A stretch of 61,529 nucleotides of DNA from a virus (IMGVR_UViG_3300025632_000015:1-61529), one strand, 5' to 3'. Shown: positions 1 through 61,529, numbered from the stretch's first letter. Notes: generated by a model not told the origin, from the sequence alone. Translations and numbers: made by a program.

Positions 1-2481
1 ACCGCTTCGGAACTTGCCGGCGGTATACCAGCAGGTATACCGATTGCGACAGTCATGCAGATGTTCACAAAACCAGCAAAAACTAGTAGCGGTGTCGATT
101 TTGATAATTTTACTTGGACCGGAAAGAACTTTTTTTACGATACAGAAAAAAAACCTATCTGGAGAAAATCTATTGGCATGCCAATGAAACCAAAAAGTTT
201 TTTCTTACTTGAACCAGAACTAGCAACCGAAGACAAGATAAAAGAGAACACAAGCAGTGATTGGATTCAAAACACTCATCTGTTTTCTACCAGCGATGCT
301 GTATCAACTTTTAGAGTCGGATATAATTCCAGGGAAAGCGTATTCCCAACTAGCCTTGGGAAGAGAGACACGCTTGACAGACAGTTCCACAAAGGAAAGT
401 GGGGCGGACTTAGAACTACAAGTAAAAGCAAAGTAACTTTTGCAGCACAGGTAGAATGGTTAGGTGACAGTGGTGCTTTTAGCGCATATTCAAAACACCC
501 AACAAGCATACCAGATTGTGACAACGAAGGTAAAACAATGGTAATTTACCGCTTCCCAAGACAACTAGACCCTGTTGCAGATAAAAAAGAATTGGAGTTT
601 AATTCCGCAAATCTAATGCCAAATTACGAAGTAACAACTGCAACAAAATATTGCTATCCATATCCTGGGAAAAATGCAAATAAAGATGAATACGCATTAA
701 TAGGAAGACTGAGAGTGGGTAACAAGACAGACAAAAATGTTAGTAGTTCCGATACAGTTGGCGCAGACAAGTACACAGTAGAAATCAATGGGGAAACATT
801 TGGAGCCAGGCAGTCAATTAAATTCATTCCAATGGTCTCTCCAAGTATGCCACCTAGTGACAAACATAGGCCATACCTTGTGTCACACTCCCAGGGTAAT
901 GGAATTGGGGAAGCACTGACAGGCGGAAAAAAAAACTGGTTTGATAAAACAGATTGGTTTTGTTTCGACACATCATCAATGGACGGGGCAGCAATTACAA
1001 TAGCAGATCCACACAAGACTGCGTATTTCAATAACTCAATGATTACAAATGCCTACTTTATAGACAGAGACTTTGATGTTGGAAGCACCGCTTTCGTAAT
1101 CGGTCAATGTATGTTGTCGTATGAAATGGATTCCGCATCAATAGATACTAAGTTAGGTTTGGTTGATGCATCTGAAAGAATGATATTGACAACACGATAC
1201 AGCAATGCGTTTGGTGGACCAATAAATAGTGGTGACGTTGGACAACGTTCTGATAAGTTACAACCAAGAAGCCCAAGAGATGGGACTAACGCTGGTAAGT
1301 TTACCGATGATTATTTAATTCCAACCATGACTATGACAACAGAAGATTTAGTTAACGGCACAGAACCAATAGGTGCATTGGCAGTTAGAGATACTTTCAA
1401 GAAAATATTCGACTATGAGTTAACACCAGAATGGTTTGGTACATTGAGATTGCCTAACCAAGACCCTAATGATCCTACTAGATATATAGTAGATACTAAC
1501 TATGGTAAGTTTAGTTATCCCTATAGTATAGTAGGGTTTACTATACCTGGATATTATAATGGACCCGTACTAAGATATGGAGAAGATGGAAAGCCAGTCG
1601 GTGCAACAGATGAACACCCAGGATTTATTGGTAAGAGCAAAGCGTACGTCAATTACCAAAGTCCATTTGGCACATTACATCGCCACACTATTAATTTCTC
1701 AGAAGAGATAGCAATACAGAACCAAATTATTGATTCGGGTGGTTCGGTAACGGATGTATATGAAAACCAAACAGACTCAGATAGTGGTGCGTTTGGAGAA
1801 GGAATAGAAGACGTTACAAAGTTAAAAGCGGAGACTATTCAATACGAAGAATGGCTAAAAGATAGAATGATGCAAGATTATGGAAGTATACGTTTTACAA
1901 ATACCGTATTTAATCAACACATTAATTTCTTCAATAAAGATTTCGTCACAGGAAAGATGCTACTAGAAGCAGGCTACTCTATCCCTGGAGTAGACACATC
2001 AATGTATGAAAATGAAGCAAAGTATCTTGGTATACCAACAACTGCTGCAGAACTCGAAGAAGAACCAGAACCAACACAAGTGATGGGACTTGGAGCATTT
2101 AGTGATGCATCTGGATTTACAATAACAGACGTTACTTCTAAGTGGGGTGCAATAGGTTCTGCAAGCCCACGTTACACCGGAGATATTGGGATGTCCATGG
2201 TACCATACGCTGCAGACGTTGCTGGAGAAGAAATGGGTTATATGGCAATGAGTAACTTAGATGGTCTAGGATACCCAGGCGAAGGTATCGTAGATGATGC
2301 TAAAGATTTTGCAGCAGAGGTAACACTTGAAGCAGCAAAATACTCCGGACTTGGAATAGGTCTTGGATTAGGTGGAGCAGCAATAATGTTGGCTGGTGGA
2401 GTTGCAGTCGGCATAGCAGCAAAAGGTGCTGGAGAAGGGGTTTGGACTATCTTAAATAAAAAACAACCGTCACCAAATTAA
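1..2481 (+). CDS. Large hypothetical protein with C-terminal Gly-rich membrane anchor (5'-truncated by window edge)
   Basis: The frame is open from base 1 (TASELAGGIPAG...). The C-terminus carries a hydrophobic GLGIGLGLGGAAIMLAGGVAVGIAA segment. xGLG motifs (VMGLGA, LDGLGY) precede it. Confidence 0.75.
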   Translation, partial: TASELAGGIPAGIPIATVMQMFTKPAKTSSGVDFDNFTWTGKNFFYDTEKKPIWRKSIGMPMKPKSFFLLEPELATEDKIKENTSSDWIQNTHLFSTSDAVSTFRVGYNSRESVFPTSLGKRDTLDRQFHKGKWGGLRTTSKSKVTFAAQVEWLGDSGAFSAYSKHPTSIPDCDNEGKTMVIYRFPRQLDPVADKKELEFNSANLMPNYEVTTATKYCYPYPGKNANKDEYALIGRLRVGNKTDKNVSSSDTVGADKYTVEINGETFGARQSIKFIPMVSPSMPPSDKHRPYLVSHSQGNGIGEALTGGKKNWFDKTDWFCFDTSSMDGAAITIADPHKTAYFNNSMITNAYFIDRDFDVGSTAFVIGQCMLSYEMDSASIDTKLGLVDASERMILTTRYSNAFGGPINSGDVGQRSDKLQPRSPRDGTNAGKFTDDYLIPTMTMTTEDLVNGTEPIGALAVRDTFKKIFDYELTPEWFGTLRLPNQDPNDPTRYIVDTNYGKFSYPYSIVGFTIPGYYNGPVLRYGEDGKPVGATDEHPGFIGKSKAYVNYQSPFGTLHRHTINFSEEIAIQNQIIDSGGSVTDVYENQTDSDSGAFGEGIEDVTKLKAETIQYEEWLKDRMMQDYGSIRFTNTVFNQHINFFNKDFVTGKMLLEAGYSIPGVDTSMYENEAKYLGIPTTAAELEEEPEPTQVMGLGAFSDASGFTITDVTSKWGAIGSASPRYTGDIGMSMVPYAADVAGEEMGYMAMSNLDGLGYPGEGIVDDAKDFAAEVTLEAAKYSGLGIGLGLGGAAIMLAGGVAVGIAAKGAGEGVWTILNKKQPSPN

Positions 2482-2520
2482 GCAACACACTCTTAACAAA
2501 CCACCTAGTGGGGATAGACG

Positions 2521-3786
2521 ATGGTAGTCAGTCCTGACTTTGCTAGTAGAGTTATTTACGACTTCAAGGAGAAGTCAAAAGAAATCATCAATACTTATGG
2601 TTTAGATCATTTAAGAGGAACCGAATCGATGGACCCGGTTTCTAAGTTAGGTGAAGAATTTATTACATTAGCAGAAGGCGGATCCATAAATCGAACACTA
2701 ACAGAGTCAATGTTAGAGTCAGAAAAAAGATTATACTTGAAAACAATTGAGCAAAAAGTACTGGAAGTTTCCAGACAACAAAGTGCTACGTTAAACGGGA
2801 TTGCATCGGCACACGCGGCAAAACCACCAGTGCAAGATGCTAATTGGGATAGAACAATTACATCTGTTGCTAGAGAAGTAGACAGAATCGCAGTAAAAAA
2901 CGCAGACTTGATGAATATGTTGCCTAAACAACAACAGCAAGTTATGGACGGCATGTTTTCAAAAGTTGTCGACCAAGTTAGATTTAGTCACAGCAGAGAC
3001 CCTTCTTCACAAAGCGCAGTGAATGCAGAAAAAGCATCAATGAAGGAATTACGTAAAGTAGAATCACACTTAGAGAAAGTTAGTAAAAATGCTTTAAAAA
3101 CAAAGCAAGATATGATTTACAACGACTTCAATGAGCAATTAGGACGCTATATGGCATCTTTTTCACAACTTCGCAAAGCAATGAAGCCTGCGGAAGTAAA
3201 GGCAGCAAATGCACAAATATCTTCAATCAAAGCAATGATGCGAGAAATCAAAACCAACAGAAGATTGGTTAGTGACCAAGAGTTGTTGAAAGCACACATT
3301 AGTGCATTACAAGACCAATTTAGAATACTAAATGATATGGAAGGTAGTGTTAGTGAAACAGTTTCTGCTGTTGCAGGTATATTTGGTTCAACACATAGAA
3401 GAACAAACAAAAGAAACTTTTCATTCGATGGTTTTGGTGCAATGGTATCAGCAGAAGAAATCGCTAATAAACACCCAGAAAGAACAAACCCTGCACACAT
3501 TCGTTCAATGCAGTATTTTATGAATCAAGGGCAAACATTTGAAGAAGCACACGAATCAGCAATAGCATATGGGTTCGAACCCGACGGCGGAGTAATGGCA
3601 ATGGATTTAGACCGCAGAATAAATTATTTGGGCGCAGCCCCTCCAGGATGGAAGCCAGAAGACTACGCTCTAGAAGAGTCTTCGACAGGAAGAAAAGTGT
3701 TAAACGTAGGTGGTATAGGAGTAGGTGGAACAATATTTATTGGAGCGTTAGGGTTGGTAGCATTAGTAGCAGTATCAAGTAGGTGA
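2521..3786 (+). CDS. Coiled-coil protein with C-terminal transmembrane anchor, putative virion membrane protein
   Basis: Helical, charged N-terminal two-thirds and a C-terminal IGVGGTIFIGALGLVALVAV segment. A TATA-like CTTAAC lies about 29 nt upstream. Confidence 0.75.
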   Translation: MVVSPDFASRVIYDFKEKSKEIINTYGLDHLRGTESMDPVSKLGEEFITLAEGGSINRTLTESMLESEKRLYLKTIEQKVLEVSRQQSATLNGIASAHAAKPPVQDANWDRTITSVAREVDRIAVKNADLMNMLPKQQQQVMDGMFSKVVDQVRFSHSRDPSSQSAVNAEKASMKELRKVESHLEKVSKNALKTKQDMIYNDFNEQLGRYMASFSQLRKAMKPAEVKAANAQISSIKAMMREIKTNRRLVSDQELLKAHISALQDQFRILNDMEGSVSETVSAVAGIFGSTHRRTNKRNFSFDGFGAMVSAEEIANKHPERTNPAHIRSMQYFMNQGQTFEEAHESAIAYGFEPDGGVMAMDLDRRINYLGAAPPGWKPEDYALEESSTGRKVLNVGGIGVGGTIFIGALGLVALVAVSSR

Positions 3787-5804
3787 ACAAAATGAATTTT
3801 ATAAGAAACAATGGTGAAGTGGTAGAAGTTAATGACAAAGATGTCAAAACTTTAGAAAAGACTCAAACGTACACACTCTTTGGAGCTAAACATAATCCAA
3901 GCGGTGAACAAATGGTAGGCGTAGTATATAGTAACGACGTGGCAAAAGCAGAAGCCGAATATGCAGACAACGATTCAGGGCAACCAGAATATAACGAAAT
4001 ATTGGCAAATCCTAAGAAGACGTCTAAAATAACATGGCGAAACCTTAGATTACAGAGCGCAATATCAGGAGAGAAAGCAATTAAGGGACTAATTAGTACT
4101 ACTGCTGGTCTTTTTACAAAAGCAGCCAGAAAAGCAGGAAGCAGTATCGCAGCAGGCGGAATTACAAATGAAATGTCTGTAAGAGAAGATCCATTGTTAT
4201 TCATTGCAACTGCGGAAGATTGGTATGCATATATTAAGAATATGAACACAGTCGATATAGGCGCAGAATTTGCTGCCGGTGTGTCACACGCACAACGTTC
4301 TTCTAATGCATTATTCGCACACGAATGGGAGAGTGACCCAGGTCATCACAATCTTATGGGAAGATTACTTCCGGGTTCAGATAGCCAAGAAGCAGTTGCA
4401 AAAGGGCAGATTGCTTATGATATTCTAACACGAGGCAGAGAATTACTTAAACAACAAGGATACGGTGCTACACAACAACAAGTGATGCATAAACTTGTTT
4501 TCGACATACTGCGCTCTATGCCAGTAAAACAGTACAACTATTACACATTATACCAACTTCACCCAGATGAAGGTAATGAAATATACGCTGAATTCAAAAG
4601 CAGATACATTCCTTTAGAGACAGCAGAAGTAGAAATGGTATTAGAAATGCAAAGATCACTAGCATCAGAAGGTGACGCATACGCATTCAGAACTACAACT
4701 AACGAACAAACAGGACTACTCTCTTCACAACTAATGCGAAGAGTAGTTGCAGACTACGAAGTTGGTGATACTGTAAACGTTCGAACATTACTAATGACAT
4801 TACAAGGCCCACCATATAATTACAGAGCAAGAGCAGTTGACATAGCAATGGCATCAGGTCAAAGTAGCGCAGCAGTAGCTAGCGGTACAACGTTTATGGA
4901 GTTCAATCTACAAAACAGAGAGATAATGACTGACATGATTAATAATGGTAGTGGTAAGAAACTAAGCAACGAGAAGGTTGGCGCTTATGCTCTTGGCATT
5001 GAATCAACTCACTTGGATAAAGGCAATGAGTTGAAAATTAGTAAAGACCGCATCGCCGACTATCCTACAATAGTAATTGCAGCAAGTCAGTATGACCCAA
5101 CACCACTGTATGTTGCTGTAGCAGTTTCCGGTGGTAAAGGTGGCAGCAACAAAAACCAACAAGGTAAAAAGAAAGGTGGTGGCGGCAAGTGGAAGATAAT
5201 CAAGTACAACGAAGATTATCTAAAACTTGGTAAAAACGACAATGCTGGTAAAAAAGCACAAGGAATCAGAAGAGGACTTGGTAAGAAAAACCCTACCAAG
5301 AAAGCAAAGAAAAATCCACAACCAACAAAGCGTGGTAACTTTCACTTTGTTCAACTATGGCCAACTACACAATTAGATATTAAGAAAAGAGAACCAGTTG
5401 GAGGAATGGCAGGTGGTACTAGACATGGCACAGGCAAGTCAAAGAAGGGCCAAGGATATTGGACCAGAGGTCTAAACAAAGCAACCAAAGATATGCAAAA
5501 CAAACAACTACTGATGATGGGAACACACAAGAAAACAGGTGAAGAAGCACCTTACAGAATTAAATTCCCAGTCTCTTTGTTCAAAATTGTTAACCATCCA
5601 ACAGCAGGGTACAAAACACTAATGCCCAAGAAAGATATACAAAATAAGAAATTCATCGCAGCATACCAAGATTTCATAAATCATTATGGATTACCAAAAC
5701 ATGCACCTTCGAAAGATACGTATAATCGATTTATTATACCGAAGTCAGAAAGAGCGAAAAGTCCTTACTACATAGATATGCGTAAAAAAAGCGGTAGAAA
5801 GTGA
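3783..5804 (+). CDS. Hypothetical protein with Lys-rich C-terminal region and NP motifs
   Basis: 673-aa ORF in an overlapping gene run. AGGTGA precedes an alternative ATG at 3792. Contains AKHNP, GKKNP and AKKNP. Confidence 0.75.
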   Translation: MNKMNFIRNNGEVVEVNDKDVKTLEKTQTYTLFGAKHNPSGEQMVGVVYSNDVAKAEAEYADNDSGQPEYNEILANPKKTSKITWRNLRLQSAISGEKAIKGLISTTAGLFTKAARKAGSSIAAGGITNEMSVREDPLLFIATAEDWYAYIKNMNTVDIGAEFAAGVSHAQRSSNALFAHEWESDPGHHNLMGRLLPGSDSQEAVAKGQIAYDILTRGRELLKQQGYGATQQQVMHKLVFDILRSMPVKQYNYYTLYQLHPDEGNEIYAEFKSRYIPLETAEVEMVLEMQRSLASEGDAYAFRTTTNEQTGLLSSQLMRRVVADYEVGDTVNVRTLLMTLQGPPYNYRARAVDIAMASGQSSAAVASGTTFMEFNLQNREIMTDMINNGSGKKLSNEKVGAYALGIESTHLDKGNELKISKDRIADYPTIVIAASQYDPTPLYVAVAVSGGKGGSNKNQQGKKKGGGGKWKIIKYNEDYLKLGKNDNAGKKAQGIRRGLGKKNPTKKAKKNPQPTKRGNFHFVQLWPTTQLDIKKREPVGGMAGGTRHGTGKSKKGQGYWTRGLNKATKDMQNKQLLMMGTHKKTGEEAPYRIKFPVSLFKIVNHPTAGYKTLMPKKDIQNKKFIAAYQDFINHYGLPKHAPSKDTYNRFIIPKSERAKSPYYIDMRKKSGRK

Positions 5805-8002
5805 TTAAAATGAGAGTAAAGGTACCAAGAGAATTGGCTGGTGGCTCTCTACTTAAAGCACACCAGTGGGTTAAGTCTAATGTAGCCAAAACAAATCCAG
5901 GTAGAGCAAGTAATGATTACACGCTTCAAGCAGTTGATGGTACACCAATCAGTCTTAGTGATTTAACAAGTAGAACATTTGACGAAGTTCTAGTAGTATC
6001 AGGAACAAAAAACAACCCAGGTCAGTACCCGGTTCCAGAAGAATCATGGGGATATCCAACATATAAATCTAAAAACAGATTAGGTAACAAAGTGACTACA
6101 CTGTTAGCAAAAGATATTGATCCATCAATGATAGAAAGAATAGCCGCGCAAAATGGTATGTTCAGTGCACTCAATACTGTGACAAAATTATTGTATACTT
6201 CAAAAAACAACCTGAGGGGTACGGATACTAAAGTCGCTGCACTGCTACAAACATATGCTAACGCATCTGCAGTCAAAAATAATCCAGGAAGACCGTTCTT
6301 TGCAACAGATATAAACAACAAATTTAGAGGAGTTGTATCACCACAAGAAGCAACACGCTCATTTATTGCACAAGAATTTGGGGTAGACCCGTCTGATGGC
6401 GTATTCGATGCAAATAGTGAAGCAAGTACGTACCTAATAGACAAAGCAAGAATTATTAGAATGTATGATTTGGCTAACCCAGACACAATTGAAGATTTTA
6501 TGGATAACGTTTTGTTCCCGTTCCTAGCGATATCAACAGCAAACGCAAAGATGTTGAAAGCAATGAAGCACCAAGATTACAATGACATGACTAGGGATGC
6601 GCTCACAAGAGGCAGAAAAGACAGTGATAGTTTTGATATCAGATGGCAGAAACTAATTTCTATGGTACCAACAAAAGCAGAACAATTCTATGATGGAATG
6701 GATTATGCTTTAGTCGCACATCCTTTGTTCATGAGTGACAGTCTTGGTATAGCAGCAATGAATAGAAATCTTATAAGATACATTGCTAATACAGTTAGAG
6801 ATTATCCAGGTAACGCAAACCGCGCAGTTAGTTCAATACAAAGAAGAGAATTTGCTACACCGTTACAAAAATTCTTGAACATGTTCAGACCAGAAGACGG
6901 CGCCCTGTATGAGATGATGCAAGGCCAAACCGATATATTACGAGCCGGAACCACAGCAGAAGAAACACTAGCAGCATTGCAGTCTATCTATAACCCCGAA
7001 ACAATAGATATTGATATAGCCAAATATACCGCAAATCTGGAGACTGATCGGTTAGTTGGATTCTTTAGAGACGTCGCTGGTTTCAAACCCACCCCACCAC
7101 CATATTGGCCCAAACCAGTTGTATTAGCAATGATGGACGCACTTAGAAATAACATAAACGCAGTCATTATTAATGAACAATTGAACTTCGGCGGAACATT
7201 TATGTCGCATCTAACCAGAGGCAAGCTTCCTGCACAATACTGGTGGCTACAATCGATACAAATTCAATTAGCAAGCCCAGAAACGCTGCCCAAAGCAAAA
7301 AATGAGGTATTAGAGGGGATAAAATATCATAAGAGAAGTACTAAGTTTGGTAAAGTAATGGAAGAACTCTATCCAACTATAGAAGGACAAACCTATGCTG
7401 ACCAACTTAGTAGGACACCGGGAAATCCGTATGATATCTCAGCGAAGAAATTTTCCGAAATCGCAAACAAACTCAGTGATTACATAGACAGAATAAAACA
7501 AGATGGAAAAGGTTCCCTGAGTGACACCGTAAGTCCAACAATACATATACTAAGTGTATTTATGGAAATAGAAGATACTAGTAGAAGTAAGTATAACTAT
7601 ACTATGAGTGAAAACGATAGAGCATTTACACTATATATGCTACAAGAAGTATTTAACTATATAGACCGCAATACACCCGGCAGCTTAGGAGAACTAAGAC
7701 AATCATCAACCCCTGCAGATAACGCTAATATATTGAATATACTACAAGGATATACGGACACCGTCCCTACGGTAAACAACAAAGAACTAACAAATAGAAT
7801 AGAGTTTGAAACAGGAGTACAAGAAATATGGTATCAAGTCCAAGCACTATTAGTTGGATCTGATCCAGGCAATGTTGCGGTCGTCCAAAAAGATGCAAAA
7901 GACGAGTTGCTAGAATATAGGAACGGATTACCAGAGGAATGGCGTCGAATTAGAATAGACACTCTAATAGACACAATAAATGATTGGAGACCAGCCCCAT
8001 GA
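5801..8002 (+). CDS. Hypothetical protein with three N-terminal NP motifs
   Basis: 733-aa ORF overlapping the previous stop. Contains AKTNPG, TKNNPG and VKNNPG. Confidence 0.75.
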   Translation: MIKMRVKVPRELAGGSLLKAHQWVKSNVAKTNPGRASNDYTLQAVDGTPISLSDLTSRTFDEVLVVSGTKNNPGQYPVPEESWGYPTYKSKNRLGNKVTTLLAKDIDPSMIERIAAQNGMFSALNTVTKLLYTSKNNLRGTDTKVAALLQTYANASAVKNNPGRPFFATDINNKFRGVVSPQEATRSFIAQEFGVDPSDGVFDANSEASTYLIDKARIIRMYDLANPDTIEDFMDNVLFPFLAISTANAKMLKAMKHQDYNDMTRDALTRGRKDSDSFDIRWQKLISMVPTKAEQFYDGMDYALVAHPLFMSDSLGIAAMNRNLIRYIANTVRDYPGNANRAVSSIQRREFATPLQKFLNMFRPEDGALYEMMQGQTDILRAGTTAEETLAALQSIYNPETIDIDIAKYTANLETDRLVGFFRDVAGFKPTPPPYWPKPVVLAMMDALRNNINAVIINEQLNFGGTFMSHLTRGKLPAQYWWLQSIQIQLASPETLPKAKNEVLEGIKYHKRSTKFGKVMEELYPTIEGQTYADQLSRTPGNPYDISAKKFSEIANKLSDYIDRIKQDGKGSLSDTVSPTIHILSVFMEIEDTSRSKYNYTMSENDRAFTLYMLQEVFNYIDRNTPGSLGELRQSSTPADNANILNILQGYTDTVPTVNNKELTNRIEFETGVQEIWYQVQALLVGSDPGNVAVVQKDAKDELLEYRNGLPEEWRRIRIDTLIDTINDWRPAP

Positions 8003-9084
8003 GTAATTTATCTGATAAAATAGCCGCTCTTAAAAAGCGGGACCAAGAACTCTACGCTGACGGAAAAAAAGACCCATTCGGGCCAGCAACTTATATCAAC
8101 GAAGAGATACAGGCTATTGCCGACAAGGCAGCAACAATTACAGTAAGATACGACGGGATGGATGTAATATCCGACATGCTAGATAAACACACTCACAAAA
8201 CACTAGAATTACTAGATGAAGGAAGTAGAGCAATACAAGCCCATGCAAATGACGTAGTAAGTCATTTCGACGCATTCATTAGAGAAGGCCCAATTACGAT
8301 AAAATACGATAAAGGCGATGGTAAGGCAAAAAAAGAAGCAGAAGAAAAATATGCTCAAGAAAGTCAGAAATACCTCAGTCACATTCACCACATTGTCATG
8401 GATGTTGCAAGATTCGGAGAAGTCAAAAGTTCACTAAGCGGTGCCGAAAACCTACTAAGGATGCAAACAAACTTAGTCGATAAAGACGAAGTATTTACTA
8501 GAAGTGGACATAACGCAACAATATTAAATTTAATCAAATTCATCAAACAAATGGAAGAAGATCTAAACAAAGCAAAACAAGAAAGAGACGGATTAATAAT
8601 CGAACTAAGACAATTCCTGGGCAGAAAACCTTCAGAAGTACCAACAAACAAGGGTTTAGACAAAAATAAATTAGGACCGTTTGTTACAAGATACAAGGCA
8701 TTTGACCCATTATTCTTTGAAATGGCAATTTCATACATCACTTATACAATGGCAATATATAAGTTAGAAGTCAACGCCAGAAAGGTAACTATGGAAATAA
8801 CCAAAATCAAAAATCTACAGTGGTTCCAATCAAGATCTACTCGTCCTATAGCATCAGTATCAACACAGAACCAAATAGATAATATGTTGGCTGACATTGA
8901 TTTTACAAATGCTTCTCTTAATAAATCTTTCAAAAAACTAAGTTCGACAGCAAATAACTTTTTGGAAAAATATGACGTACCAGACTCGATAAAGAACCTT
9001 CCAGCCACGGGTAAGACTAGTAGTGAAGCCATAGATAATGCTGCTGAAGACCTAGTAACCGCACTAAAAAATTCCGTACTTTAA
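7999..9084 (+). CDS. Alpha-helical/coiled-coil hypothetical protein
   Basis: ATG at 7999 overlaps the previous stop (ATGA). Sequence is charged and heptad-like. Confidence 0.7.
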   Translation: MSNLSDKIAALKKRDQELYADGKKDPFGPATYINEEIQAIADKAATITVRYDGMDVISDMLDKHTHKTLELLDEGSRAIQAHANDVVSHFDAFIREGPITIKYDKGDGKAKKEAEEKYAQESQKYLSHIHHIVMDVARFGEVKSSLSGAENLLRMQTNLVDKDEVFTRSGHNATILNLIKFIKQMEEDLNKAKQERDGLIIELRQFLGRKPSEVPTNKGLDKNKLGPFVTRYKAFDPLFFEMAISYITYTMAIYKLEVNARKVTMEITKIKNLQWFQSRSTRPIASVSTQNQIDNMLADIDFTNASLNKSFKKLSSTANNFLEKYDVPDSIKNLPATGKTSSEAIDNAAEDLVTALKNSVL

Positions 9085-9115
9085 TCACTACCTGTATAAG
9101 TAGCGACCCTCTCCG

Positions 9116-10537
9116 ATGAGTATGATTAGCGCAGTCTATTGTAATGATTGCGGTGATAGAAACGATTCTAGTCACATGCATTGTAAAATGTGCGGAGCTA
9201 AATTACCGGTGATGGCACGACAAAATCCATTGTATGCAAAACTAACAGAAGACAGGCCAAAAGCGGTTGTTTTTGATTTAGACATGACATTATTTGACAA
9301 CTCACAAAGATTCACAGATGCAAGAAGAGCAGGACTTGTTGACAAAGCAGGAAAGCCAAAAGTCAAAGGGATGATGAGTAAAAAACAAGCGTTCAACAAA
9401 AGAAATAAATTCATTTACTCCAAAAAAGAACTTGCAAAAGACGTAGTGATTCCGGGCGCAACCCAGTTGGTTAGTGATTTGAAAAACGATGGCTACACCA
9501 TAATTTATCTTACTGCAAGACCAAACAAGTACCAAGAGCAAACAATCCAACAACTGGAAAATAAAGGCTTTCCATTGTTTAGAGACAGAGATGGTAACCC
9601 ATTAGTATTTTCTAAACCAGCAGATAAAACACAAGTTCCTGCGTTCAAAGGAAATAAAGTTAGAGAATTACTTGGTAATTACACAGTAGAAATGGTCTTT
9701 GATGACAACAAAAGCAATCTAGAAGAAATTTCTAAGTTAGGAATCCCAGGTCTGTATGCATCACTTTCAGATCATGTTAAGCACAATCCAGAAGCACACG
9801 ACTTCAGAGACGGACAGTTCGTAACAGGAACAGACAATGTCGATGTTGCATCTGATATGATGCGTGACCCAGATTTAGGTCCAGACGACAGAGAGCAAAC
9901 CGTAGGAGAAACAGCATATTTAGAAGAAGAACAAATGAAACAAATGAAACAAATGTCAATTGATGACTTCACATCAAACCCCATGGGACCAAACCCACTA
10001 CCAAATCCACTACCAAAACCAAAGAAAAAGAAACTTTCAAACGGTAAGTACCGCAAAGAACCAAAGAAAACTTACGTCAATAGAATGATGGAAACTAAGA
10101 AGATGAAAGAAGATTTCCCAGATAGGAAGCAAAGATATGCAGTTACTATGACATTGGTAACAAAGTTTTACGGTAAGTCTAAAGCAACACCCAAATCAAA
10201 TCCAGCACATCCAAGTAAAGTAGAGAAGGCTAAAAAACTTTACAAGCACATGAATGGTAAAGAACCAGCAAAGATCGAGAAAAAGAAACTTGACTTAGGT
10301 GATGTATGGTATCAAGTTGGTGAAGGAGGATGTTGGCAAATTGGTTACATATCTGGCAAAGATAACGGCAGAGATGACCAAAAGTACACTCATGTTTTCA
10401 ACGAAGAAACCAAAGACGGCAACTTCCCTAAGTTGTACGCAACAATGCCAGAAAACGGCAAACCAATGCTAATCATTACTGGCGGCACATGGAAGATTAA
10501 AACAGACGCCACTGGAACAGCATGGATATACGATTGA
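9116..10537 (+). CDS. Modular protein: Zn ribbon + HAD-family (PNK-type) phosphatase + small domains
   Basis: CxxC...CxxC at the N-terminus. HAD motifs FDLDMT, LTAR, K and VFDD are present. Modules are separated by ARQNP, VKHNP, TSNP/LPNP and PKSNP. Confidence 0.8.
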   Translation: MSMISAVYCNDCGDRNDSSHMHCKMCGAKLPVMARQNPLYAKLTEDRPKAVVFDLDMTLFDNSQRFTDARRAGLVDKAGKPKVKGMMSKKQAFNKRNKFIYSKKELAKDVVIPGATQLVSDLKNDGYTIIYLTARPNKYQEQTIQQLENKGFPLFRDRDGNPLVFSKPADKTQVPAFKGNKVRELLGNYTVEMVFDDNKSNLEEISKLGIPGLYASLSDHVKHNPEAHDFRDGQFVTGTDNVDVASDMMRDPDLGPDDREQTVGETAYLEEEQMKQMKQMSIDDFTSNPMGPNPLPNPLPKPKKKKLSNGKYRKEPKKTYVNRMMETKKMKEDFPDRKQRYAVTMTLVTKFYGKSKATPKSNPAHPSKVEKAKKLYKHMNGKEPAKIEKKKLDLGDVWYQVGEGGCWQIGYISGKDNGRDDQKYTHVFNEETKDGNFPKLYATMPENGKPMLIITGGTWKIKTDATGTAWIYD

Positions 10538-10546
10538 GGTGATTGA

Positions 10547-10849
10547 GTGAATCATAAATTAGGCATATCTGAGAAAACATGGACATACATTGGTGTGGCA
10601 TCCGGTACACTACTTTTGATGAGTTCTTTGCGCACAGCAGCCAATACTATTGGCAGCGATGGTGTGTTTGGTTACGGGAAGAGTCAAAAACTTGCGACCT
10701 ATGGGAAGGGCAAGGAGAAGACGTGGTCATCAATACAAGCACTTTCATTAGGACTAATTGCATTGACAATGGTAGAAAGTAGTCACGACAATTTAGTCAA
10801 ACTAGCAGAGATTAACGAACGAGGAAAAGAAAAGATACAATTTTGGTGA
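10547..10849 (+). CDS. Small membrane protein (two hydrophobic segments)
   Basis: GAGGTGA SD upstream of a GTG start; two TM-like stretches. Confidence 0.65.
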   Translation: MNHKLGISEKTWTYIGVASGTLLLMSSLRTAANTIGSDGVFGYGKSQKLATYGKGKEKTWSSIQALSLGLIALTMVESSHDNLVKLAEINERGKEKIQFW

Positions 10850-10853
10850 TACA

Positions 10854-11069
10854 ATGGCAGAAATATGGAACCCCTTCGATGACGGAAACCCCGTTTACAA
10901 AGAACTAGCAAAGAAAACCGCAATAAATAATAACACCTGGAAATGGATAGGAAGCATTGCAGTTGTGATGATTGTTGCTGATTACGCTGGCAAAAAAGGA
11001 TTCAGACTCAGTGGAGTGTCAGGATTAGGCAGGGTTAAGAACAATCCATATGGAATAATCCGCAAGTGA
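10854..11069 (+). CDS. Small membrane protein
   Basis: One TM segment. The C-terminus VSGLGRVKNNP contains both recurring motifs. Confidence 0.65.
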   Translation: MAEIWNPFDDGNPVYKELAKKTAINNNTWKWIGSIAVVMIVADYAGKKGFRLSGVSGLGRVKNNPYGIIRK

Positions 11070-11078
11070 GGCGGAGGT

Positions 11079-14000
11079 ATGAGTAAATATGCTTTTTCTG
11101 AATCGTTCGGTGAATTTACCGACAAAGATACAGAAGACGCAGTATTGACTAGATACAAAAAGCACGTCATTGACCATATACTTCAACACTATGAAATACA
11201 CGTCAATAGTCACAATCGTGACAATTTAACTTCACATCAGTTGCTATATTACCATGTTTACGGCGATTATCGTTTAGTATTAGACGACAAGAAACCTAAG
11301 TTTGTTTACAAAACAACAGGATATACAGAAACAAATATATTGTTGGGCGCACCGATAGATGAGTACTATCTAAACAATTTTCTAAATCAAGAAGAAGAAG
11401 GCATTATCAATGGCATATATGATTCTGTAAAAAATGATGGCGCATTAAAATACGACACGGAAAAAGTAGATTGGTTAAACACCGAACTACAAAAAAGAGG
11501 CACAGGAACTAAATTTAACTTACCAAGCATTGGTACAGAGATTGTAAAAATGCATGCTTACGGAAATGCTTCGGATGATATTAAAAAAGGCTTGATTGAC
11601 GAAATGTATGCATTAAGTGAGTTCTTAGACTCAGAAGATAACAGAAATGAGTATCCAGCATTATACGATGAAGACGCTATAGAATTAGTTAACAAATTTC
11701 TCGTAAATCCATTTATGGACTCAAGCGAGTTTAATGGAAGTGTATCAAAATCCATAGCCGTCTTAATAGAATCATTTTTGACAAATTTAGAGTATCGTGA
11801 ACTCTACGACTCATATCCAGACGAAAAAACCAATCCCCTACCACTAGAGAAAAATATTTTTAAAACTTTACGAGATATATATGACATAGACAACGATTAT
11901 GACACAGAAGGAGCCATTAGCAAAATAGTATCGACATTGTTTGCAAAGTCTACGCAGAAGTACAATATTGACGACGAAGTAATGTTTTCAGACAATCTTT
12001 CAAGTGCGAAACTAACCGCAATAGCAGATTTATTAGAAGTAGACCAAGAAGAGATAATGGCGTCCGAGTACGTCATAACCGGATTTAGTGAGACTGGTGG
12101 ATATGTTTTGCGTACAGTAGATTTAGTTGGTGGCGGACCTGTACCGCTAGATTTGAATGACTCACCAGATGACGTAAAAATTGCAGAAAACGATTTGATT
12201 AAATCAACTACACCGAAATTTGATTACGACGAAGATTCTGGTGACGTCACAACCACTGGTGGTAAGAAAAAAAAGAAAGGCGGTGGCAAAGTAGTATTAG
12301 AGCCAGCGTTAATTATTTATCAAAGGATTCTACTCGATACGTTTTCTGCCATACAAATATTGTGTCACACCAATGAATGGGCAAGACAGGGTGGCAACAA
12401 TGCAGAGGCTAAAACCGAAGCAAAAATGCGATTTCTTTCCAGCGGAGTTAACGTATATGCTTCGACACAAAACAACAACCAAAATAAACAGAAAGGAAAT
12501 AACAACAAAAAAGGCAAAATAAAACCAATTCATATTTACGATTCATTCCCCAACATAGCACATTTTGACAGCGGAAGTGTAGTTGGAATACCACCAAATA
12601 AAGACAGTAAAGCAAAATTAGGAAATCGGGGTTTGTTAGATGAATTGGCAGATTGGAGAGGGTTCTACACACTCTCAGTGCTAGCCAAAGCAAGAAAGAA
12701 ATCATACGACAGACAGTCTATGGACACTTTTTACTCATCCGATATTTTACTAAAAGAAATCGCTTGGATGGCGACTGCGTTAAGTGACGGCTCAAAAGTA
12801 CTTTCTAAGAAAGAAGACCCAAGAGACTTAATGTCACAAATTCAATATACATACGTTCGAGGAGTGCCAACAGATAAGGACGGTAACGACTTACTGCAAC
12901 AAACAGCCGTTGCACCAAAGGAAACTGTTTTCTACGAAGTTGACGTACCTTTGTTGAAAGAAGTAATAATGACTTACACAGATGTTTACAATAAATCTGT
13001 TATATATCGTGCGTTCAATACAGCAAAGAACACAAAGGACAAAACCATAACCGTCGAAACTGACAACGTAAAGACATTGGTTGCAAATGCATTTGAGGAA
13101 CATAAAAAAGCCAAAAAAGCAGAGGATGAAGGAAAACCAGATGCAGAAATAAAAGCATTCAAAGATAAAAAAAGCGAATACCTAGGCCAAGCAATGAGGC
13201 AACAGCCCAATGCATTTAGAGTAGATCAACCGAAAGGAAAGTCGGGTCGCGACGAAGACAGTTATCCTGGCATAAAGTATCTGCCGAAAGGTGAGGGAGG
13301 CAAATTCCACGTTGATGTTACACAGATACCTAGTAACGTTACTGGTGCAGATAAAATACCAAAAGACCGGAACAAAAAATCACGTACAGCAGGTCCCGCA
13401 GATGCTGGCGAATCAATATACGACACAACCACAATAACAACTAGAGCCCCTGTGAAAGAAGCCGATCTTGCAAGAACAATATGGCAGTCTGTCAAAACAA
13501 GAACAACAGGACTGTTTGACTTAGAAGGTGCAAGACCTCACGAATTTATGTATCTGTTATTCGAGGAGATGAACAAAGTTCTCTCAAGGTCTAAGTTAAT
13601 CAAAGCACCATACCCTGAAGCATGGTTTGGTACAAACATTGTTGACAAGTTAATTACCGACCCTATGCAATTAGGAGAGAGCGTTGAGATAAGATTTTAC
13701 GAAGAAAAACTAGCAGAATACATTGGTGCATTAGAAAAAAGATACATGAGCAATTTTTTAATTCCATCAGTTTTATTGACACAAACACAAATGGGTCGTA
13801 TCAAATATAGCAAAAACCCAGAGAAACTAAAGATGGCGTTTATGGAAAGACTCGCAAAAGACTCAGCAAGCCCACAATTAGTAACGACTAATTATATTCT
13901 CAAACCATATGCAATAACAGTGGCCATCATGCGCGGTGTTTTACAAATACCCGAAAAAGACAGATCGTCTTTTGTCGCACAAGAAATAGATGAAGATATG

Positions 14001-14105
14001 CGCACGGAGATACGCAGACATATGTATAACAATGACATTAGACCACTGCTTCCTAGAGAACACCCATTGTTTGAACCAAGAGAGAAAATAGAGGAGGAGG
14101 AATAA
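11079..14105 (+). CDS. Large hypothetical protein
   Basis: 1008-aa ORF with a GGAGGT SD. Acidic N-terminal half and Lys/Gly/Asn low-complexity linkers. No family recognised. Confidence 0.75.
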   Translation: MSKYAFSESFGEFTDKDTEDAVLTRYKKHVIDHILQHYEIHVNSHNRDNLTSHQLLYYHVYGDYRLVLDDKKPKFVYKTTGYTETNILLGAPIDEYYLNNFLNQEEEGIINGIYDSVKNDGALKYDTEKVDWLNTELQKRGTGTKFNLPSIGTEIVKMHAYGNASDDIKKGLIDEMYALSEFLDSEDNRNEYPALYDEDAIELVNKFLVNPFMDSSEFNGSVSKSIAVLIESFLTNLEYRELYDSYPDEKTNPLPLEKNIFKTLRDIYDIDNDYDTEGAISKIVSTLFAKSTQKYNIDDEVMFSDNLSSAKLTAIADLLEVDQEEIMASEYVITGFSETGGYVLRTVDLVGGGPVPLDLNDSPDDVKIAENDLIKSTTPKFDYDEDSGDVTTTGGKKKKKGGGKVVLEPALIIYQRILLDTFSAIQILCHTNEWARQGGNNAEAKTEAKMRFLSSGVNVYASTQNNNQNKQKGNNNKKGKIKPIHIYDSFPNIAHFDSGSVVGIPPNKDSKAKLGNRGLLDELADWRGFYTLSVLAKARKKSYDRQSMDTFYSSDILLKEIAWMATALSDGSKVLSKKEDPRDLMSQIQYTYVRGVPTDKDGNDLLQQTAVAPKETVFYEVDVPLLKEVIMTYTDVYNKSVIYRAFNTAKNTKDKTITVETDNVKTLVANAFEEHKKAKKAEDEGKPDAEIKAFKDKKSEYLGQAMRQQPNAFRVDQPKGKSGRDEDSYPGIKYLPKGEGGKFHVDVTQIPSNVTGADKIPKDRNKKSRTAGPADAGESIYDTTTITTRAPVKEADLARTIWQSVKTRTTGLFDLEGARPHEFMYLLFEEMNKVLSRSKLIKAPYPEAWFGTNIVDKLITDPMQLGESVEIRFYEEKLAEYIGALEKRYMSNFLIPSVLLTQTQMGRIKYSKNPEKLKMAFMERLAKDSASPQLVTTNYILKPYAITVAIMRGVLQIPEKDRSSFVAQEIDEDMRTEIRRHMYNNDIRPLLPREHPLFEPREKIEEEE

Positions 14106-17100
14106 TGAGTGACTTCAACCTTGTATTCGTAGAGTTTGATAAGTTTGCTCGACTAGAAACTGTAGATAAAGAAACATTGACAGAAGACGACATAGATTTA
14201 TTCTTGACTAATTTCCTAGCACCAAACTCATTCTTCTATCACAAAGGTTTGCAGATAAGTTGCGCAAATAAGCCAGACAGAGAGACTGGTGAAAAAGCAT
14301 ATGACATGGACGGTAAGTCTTATGTTGAAGCAGTTAATGAATTAAAACCAATATTAAGTAAAAAGATAAGAGATAGTTATGGTAGCATTTCTAAAGACTC
14401 TAACGCATTTGCATTCGATGCCGCACCTAGAACTGTCAAAGAAATTGCATTAAGTTTGGCATACGGTGCAGGATTAAATGCAGCAAAATGGCAAGCAATG
14501 TCAGAAATAGAAAGAATACAACACCCTGTTTACGCGAATGCACAAATAGAAGCAAATAGAATACAAAGTAGATTGGCACAGTATCATGAAAAGGTATTGC
14601 CTTTTATGCTAAGAAAAACAATGCATCACCCCATTTCGTTTATCAAATATAGCCAAACAAAAGGATACATCCCTACACCAATCAGGAATACTAACGAAGT
14701 TAATGAAGTTACACTATCGTCAGAAGAAGATTTGCAAAACATGCTGAGCAGTAAAAGATACAACGATACTGGATTCCCTGGTGCCAAAGATGAAGAAATC
14801 AGGGGATTAGTCTGGGATCCATCACCAAGCAGAAAGAATTTGAAACTCGCTGTTATTGATATTGACAACCCAGCAGACTTAAGCAAAGCAAAACTAAGAG
14901 AAGTTACGCGTAGTGCTGCCCTAAGAATAGCAAATGCAGGACATCCATACATCATAATGTATACAGGTAAAAATTTTCAAATATGGATGGGTGAAAGTAA
15001 AAACAAACTGGGTGATGCACCGGAAGTTATAGATTATCTTAGAGGACTTTTGAATGGACTTGGTAACTTCCAAGGCAAACAAGAAGCCATTGATGCAAAG
15101 GAAATATGGTTTGACGAAAACATATTAGCAAGTTCAGTAAATAAATTACCAACTAGGATGTTCTTTAGTTTGCACTATCCACTAAAAAACCAAGAGAAGT
15201 CATATAGTGGTTTAGCCGCTGTACCAGTAAGCATTGACAATGTAAAGACATTTGATCCTTACAAGCATGCACATCCAGATATTGTATTACTAAACTTTGA
15301 CAAATATGCTAGTGTCATAGCCGCTTTCTTTGACTCAGTGAAAGTTGGACAAGACTATGGAGAGGATACAGAAACAGATCCAGAGTGCATTAGATTACCA
15401 GAGAAGTACCCTGATAATGAACTAGTATCTCTAATAGATAGTAATAGTAATACTATAGGGGTTAAGTTAGAAGATATAGCTAATAAAGTAGCAGACGAAG
15501 CGTCTACATTTGTATATGCAAAAGCAAAAGGTATAGACGCAGTAATAACATACAATGAGCGAGGCGGACTTAGATTCGGTAAGAATACCTTGACTAGCAC
15601 TAAAGTAAGGTCGACAGGTAACAGAAAAGAAGAAGTTAGCGAGAGTACCTTATCTGCAATCATAACTCGAACAGGTATAGTGATACACAGTGATTACATC
15701 TCTAGGGATTTGCAGCGGTATTGTCAGTCTAAAAATATCAAAGAACTAACTTTGGTTGGTCAACTAACAAGCACAGACTACATTGGTAATGAATTGGAAG
15801 AACAAGAAATACGTGGAGTAGTATCAAGAAAAGAAGGCATCCTTGCCGAAGAGTTCAAGACACTAAGATTCGTAGTCAATAAGATAGCATTCCATAACAA
15901 TGAAATGGTCCCATTAGAGATAATGCATAAAGAAGTTCAGAAATTAAACAGTAGTAGAATACTACCAGGACCCAGCACAAACTTTACAAATCCTATGGGA
16001 GAGAAAATTAAAACATATTACAAAACCATAAGAAGCCTAAGACTGGGTAGAGAACTAGTCGTATTGGGCGAAGAGTCGTATCTCATTTCTGCATCAGACA
16101 CAATGAACATGGTAATATTAGGCATGGACGCCAGGTCAACTGCATACCAACAAAATTCCAAAGAAATCGGTACCGTGTATGTGGGCGTTATCAAAACTGA
16201 TAGAAACAGAGGACCAGTATATTACATCATGGCAAAAGCAGAAATTGCATTAAAGAAAGAAGATAGGATACGACTCAAAGAGTTGGTTGTTGGTGAAGAT
16301 GGTAAAAACATAGTACCAGTCAATGTTAGAGATGACCAGTTCGTAAATGACATAGTGCTTACAGAACCAAATATAGTAGTAGAAGTAGCATATAGTGATA
16401 TTAGCAGTAGAATGACAATTGCACTTCCGTCACAATTTATTCCTGGCACCGCTTCTGGTAGACCTAAACTATACAGAATATTGGATGCGAAGCGATATAT
16501 CACAAAGATGGTCGGAGCAAAAGTTATCAGAATTAACGAAGATCTAAACCCATTAAAACAAACAGATGTCTCTTTCGACCAAGATAACCTAATCAAAATA
16601 CAAGGAACAGCACCAAAAGGAGGTTTTACAATTGTGCAATCGCTACCGAACCCAATCAAGAGAGACGATTTGTACTCAACATATGACAAACTTCTCGGCG
16701 AAGAAATAGATCCTAAGCTACCGTGGAAGATGTCTGAAAAAGCATTTGATAAGTTCAGTAAGTTAACTAAAAATAAAGCACTAATTGGTTATGTCGATGG
16801 AAAGAGAATTTACTACAACGAAGCAGACGATTGGGTAATGCATGGAAATAACGAAGATTTCTTTTGGGCATCAATGACTTTCAGATCGATTATGAGTCCA
16901 TTCAAATTACGAGGCGTTGACATAATGACCGCAGCCAAGATGTGTGCAGAGTATGGCGTGAATTGGCATTTGGTTGTATCAGAAAATACTTTCTACTGGA
17001 TGTACTGTAGCATAGAAAACGATCAGATCCGTAAAGAACATTCTAAGTACATACGTGATGAAGACTACGATGGTGATATAGAAGAAGTTTTATCCGATTT

Positions 17101-18259
17101 ATTACACACAGTTAATTCAACATATTCTCCCAAATCAGTTGTTAAAGATGCAAAAGTTCCGGGGTTTGTGTTTGATGTAACTGTTGTCGAAAAGATTAAA
17201 CAAAACCCTGCTTTTTATGGCGTACCAAAGAAACTCAACTCATGGATGGATGTTTACCTTGATAGCGAAGACTTGGGTCTAGATGAAGACGGCAATCAAA
17301 AATATAGATATGTAGAAGCCGGTGGAACAATAGTACCATTGACTACGTATGGTGGACGTAAAGAAGATGTTCCATTACTAAGCAAGAATTACCTTGTAGA
17401 AAAAGACAGGCGTATACCAGGAGAATTCGATGTCGCAGCTAGGCGACACCATAAAGGCGAACCAGGATACAAAGTATACATTGATGAGGGTTCCGCAAAT
17501 AGTCTAAATGCAACACCCCACTATACTCAAACTAGTTTACCTTTCAGCTTTGCAACCGCAGTAGATGACAAATACGGTTATGGGCAAGACGGTAATAGAG
17601 TACTATTTGGCAAAAGTGGATCTGCTGGTCAGTTAAAACAAATCACAGACAAGTATGATACAAAGTCGTTCAAGACGCAAATGGACAACCATGATCTATC
17701 AAATAAAGAACAAGCAAAAGAAGACGCAAGATTACTCCAGTCGATGTTTAATTATGTACCAGGTGGTAAAGTTTTAGATCCAAATAAAAAAGAAACAGAA
17801 ACTAGATCCGGATCAGGACTAAGTTTAGATTACCAAAAAGCGTATGAAGCCGACAATAAAAGGCTACAGAAAGCAACGACAGAAACTCCTTTTGCACACT
17901 TTAAAGCCAAAACTAACCCACCAATAAAAGCACAAGCATGGGCTGAATATGTCAGTAAGTATGTAGAAACACATAGATTATGGGATGCCGAGCCAGAACC
18001 TAAAGAAACCTGGGAAAGATACAGTCTTGGAGCATTTCCTGCACACTTTGTTGAAATGTTAGAAAAGGAAAGATTATTGTTAAAGGCACAAGACGCACAC
18101 TCGTTAACAGAAGACGAACTGCGAATACTCAACGAATCTTTTAGTGCTGCACCATCAGGAGACTTGTTGGAAAGTGCGCTTAGTGATTTATTTGAAGCAG
18201 TAGAAGAAGAGGAGGAAGTCGAATATGAACCAGATGATGAAGACTACGACATCACATGA
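14105..18259 (+). CDS. Archaeo-eukaryotic primase-like domain fused to a degenerate ATP-dependent DNA ligase-like region, plus NP-delimited C-terminal modules
   Basis: AEP-like motifs: LAVIDID, YTGKNFQIW, IWFD, RMFFSLH...SGLAAVPV. Ligase/OB-like motifs: AKAKG, LVGQL, DTMNMVILG, EPNIVVEVAYSDI, VIRINED. Confidence 0.6.
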   Translation: MSDFNLVFVEFDKFARLETVDKETLTEDDIDLFLTNFLAPNSFFYHKGLQISCANKPDRETGEKAYDMDGKSYVEAVNELKPILSKKIRDSYGSISKDSNAFAFDAAPRTVKEIALSLAYGAGLNAAKWQAMSEIERIQHPVYANAQIEANRIQSRLAQYHEKVLPFMLRKTMHHPISFIKYSQTKGYIPTPIRNTNEVNEVTLSSEEDLQNMLSSKRYNDTGFPGAKDEEIRGLVWDPSPSRKNLKLAVIDIDNPADLSKAKLREVTRSAALRIANAGHPYIIMYTGKNFQIWMGESKNKLGDAPEVIDYLRGLLNGLGNFQGKQEAIDAKEIWFDENILASSVNKLPTRMFFSLHYPLKNQEKSYSGLAAVPVSIDNVKTFDPYKHAHPDIVLLNFDKYASVIAAFFDSVKVGQDYGEDTETDPECIRLPEKYPDNELVSLIDSNSNTIGVKLEDIANKVADEASTFVYAKAKGIDAVITYNERGGLRFGKNTLTSTKVRSTGNRKEEVSESTLSAIITRTGIVIHSDYISRDLQRYCQSKNIKELTLVGQLTSTDYIGNELEEQEIRGVVSRKEGILAEEFKTLRFVVNKIAFHNNEMVPLEIMHKEVQKLNSSRILPGPSTNFTNPMGEKIKTYYKTIRSLRLGRELVVLGEESYLISASDTMNMVILGMDARSTAYQQNSKEIGTVYVGVIKTDRNRGPVYYIMAKAEIALKKEDRIRLKELVVGEDGKNIVPVNVRDDQFVNDIVLTEPNIVVEVAYSDISSRMTIALPSQFIPGTASGRPKLYRILDAKRYITKMVGAKVIRINEDLNPLKQTDVSFDQDNLIKIQGTAPKGGFTIVQSLPNPIKRDDLYSTYDKLLGEEIDPKLPWKMSEKAFDKFSKLTKNKALIGYVDGKRIYYNEADDWVMHGNNEDFFWASMTFRSIMSPFKLRGVDIMTAAKMCAEYGVNWHLVVSENTFYWMYCSIENDQIRKEHSKYIRDEDYDGDIEEVLSDLLHTVNSTYSPKSVVKDAKVPGFVFDVTVVEKIKQNPAFYGVPKKLNSWMDVYLDSEDLGLDEDGNQKYRYVEAGGTIVPLTTYGGRKEDVPLLSKNYLVEKDRRIPGEFDVAARRHHKGEPGYKVYIDEGSANSLNATPHYTQTSLPFSFATAVDDKYGYGQDGNRVLFGKSGSAGQLKQITDKYDTKSFKTQMDNHDLSNKEQAKEDARLLQSMFNYVPGGKVLDPNKKETETRSGSGLSLDYQKAYEADNKRLQKATTETPFAHFKAKTNPPIKAQAWAEYVSKYVETHRLWDAEPEPKETWERYSLGAFPAHFVEMLEKERLLLKAQDAHSLTEDELRILNESFSAAPSGDLLESALSDLFEAVEEEEEVEYEPDDEDYDIT

Positions 18260-21200
18260 TATTGCAACCCTACTGAACTTTCCAGAAATAGGACAAATAC
18301 TTTCTGGTAACAAAGTTACTGATACAGACGTCAAGTATAAAGATGGTGTATTTAGATACAGAATAACTTTACCAAAAGGCGTAAGACGTAGCGACATACC
18401 AAACATACTGCGTGATTTTTACAATATTGGAATTTTTACATTGAATAGCGAAGATCACATAGTAGAGAATCATGACTATCAAACAAGGACCACCAGAAAC
18501 AATGTAGTTGTAATCGGGTCAATGCAGATAACTCCTGTGAGTTTAACTAATCCAGTACTAAAGAAGATGACTGCTCTAGAAGATTTTAACAACGAATATG
18601 ATAAGATGGTCATGACGGCTCCGGAGACTTACTTCAAAGCATTTCCATATAGAGGCTTTAATGGCCCAACATTTAGGGCTAAACTATTTTCTTTCGTATC
18701 AAACATGGGAGAAAACTATGGGTACTGTGATGATAAAACAATCTACCATCGTAGAGCATCATTAGTTATGCCTAAAATAAAAATTACCAAAGCACCGGAA
18801 CAAGCAAAAATGTTCTACCATACACACCCTAAAAGAGACGAACCGTCTCTGAGTTCTGCAGACGACTATCTAATATATTTCGATATGAGTCACAAGCCAA
18901 GAAATATTAGACACTTCTATACTGTAATGGCAGACAGAATGGATTACTTTCACATTGTACCTAAACCGTCAAAGAAGAAAGACTACGTTAAAATTAATGA
19001 AGACAAGTTCATTGCAGAGTTAGATAATCAAATAGATGAAGCCGCAAGCAGATTAGATCAGGTGATGTCTAGTGATTCATACGGTGACGACTTACAATAC
19101 TGTGAAAAAGTAACACGTGAAGTAGTAAAATGGTTAAACAATAAATATAAAAAATACTTTACAATAACTTACAAATGCCACTACCGAGTAAAGAATAACC
19201 CAGATAAACCAACTGGAAACGATTTGCACTTAGATGATGAGTTTATTGGTAAAGCACTAAAAGATCTGAAAACAGGAGCTGCATCTTGGCCAGAGTTTAG
19301 GGAGAAAGACAAGCCACAAGAAAATTATGCATATTGGCATTCAAAATACTTTACTATGAATAAGGATGCAAAAGGCGTTGGTTACATGGGGTTACTTCCC
19401 GGTGACACTAGAAGGTTCAACCATTTCATATATGCTAATTATAGAGGTAGTGAATATACCTATGAAGATATACTAGGTATACTATGTATAAGTAATGATA
19501 TAAAGATTAGAGATGCTAAGATAAGAGATGGTAAAGGAATTACTAGTAGGATAGAAGATATCTTAGATTACTTAGAGATACACAATGAAGAGATTAGAGA
19601 AGACATTATGCTTTATGATTCTATAGTGGCAGTAGATGCTTATGGGTCTATGGCAGAAATAGTTGGTGAAGAACATAATTTTATTTTACCGATAGCAGAC
19701 TTTTCAATGCAAAGTGTAGAAGCAATGAAGCTAGTTCGTGGCGGTAAGAAGAATCTGGAGCGAGCAAAATATGATATCATGGTTACGCTCAAAGAAAAGA
19801 TGGGTAAAGCAGTAGCAGATGCCTTGGGAAAAAGGAATAAGCAACTGGTAGACACTGGAACACCCGTATCAATTAATGCATATCACCCATGGAATGATCC
19901 CACAGACACTCGCAATACCTATCCAGGAGATAGCATAAAATCATCTACATTGGGGATTAATCCTCCAGTTCAAAGAAAAAAACGTGAGTTTGGTATGGTT
20001 TTACCAAAAAACGTATTTGACAATCAAGAGTTGCTATTAGAAGTTTTAGAACCGTTCAAAAAACCAGATAAGGATTTAAGAAACGAAAGAACAAACCAAT
20101 ATAACATTGTTGTGCCTGGGGACAACTCTGCTGTGAATTTTACTTTTTACGACACTGGTACCGTCCAAATATTTGTTCCGGCAAAAGGATACCCAATGCC
20201 AGAAAATCCAGACGAAGCAGTTCTTGTTGCAGTTAGAACACTTATTGAAACAATAAATGACATGGGACTTGCGAAACCCATTGAAACAGATGATATAGCA
20301 TTTGGTACGATAGAACCGATACGTAACCCAAATACTGGAGTTATCGTAGCCTTAGTCGGGCCAATACAGCCGACAAAAAACAAGATACTTGATTCACTGT
20401 CTAAAAGAATGAACGCTAGTGTAGTAACTACGTTCACGACAAAGATACTGAAGGCTTACGAGAGAAGACCAAACATAGTAGAAGTTACTGATGAGATATT
20501 TACTAAGATGGAGAATGGTGGAGAGATAGTCGTAGCAACACAAACATACGATGGTTACAAGCGTGGATTCAGCAGAAAAGATATGCAAAAAGGAGATTTC
20601 ATGATGATAGATGCAGAGGTAAGTGATTTACACTTTCTGATTAATGCAAAGCCGTCTGTGATTAGTTTCTTCTTACATCCAACTAATTCTGAGGCAACAA
20701 TAGAAGGATACATGTCTAAATATGTTTCACCTCAAGAAGCAAAAAGAGTTTCTAGGTCTATCGAACCTTCACAAGATCAAGTAGAACATATTATTGAATA
20801 TGACATTGAAAGACCTGCTTCGGCAATAGAAGAAATCTACAACACAATTCCAAAACCAAACCCAATGCCTAAATCAATTGGTTCTATGATGGTTTCATCA
20901 AATGGTGAATATTACTTACGTGTAAAAAACAATCCTTCACACAATAGTTGTCCAGCAGTAACACAGAACTTGGAATTAAATACCAAGAATAGAAACTCTG
21001 CAATAAAAGCAGATTACATAAAATACGGCCCACTTAATTTAGCAGACGAAGATTACTGGGTCAAAGCAGCGGAACACTGGAACACAACACCAGAAGTTGC
21101 TAAAGAATCAAAGTGTGGTAATTGTGTCGCATTTGACATATCACCAAGAATGTTAGATTGTATGCCAGGATCTGTACAAGATGACGGGCAATTAGGAATG

Positions 21201-23411
21201 TGTTGGATGCACAATTTCAAATGTCATTCTGCTAGAACTTGTTACACTTGGGCAGCAGGTGGGCCAATAACAGAGGATTCTGTTTCTTACGATTGGCAAG
21301 AAAGGTCAGCAAAATCCAACCCTCAAAAAAAAATTTCAATTAGAATAGATGAAAGCACAAACCCAGAAAAGAAAATGATGGCTGTATTTACCAAACCAAA
21401 TGGTAGAACAAAGACCATTCACTTCGGTGCTCGCGGCATGAGTGATTATACTCAACACAAAGATAAATCACGCAGAAAGAACTACCTTGCACGTCACGGT
21501 GGAATGGGAGAAGATTGGAATGACCCAATGACAGCAGGTGCATTGTCAAGATGGATTCTATGGGGCAAGCCGAGTCTAAGGGAATCGTTTAACGACTTCA
21601 AGAAGAGATTCAACTTGGAAGGAGTTATGGCTGTCACGAACACAAAGATGAATCCTTCATACACAACCAAGTTCGACTTTGTTCCAGGCAAGGAATATAC
21701 TTTTGATGAACTACCAGGACATGAAACAGGAAGAATGGTAACTGCACTAGAAGAAGAATATGGGCCACTTGGAACTTCCCTAAGAGAAGATGCACTTCAT
21801 CACTTTAGAAGCAAAGGAATGGAAGGTGGATATGGTTTTCCCGGAACTGCACAAGAGGCAATTTACAAAGCAGTAATTATTCCCAACGAAGAGTTAGTGG
21901 AACGATTTGGACACTTACAAGGAAAGCCAAAACTACAGAAGCATATCGAAAAGTATGGATTAGATTACCCTAGTATTGGTAACGAAGGAAACAATAGAAG
22001 AATTGCTATGGCTAAACTTGGAAGAGATATGCCGCATTTAGAAGTCGTCCCAGCAAAGATGAACCCAAGAATCCCAAAGAAGTACGAAGGACAAGATCCA
22101 AGCGAACATTCAGACCTTTACACCGATGAAGATCCAGAAGGAACAATTCAAGGCTTGGGGTTTAAAGACAAAGCAACAGCAACGAAATCAATTCGATTGA
22201 TTAAGAACTCAGGAAAAACTCACGCACATAAGATACAAGCAGCAATGGCTATGGAACAAAGAGCAAGATTCCACCCTAATGCAACAAAAGGAATCAAAGA
22301 GGCACAGAAAGTTTACAAGCAATTTATTGAAGAAATGAAAGTGAAAACAAAAGAAATGAAAGTAAAACTAAAAGTGAACCCAATGGCTCCCGGCTATCAA
22401 TCATATTCATGGACTACAGAAGACTGGCGTTCAATTAAAGTAAACAACAAAGGAGAAATAGATTACAAAGAAAAGTGTGGGGCAGAAGGAACACAAACAC
22501 CAGATGGTTCTCCTAGACTTTGTTTACCTGTGGAAGTCATTAGGTCTTTGTTAAGAACTGAATCAGGAAAAGATGTTATTCGTACACAAGCAAGGAAAAA
22601 AGCCCGTGCTAAGAAAGGTGAGAGAGTTCCTTGGCATCCAAGGATTAAGAAAATTTGGAAACGTGTAAAGGAACAAAGTCCCAAAGACAAGAAAAATCCA
22701 AATCCATATTACAATGCACATCTTTATGCAAGTGGTAGTACAGACCCATTTTTCCCAGGAGACGTACCTGTGGCTCCACCAGCCTTGTTAAAGAATCCAC
22801 CAAGTAAAGTAATTATTGTAAGTGGCCCATCTGGTTCTGGAAAATCAACCATATCTAAAACAATAGCAAAAGAACTTGGCGGCACACTTGTACCAACTGT
22901 GACAACAAGATCCAGAAGACCAAAAGAAAAAGAAGGAGGAGACAGAATCTTTGTTTCTAAAGATGAATTCAAAGAAATGATAGATAACAATGAGTTTGTT
23001 GAATACAAGCAACACAAAGATGGAGTCTTTTACGGCAGAAGAAAAACAGACATGGATGACATATCAATTGTAGAAGTTAGCCTAAAAGGAATGAAAGAGT
23101 ACAAAGAACTTTATCCAGATTCATTTGCAGTATTCTTAGAGCCAGATAAGTCTCCGAAAGAGATAGAAAAAAGATTATTGTTAAGAGGCGGTATGTCAGA
23201 AGCAAATGCAAAAGCTAGAGCAAGTATAATTCCTAAACAAGTTGCAGCAGCAAAAACAATGCCTTATGATTTATTTATCAAATCAAGAACAGGTAAGTAT
23301 TCAGAAGTAGCAAAAGAAATAATTAGTCAAATACCAATGGCTAATCCACATTGGCGACATGGTGAAGCGATGGACGAAGAAGACGATCCGTTTGCAGACC
23401 AATTTAACTAA
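18225..23411 (+). CDS. 1728-aa multi-module polyprotein-like protein (JAB/MPN domain, two guanylate kinase-like domains, several small domains)
   Basis: JAMM motif E...HTHP...S..D. C-terminal GPSGSGKST/TTRSRRPKEKEG/FVEY/FYG guanylate kinase signature, with a degenerate second copy mid-protein. About 13 xxNP motifs occur at module joins. Confidence 0.8.
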   Translation: MNQMMKTTTSHDIATLLNFPEIGQILSGNKVTDTDVKYKDGVFRYRITLPKGVRRSDIPNILRDFYNIGIFTLNSEDHIVENHDYQTRTTRNNVVVIGSMQITPVSLTNPVLKKMTALEDFNNEYDKMVMTAPETYFKAFPYRGFNGPTFRAKLFSFVSNMGENYGYCDDKTIYHRRASLVMPKIKITKAPEQAKMFYHTHPKRDEPSLSSADDYLIYFDMSHKPRNIRHFYTVMADRMDYFHIVPKPSKKKDYVKINEDKFIAELDNQIDEAASRLDQVMSSDSYGDDLQYCEKVTREVVKWLNNKYKKYFTITYKCHYRVKNNPDKPTGNDLHLDDEFIGKALKDLKTGAASWPEFREKDKPQENYAYWHSKYFTMNKDAKGVGYMGLLPGDTRRFNHFIYANYRGSEYTYEDILGILCISNDIKIRDAKIRDGKGITSRIEDILDYLEIHNEEIREDIMLYDSIVAVDAYGSMAEIVGEEHNFILPIADFSMQSVEAMKLVRGGKKNLERAKYDIMVTLKEKMGKAVADALGKRNKQLVDTGTPVSINAYHPWNDPTDTRNTYPGDSIKSSTLGINPPVQRKKREFGMVLPKNVFDNQELLLEVLEPFKKPDKDLRNERTNQYNIVVPGDNSAVNFTFYDTGTVQIFVPAKGYPMPENPDEAVLVAVRTLIETINDMGLAKPIETDDIAFGTIEPIRNPNTGVIVALVGPIQPTKNKILDSLSKRMNASVVTTFTTKILKAYERRPNIVEVTDEIFTKMENGGEIVVATQTYDGYKRGFSRKDMQKGDFMMIDAEVSDLHFLINAKPSVISFFLHPTNSEATIEGYMSKYVSPQEAKRVSRSIEPSQDQVEHIIEYDIERPASAIEEIYNTIPKPNPMPKSIGSMMVSSNGEYYLRVKNNPSHNSCPAVTQNLELNTKNRNSAIKADYIKYGPLNLADEDYWVKAAEHWNTTPEVAKESKCGNCVAFDISPRMLDCMPGSVQDDGQLGMCWMHNFKCHSARTCYTWAAGGPITEDSVSYDWQERSAKSNPQKKISIRIDESTNPEKKMMAVFTKPNGRTKTIHFGARGMSDYTQHKDKSRRKNYLARHGGMGEDWNDPMTAGALSRWILWGKPSLRESFNDFKKRFNLEGVMAVTNTKMNPSYTTKFDFVPGKEYTFDELPGHETGRMVTALEEEYGPLGTSLREDALHHFRSKGMEGGYGFPGTAQEAIYKAVIIPNEELVERFGHLQGKPKLQKHIEKYGLDYPSIGNEGNNRRIAMAKLGRDMPHLEVVPAKMNPRIPKKYEGQDPSEHSDLYTDEDPEGTIQGLGFKDKATATKSIRLIKNSGKTHAHKIQAAMAMEQRARFHPNATKGIKEAQKVYKQFIEEMKVKTKEMKVKLKVNPMAPGYQSYSWTTEDWRSIKVNNKGEIDYKEKCGAEGTQTPDGSPRLCLPVEVIRSLLRTESGKDVIRTQARKKARAKKGERVPWHPRIKKIWKRVKEQSPKDKKNPNPYYNAHLYASGSTDPFFPGDVPVAPPALLKNPPSKVIIVSGPSGSGKSTISKTIAKELGGTLVPTVTTRSRRPKEKEGGDRIFVSKDEFKEMIDNNEFVEYKQHKDGVFYGRRKTDMDDISIVEVSLKGMKEYKELYPDSFAVFLEPDKSPKEIEKRLLLRGGMSEANAKARASIIPKQVAAAKTMPYDLFIKSRTGKYSEVAKEIISQIPMANPHWRHGEAMDEEDDPFADQFN

Positions 23412-23455
23412 TCTAACAACAAGTTAAAATGAATTATGTAATCATTGCTTGACAT

Positions 23456-24160
23456 ATGCGTCTGACAGGAAGGTTCATTGAATCATTCAAACACAGGCAC
23501 GGTGTTGTATTAGGTATTACTAGAAGTGGAAAGACTTTCTTGGCAGCAAAGGTCTTACAACGAATACAAGAAACAGGTGGTCATACGCTATTTATTGATC
23601 CTAAGCACGATGATGGCTATTCTCACCTCGGTACAATTTGTACATCACCAATAGAAGTTTATGAACAACTTTTGTTAAAGAACCCAGCAATTATATTCAG
23701 AACACCAGGGACTTCAGAAGAAAGAATAGAAGCATTAGATAGAGTAGTAGAGTTAATGTTCACACTACAAAGAACAGCAGGTTTCAAAAGAATTAGGAGA
23801 GTTATAGCAATTGACGAAATACAGTTGTTCGTTAAGAAAGGCAACTCTCGTGCAGTGGAAATGATTTGGACAATTGGTGCAGGTATTGGAATCGTAGGTA
23901 TGGCATTGACCCAAAGAATCCAATTACTTAACGAAACTGCATGGTCACAATCAGACAACAAAGTAATTTTCAGAATAGAAGATAGACCAGAGTATCTTAG
24001 AAGTAGGAACTTAGAACACTATGTTGAGCAATTAGATTTCTTTACCGACCCAATGAATAAATATTGGTTCTATTATACACAAGGCGGTGGCAAGTGGAAA
24101 AAGCACGAACCAGTTCCATTGATTGATGAGACCAAATCACTTAACTTAAGTCGGTTCTAA
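23456..24160 (+). CDS. FtsK/HerA-superfamily (A32/P9-like) genome packaging ATPase
   Basis: 234 aa. Walker A GITRSGKT, FIDPK, Walker B IAIDEIQ, LTQR sensor and SQ...VIF. Lies upstream of the capsid-like genes. Confidence 0.75.
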   Translation: MRLTGRFIESFKHRHGVVLGITRSGKTFLAAKVLQRIQETGGHTLFIDPKHDDGYSHLGTICTSPIEVYEQLLLKNPAIIFRTPGTSEERIEALDRVVELMFTLQRTAGFKRIRRVIAIDEIQLFVKKGNSRAVEMIWTIGAGIGIVGMALTQRIQLLNETAWSQSDNKVIFRIEDRPEYLRSRNLEHYVEQLDFFTDPMNKYWFYYTQGGGKWKKHEPVPLIDETKSLNLSRF

Positions 24161-24200
24161 TTGAAAGGCATAATAAGAACTAGCCTCTCAGGAGGCTTAG

Positions 24201-24737
24201 ATGGCCATTACGATTAGCGCACCCCACTTCAAAGAATCAGTAGATGACCCTAATATCAAACCATTTCTAGATCAACTAGAATCTTTTTTAGACCTTAAGA
24301 ATATTCCCCACTACATCGTCAAAGGAACTTCATTGAAAACAATGTTAGACTTAACAACATCAGAAGCAAGGGGCACTAGTTACAATCAAGAACTTGCAGC
24401 GTATCTAAAGATCAGTGACTTGCATCTTGAGTTGCATGCGTATGATTTTGATACACATGAAGATTGGTCTACATCAGATTTGGTTATTGGAAAGCTACTA
24501 GGTTATACAGATGAAGAGTTACTAGGAGATTTTGAAAATGTTTTGGGTTCTAGTGCAACGGTTGAGACAAACATGGTAGTACCAATGGGACACTATGCTA
24601 GTGCATTAAGTGAGTTTGTTTATCAGATACCTAGTATAGTATTATATGTTAATGTAGATAGTAGTCAACTATACCCTAGTATAACAGAAAGTATAACAGA
24701 TATTATTTTGGATTACGAGGAGCGTAAAACTTCATAG
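24201..24737 (+). CDS. Acidic hypothetical protein, possibly N-formylglutamate amidohydrolase/Zn-exopeptidase-like fold
   Basis: ISAPH near the N-terminus, followed by LHLELHAY and SDLVIG. The resemblance is weak. Confidence 0.45.
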   Translation: MAITISAPHFKESVDDPNIKPFLDQLESFLDLKNIPHYIVKGTSLKTMLDLTTSEARGTSYNQELAAYLKISDLHLELHAYDFDTHEDWSTSDLVIGKLLGYTDEELLGDFENVLGSSATVETNMVVPMGHYASALSEFVYQIPSIVLYVNVDSSQLYPSITESITDIILDYEERKTS

Positions 24738-24972
24738 GTTCGTTTTTTACTGTCCAGCGTAAGAAATCAACAGCAGCGTTGATAGCGTGAGACCTATCTT
24801 TGAATATTTTTTGGTCAATCATTTCATCAACCATATCATAAAGTTCTTTGTTCATAGTAAAAGAAACAGGAACTTTTCGACTAAAATCTCTTTCAGTCTG
24901 TCTTCGAGACACATGTTTCGCATAATACATATACTTATCACACTTTTCAATGGCACAGCAATATCGCAGCAT
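24703..24972 (-). CDS. Ribbon-helix-helix (CopG-like) transcription regulator; true start probably downstream of the annotated one
   Basis: VPVSFTMNKELYDMVDEMIDQKIFKDRSHAINAAV fits the archaeal RHH pattern. Confidence 0.75.
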   Translation of the reverse strand: MLRYCCAIEKCDKYMYYAKHVSRRQTERDFSRKVPVSFTMNKELYDMVDEMIDQKIFKDRSHAINAAVDFLRWTVKNEPMKFYAPRNPK

Positions 24973-25051
24973 AATCTATAGATGTATGACACGAACATAT
25001 AGTAATGCACGCCCCTTATATCCCCCCTCCCCGTCGGACAGGTTAGATCGC

Positions 25052-26089
25052 ATGCCTTTAGCTGAAGTAGTAATACTGAATCCGCGAAGACCCGCTGCAA
25101 AGCGTAAGACGTCTAAGAGGAAGAAAAGCGTACGATCGAAAAACAAAGGAATGAATAAAATGGCAAGAAGAAAATCTGTAAAAAGAGTAAAGTCAACCAG
25201 AAGGAAGACTACTACTCGTCGAAAACCGACTACACGTCGCCGTAAAGTAACCCGTAGAAAAGCTGCCCCTAAGAGGAAGACTACTACTCGTAGAAAAAAG
25301 ACTGCACGCAGAAAAGCTGCACCTAAGAGAAGAGTAGTAAGACGCCGAAAAGTGGCAAGGAAAGCTGCTCCTAAGAGACGCAGAACTACACGTAGAAAAG
25401 CTGCTCCTAAGAGACGCAGAACTACACGTAGAAAAGCTGCTCCTAAGAGAAAGGCTACTACACGAAGGCGTATAGTAAAAAGACGTGCTGCACCTAAGAG
25501 AAGAAAAACTACTCGAAGGAAAACTGCACGTAGGAAGACTACAAGAAGAAAGAGCACATCTCGTGTTCGCCGAAGTCGCCGTTCATCAAAGATGAGCATC
25601 AAAGGATACACTTCATTCGTGAAGACCCACTTAGACCTAAAGGCTCTGGGTGTTGTTGTCCTTGGATTGTCTCTACCTTCGATGGCAGGGTATCTCGCAT
25701 CAACAAATGTTGGTATGAGAGCAATGTCCTACGTGGACATGGTACCTGGTATGACAACAAACGTTGGAAAAGCAGCTCTTGCTGTTGGTCTAACCGCTGC
25801 AGTATCATACGGAATGTCTGGCTTAGGAGTCATTAGTGCTAGTGAAGCATTAACAGCAAACATGATCGCATTAGGTCTTGTAACTGTTGGCGCATTACAA
25901 TCTATGAATCTACCTGTAGGTAGTGGAATAGTTTCTAATCTACCAAGTTCTGGCGGTCTCGCTGGTCTAGGTAGTGCTTCATATGGATACATCGGTAACT
26001 ACCACGACACTGGTATGGGTGTAGGAGCAGAAATGCTTCCTCAACCACAAGGTGCTCAGTTATTCGGCGTCCGTGCTAATATATTCTGA
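25052..26089 (+). CDS. Protamine/histone H1-like Arg-Lys-rich protein fused to a multi-pass membrane domain (putative virion core protein)
   Basis: About 170 aa of RRKAAPKRRRTT-type repeats follow VILNP, then 3 hydrophobic segments and LAGLG. A CTTATA box lies about 30-35 nt before ATG 25052. Confidence 0.8.
   Translation: MPLAEVVILNPRRPAAKRKTSKRKKSVRSKNKGMNKMARRKSVKRVKSTRRKTTTRRKPTTRRRKVTRRKAAPKRKTTTRRKKTARRKAAPKRRVVRRRKVARKAAPKRRRTTRRKAAPKRRRTTRRKAAPKRKATTRRRIVKRRAAPKRRKTTRRKTARRKTTRRKSTSRVRRSRRSSKMSIKGYTSFVKTHLDLKALGVVVLGLSLPSMAGYLASTNVGMRAMSYVDMVPGMTTNVGKAALAVGLTAAVSYGMSGLGVISASEALTANMIALGLVTVGALQSMNLPVGSGIVSNLPSSGGLAGLGSASYGYIGNYHDTGMGVGAEMLPQPQGAQLFGVRANIF
25250..25545 (+). repeat. Imperfect coding tandem repeat (36-39 nt unit, RRKAAPKRRRTT)
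   Basis: AAAGCTGCTCCTAAGAGACGCAGAACTACACGTAGA is repeated exactly around 25361-25432, with degenerate copies on both sides. Confidence 0.9.
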
Positions 26090-26125
26090 TTAGTAAAATA
26101 ATTGGGAAGTCTTTACAAAAACATC

Positions 26126-26149
26126 CTAGGGGGCCATCCGGCCTCCTAG
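26126..26149. terminator. GC-rich hairpin between convergent genes
   Basis: CTAGGGGGCC-ATCC-GGCCTCCTAG forms a stem with one G-U pair. Confidence 0.55.
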
Positions 26150-26166
26150 AGATGCTCACTATAATA

Positions 26167-26397
26167 TTAAAAAGTCCCTCTCTCATCGAGAGTCTTCATA
26201 GTTATGTTTCTTCTAACATACTCATTTTCTGTAATCTGTTTTTCAACAAGATCACCTGCTATACGCATGAGTACACAAGAGCGGATATATGCAGAGACCG
26301 TTAGTTTAGTACGATTGGCTTCACGTAATATTTCTTGGTACTCTGCTTGACTAAACCTTAGAGTGACTACTTTAGAAGTACTACCTTTGGTGCCCAC
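26167..26397 (-). CDS. Ribbon-helix-helix (MobC/CopG-like) DNA-binding protein
   Basis: VVTLRFSQAEYQEILREANRTKLTVSAYIR pattern. Confidence 0.7.
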   Translation of the reverse strand: MGTKGSTSKVVTLRFSQAEYQEILREANRTKLTVSAYIRSCVLMRIAGDLVEKQITENEYVRRNITMKTLDERGTF

Positions 26398-26462
26398 ATA
26401 TTATCCAACATGCATTCAGTAATAACCTTGTTGTACTGTTTTGTATGACAAACGAATACAAT

Positions 26463-26501
26463 GTAGTCAAACTACTTATACATAAGAGGCCAGTGGCACT
26501 G
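26463..26501 (+). promoter_or_regulatory. Putative promoter of the capsid operon, with clustered short inverted repeats
   Basis: TATA-like CTTATA. Inverted repeats: GTAGT-caa-ACTAC, CTTAT-ac-ATAAG and CAGTG-g-CACTG. Confidence 0.45.
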
Positions 26502-26574
26502 AATAACTCGAACGTCGACAACGTGGTGACAGTGAACTAACAACGAATTAATTAAAAATGGAAGTGAAAAAAAT

Positions 26575-27189
26575 ATGGAACTAAGACCTTACTACGACCG
26601 GCCTACCGGTCAAATTAAGAATTATTTAAGCCTTATTGAGCAAAAAATTGCTAGCAACTTTCCACACTGGGGTCGAGGATCTCAGGGTGTTTGGCCGAAA
26701 GGCGACTACGGTAAGGGAATCCTACGTGCTGATCAATTCAGTATATTAGGAACTTACGGGCAATGGTTAATCCCATCATCCGGTTCATCCGGAAACCCGT
26801 CCTCTGCATCTGTCGATTCCTTCGGTTGGTCATCCAAGACACTCAACTTCAAGTCACTAGAAGAATTTTTCTATTTGACAATGGGTATTCAATATCCGGT
26901 TACACCGCTTTTGATAACAGAACATCAATGGCAAATTTCCGGTATCGAAACACCTGTTATCGATCAGCAAATCTTCGAAGTACTAGAAGAACCGTTTGTG
27001 TGGTATGAATCACCTATTGTTATTGAACCTGAAAAGAACATCGTCTGCAACCACCGTGTGGTTGGAGGGGCTGCTAATTTCGGTAACTCTACAATAAGTG
27101 GCGCAGAAAAGTGGCGTGTAATAGGATCCGTCGTTGGTCAACACCACGAATTGATCCAGCTCACACAGAACATCGGAGAATTGAGTTAA
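26575..27189 (+). CDS. Candidate single jelly-roll major capsid protein
   Basis: 204 aa and beta-rich. The C-terminal PVID...WYESPIVIEPEK...WRVIGSVVG pattern recalls sphaerolipovirus-type capsid proteins. It has its own promoter and lies near the packaging ATPase. Confidence 0.55.
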   Translation: MELRPYYDRPTGQIKNYLSLIEQKIASNFPHWGRGSQGVWPKGDYGKGILRADQFSILGTYGQWLIPSSGSSGNPSSASVDSFGWSSKTLNFKSLEEFFYLTMGIQYPVTPLLITEHQWQISGIETPVIDQQIFEVLEEPFVWYESPIVIEPEKNIVCNHRVVGGAANFGNSTISGAEKWRVIGSVVGQHHELIQLTQNIGELS

Positions 27190-27221
27190 TCCCTTTGGGA
27201 TTGGCATTGGAGTGATATACT

Positions 27222-28067
27222 ATGACATCAATAGGTGGATTAGACGTAGCATTCGGTGCTAGGATGCAAGTCGTTCGTACGAACGTATTGTGCCTCGCTC
27301 TTGCAAATACCGGTCTGGCAAACGCAACCACTGTACCAAAGTTCATCCTTAATACATACAAGGAAGGACTAAAAGGTACTGTGATTGAGCCCGACTTTTT
27401 GTATATCTATGAAGTAGCACAAATTAACGCATCAAGCGGTTACACAACCGCTGCTGTTATGGATGGCCTTTTCAATCAAGATAATTCTGGCGATGGTACA
27501 GCCGATACTACCGCTTTAGAAGTTAACGGTGTCCTTAGGGATATCCGTCAAACTCCTTTAGCAGTGAATAGCGCATTCGCAGACACGACAGCAGCACACG
27601 CTGTTTTCAGTACTGCAACGCCTCTTCACACGTATGACAACATACAAGGTAACCTGGCTCTCGAATCTGTTCTAAGCCTTTCCGCTATGGGACTTGCAGA
27701 CGCAACCGCAGACTTAACTGCTGGTGTGTTTTCAGACGCTGCTGATGCTGATGCAGATGCAGAATCCGGAATATTCCCACAAGCAGTACAGGCTTTGGCT
27801 TTTAAAGACGTATATGACAACGCAATGGCGACAACTGGTGGAAACCTAAACGCCGGTAGCAAATACACTGGTATGCATAAAGGACCGTTTACGGTCAACC
27901 TAACTAAGGCTCTACAACAACTAGAGACTGGAGCAGGTATTGCAACTGGTGCTGCTGCTGCAACTGTAGACGCATATACGGCTTCGACTACCTTTGGCAC
28001 AATGGCTAATGACTTATCTAGCGACGCTGGAATAATCAGTATGACATCTTTTGCTAAAGTAGTCTGA
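27222..28067 (+). CDS. Putative structural protein co-transcribed with the capsid candidate
   Basis: Ala/Thr/Asp-rich, 281 aa. GGAGTGA SD upstream and a strong terminator downstream. Confidence 0.6.
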   Translation: MTSIGGLDVAFGARMQVVRTNVLCLALANTGLANATTVPKFILNTYKEGLKGTVIEPDFLYIYEVAQINASSGYTTAAVMDGLFNQDNSGDGTADTTALEVNGVLRDIRQTPLAVNSAFADTTAAHAVFSTATPLHTYDNIQGNLALESVLSLSAMGLADATADLTAGVFSDAADADADAESGIFPQAVQALAFKDVYDNAMATTGGNLNAGSKYTGMHKGPFTVNLTKALQQLETGAGIATGAAAATVDAYTASTTFGTMANDLSSDAGIISMTSFAKVV

Positions 28068-28089
28068 GATTGAAAGACATCTCAACGCA

Positions 28090-28130
28090 AGGGCGTTGGC
28101 TCCAATTATGGGGCCAGCGTCTTTTTTTTA
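28090..28130 (+). terminator. Hairpin + T-tract terminator
   Basis: AGGGCGTTGGCTCCA/TGGGGCCAGCGTCTT stem (with G-U pairs) running into TTTTTTTT. Confidence 0.7.
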
Positions 28131-28186
28131 TTTTAAAATCAGAAAATATAGCGCATCTTATAACGGTGGGGTATTTGTTATAGATT

Positions 28187-28315
28187 ATGTTATATTGCCA
28201 CAACTGTGAATTGCCTATACTAGAACTAGAACACGTCGTCATAAAAGACCTATACAAACAGACCGTAGACTTCTGCGCTACGTGTGAATCAGAGTTAGAA
28301 ATAGCATGGCTTTAA
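28187..28315 (+). CDS. Small zinc-finger protein (42 aa, not in ORF track)
   Basis: MLYCHNC...FCATC. A CTTATAA box lies about 30 nt upstream of the ATG. Confidence 0.6.
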   Translation: MLYCHNCELPILELEHVVIKDLYKQTVDFCATCESELEIAWL

Positions 28316-28388
28316 TCGACTGACTTATATTCAAGCACTGGCTCGGACAGACTGGTCCCAGACCAACCAGACAAAGAAGTGGTAAATT

Positions 28389-29372
28389 ATGGCAAACCTA
28401 AATCAAGGATATAGAAGTGGAAACGCCTTCGGGCGACTAGCGAACGTGAGTTATGAAAATTATACAGGCGAAGACATAGCGTTGAAGCCTGGGTACTTAC
28501 TTAGAATACGTGATACGTATGCATTAGTAACAGGTGTAGAAGCAATGAGTGTTGACTTATTCTTTACAGATACTGTGAATGTTGGAATTACTGCGGTAAC
28601 ATCGTCAGTAGCAACTAACTTTGACGGTACACATGGTGACGCACTAGAACAATATGGTTTAGCATCAATCAGTGCTTACTACGATTTAGGAACAACAACT
28701 GTCGCAGAAACAGACAAGACTGGTAACATTCTTGCACCTGACTACGATTCTGGTTTTATTACTTTCAAAGCATTAGAACCATATGCAGGTAACTTATATC
28801 ACTTGTGTCCTACACTACCTCTACAACCAAAGTATATGGTTAAAGAAACAGGTGACTGGCATTCTCTAAACGCATTCCCACCGTATGACACATCTAACGC
28901 CGGGCTTCCAGTTGGATTCAGGGGTGACGGTACTTCCGAGCATCTTTCTCAAGTTGGTAGCGTTTCTGCAAAATTATACCTAAAACAACCTAGCGGTGTG
29001 AGCAAGCATACACTCGATGAAGCATCTGACGGTGAGTCTGCAAGAGCAACTGCAAGCGAAACAACGCTAGAAGGCATCTCTGGTTTCTTAGATGGAGAAA
29101 TGTCTCCTCTAGCAAACCCAAACTGGTCTTTTGGTATGATCGTAGAACACGGTGAAGCATCATTACCTGCATTCCGTGTGGTAAACGATTCTGATGAATA
29201 TATTCTAGATGGTCGTGTAAGATTAGTTGGATGGAAATACAAAATCCTAGAACTGTCACAAGAGCAACTTGCTACATTAAAGGCAAAAGCTGGTGGCAGA
29301 CTAAGATTCATGTACTACAACCCAGTTACTTACCAGTCGTCTGGATTCCTTAGCGATTACCTCGCTATGTAA
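28389..29372 (+). CDS. Putative structural protein (second capsid/penton-like beta protein)
   Basis: Beta-strand pattern (LYLKQP, PAFRVVN, RVRLVGWKY). Has its own TATA (CTTATAT) and lies in the capsid cluster. Confidence 0.5.
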   Translation: MANLNQGYRSGNAFGRLANVSYENYTGEDIALKPGYLLRIRDTYALVTGVEAMSVDLFFTDTVNVGITAVTSSVATNFDGTHGDALEQYGLASISAYYDLGTTTVAETDKTGNILAPDYDSGFITFKALEPYAGNLYHLCPTLPLQPKYMVKETGDWHSLNAFPPYDTSNAGLPVGFRGDGTSEHLSQVGSVSAKLYLKQPSGVSKHTLDEASDGESARATASETTLEGISGFLDGEMSPLANPNWSFGMIVEHGEASLPAFRVVNDSDEYILDGRVRLVGWKYKILELSQEQLATLKAKAGGRLRFMYYNPVTYQSSGFLSDYLAM

Positions 29373-29394
29373 TTACGACGGTGGGATAAAGTAA

Positions 29395-30996
29395 ATGGCA
29401 TTATTCGATTACGATAGAGACGCACTAAAGCCGTCTATAATTTCGGCTCATGGTCTTAGACGTGAAGTGCAACGTAAAGGCGCATCTGGCGGTCAGCAAC
29501 AACGCCAAGAACAGAAGCAAAATAACATGCGTATCTTACAAAATGTAACATCTAACATATACAATTATGGATCTGGTGGAAATGCTAACACTACTGAAAT
29601 AGAACTAAGAACTGACAAGTTTAGAAACTTAAATATAGACAGTGGTGAAACACTAGAGATACTTGCTAAGAAAGGTGCGGGTCTCCTTCATGGTCTAGAA
29701 GTAGTAATAGATAATCCCTATGGGGCAGTATACCTAGAGATAGATGGATATAAGAATACTACAGATGGTATAGGTGAAACTCCAGCGGAGTTATTACTCA
29801 ATAATAGAACTACTAGAGTAGATGGACAATTCTATGTTAAGAGCGTTGCAACAGATGGAACATTTACTATGCTTTATACACCAACAAAACCAGAACCTTA
29901 CACAGAACAATTAAGAATAATGGTCTCTAACAGAATCAAACCATCAAGAGATGTTTTCGGACACAGTTTGAATTATACAAGTAGAGGTGGTATACCTACA
30001 CCGATTAAAACTGACTTCATGGGCGGTGGTTCTTACGTTCACACTGGACTAAAAGAAGCAAGTTTAGATACTCTAGCTTCGGCAATGGCAAAACCTATCG
30101 GCTCATCAGTCTACTCTGTTGACGATACTTATAACCAAGCAGTTTTTGATTCAAACAGCCACTTAATTGGTACAGGTCATCCATATCAAGGTCAGGCAGG
30201 TAAACCAATATTCACATTGAACGCGGAGTTCGATGGGACAACAGCAACAGTAGAGTTCGCAACAGTTGCTACGACTGGAGAAGATGCCAGCGCAGTAGCA
30301 GGTCCAGCATTAGGTAGTTCAGGTAATTTCCCAGGAACACCAGCCGCTCCGTCACATCAGAATGTATTCATTTACAAAGACACATCAAAAGATGTGACAG
30401 AAGTTGCGACACTTAATTTCGATGAAGCTACGGGTATTTTGCTTAATGAGTCCAACATCGGTGCAGACGCACAAACAACACTAACGGTTGACACAGTAGA
30501 TGCCACAACCAAGTTCGATGTCGGAGATGTTGTCCTTGATAACACAGGACAGAAGATAGGAATCGTGGAGGCTGTGACAGCAACCCTGATTACGCTCACT
30601 GCAAACAATATCGTAGCCGTCGACAACAATGAAAATCTAAGGAGAAAGTCCACGAGCATTCCAAAGGTCGGAGATAGAATATACTTTAGAAATAAAGGAA
30701 CTGTATACTTTCCAGGAATCGTACAAAACATTTTCCGATACAATCGTTCCGGCGACACAGGAGCAGACGGATGGACAAGTGAGACTACAGCAGCCTATGG
30801 AGACTCAACTGGAGCACATTGCTTCCAAGTGTCACCAGGACTTAGAGCGGCGGCATCAGTATTTACCAAAACATCAACCGATAGTAATGAAACTATTTCA
30901 ATGGGAGTAGTGACTTCAAACGCAGACAACAATCCTAAACTAAATGTAAAAGGATTATTCATCAAAAGACAGACAGTTATCGGATCGGAGACTTAA
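29395..30996 (+). CDS. Putative vertex/spike structural protein
   Basis: Thr/Gly/Val-rich beta protein with an internal inserted beta-module (TLTVDTVDATTKFDVGD...). Confidence 0.5.
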   Translation: MALFDYDRDALKPSIISAHGLRREVQRKGASGGQQQRQEQKQNNMRILQNVTSNIYNYGSGGNANTTEIELRTDKFRNLNIDSGETLEILAKKGAGLLHGLEVVIDNPYGAVYLEIDGYKNTTDGIGETPAELLLNNRTTRVDGQFYVKSVATDGTFTMLYTPTKPEPYTEQLRIMVSNRIKPSRDVFGHSLNYTSRGGIPTPIKTDFMGGGSYVHTGLKEASLDTLASAMAKPIGSSVYSVDDTYNQAVFDSNSHLIGTGHPYQGQAGKPIFTLNAEFDGTTATVEFATVATTGEDASAVAGPALGSSGNFPGTPAAPSHQNVFIYKDTSKDVTEVATLNFDEATGILLNESNIGADAQTTLTVDTVDATTKFDVGDVVLDNTGQKIGIVEAVTATLITLTANNIVAVDNNENLRRKSTSIPKVGDRIYFRNKGTVYFPGIVQNIFRYNRSGDTGADGWTSETTAAYGDSTGAHCFQVSPGLRAAASVFTKTSTDSNETISMGVVTSNADNNPKLNVKGLFIKRQTVIGSET

Positions 30997-30998
30997 GT

Positions 30999-31403
30999 AT
31001 GAAACTAGGAAAAAAGGTTATGAAATTCGCAGACGACTACCCTCTTGCAGTGTTAGCATTAGGTACGGTTGGAATAATGTATGCTTTTGAAAACGTAGGA
31101 CAAATCAATGGGCTAGGACAAGCAACATTCAAGACTAGTGGTAGCGATATGGATACTCTTTTCCACAAAACCGGACATACAGGAACAGCAGCACCAGGAA
31201 CAGGAAGATGGGACACAGTAATGCCTTCTCCATCCGGTCCACAAGTTCGCTATGATGCAGAGTATCATACACAACCTATAATGATGGATCCAGAATTAGA
31301 AAGAACTTTAGCAGAAAGAGGCAAAAGACCTGTTGTGCAAAGTCCATCAATTAGACATGGGTACGAACCAACAATCTTTGCAGGTATGAGACAAACACTG
31401 TGA
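30999..31403 (+). CDS. Small membrane protein
   Basis: Basic N-terminus, one TM segment, then INGLG. Confidence 0.7.
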   Translation: MKLGKKVMKFADDYPLAVLALGTVGIMYAFENVGQINGLGQATFKTSGSDMDTLFHKTGHTGTAAPGTGRWDTVMPSPSGPQVRYDAEYHTQPIMMDPELERTLAERGKRPVVQSPSIRHGYEPTIFAGMRQTL

Positions 31404-31413
31404 GGCTTAAGTA

Positions 31414-31794
31414 ATGTTTACGTGGGATTCAGCGAAACGCCAACTAAAAGCGGCTGGTCCTTGGGGAATCACTGGTGCTTTTATTGGCAGCACAGGATTC
31501 GTAATTTTTGAATATTTAGACGGCAGTAGGTTGAGTATGTCGACTGTACTATTAGGTGCTGGCGTAGGTAGCTTAGTTGGTACTGGTATGGGTATGTTAA
31601 TCAACGCTGCGAGAGACCAAAGAATAGAAAATTACACGGTTGTAGCACCTGTTATAGCAACAGGCGTAACAATGGGCGCACTCAAAGCATACCCAGGTAC
31701 ACGTGGTATGTCAAACAAATCACTTATATCTGCTGGCCTAGTCGGTGGTACAGTCGGTTTGACACTAGGTGGAAGTATCGATTACTTAACATGA
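31414..31794 (+). CDS. Gly-rich 4-TM membrane protein
   Basis: Four GxxxG-rich hydrophobic segments. Confidence 0.7.
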   Translation: MFTWDSAKRQLKAAGPWGITGAFIGSTGFVIFEYLDGSRLSMSTVLLGAGVGSLVGTGMGMLINAARDQRIENYTVVAPVIATGVTMGALKAYPGTRGMSNKSLISAGLVGGTVGLTLGGSIDYLT

Positions 31795-31803
31795 GGAATT
31801 ATA

Positions 31804-32070
31804 ATGAAGTTACAAAGAAAAATAAAAACGTTCTATAAAAGAAACACCATGTTATCTATAGGTTTAGTTGGCGCTGCGGCGTACATGTATCTACAGAGAC
31901 AAGGAATGATGACAAGCCTTGCACCAGTACCTGTCAAAGCAACGACAAGTAGCGCACCGGTAGCAAGATATGCATACGATGCATACCCTCCGATTAGGAA
32001 TGAACCATACACAAATGCTTCACACTTCTTCGGACCTGCTGACGGAGACCCCGTCTTCTACGGATTCTGA
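31804..32070 (+). CDS. Small membrane protein
   Basis: Basic N-terminus and one TM segment; GAGG SD. Confidence 0.7.
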   Translation: MKLQRKIKTFYKRNTMLSIGLVGAAAYMYLQRQGMMTSLAPVPVKATTSSAPVARYAYDAYPPIRNEPYTNASHFFGPADGDPVFYGF

Positions 32071-32080
32071 GGTTTTTAGA

Positions 32081-32422
32081 ATGTCAGGATGGTACGGATC
32101 TATGAATATGGGTGACTTAGGTCATCCCCACATGAGCGATGGAGATTTCTTTAGGGCTCACGACATGGCTCAAGAAGACCCAGGTGCTACAATCAACAAG
32201 CTTCACCCAATGCAATACGACAAGATGTCAGAAGCCGGTAAGAAAGCGGCAATGGGATTAGTTGTCGGTGCGATCGTCGGTGGAGTCCTTTTACAAGTTG
32301 GACCTTACAAGAAAATGATGACAAAGCAGAAGTCCTGGCAAGCTGCCGCAATAGGTGCGGCAGTAGCAGTTCCACTAATCGCTGTGTCCGGATCTTGGGC
32401 TCCTTCAAGGAAAGGAATGTGA
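32081..32422 (+). CDS. Small 2-TM membrane protein
   Basis: ATG at 32081 follows GAGGT. It starts MSGWYG (compare MSGWFG at 54439) and has two TM segments. Confidence 0.7.
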   Translation: MSGWYGSMNMGDLGHPHMSDGDFFRAHDMAQEDPGATINKLHPMQYDKMSEAGKKAAMGLVVGAIVGGVLLQVGPYKKMMTKQKSWQAAAIGAAVAVPLIAVSGSWAPSRKGM

Positions 32423-32426
32423 TTAA

Positions 32427-32669
32427 ATGAGCTATTTCGGAAACGGAATCGGAGAAATCACCGCACCAAAAGTAGCGGCTAGTACAGTAATAATTACTGG
32501 TGCAGTAGTTGCATTCGCTGTGGGCGGTGTAATGCAAGCATTAGCTGATGGTTATTTCTTAGGTCGAGCACAGAAGAAAGGTGTTACTTACAAAACTATA
32601 GCAAAGAGAAATGCTGTGCTAGGTGGCGCACTAGGTGCAGTAGCGGCTGCAGGAATTTTATCGGCGTGA
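32427..32669 (+). CDS. Small 2-TM membrane protein
   Basis: Two Ala/Gly/Val-rich hydrophobic segments. Confidence 0.7.
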   Translation: MSYFGNGIGEITAPKVAASTVIITGAVVAFAVGGVMQALADGYFLGRAQKKGVTYKTIAKRNAVLGGALGAVAAAGILSA

Positions 32670-32673
32670 TTAT

Positions 32674-32841
32674 ATGGGAATACAGAAAGACGCTAAAGGT
32701 GCTTGGAAAGATTCCAAAAAGTTTGCAAACAAACATCCAGTTGTATCTATATTAGTCGGTGGTGCAGTAGCATTCACAGCACTAAACATTTATTTTACTA
32801 GTTACATAATGACGAGCGCATTTGAGAAGGTGAATCAATAA
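32674..32841 (+). CDS. Small membrane protein (55 aa, not in ORF track)
   Basis: MGIQKDAKGAWKDSKKFANKHPVVSILVGGAVAF... fills the gap exactly, and its stop overlaps the next ATG. Confidence 0.65.
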   Translation: MGIQKDAKGAWKDSKKFANKHPVVSILVGGAVAFTALNIYFTSYIMTSAFEKVNQ

Positions 32842-33716
32842 TGGCTAGAAAGAAAGGGATTGTTTCTGGATTAAAAAAGTATGGTAATAACCACCCATAC
32901 GTCACGCTAGCACTTGCTGGAACTTTCGGATACTACTTCTATGATAGTATGAAGCGTGGTGTATCTATACTACCATCTTCTTCTTCTGCATCATACACAT
33001 CTTCCTCTACTCCTATGAGTGATGAGGCATTTGCATTAATGATGGATGATATAGCCAGAATAGACGGAGTTTACAGAGTAAGATATGGAGCAAACTTCTC
33101 TAGTCCAAGTGTCACTACCGATATGGATCAAAGAAGTGCACAGATAATTAAGGCCAATTTAGACGATGCACTCAACTCCAGAGCAGCAATGTCATCAGCA
33201 CAAGTAGCAAAGTTAGAGGCTCTAAATACATTAATGACCAACGCATATCCAGTTGACTCAAACGGATTCAGAAGAATAAATGGACTAGGTGCAACAACTT
33301 CAACTTCAACCACATCATCATCTTCACACAGGATGCCGGGACCAGGCGATGGCGAGACGTCTATGTATATCGACCCTACAAAATCAGGACTGTTCGGAAT
33401 GGGTGCCGCAAAGAATCCACCATCTCACTTGATGTTTGATAAAGCACAAGGTCTGGGTGCGTGTCACAACTGTGGCGCAAGAAGTAACCCACACTGTCAC
33501 TGTGGTGGTTCACATGGTGTGAATGGTTTCTCACCTTCTGCTCGTAGAAGAGTAGGTCATGCTGGAATTGGTATGGCATCAGAATCTTACGAGGCAACAT
33601 TAGACACACAGTTTGAAAACCGTGAAGCAATGATGATGGGCGACTTAAAGAAACACCAAGATATTCTCGGCTTCTCAGGGCTAGCACCCTTAGCAGGCGG
33701 AGACTGGTACGAATGA
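32841..33716 (+). CDS. Membrane-anchored protein with multiple xGLG motifs and a Cys/His cluster
   Basis: N-terminal TM. Contains INGLG, LFGMG and AQGLG, plus CHNC...HCHC. Confidence 0.7.
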   Translation: MARKKGIVSGLKKYGNNHPYVTLALAGTFGYYFYDSMKRGVSILPSSSSASYTSSSTPMSDEAFALMMDDIARIDGVYRVRYGANFSSPSVTTDMDQRSAQIIKANLDDALNSRAAMSSAQVAKLEALNTLMTNAYPVDSNGFRRINGLGATTSTSTTSSSSHRMPGPGDGETSMYIDPTKSGLFGMGAAKNPPSHLMFDKAQGLGACHNCGARSNPHCHCGGSHGVNGFSPSARRRVGHAGIGMASESYEATLDTQFENREAMMMGDLKKHQDILGFSGLAPLAGGDWYE

Positions 33717-34108
33717 TGCATAAGCACGCTCGCAAAGTTCCACGATACCATCCTGATTTAGATTGGGAAAGTCGTACGTTAAGTAATGATTTTATTGACA
33801 TAAATCGCATGGCTTTGGACGATAGTTTTAGTGGAAAGAATGCAGCACCGCTAAGTAAGCGTAGAAATGGTATTGGTTATACAGATAATAAAACACCAGG
33901 ATTATTCGGACTTGGGGCAATAGCGTCAAATGAAGATCCTAGAAAGACTTTTCTAATGGGAAGTTTAGTTGCGGTTGGTACATACACAATCATTGACTGG
34001 GCTACGCACGAGCCAAATCAAACTAAATTTAAAAGAATGATAAAAAGAACGCCAGGCTCCCTAATAGTGGGAGCTTTGGCGCTCAGCTTGTTTAGTACAA
34101 GTTCTTAA
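33713..34108 (+). CDS. Small membrane protein
   Basis: LFGLG followed by two hydrophobic segments. Confidence 0.7.
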   Translation: MMHKHARKVPRYHPDLDWESRTLSNDFIDINRMALDDSFSGKNAAPLSKRRNGIGYTDNKTPGLFGLGAIASNEDPRKTFLMGSLVAVGTYTIIDWATHEPNQTKFKRMIKRTPGSLIVGALALSLFSTSS

Positions 34109-34300
34109 TCATTCATTAAGATTAGATTCTAAAAGGATTGCAGAATTTAAAAGAGCGGCTACGCCTTCTTCTAATTCATGATTACTTACTGCTTGAGCAA
34201 GATTCACTTCTTTCCCTAATAGGTCTACCTTAATTGTTACCATTGTTGTTTTATCTTCACGCATAGTGTCACCTTCCGGTAATCTATAGATTACTTGCAC
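34109..34300 (-). CDS. Small hypothetical protein
   Basis: Last ORF of a minus-strand four-gene block. Confidence 0.45.
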   Translation of the reverse strand: MQVIYRLPEGDTMREDKTTMVTIKVDLLGKEVNLAQAVSNHELEEGVAALLNSAILLESNLNE

Positions 34301-34313
34301 TTATACTTATAGG

Positions 34314-34898
34314 TTATGATTCTAGTGTGTCTCTGAACTTGGGTAATTTTTTCTCTTCTTTAGTAGGAACCCACTCTAGTTTCCCCTGACCTTGCGTTTT
34401 TTCCTTGGTAATCCTACGTTCTGCACGGTGTCCTTTGCCATAAAGTTCGTCTTCTTTCTTATACTTGTCTAAACCACCACGAAGACCTACTGCTTGCTCG
34501 TTTGACCAAGCAATTGCGTGCTCTTGATTATCGGTTTGCTCTAGTTTTCTTTTGAAGCCAAAAACTTCATCCCACGGCTCTCCTAAACAAACGTGATTTT
34601 GTACAACGTGCGACCAGCCACAACTTTCACACTCGACTTTGAATAGATGATTCCATGGTTGCGTATCACCTCTAGCACCAGTACGCTTGCTTTCAATGAC
34701 GACTTTGTGAAACATTTTAGTTTCTGGATAATCGCACATTGGGCAATGAAGTGGTTCGCCAGTATTAGGATGAAGCATTACTTCTCCATCAAGGTTTATT
34801 TTCTTGTCAGCAATGTCACTACAGATAGGGCACTTACGCCTACTATCCCATTCATTCGCTGTAATCTTCTCGTCTGCCAACGTCCATCTCTCCTGCAC
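34314..34898 (-). CDS. Zinc-ribbon protein
   Basis: CPIC, CPMC and CESC pairs. Confidence 0.65.
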   Translation of the reverse strand: MQERWTLADEKITANEWDSRRKCPICSDIADKKINLDGEVMLHPNTGEPLHCPMCDYPETKMFHKVVIESKRTGARGDTQPWNHLFKVECESCGWSHVVQNHVCLGEPWDEVFGFKRKLEQTDNQEHAIAWSNEQAVGLRGGLDKYKKEDELYGKGHRAERRITKEKTQGQGKLEWVPTKEEKKLPKFRDTLES

Positions 34899-35094
34899 CG
34901 CCGTCTAGTGAGTCGAACATTGCATTCATCAATGCCGACATCGCAAGGAAGCATACTCCTCTTGGATCTCCATCATATTGAATGGCTAATAAACCTGCTG
35001 AACTACCCGCCGCGAATATAAAATCCTCTACACCAAGTTCCTTAAGTTCTTGAGCAAAAGCGTTAACTTTTGCCATAACCATCTCATCGCTCAT
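34852..35094 (-). CDS. Small acidic hypothetical protein
   Basis: ATG at 35094 overlaps the upstream stop and is preceded by GGAG. Confidence 0.55.
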   Translation of the reverse strand: MSDEMVMAKVNAFAQELKELGVEDFIFAAGSSAGLLAIQYDGDPRGVCFLAMSALMNAMFDSLDGGAGEMDVGRREDYSE

Positions 35095-35504
35095 TGATTT
35101 ACTGACTCCTTCATTATAGATATCAAGTATCGCATTGCCTTCAGTTCGACAGGGAAGTCGTAAGCACGACATATCTCTGTTATCATTTGTATTTTAGAAA
35201 AGTAAGTTTGTGGACTTGCTTCCCACTTTTGGTAATCTTTCAACATCATTTCTTTGACTTCTTTATGTCTTTTCGACCAACAAGAATGACAAGCAACAAC
35301 TGCTTCTGTTACCTTTCTTATTTTAGTAACTTCTTGGGTTTCTTCCCATGCAGTATTGGCATAATCGTCAGATCTACCTACGACAACTTCGCTATTATAT
35401 TCTTCATATTTTGCCTTCTCAAGAACATGGCTTCTGGTGTCTCTACTACATGTGATGCATCTACCATAAACTGTCGCAACATCATCTCTTTCAAACAAGG
35501 CCAT
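35091..35504 (-). CDS. Zinc-binding hypothetical protein
   Basis: CITC ... CHSC. Confidence 0.6.
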   Translation of the reverse strand: MALFERDDVATVYGRCITCSRDTRSHVLEKAKYEEYNSEVVVGRSDDYANTAWEETQEVTKIRKVTEAVVACHSCWSKRHKEVKEMMLKDYQKWEASPQTYFSKIQMITEICRAYDFPVELKAMRYLISIMKESVNQ

Positions 35505-35575
35505 GTATTTACGGTGCTTGCTTTGTAACTTAAGTGATGCGGAATCCTTTTGATTAAGAGTAAGCTGGACAGTAT

Positions 35576-36004
35576 GTGGCGCAGGGAAACGACTCAGACA
35601 AGAGCCAAGTACACGGTACTACTGGTTCCGGTAATATTTTACCTATATCTGCAATTACGCAAGAAAGTGCCACATCTTTACTTTTTACAAGACAAGGTAG
35701 AGAAGACTTTGCTGCAACCAGTCACCCTATAATGACCGTCCCTAGTCACACAATAGGAAAACAGTTACCATTATTGTGTGGATTACAAGATGTAGTAGCC
35801 CAGACAGGCTTTTTGATAACCGCTGATTCCAGTAATACCATTACCGTTATGATTGGTGGAAAGACAGTTAGCGCAACAGATGGCATACCGTTAGTTGCTG
35901 GACAATCTATAATGATAGATATAGTAAGACTATCTAAGATATATGCTATAGCAGCAACAGACCCTAGTGGTGGTACCTGTAACTTATTTTGGTTAGATAT
36001 GTGA
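35576..36004 (+). CDS. Small beta-rich structural protein (spike base/adaptor candidate)
   Basis: ITADSSNTITVMIGG...GIPLVAGQSIMID pattern. First gene of the fibre cluster. Confidence 0.55.
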   Translation: MAQGNDSDKSQVHGTTGSGNILPISAITQESATSLLFTRQGREDFAATSHPIMTVPSHTIGKQLPLLCGLQDVVAQTGFLITADSSNTITVMIGGKTVSATDGIPLVAGQSIMIDIVRLSKIYAIAATDPSGGTCNLFWLDM

Positions 36005-36008
36005 TACT

Positions 36009-37046
36009 ATGGGATATATGACAGCACCCCCAGCATTAGCCGACATAGATGGCGATGGCAGTATAGATGGCGTCTTGCGTCGAATAAAAGATGGTACTGG
36101 CTTAACAATGAGCCTTAGTCAGAATATTCTAACAATAGGAACATCCGGTGGAGTTGTTCAGTATTCAGATGGTGTGCCTTCCAATAGTAACGGTGAGGAT
36201 ACTGACATCAATATAGATTACACTAACGGTGACATATATCGTAAAGTATCCGGCGCTTGGTCTTTGTTTGAAACAATTCCCTCGGTTAAAAGATCCCGTA
36301 CATTCGTGTCGACCTACAATGTTTCTACTTGGGGTGGCGGAAAGTTTGGATTAAACTCTGGAAAGTATTATTTTTACAAAACAAGTTTTCCAGGCTGTAC
36401 AACAGTAGCACACGCAGAGGCTTATTTGGCAACAACTAGTTTTACAGTAGGTACAAGATTTATCTTTCAACGACTAGATGACCTAGACAGTATAGCAGTG
36501 TATAGAGTTACAAACTCAACTATATACACCAACGGTGATGCAGGTTACGATCATGGAACGGTTGGAACAGAACATATTGCTTTAAAATTAACAAAAGAAT
36601 CTGGAGATGATTTTAGTGCGGATGCAAAATACACTATTGCAACGACCATTCCTTTGAACTTCCTTTTCGACTCTAGCGGTAACGCTACAATATCTGCCGA
36701 CTTAACTATAAAAGAGATTATACTCACTACAGCAGCAAGTTCTACTAGCAACACTAACATAACCACAATAGACGAATGGGCTGTTGCAACTTACCGCAGC
36801 GCAAAATATGAATACCATATATCAGATACCGGTGCAGACCCAGATGAATACCAAACTGGGGAAATTATGGTAATACATGACGGTTCTAACACAAAAAATA
36901 ACTCCTATGGGGTAATCTTTACAGGCACCGCTGCACTAGGAACATTCAGTACAGACGTATCGTCAGGAAACTGTCGGCTCAGATTTACGGCAGCAAATAC
37001 AAATGCAATGACAATCAAAGTAGCAAGAAAAGCAATCAAGGTGTGA
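36009..37046 (+). CDS. Fibre/spike-associated protein
   Basis: C-terminal IDEW...YRSAKY...EIMVIHDG...LGTFS...RLRFT domain, recalled from marine phage fibre proteins. A paralogous domain ends the next gene. Confidence 0.65.
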   Translation: MGYMTAPPALADIDGDGSIDGVLRRIKDGTGLTMSLSQNILTIGTSGGVVQYSDGVPSNSNGEDTDINIDYTNGDIYRKVSGAWSLFETIPSVKRSRTFVSTYNVSTWGGGKFGLNSGKYYFYKTSFPGCTTVAHAEAYLATTSFTVGTRFIFQRLDDLDSIAVYRVTNSTIYTNGDAGYDHGTVGTEHIALKLTKESGDDFSADAKYTIATTIPLNFLFDSSGNATISADLTIKEIILTTAASSTSNTNITTIDEWAVATYRSAKYEYHISDTGADPDEYQTGEIMVIHDGSNTKNNSYGVIFTGTAALGTFSTDVSSGNCRLRFTAANTNAMTIKVARKAIKV

Positions 37047-37049
37047 TAA

Positions 37050-39425
37050 ATGGCAAACGAATTCCGTGTAAAGAATGGTCTTATTGTCGATGAAACATCT
37101 TCTGGTGCTGGTGTTCTTACGATTGCCGACGGTGATATTGCTAACGACGATGGTTCTATCGCAATAACAGTTGTTGATGGCCAGTCCGTAACGATAGGTA
37201 AAGAAGGCGATCACGCTAACATCATTGTCACTCCTCATGGTACTGCTGGAAGCGAATTAATTACCCTATTGAATACATCAGGTACCGATGCTGCCGCAAT
37301 TAAATTGAATGCTGTAGCAGGTGGAATAGATGTTGACGCGGTAAAAGGTCTAACCTTAACAAATGCCTCTGCTGCTGGGGGAGATGACATCACTATTCAA
37401 CAAACAGGTGGCAACGATTCTTCAATCCACATATTAGCAGCAGGAACAGGTACAGATGCGATCAATATTTCTGCCACTGCTGGAGATATGCTAATTGGTA
37501 CGGCCTTACTCAATGCTAAGACTCTGAAAATCGGACCTGCTTCAGCTACGCAAATGATTTTCGCACCACACGGTACTGCTGGAAGCGAGAAGATAACTTT
37601 AACTAACACATCAGGGACTGGTTCAGACGCAATTAAAATCGAGTCTACAGCGGGTGGTATGACACTGACCACAACGACCAATGGAGTCACTATTAATGGT
37701 GGTGGTTTGTATCTTAAAGAACAATCTGCTGCTGCTGCCGACAGAACCTCTTTCGGACAATTGTGGGTTGACGATGCGGAGCCCAACGAATTATACTTTA
37801 CAAATGATGCAGGAACTGACATTCAATTAACAAGTGGTAATACAACACCAAGTGGACCAATAACCGCATTAAATGATGCTACAGCAAATGAATTAGTCAC
37901 TGTTGGTAGTACGACAACCGAATTAGATGCACAGTCTCTCCTCACTTTCGCTAGTGCTACGCTCAATGTTGGTGCTGCTGGCAACGGTGCTGACCTACTA
38001 CTACACTCTGCTACTGCTGCTCATGTTGGTCTGAAATGGGACCACGATGCCGATACCAATGGGACATTAACTGGTGGGGCAGACGATCACGGTGTTGATT
38101 TCAAATTCTTTGGTGAAACTGCTGGGAAGTATATACAATGGGATATGTCTGGCGACGAACTTGTTTTGGCTTCATCAGCAAAAATCTCTTTCCATGACGC
38201 AGCAGGTGGTGAAAACATTGTTGCTTCGGCAGACGGGCACTTGGAGATTAATGCTGGTACGACTTTGGATATGACCTCTGCCACAATTGACATCAACGGC
38301 ACAACAGAAGTACAAGTTGATACTGCTACATTTGACGTTAATGGAACAACAGCAGTCACTATTGATTGTTCTAACACCACGAATGGAGTAACAATTGGTA
38401 CCGCAACAAGCGGTGTACCGATCACAATAGGTCACGGCACTTCCGAAGTTACAGTAGGAGACAATTTGACTGTTTCAGGTGATTTAATCGTATCAGGAAC
38501 TACTACCACTGTTCATGTCGAAACCACAACGACTTCGAGTGGTGTTATTTTCGAAGGCACTACTGGAGACGGTCACGATGGAACACTCAAGTCAGTTGTT
38601 GCAGGTGCAGATGTAACCTATACGTTACCAAACGTTACTGGTCACGTTGCCTTATTCGCTGCAGATCCAAGCACGACAACAATATCTGCAACCCCGGCAG
38701 AGTTAAATTTACTAGATACTGCTGTTGCAAACACCGTAGTAAACTCCAAAGCAGTTATTTATGGAAGTTCTGGTGAAATAGCAGGAACACTAAGTACTGC
38801 CGCACAAGCCAACATTACTAGCGTTGGTACTCTAGGTTCTTTGACTATTGACGATGTTGCCATTGATGGAAAAGTCATAACAATGACTGGCTCTTCAAGC
38901 GACACCGTAACAATGACAGCAGCAACCAACGGTGAATTTACTCTCGCAACAGTCGATGCCGGCGGTGCAGCAGCCCACATGAACCTAGATGCTGACGGAA
39001 AGATTGTTCTCAACACAGCAGATGACGAACACGTCGTATTCGAACAAGCAGGTGTAGACTTCTTAGCAATCGGACAAGGAACAGTAGCCATAGCAAACAT
39101 TGAAGATTCTGCTGGAGCAACAGTTGTTGATACTTGGGACGCAAGTGTCTACACGGCAGTAAAATATCTGCTAGTAGTCGAAAATGTAACAAACTCCAAT
39201 CAAAGAATGGCCGTAGAGATGTTTGTGATGGGAGATGACGAACCAACCAACTCTGCTGCATACTCTACGACTTATGCTGTTTTATTCGATGCAGAAATTG
39301 GTGTATTCTCAGCAGCAGGAAGAAGCAGTTCTGACTTAATAGACTTAAAATATACACCTACCGCAACAGGCGGTACGGTGAATCATAAAGTAAGGGTGGT
39401 GGCACAAAGAATAGCATCAATATGA
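37050..39425 (+). CDS. Fibre/spike protein
   Basis: Starts MANEFRVKNG. Thr/Gly/Ala-rich, with an internal repeat PHGTAGSE.ITL.NTSGT (x2). C-terminal domain is paralogous to that of the 36009 gene. Confidence 0.75.
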   Translation: MANEFRVKNGLIVDETSSGAGVLTIADGDIANDDGSIAITVVDGQSVTIGKEGDHANIIVTPHGTAGSELITLLNTSGTDAAAIKLNAVAGGIDVDAVKGLTLTNASAAGGDDITIQQTGGNDSSIHILAAGTGTDAINISATAGDMLIGTALLNAKTLKIGPASATQMIFAPHGTAGSEKITLTNTSGTGSDAIKIESTAGGMTLTTTTNGVTINGGGLYLKEQSAAAADRTSFGQLWVDDAEPNELYFTNDAGTDIQLTSGNTTPSGPITALNDATANELVTVGSTTTELDAQSLLTFASATLNVGAAGNGADLLLHSATAAHVGLKWDHDADTNGTLTGGADDHGVDFKFFGETAGKYIQWDMSGDELVLASSAKISFHDAAGGENIVASADGHLEINAGTTLDMTSATIDINGTTEVQVDTATFDVNGTTAVTIDCSNTTNGVTIGTATSGVPITIGHGTSEVTVGDNLTVSGDLIVSGTTTTVHVETTTTSSGVIFEGTTGDGHDGTLKSVVAGADVTYTLPNVTGHVALFAADPSTTTISATPAELNLLDTAVANTVVNSKAVIYGSSGEIAGTLSTAAQANITSVGTLGSLTIDDVAIDGKVITMTGSSSDTVTMTAATNGEFTLATVDAGGAAAHMNLDADGKIVLNTADDEHVVFEQAGVDFLAIGQGTVAIANIEDSAGATVVDTWDASVYTAVKYLLVVENVTNSNQRMAVEMFVMGDDEPTNSAAYSTTYAVLFDAEIGVFSAAGRSSSDLIDLKYTPTATGGTVNHKVRVVAQRIASI

Positions 39426-39469
39426 TGTTAATGTGTTAAAACCCTTGCACTGGGGAAAGTGAACCGTGC

Positions 39470-42400
39470 ATGGCGAATGAATTTAGAGTAAAAAACGGCA
39501 TAATTGTCTCGAGCATTGCAACCGAGTCTGGAAACTTTACGATTGATTCTGCAGCAGACATAGTATTAGATGCAGGAGGCACAGACATCATCTTTGCCAA
39601 TGCTGGAACTAATTTCGGTAAAATACATGACAGCAGTAGCTCACTCCGTATCAAAGTAATTGTAGCAGATGATGACTTCGTTGTCGCTGGAAATGATAGT
39701 GATGGGGAGTCAAACTTCGACGCATTTAAACTCGATATGTCAGCCGCAGGAGCAGCAACCTTTTCTGGAGGTATAGCCCAAGCAGGAACAATTTCCGCAG
39801 GAACATGGAATGGCGGAGTAATCGCTTCTGCTTACTTAGATGCAGACACAGCACAGCTTTCGGGTACACAAACCTTTACCGGTAATAAAACATTTACTGG
39901 TACAGTGACAGTCGGTGCTGATGACACAGGTAAAGATGTAAAGTTCTTCGGTGCTACGTCTGGTTCGTATATGCTATGGGACGAATCAACTGATGATTTG
40001 ATTCTAGGCGGCGCGGCTAAATTAGGAATAGGTACTGCAAGTCCTTCAAGTGAATTAGAAGTCGCAGGTAATACAACAGGCAATGTGCAAATTACCATAG
40101 ACAATGACAATACGGCAGGTTTGGGTACTTTTGCACTACAAGAAGATGGTTCAACTACTGGAATATTCCAATATAGAGGAAGCACTAATGGAACTTTACC
40201 TAATACAGTTCGTGTAGGCTCTAATGTTGCAGGTGGTAGTCTTGCTTTTACTTATGCAGGTGGTACTACTGGAATGTATATCAAAGGTAGTGATGGTAAT
40301 GTTGGAATAGGTATTACTGCCCCATTGTTCCCACTTCATCTTAAATACACAGATAACAGGACTGACCCACAAGGTAGTAATTCATCTTCCGGTGCAGGTG
40401 CTATTGGGGCTAATGCTCAAGGCGGTGGATTATATATTGAGAATGCCTCAACAACAGACGGCTCTTTTGCAGGTATCACATTCAGAACTGATACTGCTGA
40501 TGGTAGGATTGCCTATCAATCAACAGGTTCAAGTCTTATCAATGAAGGGCAGATGTCTTTCTATTGTGATGCTAACGATACGGGTGGTCAACAATTAGTA
40601 TTGGAAGAAGTTCTAAGATTAACAGGTGGGGGTTCGGGTGCGGCCCAAGCATACAATAGTGCGTACGTCAATGGTAGGCTTGGAATAGGCACTAGCACTC
40701 CTTCTTCTCTACTACATATTCACGGAGATATGGCTGATGGCAAGCAAGGCATACTGATAACAAGAGATGATACTAGCACTGCCGACACTAATCTTCTTGG
40801 GGCGATTGGTTTTGATTCAAGTGACGGTAATATCCCTAGTAAAGCAACAGAGGCATCTGCGGGTATAGCGGCTTATGCTGCTGAAGACCACGGAACAGGA
40901 GATAAAGGTGGAGACTTAGTATTCTTTACTTCACCTATTGACCAAAATGATGATACTGACGCTCTTGAGAGAATGCGTATTGATTCACAAGGTAATGTCG
41001 GAATAGGCACTACGAGTCCTGCCGCGCAACTCCATGTGGGTTCAACCGCATATGAATTGTCAAGCGGGGCTTACTTGACAGGTAGCCATCAACGAACCGC
41101 AAAGATGGTCATCCATGCCGATGATGCAAACACGGATTGGGATGAGCAAGAAATCGGTCTTGCCCTGCATAACGAAGATCCCACCAATAACAACTGGTCG
41201 CCTCATATTGCATTCACCACTCACGAGGATGATGATGGCAACCCTGCTAATGCAAATCCGGTAGCCGTAGCCGCCATCTCAGCCACATACAACACTAGAG
41301 TAGCAAACGGATGGGCTAAGGGAGACTTGGTTTTCTTCACTAACAATGCTGGCTCAGGTAATGCTGAAAGATTGAGGATTACAGGAGCAGGTAATGTTGG
41401 AATAGGTACTGCAACCCCTTCTACTGCATTACAAGTTAGTGGTACTGTAACTGCTACTGCATTTGCGGGTGCTTTAACTGGAAATGTAACAGGAAATGTT
41501 AGTGGTAGTGCGGCAACTGCGACTACGGCTACAAATGCTAATCAAGTAAATGCTACTAATGATAGAGATTTAGCCCCCGAAGATTTAGATTATGCTAACG
41601 ATTTCCAAGTGTTCTTTACTTCTAAGGAAGGATTAGAAGATGGCTCAACAAATGGTAGCAACTACATGGATGCTATTGTCCTGAACACATGGTCTGATGC
41701 ATCCGGGCATGATGCAAACGTGCTTGCTTTCGATAAAAGCACTATGGCAATCTATCATTATCAAGCAGACCAAGCCGCAACCAATTGGGGAACTGCAAAA
41801 CAAATAGCATATACAGATAGTGATAGTACAGGTACTGCGACCACTGTCACAGTATCCAACAGTACTGCAAATACAAACTTCCCAGTAGTATTCCATGATG
41901 AGTCTGATGGATTATTAGATGATACAGGAGCATTAAGATATAATCCCAGCACAGGAACTTTACTTGTTCCAAATTTAAGTGTTGCAGGGACCACGACTCA
42001 GGTGGATACGGTCACTATGCAGGCTCAGAACGCCGTAGTCTTTGAAGGTGCAACTCCTGATGCTCATGAAACTACCTTAACTATTACAGATCCAACTGCT
42101 GATAGAACAATTACTTTACCCAATGCTAGTGGAACAGTAGCAGTATCAGCAGGAACAGGAATAGATTTATCTGCGGCAGGTGCAGTTAGTGTAGATGTAT
42201 CTGACTTTATGACTAATGGTGCTAACAACAGAGTTGTTACCGCTACCGGCACAGATGCTATGAATGCAGAAGCGAATTTAACTTTCGATGGTTCTGCCCT
42301 ACAAGTCACAGGAACAATGACAGTAGGAGTAGACGATACAGGACATGACGTAAAGTTCTTCGGTGCAACTTCAGGTGTACATATGGAATGGGATCAATCA

Positions 42401-43459
42401 GCAGATAAATTAAATGTTACTGGTGCAACTTACGATACTTCCATTACTAATGGTGTTATTCAACTTGGGGCAATAGGAAACATAAGTGGTGCTTCTAGTT
42501 CTATTCTGTCAATTAATTCATTAGGTTCGGTTGACATTAATTTAGATACAAATGCTAATGATACAGGTAGTATCTTTAGAATAAAAGAAGATAGTGATGT
42601 TTTCTTTCATATGGACAATGATGGTAATGTCGGAATAGGATATACAACCCTTGCCGAGAAACTGCAAGTAGCAGGTAATATCCGAGTCAATAACAATGGT
42701 TCATTAAAGGCGAATGGTAGTGGCTATCTAATACTTGGAAATACTAGTGAAGGTGTTATTAAAGTTCATGGAGATTCAGGTTCATCTATTATAGAAGGTC
42801 ATGGTAACTCCTTAGTTTTACAAACAGTACGTGATAATGACGATATTATATTCAAAGTAAACGATGGTGGCACTGATTCAGATGCTACTGTTGTTGAAGC
42901 CATGAGAATAGTAGGTTCGGATGGTAATGTAGGAATAGGTACTACAAGTCCTGGTTTCCCGTTAGACGTTAATGGTTGGATTGCAACTGCAAATGGAATT
43001 GTCCACACAGGAGATACTAACAACACTATTCAATTTGATACTGATATTCAGAAATTCAACACCGCAGGAACCACAAGACTGACAATTGCGGCTAATGGTA
43101 CAGTTACAGTAGCAGGTGCATTCTTAGCCGCTACTAAATCATTCCTTATTCCTCACCCAACTAAGGAAGGAAAAACCTTGGAACATGGTTCTCTTGAAGG
43201 GCCAGAACATGGTGTATATATTAGAGGAACATTAGAAGGTAATAGTGTAATTGAACTACCCGATTATTGGTTAGGATTAGTAGATGAAGATACTATAACA
43301 GTACAACTTACTGGTAAAGGTAGATTCCAAAGATTATATGTTGATAAGATAGAAGATAATAAAGTGTATGTTGAAAATGAAAAGATGCATGATATTAACT
43401 GTTATTATTTCATACAAGCAGAAAGAAAAGATGTGGACAAACTGGTGGTGGAATACTAA
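39470..43459 (+). CDS. Long fibre/adhesin with GNVGIG repeats and C-terminal chaperone-like domain
   Basis: Starts MANEFRVKNG. Multiple GNVGIG(T) repeats and VGxDDTGxDVKFFGATSG (x2). Ends with a TKSFLIPHP...LEGPEHGVYIRG domain. Confidence 0.8.
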   Translation: MANEFRVKNGIIVSSIATESGNFTIDSAADIVLDAGGTDIIFANAGTNFGKIHDSSSSLRIKVIVADDDFVVAGNDSDGESNFDAFKLDMSAAGAATFSGGIAQAGTISAGTWNGGVIASAYLDADTAQLSGTQTFTGNKTFTGTVTVGADDTGKDVKFFGATSGSYMLWDESTDDLILGGAAKLGIGTASPSSELEVAGNTTGNVQITIDNDNTAGLGTFALQEDGSTTGIFQYRGSTNGTLPNTVRVGSNVAGGSLAFTYAGGTTGMYIKGSDGNVGIGITAPLFPLHLKYTDNRTDPQGSNSSSGAGAIGANAQGGGLYIENASTTDGSFAGITFRTDTADGRIAYQSTGSSLINEGQMSFYCDANDTGGQQLVLEEVLRLTGGGSGAAQAYNSAYVNGRLGIGTSTPSSLLHIHGDMADGKQGILITRDDTSTADTNLLGAIGFDSSDGNIPSKATEASAGIAAYAAEDHGTGDKGGDLVFFTSPIDQNDDTDALERMRIDSQGNVGIGTTSPAAQLHVGSTAYELSSGAYLTGSHQRTAKMVIHADDANTDWDEQEIGLALHNEDPTNNNWSPHIAFTTHEDDDGNPANANPVAVAAISATYNTRVANGWAKGDLVFFTNNAGSGNAERLRITGAGNVGIGTATPSTALQVSGTVTATAFAGALTGNVTGNVSGSAATATTATNANQVNATNDRDLAPEDLDYANDFQVFFTSKEGLEDGSTNGSNYMDAIVLNTWSDASGHDANVLAFDKSTMAIYHYQADQAATNWGTAKQIAYTDSDSTGTATTVTVSNSTANTNFPVVFHDESDGLLDDTGALRYNPSTGTLLVPNLSVAGTTTQVDTVTMQAQNAVVFEGATPDAHETTLTITDPTADRTITLPNASGTVAVSAGTGIDLSAAGAVSVDVSDFMTNGANNRVVTATGTDAMNAEANLTFDGSALQVTGTMTVGVDDTGHDVKFFGATSGVHMEWDQSADKLNVTGATYDTSITNGVIQLGAIGNISGASSSILSINSLGSVDINLDTNANDTGSIFRIKEDSDVFFHMDNDGNVGIGYTTLAEKLQVAGNIRVNNNGSLKANGSGYLILGNTSEGVIKVHGDSGSSIIEGHGNSLVLQTVRDNDDIIFKVNDGGTDSDATVVEAMRIVGSDGNVGIGTTSPGFPLDVNGWIATANGIVHTGDTNNTIQFDTDIQKFNTAGTTRLTIAANGTVTVAGAFLAATKSFLIPHPTKEGKTLEHGSLEGPEHGVYIRGTLEGNSVIELPDYWLGLVDEDTITVQLTGKGRFQRLYVDKIEDNKVYVENEKMHDINCYYFIQAERKDVDKLVVEY

Positions 43460-44214
43460 TGCACTATGGGCCAAAAGTAGTAACAGATTCTCTTATCTTT
43501 AGCTTTGATGCGGGTAATGCAAAGTGTACTGATGCTGATGATGAAGTAACAAGTATGAGAGATAGTGCTATTGTTTCTCATTCTTCTAGGGAAGATAGAG
43601 CAATTACAGGTGCAGGAACAACTGCATCTTTTTCCTTTCCTACAGATACAGGAGCAGTTAAAACAATTGATTTAGGAATAACAGGAAGAAATAGCAGTAC
43701 AGATGCTACTAATTTTGATAATAGATTGGGCTTAGATGATGATATTCTATTTGCTGATGAAGATGCTTGGTCTTGTGAGTTTTGGGCTAAGCCAAGGGCT
43801 GATGCAGTTCACACATTTCTTAGTTTGGCAGGTAGAGGAGCGACAAGTCCGTGGTTCATTTGGCAACATGGTTCTTCAACGTTCTATCCTAGATTCAGAG
43901 ATAATGATGGAGACTATCTAAGAGATAGTTCTAACACTAATTGTTCCGACCCTGATGATTGGCATCAACTTGTATTTACTGCTGATACTAGTAGAAACAT
44001 ATCCTTCTACAAAGATGGGGCTTTATTAGGTGGTTCTGTACAAAGTACCGATACGGCATTAAGAATAAACAGACTCATGGCAGGATATAGTTCTAGTACT
44101 TCTAGATATGGATTTCAAGGTAGTATGCTTTGTGCTAGAGTATATTCTAAAACACTATCTGCCGCAGAAATTTTACAAAATTTTAATGCAACAAGAGGGA
44201 GAGTTGGAATATGA
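43459..44214 (+). CDS. LamG/concanavalin A-like domain protein
   Basis: GPKVVTDSLIFSFDAGN ... WHQLVFT ... RVYSKTLSAAEILQNFNA. Confidence 0.75.
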   Translation: MHYGPKVVTDSLIFSFDAGNAKCTDADDEVTSMRDSAIVSHSSREDRAITGAGTTASFSFPTDTGAVKTIDLGITGRNSSTDATNFDNRLGLDDDILFADEDAWSCEFWAKPRADAVHTFLSLAGRGATSPWFIWQHGSSTFYPRFRDNDGDYLRDSSNTNCSDPDDWHQLVFTADTSRNISFYKDGALLGGSVQSTDTALRINRLMAGYSSSTSRYGFQGSMLCARVYSKTLSAAEILQNFNATRGRVGI

Positions 44215-44342
44215 AGTATGAGATAAATGGTAAAGAATATTCTATAAGGCAATTAAATAATATACTTTCAGGTATTGGTAAACATGTTACAGTTGAATTA
44301 CAAACTGCCGCTTTAGATATAATGGAATCATTGGAGGAATAA
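44211..44342 (+). CDS. Small hypothetical protein (43 aa, not in ORF track)
   Basis: ATGA overlap with the previous stop; fills the gap up to the next SD. Confidence 0.45.
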   Translation: MKYEINGKEYSIRQLNNILSGIGKHVTVELQTAALDIMESLEE

Positions 44343-44344
44343 AT

Positions 44345-45061
44345 ATGGGATTCCACAATGGTGCTAGAGTCGTTGACGATGGTTTGGTTTTCGCTTTGGA
44401 TGCGGGTAATTCCAAGTGCTTCACAAGCGGAGACACTACCGCTACTTGTTTGGTGAGTGGAAGCTCTGTTACAGGTGCTAGTGGCTCTCCCGGTAGTGGA
44501 GCGCACACACCCAACACAGCGAACTTCCCTGCTTACTCTAGCGACAAAGGTGGAGTCTTCAATTTTGCAAATGGCAGAGGAATGAACATAGAGGATGACT
44601 TAGGGGCGCATTCAGCCGTTTCGTGGTGTCTGTGGTTCAACAAGAACAACGGAAGCACCCACTACTTCTTCGATTGTAGGGCTGATGGTGGAGATTGGCA
44701 GTTGTCCAACTATCAAAATAGAAGCATCAATTGGGGAAGTGAAATAGAATACAATCCCGGTGGAACCGCAGGTGATTCTGATTATGTGGCACAACCAACA
44801 ATGTTTGGAGATGTGTGGAACTACCTAGTGGTAACTTCTGATTCAAATGGTGGTAAAATGTATCTTAATGGCGCGGAAGTCTCATTGACTCAATCTTCTT
44901 CTACAAGTGAAACATTTGGCAGGAACATGAGAATAGGAACAAGATACACGACTACAGGCCAATGGACAGGTTACATGGGTTGCATCCAACTATACAAGAA
45001 GGTTCTATCTGCGGCAGAAGTGTTACAGAACTATAATGCACAAAAGGGGAGGTTCGTCTGA
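44345..45061 (+). CDS. LamG/concanavalin A-like domain protein
   Basis: VVDDGLVFALDAGN ... WNYLVVT ... LYKKVLSAAEVLQNYNA. Confidence 0.75.
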   Translation: MGFHNGARVVDDGLVFALDAGNSKCFTSGDTTATCLVSGSSVTGASGSPGSGAHTPNTANFPAYSSDKGGVFNFANGRGMNIEDDLGAHSAVSWCLWFNKNNGSTHYFFDCRADGGDWQLSNYQNRSINWGSEIEYNPGGTAGDSDYVAQPTMFGDVWNYLVVTSDSNGGKMYLNGAEVSLTQSSSTSETFGRNMRIGTRYTTTGQWTGYMGCIQLYKKVLSAAEVLQNYNAQKGRFV

Positions 45062-45774
45062 TGGGTGTAGCAGGTGGTCCCACAATCTCACAAAGTGGGT
45101 TGCAATTAACTTTAGATGCCTCTAATTCAAAGTCATATGGTGGTAGTGGAACAACTTGGTCAGATGTGAGTGGTAATGGCAGGGACTTCACCTTCACCGC
45201 CACACCGACTTACAACTCCAGCAACGCCGCTTCTTCTTTCGACACCATCAGGGCCAATGGGCCTAACGCAGATACATTTGGAATAACGTCTTCTTCCGGT
45301 TATACCATAATATTAGTCGCATTGCAGGACGCCCTCAACAACGAGTCGGCATTCAAGTTCCCTATGGGCGATGGTGCTGGAACTGATGCTAGGGGAATAT
45401 TCGCTCACTGCTCTTGGGGTAATGGTGTAGTCTATTTTGACACGAATGGTTCGACTTCTACGGGTTCTGGCGGGGGTAGGGTGAATACCAGTGGAGATGG
45501 CAACTTCGGCACCGATGATATAACCCACTATGCCTTCACTAAATCAAGTAACGGAGCCACGCAGACCATCTACAAGGATGGGGCAAGTGTCTCTCAAGGT
45601 ACTAACCGTGGTAGTGCGGCAACATTGAGCGCACACCCAGTAACCTTCGGCGGCGATGAGCAATACCTAGATGGATGGGATGCCAAAATGCACTACATAC
45701 TGGTTTACAATCGAGAACTGACCGCAGCAGAGGTTAAACAAATATATGAAAGTATGCGAGGGAGGCTTGACTAA
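45061..45774 (+). CDS. LamG/concanavalin A-like domain protein
   Basis: GLQLTLDASNSKSYGGSGTTWSDVSGNG ... VYNRELTAAEV. Confidence 0.75.
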   Translation: MGVAGGPTISQSGLQLTLDASNSKSYGGSGTTWSDVSGNGRDFTFTATPTYNSSNAASSFDTIRANGPNADTFGITSSSGYTIILVALQDALNNESAFKFPMGDGAGTDARGIFAHCSWGNGVVYFDTNGSTSTGSGGGRVNTSGDGNFGTDDITHYAFTKSSNGATQTIYKDGASVSQGTNRGSAATLSAHPVTFGGDEQYLDGWDAKMHYILVYNRELTAAEVKQIYESMRGRLD

Positions 45775-45775
45775 G

Positions 45776-47725
45776 ATGGCAGACAGCGACAAAGATATCC
45801 TGATCACCCCCAACATAAGCCAGACGGCTCAACCGGAGATCAAGTTCGTCGGAAAGGACAACTCTCCTCTCTACATCAAGGTCCTAGACGACAACAGCCT
45901 GTCCTTCGAGGGCGTTGAGGGACAGATCTTCTCGATCAGCCCGACCATGTCCAGTGGCGATATATTCAGCGTCAGCGACATATCAGGTGTGCAGAGCATG
46001 TCCATAAACGCAGATGGAACTATCTCAATGAATGCCCAAACCAAATCTGTTACTATTGCAAACAACGCAGGTTCTCCGGGTCACTTGACTCTCGCTACAA
46101 ATGAATTGACGGTCGTAGATGGGGATAAGTTGGGTAGGATTGACTTCAAAGCACCCATTGAAGCAAGTGGTACAGACGCGATACTGACAGGAGCATCAAT
46201 TTGGGCCGAAGCAGACGACACGTTTGCAGCCGACAACAACAAAACCGAATTAGTATTCGCAACAGCCGCATCAGAAGCAGCCGCAGAAAAGATGCGATTA
46301 GACTCAACTGGTAATCTGGGTGTAGGTACATCGACCCCATCATTCACATCAGGTATTGGAGTAGAGGTGTCACATGCTACACAAGCCAACTTCCGAGCCA
46401 CTGATAGTAACGGGGCTTCTACTGATTTCGCTACTTCAGGTAATGACACATACATCCTGAACAGACACGCCAGCGGTAAGATATACATCAAGCCGGGTAA
46501 TGGCGACCATAGTATCGAACTAGCCTCTAATGGTCAAGTCAAGTTCAACAACGCATACACATTCCCCACATCGGACGGAAGCAATGGTCAAGTATTACAG
46601 ACAAATGGTAGCGGTGCACTCTCCTTTGCCTCTGCAAGTGGTGGTGCTTCTGATATTGGCGCACTAGATGATGTATTGATGGATGCTAGTGACTTTACTG
46701 ATGGTTTTCTTCTGCAAACTGATAGTGACGGTTCTGCTCCAACAACGGGAACATTAAATGACGCAACAGGTAATATTGGGCTTGGTAAAGACGTGCTTTC
46801 TACATTAACAGCTGGTGACAATAACGTTGCAATAGGATATGAGGCTGGTGCGAGTATCACTGTAGCGTCCAATACGGTCGCAATTGGATATCGAGCTGCT
46901 AGATATCCCACTGGTAATCACAACATAGGGATTGGACTCAATGCTATAAGAGGTGCTGATAGCGGTACGGTAGACGGTCACCAAAACGTAGGAATAGGTG
47001 CAAATTCACTCTATTCTCTCACTGAGGGCCACGACAACGTAGGTATAGGAATAGCTACAGGGACAGCAATCACGACCGGAGATAAAAACGTATTGATTGG
47101 AGTTCAAGCAGGAGATTCAATTGTCGGAGGAGATGAGAACATATGCATAGGTTCGCTTGCTGGGCAGAACATCACCTCCGGTAGTGACAACGTCATAATC
47201 GGTAGCGTGGATGCTCCTAATGCAACTGGGGACCAGCAACTAGTAATAGCTTCCGGTAATGCTGGTGGAGCTACTTGGATTCGAGGCAATAGTGACGGAG
47301 TTGTATTAGGTGCTTTAACACCGCTATTCTTTGAAAAGTCTGGTTTGGATACAAACACAGTTGGTCTTAAAGTACCGATCGCGTTTAATGGCGATGCTAA
47401 CCCTGGTGGTTATTGTATGCCGTATGCTGGTGTAGTCCAGGCAGTAACTTTCATATTTGCTGGTGGTTCTATTGATACGTCGGATAGTAATGCTAATACT
47501 TTTATGCTAAGAAAAAATTCAGCTGATACCACGACGACATTCTCATTTGGTGCTAATGACTTAACTCAAATAGTCACCAACTCACAATACAGAATAGTGG
47601 TAACAGGAAGCGATGTAGGCTTGGAGTTCGACGCGGGTCATACGGTACATCTCAAAAGAACTGTTAGTGGCATAAATTTGCACAATGCAAATGCAATAGT
47701 GTGGGTGAAGTTTAACAGCTTCTGA
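45776..47725 (+). CDS. Fibre/adhesin protein with beta-roll (N.xIG) repeats
   Basis: Starts MADSDKDILITPN after GGAGG. Contains roughly 14-aa NVAIG/NIGIG/NVGIG repeats. Confidence 0.75.
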   Translation: MADSDKDILITPNISQTAQPEIKFVGKDNSPLYIKVLDDNSLSFEGVEGQIFSISPTMSSGDIFSVSDISGVQSMSINADGTISMNAQTKSVTIANNAGSPGHLTLATNELTVVDGDKLGRIDFKAPIEASGTDAILTGASIWAEADDTFAADNNKTELVFATAASEAAAEKMRLDSTGNLGVGTSTPSFTSGIGVEVSHATQANFRATDSNGASTDFATSGNDTYILNRHASGKIYIKPGNGDHSIELASNGQVKFNNAYTFPTSDGSNGQVLQTNGSGALSFASASGGASDIGALDDVLMDASDFTDGFLLQTDSDGSAPTTGTLNDATGNIGLGKDVLSTLTAGDNNVAIGYEAGASITVASNTVAIGYRAARYPTGNHNIGIGLNAIRGADSGTVDGHQNVGIGANSLYSLTEGHDNVGIGIATGTAITTGDKNVLIGVQAGDSIVGGDENICIGSLAGQNITSGSDNVIIGSVDAPNATGDQQLVIASGNAGGATWIRGNSDGVVLGALTPLFFEKSGLDTNTVGLKVPIAFNGDANPGGYCMPYAGVVQAVTFIFAGGSIDTSDSNANTFMLRKNSADTTTTFSFGANDLTQIVTNSQYRIVVTGSDVGLEFDAGHTVHLKRTVSGINLHNANAIVWVKFNSF

Positions 47726-47734
47726 GGTGATTAA

Positions 47735-47956
47735 ATGGAAGATTGGACAGACTGGGATGAATTAAGAGGAATAAGAGCAGGGCTACTAAAAAGAGTGGAT
47801 ATTTACCAACTGGTTATTCCATATAGTAAATTAACAGATGCACAAAAAACAGAACTAGAACAATACAGAACAGATTTATTAACACTACCCCAAGACTATG
47901 CAACACCGAAATTAGCATACGCTAACATACCGACAAAACCAAAATGGATGAATTAA
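47735..47956 (+). CDS. Fibre assembly chaperone-like protein
   Basis: W.ELR..R..LL...D...QK.EL..YR..L..LPQ...P.KP pattern; GAGGTGA SD. Confidence 0.7.
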   Translation: MEDWTDWDELRGIRAGLLKRVDIYQLVIPYSKLTDAQKTELEQYRTDLLTLPQDYATPKLAYANIPTKPKWMN

Positions 47957-48050
47957 AGCACACAGTATAACTTAATCAAACAATGCTATCAAGAATTGAA
48001 AACATTGGAAGGTTGGACTGACACTATAGATTGCTGATAACCTAGTAATC

Positions 48051-48057
48051 TTTATAT
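48051..48057 (+). promoter_or_regulatory. Archaeal TATA box for the chaperonin operon
   Basis: TTTATAT begins 31 nt upstream of ATG 48082, consistent with a leaderless transcript. Confidence 0.55.
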
Positions 48058-48081
48058 CAAAAAGTAAGCCAAGTTTGTTTT

Positions 48082-48441
48082 ATGCCTGAAGAAGCAGCAC
48101 AAGCAGACGCACAACCAGAACAGCCCACGATAAATATACTGGACCCAGTATATCAAGAGGTTATAGACTTACAATTGACAAGAGGTCAAGCACTCTTTGT
48201 TTACAATTTCTTAGAAACAAATATCCAACCACGAGGAATGGCAATGGTTGAGTTTTCTTTTGACATGATGAAGAGATTCCAGTCTGCATTAGTAGTAGAA
48301 CCAGTTAGTGAACCACAAGTAACGGTTGAAACATCGGAAGCAATAGAAGAAACATCGGAAGCATTTGTTACAAAGAAGACAACAGATGGTGCAAAAGTGT
48401 TTGAAAATAACGTAGGAATTAGAGAACTGATGGAGGAATAA
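48082..48441 (+). CDS. Acidic hypothetical protein
   Basis: 119 aa, directly upstream of the chaperonin, with an ETSEA duplication. Confidence 0.65.
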   Translation: MPEEAAQADAQPEQPTINILDPVYQEVIDLQLTRGQALFVYNFLETNIQPRGMAMVEFSFDMMKRFQSALVVEPVSEPQVTVETSEAIEETSEAFVTKKTTDGAKVFENNVGIRELMEE

Positions 48442-48443
48442 GT

Positions 48444-49997
48444 ATGGCAACAGTAGTTGACGCAAAACAAAATGCATCGGTAGTAACAGCACACGATGTC
48501 AACATACAAGTAGCAATACAATTAGCTGACCTAGTAAAATCAACACTAGGACCATATGGAATGGACAAAGAGATGGTGGACCCTGCTGGCGTAGTTGTTA
48601 TGACCAATGATGGTGCAACAATTCTTAGAGAAACAAAGTTACATCACCCTACTGCTAGAATCATTACAGAAGTAGCACGTACACAAGAAGAAAACTGCTT
48701 TGATGGTACAACAAGTTCTGTAGTAATAACTGGAGAATTAATGTCCAAAGCAAAAGAACTGCTTAACTTAAAAATTCACCCTACACGTATTGCTAAGGGC
48801 TATACTTTAGCAAACAAAAAGGCACAGGTTCTCTTGGAAGAGATTGGTGTAGATATTACTGACGATTTACTCCTTAGTGTCGGCAAGACAGCAATGACTG
48901 GTAAAAGTGCAGAAACAGAGCAAGACCAATTAGCACAAATTGCTTTAGACGTAATTAAAGCAACTCCTCTTGAGAACATCAATATTGTAAAGAGACCCAA
49001 TGGCAAAGTCAAAGAGTCTCTTGCTATATCCGGTTTGCTTATTGACAGAGAAAAGATGGACCACAATATGCCAGACTCTATCAAAGATGCAAAGATTGCT
49101 TTGATTAGTGTTGACGTAACTCTACCAGAGTTTGCACAACAGCTACAGATTCAAGTAACTGACAACAATGCTGTAAAAGAGTTTATTGAAAGTAGAAAGG
49201 CACAATTGCAAGAAATCGCAGAGACCATCTTAGCAACTGGAGCCAATGTTATTCTTTGCAAAAGAGACATTGACCCATTTGTTGTAGAAATATTTGCAGA
49301 GAAAGGAGTTTACGCAGCAAGAAGAGTTGCTATGAGTGACATGGAAGCTGTAGCAAAAGCAGGCAAAGGAAGAATGGTATCTGCAATAGACGGGCTTAAA
49401 AAATCAGACCTTGCTAGTGTGGGATTATTAGAAGAAATTGCTGTTGGTGAGAAGCCACTGATTAAACTTACTGACATAGCAACTGCTGGATCAGTATCAG
49501 TATTACTAAGAGCACCGACACAACATTCGGTTGATGAAATAGGTCGAGCATTCGATGATGCAATTGGTGTCATCAGTGTTGCAATGGACCATGGAAAGGT
49601 TCTTGCAGGTGGTGGTGCACCTTACTTACACCTATCTAAAAACCTACGAGAATACGCTGCTACTGTTAGCGGGCGAGAGCAAATGGCTGTTGAGGCATAT
49701 GCACAAGCACTGGAAGTAATTCCTGCGGCTTTGGCAGAAAACAGTGGGCTAGATCCACTAGATACCCTTATCCGCCTTCGCCAGCTCCATGCATCTGCAG
49801 CAGGCCACTCCCACGGAGTGGACGTGGAGAACGGAGGAGGAGTAAATATGCTAGAACAAGGCGTCATCGAACCACTCAGCGTAGTATCACAAGCACTAGA
49901 TAGTGCTACTGATATCGCATCTCAGTTGCTTCGCATCGATAATATTATCGAAATGCAAAAAGGACCGGAGATCGGAGAAGATGGATACAAATACTAA
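48444..49997 (+). CDS. ths: Group II chaperonin (thermosome subunit)
   Basis: STLGPYGMDK, TNDGATIL, DGTTS, TAMTGK, AGGGA and LLRIDNII motifs; 517 aa. Confidence 0.95.
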   Translation: MATVVDAKQNASVVTAHDVNIQVAIQLADLVKSTLGPYGMDKEMVDPAGVVVMTNDGATILRETKLHHPTARIITEVARTQEENCFDGTTSSVVITGELMSKAKELLNLKIHPTRIAKGYTLANKKAQVLLEEIGVDITDDLLLSVGKTAMTGKSAETEQDQLAQIALDVIKATPLENINIVKRPNGKVKESLAISGLLIDREKMDHNMPDSIKDAKIALISVDVTLPEFAQQLQIQVTDNNAVKEFIESRKAQLQEIAETILATGANVILCKRDIDPFVVEIFAEKGVYAARRVAMSDMEAVAKAGKGRMVSAIDGLKKSDLASVGLLEEIAVGEKPLIKLTDIATAGSVSVLLRAPTQHSVDEIGRAFDDAIGVISVAMDHGKVLAGGGAPYLHLSKNLREYAATVSGREQMAVEAYAQALEVIPAALAENSGLDPLDTLIRLRQLHASAAGHSHGVDVENGGGVNMLEQGVIEPLSVVSQALDSATDIASQLLRIDNIIEMQKGPEIGEDGYKY

Positions 49998-50127
49998 ACA
50001 AAAAGTGAATGCAGCACTAGTTGCACTGAAAGAAACTGGCGTTAGTTATATTCTAATGGTACAAGACGAAACTGGCGTTGCTATATTTAGCAACGATAAG
50101 ACCGACCGTCTGTACATCATAGATTAA
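49981..50127 (+). CDS. Small hypothetical protein
   Basis: ATG at 49981 follows GGAG and fills the gap before 50140. Confidence 0.45.
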   Translation: MDTNTKQKVNAALVALKETGVSYILMVQDETGVAIFSNDKTDRLYIID

Positions 50128-50139
50128 GGAGGAAATAAT

Positions 50140-50871
50140 ATGCCAATAGACCCAAGTAGAAGCCCGCTGACAGACGCAATGTTTTCTGGAACAGGTACAC
50201 AACAGTTCCAAGAGATGTCAAATGATGATATTGTTCAATTGCAGAAAGAACAAGAAAACAGACTGATTGGATCTATGATGATTCAGTCCATCTTCCTTGC
50301 ATTGGCATTGATGTTATACGAAAGCTGGTCATGGGGTAAGTTTGACCAAGTGTGGCAATCTGCATTACTATACGGTATGCTTGCCTTCACATTTCAAGCA
50401 TCACTTTACTTACTTTACAGGTCAATGTTTGAAGACTCTACAAACTACCGCCGCCAGATTAAGCGCATGAAGTCTAAAAACAAGCGTCGAATGGCGCAAA
50501 TAAAGTACGAAGTAGATAAGCAGCGTACAGAATGGATGCTAGATCAGCAAGTACAACAATTCCAATCAAATGCCATGATGGCACAAGCAGATGGAGTAAT
50601 GACTCCGCAAGAACAACAAATATTGCAACAACAATATCAACAAGTGCAACAGATGGATCAGCAAGTTCCAGGTGTAAATGCTAACGTACAATATGACTTA
50701 GATGCACTAGCAAAGCAATTGGGATTAGATAGGCACAGAATCGGGCCAATACCAATGGGACCGGCTTTAACTCCTACACCACTAACAGTTACACAAGCCC
50801 CTTTAGGACAATTCCAGGTTCAAACACCGGTGCAGAGCACATTGGATCTGGATCCGACAGCGACCAACTAG
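50140..50871 (+). CDS. 2-TM membrane protein with basic coiled coil and Gln-rich tail
   Basis: Two TM segments, then RRQIKRMKSKNKRR and a Q-rich region; AGGAGG SD. Confidence 0.75.
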   Translation: MPIDPSRSPLTDAMFSGTGTQQFQEMSNDDIVQLQKEQENRLIGSMMIQSIFLALALMLYESWSWGKFDQVWQSALLYGMLAFTFQASLYLLYRSMFEDSTNYRRQIKRMKSKNKRRMAQIKYEVDKQRTEWMLDQQVQQFQSNAMMAQADGVMTPQEQQILQQQYQQVQQMDQQVPGVNANVQYDLDALAKQLGLDRHRIGPIPMGPALTPTPLTVTQAPLGQFQVQTPVQSTLDLDPTATN

Positions 50872-50943
50872 TACAATGTATGGCAATAACAGATATGGGA
50901 ACACAATGCGAGAGATTAACAAGGTCGGGATGGTGTCACCAAC

Positions 50944-51180
50944 ATGGGACTAATATTTCGCGATGAGAGAGACGACCAACAAGAAGCATTGATGCAAACA
51001 ACTGCCGTCGGTTTGACTTGGCAGTATCGCTATCTTACAATGAAGTGGATGGTTTATACTGTTTTATCTGGAATAGGTTCTGCTGCTGCTATGGCAATTA
51101 CAGACTATACTATTTACAAAGTGACCGACTACAATGGACTACTGGACTGGGCATTAACTGCAATCACAGGGGGCTTATAA
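50944..51180 (+). CDS. Small membrane protein
   Basis: Hydrophobic WMVYTVLSGIGSAAAMAI segment; immediately upstream of the GTPase. Confidence 0.7.
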   Translation: MGLIFRDERDDQQEALMQTTAVGLTWQYRYLTMKWMVYTVLSGIGSAAAMAITDYTIYKVTDYNGLLDWALTAITGGL

Positions 51181-51181
51181 T

Positions 51182-51901
51182 ATGGGCTCAGCAGAAATCA
51201 TCTTAGCACATGGTGTATGGAAAGTTATGAGTGGTGTACTAACACTAGTCCCATATGAAATAAGTGTGATAGGTGCTAGTCAAAGTGGTAAGACTACACT
51301 GGATGCTCAGTTAACAACTAGAGGAGAGATAAGAAAACTATACGACAAAGATCGTACTCACCATGAAAAGAACTGGCTAGGCAGATACAAGTTGCCAGAT
51401 GCAACAAAAAAGCGAATACATTCAGACGGTTTAGCAAAAACAATCGTTTCTAGAGACTTGGGTGGACATATAGAGTATCATTCGAGTTGGTTAAGAGATA
51501 TGATTGACCGTAATTGTAGTAGTATAGTATTAGTAATAGATAATAGACATCTAATAGATACTAATAATGTAGATAATCAAACCGCACTAGGCTATTTATT
51601 AACAGCACTGAGCGATAAAAATAACATTCCTAAAGGACTCACATGGAGAGGATGGTGGCGAGCGAAGAAGTACTATCCTAAGAGAGTGGTCGTACTTGCC
51701 AACAAAGCAGACGAGTGGATGACTGACGCTGACCATGTGACATGGGAGAAAGGATTTATCGCTCGACACAAAATATTTGATGTCTTTAGAGAAGACTTCT
51801 ACCGCTTGCAAGCCATGAATGTTCCTGTATACATGGATGCTATTAGCGCAAAATACGGATGGAATGTACAGGATGCTTTAGTAAAGGGGTTAGCAATATG
51901 A
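51182..51901 (+). CDS. Small GTPase, Arf/Sar1-like
   Basis: G1 GASQSGKTT, G3 DLGGH, G4 NKAD, G5 SAK, and a hydrophobic/amphipathic N-terminal extension. Confidence 0.85.
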   Translation: MGSAEIILAHGVWKVMSGVLTLVPYEISVIGASQSGKTTLDAQLTTRGEIRKLYDKDRTHHEKNWLGRYKLPDATKKRIHSDGLAKTIVSRDLGGHIEYHSSWLRDMIDRNCSSIVLVIDNRHLIDTNNVDNQTALGYLLTALSDKNNIPKGLTWRGWWRAKKYYPKRVVVLANKADEWMTDADHVTWEKGFIARHKIFDVFREDFYRLQAMNVPVYMDAISAKYGWNVQDALVKGLAI

Positions 51902-52644
51902 CAAACAGAGAAATATTAGATATGATGCAGAATCCTGCTTTAGATGCAGGTGGATATAACGACGTAGTGACACAAGTAGACTTCAGAATGTCTTCAAATC
52001 CGGATCCCAAAAAAGCCAGAAGATCGAATATCAAGTCTGCGATTAAAGCACTCAAGGCAACAAAAAGAAGTTTACTGTCTCCTAAAAGATTTTTTAGAGG
52101 TAGATACACGCATAAGAATCCACACGAGTGTGTTGTTGACGGCATAGATTGCATGAAAGCAGATTACGGTGATTTATTTGACCAATATTTCAGAGATCCA
52201 ATAACATTGGAGATAGAGGCTTTCAGGCCAACATCAGGAGTCTTACCAACTAGTGGTAGAAAACTACCAGGGACATACTGCCCACAGCACATGATGTTAT
52301 ATCATAGTTTAATGGAATGGATTGAGCAAGAAGAAAAAGAAGCGGATCCTGGATTCTTTAGCAAGATGGCAAAGAAGGGTGTTGCTTTCGTACCGATAGT
52401 TAGGCAACAAAAAGAAGCAGAACACCCATTAATTGTAAAATGGACACCAATTATTCAAGAAGCCATGAAAGATGGTATACAAATAGTGCATTATAAAAAC
52501 CCAATAACTAATGAAAATGATTTAACTATGCTAGTATTTGACAATAGACTCCTAAAAAACACTGCACCCCGACAAAATACCATGAAATCAATGGACATGG
52601 CAGAATATTACAAGGTTTTAGAAGAAATGCAGAGGCGAGGATGA
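51898..52644 (+). CDS. Hypothetical protein with Cys/His cluster
   Basis: ATG at 51898 overlaps the GTPase stop (ATGA). Contains CVVDGIDC ... YCPQH. Confidence 0.7.
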   Translation: MTNREILDMMQNPALDAGGYNDVVTQVDFRMSSNPDPKKARRSNIKSAIKALKATKRSLLSPKRFFRGRYTHKNPHECVVDGIDCMKADYGDLFDQYFRDPITLEIEAFRPTSGVLPTSGRKLPGTYCPQHMMLYHSLMEWIEQEEKEADPGFFSKMAKKGVAFVPIVRQQKEAEHPLIVKWTPIIQEAMKDGIQIVHYKNPITNENDLTMLVFDNRLLKNTAPRQNTMKSMDMAEYYKVLEEMQRRG

Positions 52645-52683
52645 TGAGAAACGTTCAATACAAAAGACTAGGGTGGCTCTAAT

Positions 52684-53418
52684 ATGGGATTGTTCGGAAG
52701 AAGCAGCACAACCTCTCCAGTGGCGCTAATACCGCCAGGTGTGGGAGGCGGTATATCAAAAGATCAAATGAATATGTTCGCCCAAGCGGCGAATAACTCG
52801 GGACTGACTGGAATGGGCATGGGAATGCTAGACCAAGTAACTGGTGGAGGAGTCAATACAGAAGAAATAGAACTTATGTATCATCTGATGGCTCGTCATC
52901 CTAACGAAGTAGATTTATTCTTCGTTGGGAACCCAGACTTCTTGTCTGGACTCGCAGAATTGATATCCACCATTATGAAAAGAGAATTGTACCTATGGTT
53001 TAACTCTGCGGCAATAGCAGCAACAGTAGACCCTGCCAAGGCATCAGAATTAGGTTATTCAACAATAACTCAAGAGAATGTAGACGGCATCTTAGGTAAG
53101 ATGTACTCTCCGGATGCTGGGCAACAGAGAATCAATGCAGCAGACGCTGAAGCAATTGGTTTAATCAACCAACATAAATATGGTATGCAAATGGGCGGTA
53201 TGCAAGCTGGTATGGATCAGCAGCAACAAATGTTCCAGCAACAAATGTACCAACAACAAATGATGCAGCAGCAACAGCAACCAGGACTAAGTGGCGCACT
53301 AGGTAGTTTCGGTTCGACTCTACTAAGAGGCTCACTGGGTTTACCACCAGCACCTAACTACAATCAACAATATGCACCACAACAAGGTATGTACCAGCAA
53401 CCAGGCGCAATGCAGTGA
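52684..53418 (+). CDS. Gln/Met/Gly-rich hypothetical protein
   Basis: Starts MGLFG; low-complexity Q-rich C-terminus. Confidence 0.7.
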   Translation: MGLFGRSSTTSPVALIPPGVGGGISKDQMNMFAQAANNSGLTGMGMGMLDQVTGGGVNTEEIELMYHLMARHPNEVDLFFVGNPDFLSGLAELISTIMKRELYLWFNSAAIAATVDPAKASELGYSTITQENVDGILGKMYSPDAGQQRINAADAEAIGLINQHKYGMQMGGMQAGMDQQQQMFQQQMYQQQMMQQQQQPGLSGALGSFGSTLLRGSLGLPPAPNYNQQYAPQQGMYQQPGAMQ

Positions 53419-53461
53419 TTAAGCGAACCGCTTAAGTTATAGTCCCCCTTGGGATACATGT

Positions 53462-53827
53462 ATGGTAGCTAGTCGTAACCAACTAAATATGATCTCGCGA
53501 GAGTTTGGAAGCACTCCAAATGGCTCGTTACCTGCATACGGTGCTGTGGGAGAAATGGCTCAGTACCATAATCCTAGAGCACACCTAAAATATAGGAAAA
53601 CAACCGCATTAGGTGAAAAACAAGGACTGTCTGGTATATTTCCAACCGAAGCATTAGGTGGTGCAGGCGTTATTGCGTTAGGTATGATATACGTAGGGCT
53701 TAATTTTCCTTACGCAGAAGGAACCATCGACTGGGTTAAGAAAAGAATCAATCAACCAAAACAAACTACACAAGCAGCCTTGCTGGGTGTAGGAACTTTG
53801 ATATTAATAAATAGAGCAAACAGGTGA
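53462..53827 (+). CDS. Small 2-TM membrane protein
   Basis: Two TM segments after GLSG. A CTTAAG box lies about 30 nt upstream. Confidence 0.65.
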   Translation: MVASRNQLNMISREFGSTPNGSLPAYGAVGEMAQYHNPRAHLKYRKTTALGEKQGLSGIFPTEALGGAGVIALGMIYVGLNFPYAEGTIDWVKKRINQPKQTTQAALLGVGTLILINRANR

Positions 53828-54438
53828 TTAAGGTGAGCAGTTTCCAGAGATCTAATTTATACGCTAGTGAAGATTTTGGTGGAGAACCAGACACCATGGA
53901 TATGTCCGGATTTTTAGGCTCTCCGCCTCCAGTACAACCACAAGAAAGAGCAAGAGCACCACGAACACCACCGATTTCTGAAAGACCACGACAACAACAA
54001 GCACCATCCAGTAACGCATCCGGTGTAAAACAACCAAACATGGGTTATACTGTCAAAAACCCAATCCCAGTACTAACAGACGAGTTTGAAGATCCCAAGT
54101 TCTATCACGCTCTAAGTCCTTTTTGGGCAGACGATGATTCACTAGGCTCTCCTAAAATACCAGCGATTAGTAAAGTAGCAGGGGTTACAATATTCACACT
54201 GGCTGGTATGTATGCTCTTGGAACACGCAAAACAGGTGGCTCGCCGTATGCTAAAGCACTATGCATAGCAGGTGCCGGAATGTACGTACACCCAATGTTA
54301 GGTGTAAATCACGGACTACTAAAAGTAATACCAGGAGAAGACCACTGGATAGCAAAATACCCTCGATACGGAGCAATAGGTATGGTACACTTAGGTGGAG
54401 CATACGGTTTCCAGAAAGCAATAAGGAGGCAGTTTTAG
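53824..54438 (+). CDS. Membrane protein with Pro-rich N-terminus
   Basis: Three hydrophobic segments in the C-terminal half. Confidence 0.65.
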   Translation: MIKVSSFQRSNLYASEDFGGEPDTMDMSGFLGSPPPVQPQERARAPRTPPISERPRQQQAPSSNASGVKQPNMGYTVKNPIPVLTDEFEDPKFYHALSPFWADDDSLGSPKIPAISKVAGVTIFTLAGMYALGTRKTGGSPYAKALCIAGAGMYVHPMLGVNHGLLKVIPGEDHWIAKYPRYGAIGMVHLGGAYGFQKAIRRQF

Positions 54439-56415
54439 ATGAGTGGTTGGTTTGGTACTTCAAATAGGGGGACAAACAACCCTCTTGATGGCATAGCAGC
54501 AGGTCATGCTGCTCGCAGAAATATGCAAAAGCAGAGGTACAGCCCTATGGGTAGAACGACCATCGACCAGATGGCTGCGAAAAACATGAGCCGTTCAAAT
54601 AGTCAAGAATACAAGGGATTCAATCTAGTATCTACTTTTAACAACAACGCTCATACAAGGGATTTAAACAAGAAATACCAAGACTCTTGGAATACTAGAG
54701 CAATTAAAAAAGGAATGACGTCTTTGACGTCAAAGACGTCTTTTAGAGCATCCGGTAGCTCAAAAGGTGAGTCAGTTAATAAAGTTAAGAACCAAATAGA
54801 TAAATCTCTTGGTCAAGAAAAGAAGATGTCAATGTTTACCGATGCTAGTTCAGAATCAATTAGAGAAGTAACCATACCTAAAACAGACCCTGGAGAAGTA
54901 GCAAGATTCAACAGAGCCGCAGCAGCGGCAGAAAAAGCAAGACAGTTCAAACCTGTTCCAATGCCTGCAGACTTCAATACTGGTATATACACAGTACGTG
55001 CAGTATATGGTGAACGCAATAAAACATATACTGTGAGTGTTATTGAAGGAACTGTAGTCAAAGAAGTCAAGACATTCAATCAAAATCAAGGAATGGCGGC
55101 AAAGGTTCTACATCAACAATTTAAGACTCTGGCTGCGAAAAAGACAAATTACGACGGTCAGAAACCACTTTCTGTCTCTAAAACCAACTATAATGTCGAA
55201 CTACAAGTCACAACAGCAGCAGCAGGACTCAGTGGGTTCTTTAACGGTGTAATGAATATGTTTGGTCTAGGTAGAACGACAATAGACCAAATGGCTGCAA
55301 AAAACATGAGAAACGCAGCAAGTCCAAGTCAATCATCAGAAAGAGCAAGATTTGCTAGAAGAGCAGACAGTGGAATAGATAGACAACGAGCAACACAAGC
55401 AGCAACACAAGCAGCAATGCAAAGTCAATCATCAGAAAGAGCAAGATTTTCTAGAAGAGCAGAGTTTGAAGCTCAGCAAAGGATGAAAGCTGCAGCAACA
55501 CAAGCAACACAAGCAGGAGAAGGAGCAAGATTTGCTAGAAGAGCAGAGTTTGAAGCTCAGCAAAGAACGAAAGCTGCAGCAACACAAGCAACACAAGCAA
55601 CACAAGCAGCAATGCAAAGTCAATCATCAGAACGAGCAAGATTTGCTAGAAGAGCAGACAGTGGTATAGACCAACAAAGACTGATAGATGCAAAAGCACA
55701 GCAAGCAGTTATCAATCAAAAAATGCTCGACAAGCAGAAATTCGAAGAAGCAAGTAGAGCATCCGTTGTCATAGCATCAAAGAGACCAGAAGTAACAGCA
55801 AATTGGTCAGCCATGCCAGCAAAATCATTTAAAGTTATCACATCTAGAAAAGATGGTACAGTTGTAAAAGAATCTGGTGTAATTAGTGATTATAAGTCAG
55901 CAGCTGAAGCATTCCAAACAGAAGTTTCTACCATAGAAAACACACCCGATTTCTACGACCAAGATGCACCATTAGTGCCAGAAGTACCTATATCAACTGG
56001 TGACGGTGGAGATATAACAAGTAATTATCAAGATCCAATAATCGCACAAGCATCGGCTGCTCAACAAGCAGCGGCACAGGCGGCTGCTGAACAAGCGGCT
56101 GAAGCAGAAAGATTTGCTCAACAAGCAGCGGCACAGGCGGCTGCTGAACAAGCGGCTGAAGCAGAAAGATTTGCTAGAAGAGCAGAGCTTGAAGCCCAGC
56201 AAAGAGCAGCGGCACAGACAGTATCAGAAAACTACAATGAATTAGTTCAATCTACAGAACCTGAACCGATTTACAGACCACTGAACCTTGAAGACTATCC
56301 TTGGATATTGAAGCAACAAGCAAGTACAGCATTAGCACCTGCTGCCGCACATAGCCATTTGGGATTGGTACTAGTTGGACTTGCTGGATTAGCTTACGTA
56401 ACCAACAGGAAGTAA
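54439..56415 (+). CDS. Repeat-rich Ala/Gln/Arg protein with C-terminal membrane anchor
   Basis: ERARFARRA-type repeats, a duplicated GRTTIDQMAAKNM, and a C-terminal LGLVLVGLAGLAYV segment. Confidence 0.75.
   Translation: MSGWFGTSNRGTNNPLDGIAAGHAARRNMQKQRYSPMGRTTIDQMAAKNMSRSNSQEYKGFNLVSTFNNNAHTRDLNKKYQDSWNTRAIKKGMTSLTSKTSFRASGSSKGESVNKVKNQIDKSLGQEKKMSMFTDASSESIREVTIPKTDPGEVARFNRAAAAAEKARQFKPVPMPADFNTGIYTVRAVYGERNKTYTVSVIEGTVVKEVKTFNQNQGMAAKVLHQQFKTLAAKKTNYDGQKPLSVSKTNYNVELQVTTAAAGLSGFFNGVMNMFGLGRTTIDQMAAKNMRNAASPSQSSERARFARRADSGIDRQRATQAATQAAMQSQSSERARFSRRAEFEAQQRMKAAATQATQAGEGARFARRAEFEAQQRTKAAATQATQATQAAMQSQSSERARFARRADSGIDQQRLIDAKAQQAVINQKMLDKQKFEEASRASVVIASKRPEVTANWSAMPAKSFKVITSRKDGTVVKESGVISDYKSAAEAFQTEVSTIENTPDFYDQDAPLVPEVPISTGDGGDITSNYQDPIIAQASAAQQAAAQAAAEQAAEAERFAQQAAAQAAAEQAAEAERFARRAELEAQQRAAAQTVSENYNELVQSTEPEPIYRPLNLEDYPWILKQQASTALAPAAAHSHLGLVLVGLAGLAYVTNRK
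55325..55680 (+). repeat. Imperfect coding repeats (SQSSERARFARRA / AATQ)
   Basis: Four copies of GAGCAAGATTT(G/T)CTAGAAGAGCAGA, with GCAACACAA microrepeats. Confidence 0.85.
56058..56176 (+). repeat. 57-nt coding tandem duplication (AQQAAAQAAAEQAAEAERF)
   Basis: GCTCAACAAGCAGCGGCACAGGCGGCTGCTGAACAAGCGGCTGAAGCAGAAAGATTT occurs twice. Confidence 0.9.
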
Positions 56416-56419
56416 TTAT

Positions 56420-56971
56420 ATGGTTGAATTTGTATGGAGATTAAAACCCAATTGGCCAGGAAGCGGTCAGCCAGATCTTTGGAATAGAACCTCTCCTGTA
56501 AGTAGCGTAGATGCTGATGTTCTTCAAACAAATATTGCTAGGTTAGAGCAAATTGCCATATCATTATCGATAGTAGAAAAAAATATTGTGAATTTTAAAA
56601 ATAGCATAAATGCATTCAATCAAAGAATGAGATTCTCAAGAGATACCAGTGAATTAAGGCGACTTACAGAGGGAAAAAATATTACTGCTAGAAGTTTAGA
56701 GAGTGCTGAGACTGAAAGGGATGTGCTTAAATTACAAGAAAAAACAGCACTGAAAATCGTTAACCAAAATAGAGATGAAATGGCTAAGTTCTACACAGCC
56801 GGACCATATATGAGTGAAGACAAAGCGTCACTTATGACTATCATTGGTATGGTTTGTGTTGCCGGTGGTGCAGCGTATCTTATCAGATCACCAAGTACAT
56901 CACTTCCATTTCGTCGTTCATTTCGTCGTTCAATGAAACAATTGTCGCCTGTTACGGCGGCATTTAGATAG
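56420..56971 (+). CDS. Coiled-coil protein with C-terminal TM
   Basis: Heptad-like region followed by LMTIIGMVCVAGGAAYLI. Confidence 0.65.
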   Translation: MVEFVWRLKPNWPGSGQPDLWNRTSPVSSVDADVLQTNIARLEQIAISLSIVEKNIVNFKNSINAFNQRMRFSRDTSELRRLTEGKNITARSLESAETERDVLKLQEKTALKIVNQNRDEMAKFYTAGPYMSEDKASLMTIIGMVCVAGGAAYLIRSPSTSLPFRRSFRRSMKQLSPVTAAFR

Positions 56972-57002
56972 ATTTAAGTAGAAAATAATGTGAGGAATTA
57001 AT

Positions 57003-57332
57003 ATGCCAAAGAAAGGATCACACCTGAATAAGCACAAAGTAACACCGAAACCTAAACTCGCAGCAATAATTGGAAAGAAGCCAGTTTCATACGGTCAGGC
57101 AGCAAGCGCACTATGGAATGATAAGCAAATGGGAATCAAGAAACTCGAGTTAAATGGCGAGGCTGGAGATGGTCAAACTCTGAAGGTTGGCGGTAAAACC
57201 TACAAAGGCGGTCAAATCATTCATACTGGCGAAAACGATGTTTGGAAAGCATTTGCTAATGGTAAGAAGAAGATTGCCATGACCCAACTCGGTACACTAG
57301 TCAAGCAACATAGCACCGCTCCAAAGAAGTGA
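57003..57332 (+). CDS. SWIB/MDM2-like domain protein
   Basis: TPKPKLAAIIGKKPVSYGQAASALW...IKK...II...KAFANGKKKIAMTQLGTLVKQH follows the stand-alone SWIB pattern. Confidence 0.65.
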   Translation: MPKKGSHLNKHKVTPKPKLAAIIGKKPVSYGQAASALWNDKQMGIKKLELNGEAGDGQTLKVGGKTYKGGQIIHTGENDVWKAFANGKKKIAMTQLGTLVKQHSTAPKK

Positions 57333-57348
57333 TTAAATTGAGAGTAGT

Positions 57349-57513
57349 ATGACTGTATTTCCACCATGCGAAAAATGTGGCGAAAAAATTAGTCGAAGAC
57401 CTACAGACAAACTCTGCGGAAAGTGTTATTTGCAAAAAAGAAAGGACGCTAGAGACAAAATTACAAAAAAAACAGGAAAAAGACAGTATTTTGAAGAAAC
57501 TTTTTGGTTTTAG
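57349..57513 (+). CDS. Small zinc-finger protein (54 aa, not in ORF track)
   Basis: CEKC...LCGKC followed by a basic tail. Confidence 0.55.
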   Translation: MTVFPPCEKCGEKISRRPTDKLCGKCYLQKRKDARDKITKKTGKRQYFEETFWF

Positions 57514-57580
57514 TCAAAAATACCTGTTTAAAAGCGATATAAGCGACTCTGTACTAGTTGGGTCACTCTGATACCTATTA

Positions 57581-57626
57581 CATATCTTGCGTACGACAGA
57601 CGCCACGCAAAAGGGTATGTTTTTTC
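57581..57626 (+). terminator. Possible hairpin + T-tract at the strand convergence point
   Basis: TTGCGT...ACGCAA inverted repeat followed by TTTTTT. Confidence 0.35.
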
Positions 57627-57656
57627 GTAAACTAGCAAAAAATTATGATTTTCTAA

Positions 57657-57956
57657 TTATGGATAAAATTTACCAACGACACTAAGAATGATTCCGGTAG
57701 CCATGATGATTTGAACAATTCGCCAATTATGTAGCATATCATTTTTAGTTTCTTCTAACTTCTCAAGTAAGATTTCTTTATCTTCGTCTTGCATCTTGAT
57801 TGTCAATTCTAAATTATTTGGGATCAGACTAGACAAGTCGAAGAATGATTCTTTATTAGAAACTGTTTTATCCTTATTTTGTCTCTTCCTTTCTTTTACC
57901 ATCAATGGGCCCCCTTGTTTACAGGACGTCTTCCGGTGTAAACCCACCGTTAGCAT
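57657..57956 (-). CDS. Small protein with C-terminal TM
   Basis: IVQIIMATGIILSVVG. True start is probably near 57902. Confidence 0.55.
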   Translation of the reverse strand: MLTVGLHRKTSCKQGGPLMVKERKRQNKDKTVSNKESFFDLSSLIPNNLELTIKMQDEDKEILLEKLEETKNDMLHNWRIVQIIMATGIILSVVGKFYP

Positions 57957-58299
57957 CTATTAGTAGAAAGTCTTTTTTAGAAAAACCAAAACTTTCGTAC
58001 TTGTGAAATTTATTTCGTAGGAAGTCTTCTGGAGTCTCTGTACCGAGTACTTCTATGAATCTGACAACGTGTGTTGGTGCAACTATATCAGGGATACACC
58101 CGTTCTTTAGTCTAACTTCTGTCCAGAAAGGTATTTTGTTGTCTATCAAGACATTACATATCTCGAAGATTCTAACTCTGTGGTCATTTGTGTGGTCTAC
58201 ATTCAACCTAACAGAGTTCATTGGATTCTTATATGCCCTCTCAACATGCTCCCTAAAGAAGTCGTTGACTATCTTTTGGTCGCTAGAAGGTAACTTCAT
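57919..58299 (-). CDS. PD-(D/E)xK-like nuclease-fold protein
   Basis: FWTEVRLKNGCIPDIV...FIEVL. Confidence 0.5.
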   Translation of the reverse strand: MKLPSSDQKIVNDFFREHVERAYKNPMNSVRLNVDHTNDHRVRIFEICNVLIDNKIPFWTEVRLKNGCIPDIVAPTHVVRFIEVLGTETPEDFLRNKFHKYESFGFSKKDFLLIDANGGFTPEDVL

Positions 58300-58877
58300 T
58301 TCTTATTTCTCCAGTAGTTTAGAATACTGTAGATTTTCCATGTGTCTAAACCAGTTTTGATGGATATTTCTGACACCGACATACCAGTTTTCTTCCAATT
58401 TAGCACATTTTCTAAGATTGGCTTCTCAACAGGAGACTCGATTAAGACTCCATCGTTGAACATAAATCCATATGGTGCGGAGCCAGATTGCTTAGAAGAG
58501 GCTTTTATTCCCATGCGTATATTGAGAGAACGCATAGTTTTGTAATACTCTCCTGCAGTTTGTACATTACCTAGTTCTGTTGCTGCTTTAGAACCCTTAA
58601 TCCATGGTGTAGTTATACAATATATTGATTTCTTACCTAGTAGTTTAATCTGTTCTTTAGTTATACCCTCTAGAGAGTATAGTAGTATACCATTATAGTT
58701 ATTAATATCAGATAGTAGTTCTTCTAGACCATTAGGAATCTCATCCCAACCATCTGCGTAAAACTCATCTATCACGACATCTACGTCTTTTGCTTTCAAT
58801 TCCGTGTATTTCACCATCTCGGTGAAGTCATATTGTTTACCCGCTGGCTTGTATAGATACGCTGCTACTTTTGTCAT
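58296..58877 (-). CDS. Degenerate serine recombinase/resolvase-like protein
   Basis: Resolvase-like layout (KVAAY..., IDEFYAD, LEELL, ILLYSLE) and a G.APYGF...DG.L...P.E recombinase-domain start. The catalytic YxRxS is absent. Confidence 0.55.
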   Translation of the reverse strand: MTKVAAYLYKPAGKQYDFTEMVKYTELKAKDVDVVIDEFYADGWDEIPNGLEELLSDINNYNGILLYSLEGITKEQIKLLGKKSIYCITTPWIKGSKAATELGNVQTAGEYYKTMRSLNIRMGIKASSKQSGSAPYGFMFNDGVLIESPVEKPILENVLNWKKTGMSVSEISIKTGLDTWKIYSILNYWRNKK

Positions 58878-59036
58878 TTTAATTACCGACCCTATGTGCT
58901 ATGTGTTTGATAAACTCTGCTTCTGTATAACCTAGTCTAATACCCATTCCCCATGCTTGGGAGTAATTGAGTTTTATTCCTATATCACAAAATTCATGCA
59001 ATATTGTTTGTCTGCTGTTCTCTAGTGTTGATGTGT

Positions 59037-59282
59037 TCAAAAATAGCCACCTCTAAATTGTTCATACCACCAATAAGCCATTATCAAAATCATAACGGCT
59101 CCTATTGTAAAAGTGGAGTGAGTACTAAGATAATCTCCTAGTATAGCATAAGGATAATACCAACTTTCTCCTTCGCTAACAGAGCCCAATGTAGCAAAAA
59201 TACACACAATAAGGGTTATAGTACCAATTCTTACGAGTGCATCTATGTCAATATCCCCAGTAAATGGATCTCTGAACATCAT
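59037..59282 (-). CDS. Small 2-TM membrane protein
   Basis: Two hydrophobic segments. Confidence 0.6.
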   Translation of the reverse strand: MMFRDPFTGDIDIDALVRIGTITLIVCIFATLGSVSEGESWYYPYAILGDYLSTHSTFTIGAVMILIMAYWWYEQFRGGYF

Positions 59283-59821
59283 CTCGCACGGTCCTGTGGT
59301 TGAACTAGGTTATTCCTATAGTTATAATAATCTCGGTTGTGGTTAGGATTGGGAGTGCTAGTAAGATGATTCATGTTGGTGTTTGGCCCATAGCGATGGT
59401 TAAAGTTGGTAGAGTTATGTGGGTATTTTCTAGGTAGCCTAGATCTTTTTAGCTTGGGTTTAGCTATGTTGTAGTCCATTCTATATCCCAACAGTTCGTC
59501 ATAATCTATTATTAAGGAACTCACTATAGTGGATTTCCATGTAGGAACCACGTATCTTAACATCTTTTGTTGCGGGAATAATATGGGATATCCAGTTACC
59601 TGCGAGTATTTCTTATATTTACAGAAAGAGCGTCTAATAGTATTACACTCGATACAGCGACTTTTCTGAATCAACTTGTTTTCACTGATTATTTTGAAGC
59701 GGTAATCATACTCCATAGAGTATTGCGTCTTGCATTTGCACTTCAAACAATGCTGTTTTTCATGTGTCATAACCGCTATAAAACAACTAGGAACCTTGTA
59801 AACGTTGATTATGCCAGTCAT
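59279..59821 (-). CDS. Hypothetical basic protein with Cys pairs
   Basis: CLKC ... CIEC, in an overlapping gene run. Confidence 0.5.
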   Translation of the reverse strand: MTGIINVYKVPSCFIAVMTHEKQHCLKCKCKTQYSMEYDYRFKIISENKLIQKSRCIECNTIRRSFCKYKKYSQVTGYPILFPQQKMLRYVVPTWKSTIVSSLIIDYDELLGYRMDYNIAKPKLKRSRLPRKYPHNSTNFNHRYGPNTNMNHLTSTPNPNHNRDYYNYRNNLVQPQDRAR

Positions 59822-60099
59822 TTGCCTTCCTTTCTCCTTTCGTAATATAACTCGACAATACCCTCTCCTGCTAAAGCAGCACCACAGAGTGCCCAGAATA
59901 AGTCTCCACTGAAATTAGTGTAGCCAAACTCATTGCTCATAGCCAAAACGAATAACACTAACCCAGTTAGAACAATCCATTCGTATCTAAATATGAGTCG
60001 GTTCGGCAATTCGTACATTTCATACTGCATCTTATTAAGAACATCGTTTAGTTTATGCTTCTCTAGCCATTCGTTAGGTTTTTTCTTCATAAAAATCAC
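59818..60099 (-). CDS. Small 2-TM membrane protein
   Basis: Two hydrophobic segments; GAGGT upstream. Confidence 0.6.
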   Translation of the reverse strand: MIFMKKKPNEWLEKHKLNDVLNKMQYEMYELPNRLIFRYEWIVLTGLVLFVLAMSNEFGYTNFSGDLFWALCGAALAGEGIVELYYERRKEGK

Positions 60100-60269
60100 T
60101 TTTTATACCTCTCAGTGACTAAGTCTCGACTTACTTCAAAGTCTGATTTTAGCTGTAATAACTTGTTTTTATAGGAACTGAAGTAAAAAAATATACCCAT
60201 GCTGATTATAAATAACCCCAAGATGATAGCCAGGAGGGTCAGCAGTATAGTTTCATAAATAGCCATATT

Positions 60270-60452
60270 TTACTCCGTAGTTTGATTTGCGACAACACCT
60301 AACAGGACATTCAGAATTGCTCGATCTTCGTCTGTTTCTGCATTTTGGTACTGCCTGATTCTAAGTTTAAGATACTCTACTGTTGACTTGTGATGCAAAC
60401 ACCACCATAAAGCATCTTCTTTTTCATATTCTTCTAACTTAGTTTTGGTCAT
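60270..60452 (-). CDS. Small hypothetical protein
   Basis: GGAGG SD; minus-strand gene run. Confidence 0.5.
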   Translation of the reverse strand: MTKTKLEEYEKEDALWWCLHHKSTVEYLKLRIRQYQNAETDEDRAILNVLLGVVANQTTE

Positions 60453-60582
60453 GTTGTGTCGTCCTCCTTGTTATCTATAAGTTGCATTTCTTCATTTGAA
60501 TATTTTTTACTTACAACCCATACTATAATCCCATAAACTACTAGAGTGAGATAAAAACACAAATCGCCGATTAACATACTTG

Positions 60583-60729
60583 TCATAATCTTCTTGCCTC
60601 CTTTGCTCTACGGACACATGTTGCACAATTCGGATTGTTTTGCGATGTCAACCTGAATTTTTTAGCACATGTAGGACAAGTGTGATTACGGCTTTTCCAG
60701 TTAGGCTTTTTAGTTGGTGCAGCAACCAT
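60583..60729 (-). CDS. Small zinc-finger protein (48 aa, not in ORF track)
   Basis: CPTC...NCATC. Confidence 0.5.
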   Translation of the reverse strand: MVAAPTKKPNWKSRNHTCPTCAKKFRLTSQNNPNCATCVRRAKEARRL

Positions 60730-60932
60730 TATTCTTCCTCCATTTTGAATCCACCAGGGTACATTGCATCGAATTCACAGGCGACTACAGCTAGTGCATA
60801 TAGTACTTTATCGTAAGAGTCTTGGTATTTCAGGCTATTTGGCTTAACATTTAGTACGTGTCTTGCTGCTGCAACCAACGTCATAAACGAATGCCCAACC
60901 TTTGCTTTCCAGAATTCTTCATTCTTTGTCAT
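60729..60932 (-). CDS. Small hypothetical protein
   Basis: AGGAGGT SD. Confidence 0.55.
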   Translation of the reverse strand: MTKNEEFWKAKVGHSFMTLVAAARHVLNVKPNSLKYQDSYDKVLYALAVVACEFDAMYPGGFKMEEE

Positions 60933-61226
60933 CTTTATACCTCCTTTTTGCTAAAAAAGACTTTCCAGGTAGATATTCCATATCCATTGCGGTGTAGATT
61001 ACCAGAACTACAAAATAAAACAAGCATATGCCTGCACAAATGTTACCAATCATGTCTAAATTTGACATATTACATCACCCGCTCCTAAACTCATATTAGC
61101 CCCTCCAACTAATCAATTCTACTATGTTAGTGACTATTTCTTTACACATTAAAATATAAGAGACAGCCCAATAGCTAAATATTGGTACACAAAGAAAAAT
61201 AATAAAAAGACTGAACAGTTCAGCAC

Positions 61227-61481
61227 TCATTGATCTTCCTCCTCAAAAAACTCATTGTAGACGTACGGCCACGTTCTACCGTATACTATATCAGACACGG
61301 TTCCTCTCTTAATACCTACATCTACATATAACTTTACTATATCTCCTATAGATAGAGGCTCATATATAGGTTCTATACCTTCATAGTATAGAGATAGGAT
61401 ATCCCACACCTCGTCTTCTGTTAGTTTGCTTCTAGGATTGTTCTCTCCAGCGATTCTTTTGGATTCATGTAAATCATCCAT
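61227..61481 (-). CDS. Stand-alone DNA-binding domain of the type found C-terminal to HNH endonucleases
   Basis: GENNPRSKLTEDEV...I...TVSDIVYGRTW. No HNH catalytic motif is present. Confidence 0.6.
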   Translation of the reverse strand: MDDLHESKRIAGENNPRSKLTEDEVWDILSLYYEGIEPIYEPLSIGDIVKLYVDVGIKRGTVSDIVYGRTWPYVYNEFFEEEDQ

Positions 61482-61529
61482 ATTGTCGATATGATCGCCT
61501 AGTTTGTGATGTGATGGATTACAACAGAG

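Follow-up and report, generated by a model that had tools for sequence, protein, structure and literature searches.

An Asn-Pro motif at module junctions of viral polyproteins and its possible role in proteolytic maturation

In the viral DNA analysed here, a window of 61,529 nucleotides, a short protein motif with the consensus [V/P/T/A]-[K/R]-x-N-P has been identified. It is confined to one gene block on the plus strand (positions 3783-23411), located directly upstream of an FtsK/HerA-type packaging ATPase. The motif is conserved among homologues, lies in linkers and at the junctions of protein modules, and marks positions at which modules are exchanged between relatives. At the K/R position, L is also tolerated in some lineages. 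It is somewhat probable that the sites are proteolytic maturation sites of modular polyproteins; from the observations given below, we infer cutting, an enzyme that cuts, the bond that is cut and a role of the products as virion cargo. The features concerned are listed in Table 1.

Table 1. Genes, modules and motif sites in the window (NP positions in aa of the respective protein)
Feature	Position	Strand	Size or extent	Sites and remarks
ORF 3783	3783..5804	+	673 aa	GAKHNP aa 38, KKNP aa 503 and 511
ORF 5801	5801..8002	+	733 aa	AKTNP aa 32, TKNNP aa 72, VKNNP aa 161, all N-terminal
ORF 7984	7984..9084	+	366 aa	without NP
ORF 9116	9116..10537	+	473 aa	ARQNP aa 37, VKHNP aa 224, PKSNP aa 362
HAD phosphatase in ORF 9116	9239-9748	+	aa 42-211	Pfam match, starts after NP37
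ORF 10854, small, membrane-like	10854..11069	+	about 71 aa	C-terminal end GLGRVKNNP-YGIIRK
ORF 11079	11079..14105	+	1008 aa	EKTNP aa 252, YSKNP aa 913; acidic C-terminus
ORF 14105	14105..18259	+	1384 aa	6 NP, including LPNP aa 849, IKQNP aa 1034, AKTNP aa 1271; acidic C-terminal tail
ORF 18225, largest polyprotein	18225..23411	+	1728 aa	16 NP
JAB/MPN-like module in ORF 18225	18555..19199	+	aa 111-325	an invariant NP site on either side
Guanylate-kinase-fold paralogue in ORF 18225	20331..20858	+	aa 703-878	between NP701 and NP879; Foldseek against PDB guanylate kinases, E 1.8e-8
Guanylate kinase domain in ORF 18225	22806..23282	+	aa 1528-1686	Pfam; between NP1524 and NP1707
FtsK/HerA-type P-loop ATPase	23456..24160	+		likely genome-packaging enzyme
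ORF 24201	24201..24737	+	178 aa	FGase/PghP-like lead (zinc amidohydrolase), second candidate processing enzyme
VILNP junction in ORF 24950-26089	25070..25084	+	aa 44	boundary of leader and basic tract
ORF 32841				AKNP, ARSNP; outside the enriched block

The enrichment was determined for the eight ORFs of the block (6465 aa) with 500 composition-keeping shuffles, and the other 33 ORFs (11087 aa) served as the comparison set. In the block, NP is present 42 times (17.9±4.0 expected), [KR].NP 20 times (2.6 expected), K.NP 19 times (1.66 expected) and [AVILT]K.NP 14 times (0.47 expected), and each of these counts was reached in 0 of 500 shuffles. The control dipeptide PN occurs 18 times, with 18 expected. 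K.NP ranks first among all 8000 gapped 4-mers in the block (Poisson 1.9e-14), and NP ranks first among the 400 dipeptides. Among the 33 ORFs outside the block, K.NP was found 0 times against 1.05 expected, while NP was found 23 times against 19 expected, a number reached by 103 of the 500 shuffles. The residue following [VPTIA][KR].N is P in 58 of 100 cases, and among 112 residues that precede P in the same [VPTIA][KR]. context, 58 are N. A sequence logo built from 1667 sites revealed K or R at P3 in 46% and V, P or T at P4 in 53%. The signal resides on the protein level, since the coding frame contains 42 copies of AAYCC against 4 and 6 in the two other frames, by which a motif on the DNA level is ruled out; synonymous codons are freely used, and the flanking sequences of most sites are unrelated.

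The first-pass annotation had described the motif as genome-wide and had suggested counting [KR]x{0,2}NP in each ORF against shuffled sequences. Every motif instance that it listed is present in the ORFs it named, including those at 3783, 5801, 9116, 10854, 14105 and 18225, and RVKNNP occurs verbatim three times, as had been noted. Two of these copies, both in ORF 18225, resemble each other to some degree in their flanks. The counts in the block are indeed far above the shuffles; however, the distribution is not genome-wide, as is evident from the K.NP count in the other 33 ORFs, and the suggested pattern is too loose, since the spacing is specific, with 6 copies of [KR]NP against 2.4 expected (reached by 13 of 500 shuffles) and 2 copies of [KR]..NP against 2.5 expected. 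The sites reported for ORFs 24950 and 32841 are also present, but they lie outside the enriched block and their counts are not above chance.

The restriction of the motif excess to this block was found again in the syntenic block of three distant relatives (24-57% protein identity), one of which is a complete 140-kb genome. For [KR].NP, 28 against 2.8, 14 against 3.1 and 15 against 1.9 expected copies were counted in the three blocks, and 7 against 8.0, 8 against 6.6 and 5 against 3.7 in the remainder of the same genomes, so that the motif is not depleted in the non-block proteins. For ORF 18225, 244 homologues were found in metagenomes, the longest contigs reaching about 140 kb. When close relatives were sought with exact peptide patterns, nothing but a common module of 68 aa, located on an unrelated contig, was identified. 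In three metagenomic protein families, the members of which are not independent events, 434 copies of K.NP against 50.9 expected were counted for ORF 18225 (120 homologues), and 210 against 19.6 and 215 against 17.7 copies of [KR].NP for ORF 5801 (71 homologues) and ORF 9116 (58 homologues of at least 400 aa), respectively. NP is about twofold or more over expectation in all 120 homologues of ORF 18225, 5 of which contain no K.NP. The sites are conserved in position while K/R and x change. In the ORF 5801 family, three NP positions are kept down to 30% identity with the same variation of K/R and x, and in ORF 18225, NP109, NP325, NP701 and NP879 are invariant or nearly so, both among 28 and among 61 aligned sequences. 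For NP579-580, invariance holds in the alignment of 28 sequences; of this pair, only P580 is listed in that of 61.

The sites lie where modules meet. ORF 18225 consists of a conserved core (aa 1-880), followed towards the C-terminus by exchangeable modules, the boundaries of which are the NP at aa 879, 903, 1032, 1143, 1280, 1385, 1491, 1524 and 1707. In an AlphaFold model of aa 1-900 (pLDDT 77), five of the six NP sites are in or touch segments with pLDDT below 50, which comprise 72 of the 900 residues. The ORF 9116 protein is arranged as a zinc-ribbon-like N-terminus, ARQNP, the HAD phosphatase, VKHNP, an NP-rich linker (aa 288-297), PKSNP and a conserved C-terminal domain. It had been claimed from the sequence that recognisable domains start right after the motif, and this holds for the HAD phosphatase, the guanylate kinase, its fold paralogue and the basic tract of ORF 24950; the placement at domain boundaries, which structure prediction was expected to reveal, was likewise found as predicted inter-domain linkers in the model of aa 1-900. 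Across the block, sites are located 6-40 aa from both protein ends and, in addition, between nearly all modules. NP38 of ORF 3783 closes a short N-terminal peptide, and the orthologues of this ORF in the relatives G001 and G002 likewise carry NP sites. The orthologues of ORF 14105 in G001, G002 and G003 contain an NP 30-40 aa before the acidic C-terminus.

Module exchange follows the same positions. For ORF 18225 and its homologues, 6753 distinct internal HSP starts and 8288 HSP ends were evaluated, and 48% and 38% of them, respectively, are located at most 6 aa from an NP, against 9.8% at random in both cases; in the ORF 9116 family, the values are 44.5% for starts and 38.7% for ends, against 12.7%. 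In G003, the HAD polyprotein contains, immediately behind an NP, the module found at aa 904-1032 of ORF 18225, and the polyproteins of relatives contain varying sets of GK, NUDIX, GNAT, SET, NDK, Ham1 and glutaredoxin modules. The earlier expectation that related genomes shuffle modules at NP is thus correct for these two families but not for that of ORF 5801, in which homology breakpoints keep away from NP (1.1% and 0.2%, with about 7% expected at random); the sites of this family are conserved N-terminal positions rather than recombination joints. Among the 36 shorter homologues listed, 10 of which were inspected, no clean gene fission at an NP was identified. Most of these 10 are truncated or lie at a contig end, and one 907-aa form stops 6 residues past the site equivalent to NP879.

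A mechanism can be proposed in which the block encodes modular polyproteins, with the motif in the flexible linkers joining the modules, behind short N-terminal leaders and before short, often acidic, C-terminal tails. A virus-encoded enzyme would cut at or beside Asn-Pro, either after synthesis or within the assembling particle. The cuts would release domain-sized products, here the guanylate kinase, the kinase-like paralogue and the HAD phosphatase and in relatives NUDIX, GNAT, SET, NDK, Ham1 and glutaredoxin modules, and the same cuts would trim leaders and tails. Polyprotein processing had already been considered in the first-pass annotation; the counts, the linker positions and the module shuffling are consistent with this idea, which would apply to the block and not to the whole genome. 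The Pro-initiated mature proteins foreseen there presuppose a cut between N and P, a bond that cannot be placed from the sequence; the scissile bond is uncertain, since X-Pro bonds are poor substrates for most endopeptidases. The two-signal code with xGLG that was also suggested there is hypothetical; the tripeptide GLG is present 18 times in the whole window, with 9.6±2.9 expected. In a wider form, which is possible but doubtful, the virus would belong to an undescribed, widespread lineage of marine archaeal viruses with self-processing polyproteins, cut between Asn and Pro of [K/R]-x-Asn-Pro by a divergent JAB-like metalloenzyme or by Asn chemistry which this enzyme helps; a swappable toolkit of enzymes for nucleotide metabolism and protein modification would be released, cargo-targeting leaders and tails would be trimmed, and the motif would serve as recombination joint. 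We know of no protease family with such a specificity.

The most likely enzyme would be the JAB/MPN-like metal-site module of the 1728-aa protein, which is itself invariant and flanked by two invariant sites. E163, H199, H201, S211 and D214 are kept in all 60 homologues aligning there, and in the model this set is located on a strand-loop-helix element. With HTHPKRDEPSLSSADD, the spacing of E…HxH…S..D exceeds that of the canonical HxH-x7-S-x2-D. The module was modelled alone (pLDDT 85.7) because, with the 900-aa model, fold matches were obtained for the kinase domain only. With this model, 0 matches at E<=1e-3 were obtained in the PDB (best E 0.013, TM below 0.3), and the 50 best-ranked fold matches contain many entries for CSN5, BRCC36, Rpn11, AMSH, Prp8-MPN and RadC. 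Among the predicted viral structures in BFVD, 22 matches at E<=1e-3 were found, mostly to unnamed viral proteins; named matches are a 'deubiquitination hydrolase' (7.8e-4) and a 'metalloprotease' (9.8e-3). Pfam identified no JAB family in the block ORFs at E<=0.01, and a search of four genomes with Prok-JAB (PF14464) found nothing at E<=10. The assignment of this module to the JAB fold is therefore weak. In comparison to the JAB/MPN+ (JAMM) enzymes Rpn11, CSN5, AMSH, BRCC36 and prokaryotic JAB, the module resembles them in the invariant E…H-x-H…S…D-D set and in its best PDB fold matches, but differs in having no HMM match and in fold scores below significance. Known JAB/MPN+ members cut after the Gly-Gly tails of ubiquitin-like proteins and are not known to cut at K-x-N-P.

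The second candidate enzyme would be the FGase-like protein encoded by ORF 24201. It adjoins the ATPase in four of four genomes, in G003 as a frame of 204 aa that directly follows the ATPase. Its Atlas scores are 0.90-0.91, with 173 shared features and a score of 0.90 to an FGase cluster, and the PH, DL and H-x-x-L-H blocks are conserved in three orthologues (DLN and HIDLHS in two relatives). For the families PF05013 and PF05908, no Pfam hit was obtained in three orthologues; an FGase profile match below the cut-off (11.7 bits) was found in G003 only. Both candidates had been named earlier; some evidence has been gained for each of them, but a family threshold is reached by neither. Legumain (C13), S78 and C48 proteases were found in none of four genomes.

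Were the motif not cut at all, it could act, in line with the docking tag considered in the first-pass annotation, as a docking or packaging signal for the capsid, the ATPase or the thermosome, or as a Pro-started structural joint that tolerates module swaps. This is unlikely, although it would agree with the restriction to a gene block adjoining the packaging ATPase, with the motif not being avoided elsewhere in the genome, and with the location in linkers. One loading tag would be enough for each protein, but up to 16 NP are present in one of them, and a purely structural joint would not require K/R two residues upstream; moreover, sites near both termini and between nearly all modules form the pattern of leader, tail and domain release. 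Quite unlikely is a cleavage at Asn-Pro without a protease, in which an attack of the Asn side chain on its own carbonyl would form a succinimide and open the N-P bond. In the absence of a catalyst, Asn-Pro is cleaved slowly, which counts against this route, and the conserved K/R at P3 and V/P/T at P4 resemble the recognition site of a separate enzyme. The block ORFs gave no Pfam match to Asn lyase families, and five of the six modelled sites are in low-confidence linkers, with up to 16 NP in a protein, while the Asn lyases treated in the available text of a paper on them cut once, in a folded domain supplying the catalytic partner (PMC3207474). The strict coupling of N and P in the motif speaks for self-cleavage, as does the result that no canonical protease family was found in four genomes, and the same text describes cutting after Asn as established, including Asn-Pro-Thr-His in FlhB/YscU and viral capsid proteins (PMC3207474).

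That the excess has no function, but results from composition, a DNA-level motif or duplicated copies, is highly improbable. The flank similarity of two RVKNNP sites in ORF 18225 and the non-independence of the homologue counts would point in this direction. However, composition-keeping shuffles never reach the counts, AAYCC is frame-specific with free use of synonymous codons, and the motif, with mostly unrelated flanks, is present in ORFs without homology to one another and where non-homologous modules adjoin. Inherited repeats or composition are ruled out by the shuffles, the blocks of the relatives and the ranking of gapped 4-mers. Ribosome skipping of the 2A type was also rejected, with the NPGP core present in only 14 of 2643 NP sites (352 proteins).

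Proteolytic maturation at the motif can be compared to site codes in other viruses, like (M/I/L)XGX-G of adenovirus, GG-X in pp220 and pp62 of African swine fever virus, AG-X of poxviruses, and, for phages, (L/I)xE of T4 gp21 and (S/A/G)xE of the phiKZ type. These codes are likewise a consensus of 3-5 residues, repeated in proteins of the core or interior at the boundaries of leaders, tails and domains, with the genes beside those for packaging and capsid; in the set of proteins defined here, the consensus is far above chance and located in accessible segments at such boundaries, with the exception that the breakpoints of the ORF 5801 family are not at NP. Another likeness is an arginine-rich core protein whose short leader ends in the motif. 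The core-like protein of ORF 24950-26089 (379 aa) has an N-terminal leader, VILNP and then an arginine/lysine-rich tract, and the site is kept as VIIVNP at the same junction in G001. In contrast to the known codes, the consensus is [K/R]-x-N-P, no cysteine or serine maturation protease is detectable, and the candidate enzyme, a JAB-like module with a metal site, is part of one of the substrates. Metabolic and modifying enzymes swapped between relatives make up the modules, the host is probably archaeal, and cleavage is a proposal.

The asparagine peptide lyases (MEROPS N1-N11) comprise FlhB/YscU, cut between N and PTH, and coat proteins of nodaviruses, tetraviruses, picornaviruses and reoviruses (PMC3207474). 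As in these enzymes, Asn would be at the cut position, Asn-Pro is scissile in FlhB/YscU, and the viral lyases act in particle maturation; the pair with Asn at P1 and Pro at P1' is present at the sites in the block. In the part of that paper available, the lyases have single sites in folded self-cleaving domains, whereas here many linker sites carry an upstream basic residue. A second precedent are the polyvalent proteins, large proteins of phages and conjugative elements with many rapidly shuffled enzymatic domains, which adjoin virion genes; an embedded peptidase has been proposed to free the domains, zincin-like MPTase domains being described, and RadC-type JAB is treated as nucleic-acid-directed (PMC5512222, in its available part). 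Many catalytic domains in one viral polypeptide and shuffled architectures are also found here. However, the available part of PMC5512222 defines no junction consensus, while a sharp junction motif is present in the block, the domain set of which is centred on nucleotide metabolism.

The virus is uncultivated and marine, with a genome of about 140 kb, and is probably archaeal, since a thermosome is present and the complete relative encodes MCM, PriS and PolB. The ATPase forms the downstream limit of the motif block in four of four genomes; based on the gene position beside this packaging enzyme only, the block products are putatively virion-associated. No named relatives of the ATPase were identified among deposited phage and archaeal-virus genomes, and a PDB sequence search gave only P-loop-level matches to HerA and RecA. 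ORFs 26575, 28389 and 29395 are putative capsid genes. PDB sequence searches with ORFs 29395 and 24201 gave no match, and the capsid and terminase families PF04451, PF05065 and PF03237 were without match in four genomes. An assignment of ORF 28389 as a VP17 barrel was rejected, the only named Atlas cluster scoring 0.81, below a meaningful level, and the best score (0.82) belonging to an unnamed viral cluster. Magroviruses, in the available text of the paper describing them, are tailed viruses with thermosomes and LamG-like proteins, unlike the architecture seen here (PMC11706807). No cultured member of the lineage is known, and no description of the virus group or of the motif was found in literature searches, the coverage of which was incomplete, so that absence in print is unproven.

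If the wider form of the mechanism is true, a maturation site code would become known from an archaeal virus for the first time. Cutting would make the motif a map of the mature proteins for a virus lineage common in ocean metagenomes, would reveal a protease specificity of a new kind, directed at sites built around Asn-Pro, and would link JAB-like domains to polyprotein processing. A fixed junction signal would then let viruses exchange enzyme modules without losing processing.

Every instance of the basic-x-Asn-Pro motif listed in the first-pass annotation was found in the sequence. In the eight plus-strand ORFs from 3783 to 23411 (6465 aa; the block), upstream of the packaging-type ATPase gene, the motif lies far above a null model in which residues were shuffled inside each ORF, the check that the annotation had asked for. 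Asn-Pro was counted 42 times against a shuffle mean of 17.9±4.0, [KR].NP 20 times against about 2.4-2.6, K.NP 19 times against 1.66 and [AVILT]K.NP 14 times against 0.47, each count being reached by none of 500 shuffles. The reversed control PN stayed at expectation (18 versus 18.0; reached by 269 of 500). Since the excess is found in [KR].NP, with little or none in [KR]NP (6 versus 2.4; 13 of 500) or [KR]..NP (2 versus 2.5; 368 of 500), the spacing between the basic residue and Asn-Pro is fixed. In an unbiased scan of the block, K.NP ranked first among all 8000 a.bc patterns (Poisson 1.9e-14) and NP first among 400 dipeptides. On the DNA level, AAYCC is frame-specific, with 42 copies in the reading frame as against 4 and 6 in the other two, and both Asn codons are used at the motif, showing that the constraint acts on the protein. 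The motif had been called genome-wide; instead, the signal is confined to this one gene block, and the remaining 33 ORFs of the window (11,087 aa) contain K.NP 0 times versus 1.05 and NP 23 times versus 19.0.

Three related viruses (G001, G002 and G003) were found by a profile search of IMG/VR, and their complete records were compared with the window. The gene order is the same in all four genomes and runs from the polyprotein block through the ATPase, the 24201-like gene and the capsid-region genes to the thermosome, with protein identities between window and relatives of 23-77%. When [KR].NP was counted separately inside and outside the syntenic block of each genome, the block counts were reached by 0 of 200 shuffles in any of the four. 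The values were 28 versus 2.8 in the block and 7 versus 8.0 in the rest for G001, 14 versus 3.1 and 8 versus 6.6 for G002, and 15 versus 1.9 and 5 versus 3.7 for G003, while the rest of the window genome gave 3 versus 2.3. Among gapped 4-mers, R.NP and K.NP ranked highest in G001, L.NP in G002 and R.NP in G003; thus, most lineages have K or R two residues before Asn (P3), and one often has L there.

For ORF 18225, the largest polyprotein, 244 homologues of 950-3024 aa were identified, and the contigs that carry them reach about 140 kb. K.NP occurs 434 times versus 50.9 expected in the 120 that were retrieved; NP is enriched about twofold or more in all 120, and K.NP is absent from five. [KR].NP was counted 210 times versus 19.6 in 71 homologues of ORF 5801, and 215 times versus 17.7 in 58 homologues of ORF 9116 with at least 400 aa, among the 150 matches listed. 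Position P4 is occupied by V in 21%, P in 20% and T in 12% of 1667 NP sites and P3 by K or R in 46%, and P2' prefers P or S. In the four blocks, P follows [VPTIA][KR].N in 58 of 100 cases, and N precedes P in the [VPTIA][KR] context in 58 of 112.

In alignments of ORF 18225 with 28 and with 61 homologues (lowest identity 29%), NP109, NP325, NP701 and NP879 are invariant or nearly so in both; all 28 sequences keep NP579-580, of which P580 alone is listed for the 61. An AlphaFold model of residues 1-900 (61 sequences, mean pLDDT 77.3) has five segments with pLDDT below 50 (110-113, 324-329, 580-584, 700-702 and 879-900), and an NP site lies at each, in agreement with the proposed placement of the motif at domain boundaries. 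The exception is a sixth site, PENP at aa 661, which is without a basic residue and caps a helix.

The boundaries of HSPs between ORF 18225 and its homologues cluster at NP, with ends at aa 880 (44 HSPs), 904, 1144 and 1708 (68 HSPs) and starts at 1027-1034, 1272-1280, 1383-1385, 1490-1491 and 1513-1527. When the members of this family were compared all-against-all, NP was found no more than 6 aa away for 48% of the 6753 distinct internal starts of HSPs and for 38% of the 8288 ends (9.8% at random). The suggestion that relatives exchange modules at NP thus holds for this family and for that of ORF 9116 (starts 44.5%, ends 38.7%, random 12.7%), but not for that of ORF 5801 (1.1% and 0.2% of boundaries versus about 7%), in which the sites near aa 30, 70 and 160 have fixed positions in a conserved N-terminal region and the K/R and x residues vary. 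Module 904-1032 of ORF 18225, with NP903 and NP1032 at its two ends, recurs immediately after NP in the HAD-family polyprotein of G003 (64% identity), and the 68-aa module directly after NP1280 (aa 1281-1348) is found at 957-1163 of an otherwise unrelated 25-kb viral contig (L002; 62% identity). The C-terminal module set of the ORF 18225 homologues (proteins of 1041-2720 aa) is highly variable and includes GNAT, NUDIX, SET, nucleoside diphosphate kinase, Ham1, glutaredoxin, PF19141 and PF25176.

In many block ORFs of the four genomes, an NP follows the N-terminus by 30-85 aa or precedes the C-terminus by 6-40 aa, and the C-terminal tails after it are often acidic. Of 121 proteins in the ORF 18225 family, 102 have their final NP 18-30 aa before the C-terminus. 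This NP is followed, regardless of the preceding module, by a conserved acidic tail (x-W-R-H-G…D-P-F…F; the last about 20 aa of ORF 18225, 23349-23411), which may be a targeting peptide; NP.W[RK]HG is present in 47 of the 121. The HAD-family polyproteins begin with a CxxC…CxxC zinc-ribbon-like peptide closed by the motif, as ARQNP in the window (9116-9226), TRKNP in G001 (120396) and PKSNP in G002 (89035-91524, minus strand).

Features of the window and their coordinates
Feature	Location	Remark
Whole IMG/VR virus record	1-61,529	61,529 bases; completeness estimate 44%
HAD phosphatase domain	in ORF 9116	
Guanylate kinase and DUF5754 domain	in ORF 18225	
JAB-like module	18555-19199	
FtsK/HerA-type P-loop ATPase	23456-24160	
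Three tandem Laminin_G_3 (LamG-like) proteins	43459-45774	
Thermosome	48444-49997	NF041082, 498 bits
Fibre-like proteins		

The JAB-like module lies between NP109 and NP325 of ORF 18225, and E163, H199, H201, S211 and D214, inside HTHPKRDEPSLSSADD, are present in 60 of 60 aligned homologues. Modelled alone, it reached a pLDDT of 85.7 and a pTM of 0.84. Pfam JAB models gave no match, and no PDB structure matched at E 1e-3 (best E 0.013, TM below 0.3); JAB/MPN proteins (CSN5, BRCC36, Rpn11, AMSH, Prp8-MPN, RadC) were frequent in the top 50 PDB matches. Among predicted viral structures, 22 matches at E≤1e-3 were obtained, for the most part to phage 'minor capsid proteins' and to proteins without a name from large eukaryotic DNA viruses; matches with a name included a 'deubiquitination hydrolase' (7.8e-4), a 'metalloprotease' (9.8e-3) and RadC (1.3e-2). 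The neighbours from eukaryotic viruses are conserved in iridoviruses, a phaeovirus, and asfarvirus-like and pithovirus-like viruses. ORF 24201, whose product is another candidate enzyme, adjoins the ATPase gene in all four genomes and in Atlas scores 0.90-0.91 against clusters including the FGase and poly-gamma-glutamate hydrolase families. Its PH, DL and H-x-x-L-H blocks are conserved in three orthologues, the two relatives reading DLN and HIDLHS. A Pfam search of ORF 24201 gave no match, and an FGase match was seen only for the G003 orthologue, below threshold (11.7 bits). Legumain, HK97-type prohead protease and Ulp1-type protease families were not found in the four genomes.

The motif is short and strict, is repeated many times per protein, is placed in leaders, tails and inter-module linkers, and is limited to the block beside the packaging ATPase. 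The cleavage-site codes of the maturation proteases of adenoviruses, asfarviruses, poxviruses and large phages show such a pattern. A modular, shuffled enzyme content is also shared with polyvalent proteins, for which PMC5512222 proposes embedded peptidases for domain release. On these grounds proteolytic maturation at the motif is favoured, and we consider it somewhat probable that the sites are cleaved, with the JAB-like module as the first candidate enzyme. That the motif is a docking or joint element left uncut is unlikely but keeps some weight, the cleavage products being predicted ones. Self-cleavage at Asn-Pro has a chemical precedent, described in PMC3207474; it fits poorly with the numerous linker sites and the upstream basic residue and appears still more doubtful. 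Chance, composition or descent as the source of the excess is excluded. Proteolytic maturation would belong to a known kind of process, in which virion proteins or polyproteins are processed at a linear motif, and would be unusual in its consensus, candidate enzyme and host domain. A full-text literature search of incomplete coverage found no published description of the virus lineage, its polyproteins or the [K/R]-x-N-P junction.

An arginine-rich 379-aa protein (24950-26089) consists of a short leader, about 170 aa of RRK/AAPKRR repeats and a Gly/Ala-rich hydrophobic C-terminal part, and looks like a membrane-anchored, DNA-condensing core protein. Its leader ends in NP, which is kept in a relative and likewise fits a maturation-site code. 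The G001 counterpart (139963-140336) extends into the genome end.

Nearly all window genes are carried on the plus strand, and most of the proteins lack a Pfam or PHROG family. G001 is a complete relative, 140,336 bases long and bearing direct terminal repeats; it encodes a family B DNA polymerase, MCM and a small primase subunit, which makes an archaeal host likely. HK97 capsid, NCLDV capsid and terminase families gave zero matches across the four genomes, and the deposited genomes of phages and archaeal viruses contain no relative of the ATPase. LamG-like proteins and a thermosome, both reported for magroviruses (PMC11706807), are features in common with the window virus, in which tailed-virus hallmark genes were not found despite this likeness. 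The product of 26575-27189, without a family, is the most conserved protein of its region (77% identical to its counterpart in G001 and 76% to that in G002; neighbours 23-57%) and a candidate capsid component. For GLG, a second motif of the first-pass annotation, a modest excess was identified in the window (18 versus 9.6±2.9), with five copies in ORF 55-2481 versus 0.41 expected; in the small membrane proteins encoded by genes 30999-34108 several copies are preceded by N, S or Q.

Follow-up and report, generated by a model that had tools for sequence, protein, structure and literature searches.

Does a tailed virus of Archaea carry its own GTPase-switched unit for acting on the membrane of its host? 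The question is raised by a compact locus at 50140–53418 of a viral DNA of 61,529 nucleotides (IMGVR_UViG_3300025632_000015:1-61529; this whole stretch is referred to below as the window), where the ORF calls gave five co-directional, tightly packed genes on the + strand. They are the five that an earlier note on this DNA had described, on the same strand, and are listed here with the ORFs that follow them.

50140–50871, + strand: protein A, 243 aa (ORF).
50944–51180, + strand: protein B, 78 aa (ORF).
51182–51901, + strand: predicted divergent Arf-like small GTPase, 239 aa (weak Pfam matches; AF2 model; Arf, Arl, and Sar1 as nearest folds).
51898–52644, + strand: Cys/His protein, 248 aa (ATG start as in homologs; the ORF was first listed from 51859).
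52684–53418, + strand: Q/M/G-rich protein, 244 aa (ORF).
53462–56415, + strand: three further packed ORFs with a TM-like segment in each (121, 204, and 658 aa; ORFs, KD segments).

The gap between gene B and the GTPase gene is 1 nt, and that between the Cys/His gene and the Q/M gene 39 nt. The TGA of the GTPase gene and the ATG of the Cys/His gene overlap as ATGA (a gap of −4 nt), which confirms the translational coupling proposed for this pair. The three ORFs at the 3' end adjoin the module and their membership in it is uncertain; their conservation is confined to the nearest relatives, the first being found only in L001, with one further weak match (E 0.023).

Lack of conservation of the neighbors with the GTPase had been set beforehand as a way to refute the idea of a module. 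As found, 167 IMG/VR loci from three deep clades keep the five genes in the same order; these loci are not independent, many being near-identical. The GTPases of the window's own clade are 44–63% identical to that of the window and those of the two distant clades 27–36%, and the genes flanking the module differ between clades. Homologs of the GTPase and of the Cys/His protein co-occur in 87/87 loci, the latter lying directly 3' of the former in 80/80 evaluable loci of two clades and 72/73 of the third. The Q/M protein, taken as the second ORF 3' of the GTPase with at least 15% Q+M, was present in 80/80 evaluable loci of two clades, and its homolog in 73/73 of the third. Upstream of the GTPase, BLASTP detected protein A homologs in 68 of the 87 loci, and a protein with an N-terminal TM occupied the A position in all evaluable loci (72/72 in two clades, 76/76 in the third). 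At the B position, a protein of 55–110 aa with a TM-like segment was found in 69/76 evaluable loci of two clades, and BLASTP with the third clade's own B found an equivalent in 76/76 evaluable loci there.

The features mapped on the GTPase are as follows.

51182–51253, + strand: N-terminal amphipathic helix, residues 1–24, directly 5' of beta1 (hydrophobic moment; AF2).
51272–51295, + strand: G1/P-loop GASQSGKT, residues 31–38 (G31, G36, and K37 invariant; T38 at least 90%).
51353–51364, + strand: switch-I candidate R58-T59-H60-H61 with the G2 Thr (invariant in the alignment; [RK]T.?H in 158/163 members).
51455–51490, + strand: G3/switch II DLGGHIEYHSSW, residues 92–103 (alignment, census).
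51605–51682, + strand: polybasic/aromatic insertion before beta5, residues 142–167, ...LTWRGWWRAKKYYPK (composition, model).
51701–51712, + strand: G4 NKAD, residues 174–177 (alignment, census).
51845–51853, + strand: G5 SAK, residues 222–224 (A223 invariant; S222 at least 90%).

The G motifs of the protein read G31xxxxGKT38, T59, D92LGGH96, W103, N174KAD177, and S222AK224. In an alignment of 31 members G31, G36, K37, T59, D92, G95, H96, W103, N174–D177, and A223 are invariant, and at least 90% of the members keep T38 and S222. A motif census was made on 163 unique near-full-length family members: 156 have GG in the middle of G3, the position after it holds H in 91, Q in 48, E in 13, D in 8, N in 2, and A in 1 (the putative catalytic residue being other than H or Q in 24), the Trp at +11 is kept in 162, and NKxD in 160. 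The G1–G5 motifs of a functional small GTPase of the TRAFAC class were present in 160–163 of the 163. Since the motifs are kept across both the alignment and the census, their conservation is family-wide and not due to chance, and the claim of a GTPase with all G-motifs is borne out. We liken the viral DxGG, followed by Gln or His and by a Trp eleven residues on, to the motif of Arf and Sar1. The N-terminal amphipathic extension noticed earlier is also a family trait, every aligned member having a segment of 23–33 residues with a best 18-residue hydrophobic moment of 0.24–0.54. As many members carry charged residues in it, this segment is amphipathic and not TM; His10 is invariant in the 31-member alignment, and AF2 placed a helix at residues 3–20 with low confidence. 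The loop before beta5 has a mean of 8.1 K/R and 1.2 D/E per 26 residues (39 members, one row mis-anchored), or 31% K/R against a background of 15.5%, and was modeled confidently (pLDDT 84–89 in blocks covering residues 141–170). This loop could bind nucleic acid rather than lipid.

The AF2 model of the GTPase had a pLDDT of 71.7, falling below 50 at residues 46–60 and 78–89, part of switch I/interswitch. VIA-align of this model to 48,161 PDB representatives gave Arf6 (Z 16.1 and 15.6) and Sar1 (15.4, 22% identity), and also an Asgard Rag-like protein (14.8), Arl2 (14.7), Arl13B (14.4), and SRbeta (14.2). When the top 1000 Foldseek chains were re-ranked, ranks 1–44 were all Arf, Arl, or ArfR (Z 16.5–14.5), among them Arl6 (16.5), Arf6 (16.3), Arf1 (16.2), and Asgard ArfR (15.4 and 15.2); the first other family, represented by Rab5a, came at rank 45 with Z 14.4, a margin of only about 2 Z units. 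The Arf-family superpositions had an rmsd of about 2.5–2.8 A over about 160 residues. In the ESM Atlas, the nearest named clusters past the viral ones were bacterial and annotated Arf/SRPRB. The model predicts a very divergent Arf-like GTPase with a fold closest to the Arf family. The designation as a Sar1/Arf-like GTPase is retained for its fold, nearest to Arf with Sar1 no more than about 1 Z behind the best match, and is dropped as a specific Sar1 identity: Sar1 is not the best structural match (Z 15.4 against 16.1–16.5 for Arf6 and Arl6) and the His is not constant (Q in 48/163, E/D/N/A in 24/163). The SRbeta assignment was rejected as well, the window GTPase reaching 15.1 bits with PF09439 against a cut-off of 25 and having an amphipathic N-terminus, not a TM anchor; PF09439 matched 19 of 31 family members, with a best E of 4.5e-6. 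The Pfam Arf family, PF00025, had no match to the window GTPase at E<=1 and none at E<=0.01 in a MAG carrying a homolog. It matched 15/31 family members weakly (best E 0.0047), and these matches are unspecific because PF00025 also matches in 13/14 control genomes.

With the Arf family and Asgard ArfR, the viral GTPase shares its nearest predicted fold and the N-terminal amphipathic helix. One study gives an amphipathic N-helix and an interswitch toggle as Arf-family hallmarks, the toggle being a two-residue shift of the interswitch register that couples nucleotide state to helix release (bioRxiv 10.1101/2024.02.28.582541). Compared with Arf chains of 160–180 aa, the viral protein is about 60 residues longer at 239 aa, with a longer switch I/interswitch, the insertion before beta5, and an SAK-like G5; unlike Arf and Asgard ArfR it does not reach the gathering scores of Pfam Arf and SRPRB, is encoded by an archaeal virus, and has no sequence-level link to cellular GTPases. 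The family comprises 94 protein clusters. A profile search of 1.84e9 protein representatives returned only 77 matches at E<=1e-3 and reached no cellular GTPase; the full-length matches examined share the viral family architecture, and many others were short fragments. Among 185,579 species genomes scanned, only 2 MAG contigs had a homolog, both virus-like. Judged by these searches, the GTPase family is virus-only.

The partners of the GTPase have no Pfam or NCBIfam match above cutoff, so that no known Arf GEF, GAP, or coat domain is recognized among them. Protein A has two TM-like segments (residues 40–61 and 74–92, Kyte-Doolittle) and 38 Gln. Its layout is an N-terminal region, a 2-TM hairpin, a basic stretch directly past TM2 in the putative cytoplasmic tail, and a Gln-rich C-terminal region that is probably helical, and the TM1-loop-TM2-FEDS..RR architecture is conserved in the alignment; for the coiled coil suggested in the earlier note, a crude heptad count gave 50% hydrophobic a/d positions against 35% overall. 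Protein B has a conserved extreme N-terminus (MGLIF..., from an N-terminal motif census), followed by an acidic segment and one borderline hydrophobic segment at residues 35–53 (maximum KD19 1.38). The Cys/His protein has 5 Cys and 6 His in 248 aa and combines a basic helix, a putative CCCH metal site, and an alpha/beta C-terminal part.

52129–52305, + strand: Cys/His protein, candidate metal ligands C78, C85, C128, and H136 (conservation).

Across 26 aligned members C78, C85, and C128 never vary and at least 90% keep H136; the protein probably binds metal, with Zn as the likely ion. Its core is homologous to the third-clade protein (hhalign probability 94.3%, E 9.6e-8). The AF2 model (pLDDT 78.4) corresponded to no known fold, with a best VIA Z of 4.4 and no Foldseek match at E<=0.001. 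The Q/M protein contains 31 Q, 20 M, and 32 G in 244 aa, with an N-terminal MGLFG motif, low-complexity regions, a conserved ...SITQENID... block, a central hydrophobic helix, and a Gly-rich C-terminus.

This large marine virus is a head-tailed one of Archaea, probably a magrovirus, and the context of the module is late/structural. A tail-spike/virion protein and LamG proteins are encoded upstream of the module in the window, as is a thermosome, which lies near the module in only 12/87 loci; in clade 3, the major head protein is upstream in 70/70 evaluable loci. The earlier note had a virus-encoded machine bud host membrane for an internal lipid vesicle or for egress or lysis. The virion proteins in the window and beside the clade 3 module argue against the first of these outputs, and such a vesicle is unlikely because this virus, like its relatives, is head-tailed.

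From this anatomy we tentatively favor, at somewhat less than even chances, a virus-specific, GTP-switched, membrane-targeted late unit for membrane remodeling or egress. The GTPase would be an Arf-type switch whose GTP form attaches through the N-helix and the basic loop to the cytoplasmic membrane of the host, on its inner side. Proteins A and B may mark the membrane sites as receptor or exchange factor, much as Sec12 does for Sar1, while the coupled Cys/His protein might be an effector or regulator of the GTPase and the Q/M-rich protein a recruited, self-associating component. The host membrane would then be remodeled or ruptured locally, in a timed way and late in infection, to serve egress or a membrane-bound assembly site. 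We consider this output the most likely one because the module stands among late/structural genes and a head-tailed virion needs no lipid; the making of a viral envelope is less likely. COPII initiation uses Sar1, the membrane-anchored GEF Sec12, and the Zn-finger-bearing GAP Sec23/24. The module has a similar set of parts (a GTPase with an amphipathic helix, membrane partners, a Cys/His metal-type partner, and a low-complexity, putatively self-associating protein), by analogy only, as its partner proteins show no detectable homology. The wider proposition, that abundant marine archaeal tailed viruses carry their own Arf-type remodeling machine of switch, receptors, Zn regulator, and Q/M component for release or vesicles, we regard as rather unlikely.

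Roughly as doubtful, if slightly more so, is the vesiculation idea of the earlier note with the viral envelope left out, in which the module buds or tubulates host membrane into extracellular vesicles or a membrane-bound replication or assembly compartment. Apart from the Arf-like fold, the amphipathic helix, and the membrane partners conserved with the GTPase, the precedent is the small GTPase ArvA, which drives vesicle formation in Haloferax (PMC10927574). The ArvA-ArvB-ArvC (OapABC) operon of Haloferax and other Archaea likewise joins a small GTPase whose N-terminus is an amphipathic helix to a Cys-rich (Zn-ribbon) protein (PMC10927574). As a further likeness, the ArvA homologs retrieved start MGLF... 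or MGIL.... OapB/ArvB was found in 74/151 genomes of the phylum of the MAG with the related contig and in none of 41 genomes sampled from its order, so the host lineage may lack its own ArvABC. Against a vesicle former, head-tailed virions need no lipid and the module has no coat-like, ESCRT-like, or ArvB/ArvC-like protein: no OapB (ArvB, PF09846)-like protein was found in it, the downstream genes have no Pfam match, and the Cys/His protein aligned to ArvC with a probability of 0.2%. Nor is the GTPase a relative of ArvA; its G3 is DxGG where ArvA has DTPG, hhalign with five ArvA homologs aligned only 21 P-loop columns (probability 77%), and BLASTP gave E 0.079.

The position of the clade 3 module inside a head-gene cluster means that a morphogenetic role fits it as well as egress does. 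The GTPase could then act as a switch that regulates or chaperones capsid or tail assembly or DNA handling, with a secondary link to the membrane, which we think unlikely. In the 70/70 evaluable clade 3 loci the module has the major head protein on one side and other structural-region genes on the other, in the window it follows the tail-spike/LamG and thermosome genes, and both the GTPase and the Cys/His protein have polybasic segments, candidate binders of nucleic acid or structural proteins. However, the unit always includes two integral membrane proteins, no similarity to known head, tail, or packaging families was found, and the thermosome keeps company with the module in those 12/87 loci only.

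Quite improbable is a cassette for host takeover, superinfection exclusion, or counter-defense at the cell envelope, separate from virion release. That the unit is conserved amid differing flanks in the three clades, and that many of its products are membrane proteins, would suit such a cassette, but its presence in all three clades sampled is core-like rather than that of a variable accessory, its context is late/structural, and a PADLOC scan of nine window proteins and P0099 gave only a weak CARF-labeled match on the GTPase (E 0.0022).

That the GTPase is an acquired cellular Sar1, Arf, or ArvA gene mimicking a host trafficking factor is very improbable in spite of the DLGGH with Trp at +11 and the Sar1 match (Z 15.4, 22% identity), given the 77 profile matches without a flood of cellular small GTPases, the two virus-like MAG contigs, the P-loop-only alignment to ArvA homologs, the lack of a Pfam Arf match at E<=1, and the roughly 60 extra residues.

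We know of no GTPase in phage holin-type lysis cassettes, which the module resembles in having small membrane proteins beside late/structural genes. Holins are described in one review as having two TMs and a C-terminal domain of high charge, as in protein A (PMC10791045). Unlike those cassettes, the module has no endolysin or holin-family match and its A proteins (143–272 aa) are larger than typical holins. No match to known lysis, holin, or defense families was found among the module proteins; no cell-wall hydrolase was seen, and the absence of a Pfam, PHROG, or NCBIfam holin match carries little weight, holins being too diverse. The main players in the egress of head-tailed archaeal viruses are called completely uncharacterized in the same recent review (PMC10791045). 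The five-gene GTPase cassette is a previously undescribed candidate for viral action on the host membrane; our literature search found no paper pairing magrovirus with GTPase, and the magrovirus supplementary annotation tables may list these genes. At least 167 IMG/VR loci combine the Arf-like switch with membrane proteins in this way, and the cassette can be cloned for testing. If the wider proposition of an Arf-type machine for release or vesicles is true, archaeal tailed viruses would have their first identified egress system and viruses of prokaryotes their first Arf-like vesiculation or rupture device, evolved independently of the eukaryotic/Asgard Arf family or as a very deep branch from it. 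With this family, Arf-like GTPases that carry an amphipathic helix reach into viruses of non-Asgard Archaea, which bears on the origin of GTPase-driven membrane remodeling. Among giant viruses, mimivirus also encodes a Ras-superfamily GTPase; it is Rab-like and of eukaryotic-host origin, whereas the family described here is Arf-like, belongs to a virus of prokaryotes, comes with its own set of conserved partners, and can be traced to no cellular source, and the mimivirus Rab (PDB 5xc5) matched our model with a Z of 13.6.

The segment from 48082 to 57332 is a single co-directional block on the + strand in which the genes are tightly packed. The earlier note had described five adjacent genes at 50140-53418, namely two membrane-protein genes, a GTPase, a coupled Cys/His protein and a Gln/Met-rich protein, and this description agrees with the ORFs, the TM-like segments in the first two proteins (A and B), the ATGA coupling and the composition of the last (the Q/M protein).

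The five genes of the module
50140-50871, + strand: A (243 aa), ORF with TM-like segments at residues 40-61 and 74-92 (hydropathy)
50944-51180, + strand: B (78 aa), ORF with one borderline segment (maximum KD19 1.38)
51182-51901, + strand: GTPase (239 aa), ORF
listed from 51859, homologues begin at the ATG at 51898, + strand: Cys/His protein (248 aa), ORF and homologue starts
52684-53418, + strand: Q/M protein (244 aa), Gln/Met/Gly-rich ORF with 31 Q, 20 M and 32 G

The end of B and the start of the GTPase are separated by 1 nt, and the GTPase stop is overlapped by the Cys/His ATG at 51898 (ATGA), a -4 overlap that is also present in loci L002-L007. In A the second TM-like segment is followed by a basic stretch and then a Gln-rich region, and hydropathy gave no TM-like segment in the Cys/His protein. 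For the putative coiled coil of A, a crude heptad count gave 50% hydrophobic residues at a/d and 35% overall. None of the module proteins was assigned to an informative family by PHROGs, NCBIfam or PADLOC; with PADLOC uninformative, a known defence system was rejected as the identity of the module.

Conservation of the neighbours with the GTPase was a point on which the earlier note had staked its reading, and the gene order was kept across three clades. Clades 1-2 are the window's own clade and that of the GTPase homologue P0099 (87 loci, L001-L087), and clade 3 is that of the homologue P0106, sampled as the best 80 of 140 matches (L101-L180). For clades 1-2 the window proteins served as BLASTP queries, and 7 loci in which the GTPase ORF was not recovered were left out of the positional and feature analysis.

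Module proteins in related loci
Clades 1-2, BLASTP match, GTPase: 87/87 loci
Clades 1-2, BLASTP match, Cys/His protein: 87/87 loci
Clades 1-2, BLASTP match, A: 68/87 loci
Clades 1-2, BLASTP match, B: 7/87 loci
Clades 1-2, BLASTP match, Q/M protein: 7/87 loci
Clades 1-2, BLASTP match, thermosome: 12/87 loci
Clades 1-2, Cys/His homologue immediately downstream of the GTPase: 80/80 loci
Clades 1-2, protein of 150-300 aa with Q+M of at least 15% after the Cys/His protein: 80/80 loci
Clades 1-2, TM protein of 55-110 aa immediately upstream of the GTPase: 69/76 evaluable loci
Clades 1-2, next upstream, protein of 120-300 aa with N-terminal TM(s): 72/72 evaluable loci
Clade 3 (best 80 of 140), Cys protein immediately downstream: 72/73 loci
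Clade 3 (best 80 of 140), Q/M homologue: 73/73 loci
Clade 3 (best 80 of 140), A-like protein: 76/76 loci
Clade 3 (best 80 of 140), B-like protein: 76/76 loci
Clade 3 (best 80 of 140), major head protein upstream: 70/70 loci

Most of the 7 loci in which the small TM protein was missed belong to the window's clade, whose B homologues are less hydrophobic. Across clades, the A-type proteins have a common TM1-loop-TM2-'FEDS..RR' architecture; features common to the Q/M proteins are an MGLFG-type motif at the N-terminus, a hydrophobic helix in the centre and an '...ITQENID...' block. GTPases from the window's own clade are 44-63% identical to that of the window; the figures are about 31-36% for the P0099-clade loci shown and 27.6-34.2% for clade 3 (best 80 of 140). 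The outer flanks vary by clade (DNA methylase/GP88, HTH protein, HMGL-like, giant ORFs, thermosome or head genes), and when outer neighbours from the other clades were compared with the window by tblastn, a lone match appeared, at E 0.023. Since the five-gene order is kept while the outer flanks differ, the five genes make up one conserved unit and move together. The locus counts overstate independence because many loci are near-identical, and the independent observations of the module are the three clades. Adjacent to the module in P0099-clade relatives are a C-5 cytosine DNA methylase, a GP88-family protein and an HMGL-like protein of the pyruvate carboxyltransferase type (L008, 1895-4353; L012, 9941-10789).

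The Cys/His protein family comprises 65 clusters, with C78, C85 and C128 invariant, H136 near-invariant and a very basic N-terminal helix ahead of these. Its core is homologous to the clade 3 Cys protein (hhalign probability 94.3%, E 9.6e-8, 84 columns that take in the GTYC..H element as well as the basic helix). Fold searches with a model of fair confidence (pLDDT 78.4) gave a best VIA Z of 4.4, nothing in Foldseek at E<=0.001 and nothing in the ESM Atlas. Four homologues (P0202, P0208, P0227 and P0232) carry a Cys-rich insertion, ...SPGCPNCGHGKG....

As expected from the earlier note, the GTPase has all G-motifs: across 31 aligned members the core residues never vary and T38 and S222 are kept in >=90%, and among 163 unique members the middle of G3 is GG in 156, a Trp stands at +11 in 162 and NKxD is present in 160. 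The residue after the GG is H in 91, Q in 48, E in 13, D in 8, N in 2 and A in 1. The family thus alternates His and Gln, so that His after DLGG, previously read as a likeness to Sar1, is no Sar1 signature. The family consists of 94 clusters at 90% identity, all of about 240 aa. All Pfam matches of the window GTPase were sub-threshold (GTP_EFTU, E 1e-3; SRPRB, 15.1 bits vs a cut-off of 25), with none to Arf; over 31 members the commonest were GTP_EFTU (23), SRPRB (19, best E 4.5e-6), MMR_HSR1 (19) and Arf (15, best E 0.0047). The viral GTPase fails the sequence-profile test of the Arf family, and PDB searches with the single protein or a profile gave P-loop-level or chance matches only. A profile search of 1.84 billion representatives gave only 77 matches at E<=1e-3, and no flood of cellular GTPases; the full-length examples inspected among the 77 have the viral family's architecture, and many others are short fragments. 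When one genome of each prokaryotic species was scanned, the GTPase turned up on only two MAG contigs. The homologues P0107 and P0161 have extra Cys-rich insertions, ...YCYKCKEVGGGCGCE... and ...YCTQCGKTSCFH...; searches for related loci with P0101 and P0107 yielded none.

The AF2 model of the GTPase (mean pLDDT 71.7) is good from residue 100 onward and poor at residues 1-23, 46-60 and 78-89. Foldseek returned small GTPases of every family without discrimination. VIA-align against 48,161 representatives placed Arf6 (Z 16.1, 15.6) and Sar1 (15.4) at the top, followed by Asgard Rag-like proteins, Arl2, Arl13B and SRbeta, and when the top 1000 Foldseek chains were re-ranked, ranks 1-44 were Arf-family (Z 16.5-14.5) and the next was Rab5a (14.4). 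In the ESM Atlas viral clusters lead, and bacterial clusters annotated Arf/SRPRB come next. We read the protein as a functional-looking small GTPase whose closest structural kin, as modelled, is the Arf family. The N-terminal extension described earlier was confirmed in every aligned member as an amphipathic segment of 23-33 residues ahead of beta1. Charged residues are present there in many members, and an SRbeta-type TM anchor was rejected on these grounds. A 26-residue insertion ahead of beta5 is polybasic and aromatic, with a mean of 8.1 K/R and 1.2 D/E in 39 members, one of these rows being mis-anchored.

The earlier note had also placed the GTPase beside ArvA, from the archaeal vesiculation operon ArvA-ArvB-ArvC (OapABC). 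The ArvA set was taken as the GTPase genes upstream of OapB/ArvB (PF09846) at five loci, in genomes from the phylum of a MAG with a related viral contig. The comparison did not sustain this kinship: hhalign aligned the viral family with the ArvA homologues over 21 P-loop columns only (probability 77%), BLASTP gave E 0.079, G3 in ArvA is DTPG, and ArvC is unlike the Cys/His protein (probability 0.2%). ArvA membership was therefore rejected. OapB/ArvB was found in 74/151 sampled genomes from this phylum and in 0/41 from the order of the same MAG.

The record is a 61.5-kb virus fragment with an estimated completeness of 44%. Upstream of the module, at 43459-47725, three tandem Laminin_G_3 (concanavalin-like) paralogues are followed by a 659-aa protein with a PHROG virion structural/tail-spike match (E 8e-23), and these probably form the part of the tail that recognises the host; a group II chaperonin (thermosome subunit; Pfam Cpn60_TCP1, E 3.4e-138) lies at 48444-49997. 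A family B DNA polymerase is present in 4/4 searched module-bearing related records of about 100 kb, and in clade 3 the major head protein (phrog_24667, E 1e-24) is just upstream of the module. For magroviruses of Marine Group II archaea, PMC5434244 and PMC11706807 describe thermosome genes, LamG-like proteins and a replisome of archaeal type. Because the thermosome, LamG-like proteins and replisome fit these descriptions, we infer a head-tailed, magrovirus-like virus. An internal-membrane virus was rejected, since the tail-spike and head genes indicate a head-tailed virion. Such a virion needs no internal lipid vesicle, and the suggested budding of host membrane for one was not supported. Neither the window GTPase, nor that of the P0099 clade, nor the thermosome had a tblastn match in the GenBank phage collection, where no named cultured relative was found.

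Taken together, sequence and models lead us to favour, tentatively, a membrane-acting GTPase switch as the role of the module. In an Arf-type cycle, GTP loading would expose the N-helix, which with the basic loop would anchor the GTPase to the host membrane from the cytoplasmic side; the tails of A and B, predicted to be cytoplasmic by the positive-inside rule, would define the site. The coupled Cys/His protein might regulate the GTPase or be its effector, and the Q/M-rich protein would be recruited and self-associate. The output could be release, through a timed remodelling or rupture of the membrane, or else a membrane-bound site of assembly. Both are favoured because the virion is lipid-free and because the module has a late/structural gene context in two clades of the three. 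Within the switch reading, egress specifically is possible on these sequence and model grounds, albeit doubtful. Against the switch stand the presumed catalytic position, without H/Q in 24/163 members, the poorly modelled switch regions, and the basic patches, which could bind nucleic acids. That the module forms vesicles or a compartment is unlikely: the Arf-family structural neighbours of the GTPase speak for it, the ArvA comparison and the head-tailed virion against it. A morphogenesis accessory is rather less likely still, although the placement in the head cluster fits it as well as it fits a membrane switch. We regard a takeover or exclusion cassette as improbable, and a GTPase acquired as a cellular mimic as very improbable.

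A review (PMC10791045) describes the machinery by which head-tailed archaeal viruses leave the cell as completely uncharacterised. In the library searched we found no publication joining magroviruses and a GTPase, nor by a broader search among the matches listed; 'GTPase' is absent from the main text of the magrovirus papers searched, whose supplementary tables may annotate these ORFs. What is new here is a virus-specific family with new partners, whereas the Arf-like GTPase switch is of an already-known kind.

A complex prediction for the GTPase and Cys/His protein, with alignments supplied, scored 0.00 and carries no weight either way. No GTPase fusions of at least 420 aa were found, which is weak evidence. 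In P0139 (228 aa) the middle of a GTPase, without the G5 end, is joined to the N-terminal part of a P0099-clade Cys/His protein (compared with L020); this could be a natural deletion/fusion or an assembly artefact. Four marine RNA-library runs, belonging to two studies, contain contigs that match the module and flanking sequence piece by piece (>=95% identity), and short contigs span the B/GTPase, Cys-His/QM and QM/next ORF junctions; they indicate presence only, as they may be of DNA origin and transcription is not provable from contigs.

Similar short aromatic N-termini occur in otherwise unrelated proteins of the window: MGLIF in B (50944-50958), MGLFG in the Q/M protein (52684-52698) and MSGWFG in a 658-aa ORF (54439-54456). 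Across L001-L087 they read MGLFG, MVWPF or MAWW at the Q/M position and MGWLFKTP, MGRIFKTP or M(A)WPFNT at the B position, and an MGLF/MGIL start is also seen in ArvA homologues; these N-termini could represent a common motif for docking or for insertion into the membrane. The 658-aa Gln/Ala-rich protein (54439-56415) has a C-terminal TM-like anchor and no family match in Pfam, PHROGs or NCBIfam. Within its ORF, repeats of 84 nt (2.0 copies, 55434-55599) and 57 nt (2.1 copies, 56058-56175) stand in tandem, an SSERARFARRA-type motif recurs and a GRTTIDQMAAKNM segment is duplicated. Very large ORFs of 1008, 1384, 1728 and 1329 aa lie in 11079-23411 and 39470-43459, those of 1008 and 1329 aa having no Pfam match. 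A 473-aa protein at 9116-10537 has a HAD-type acid phosphatase/PNKP-phosphatase-like domain (Acid_phosphat_B, E 5.9e-14).
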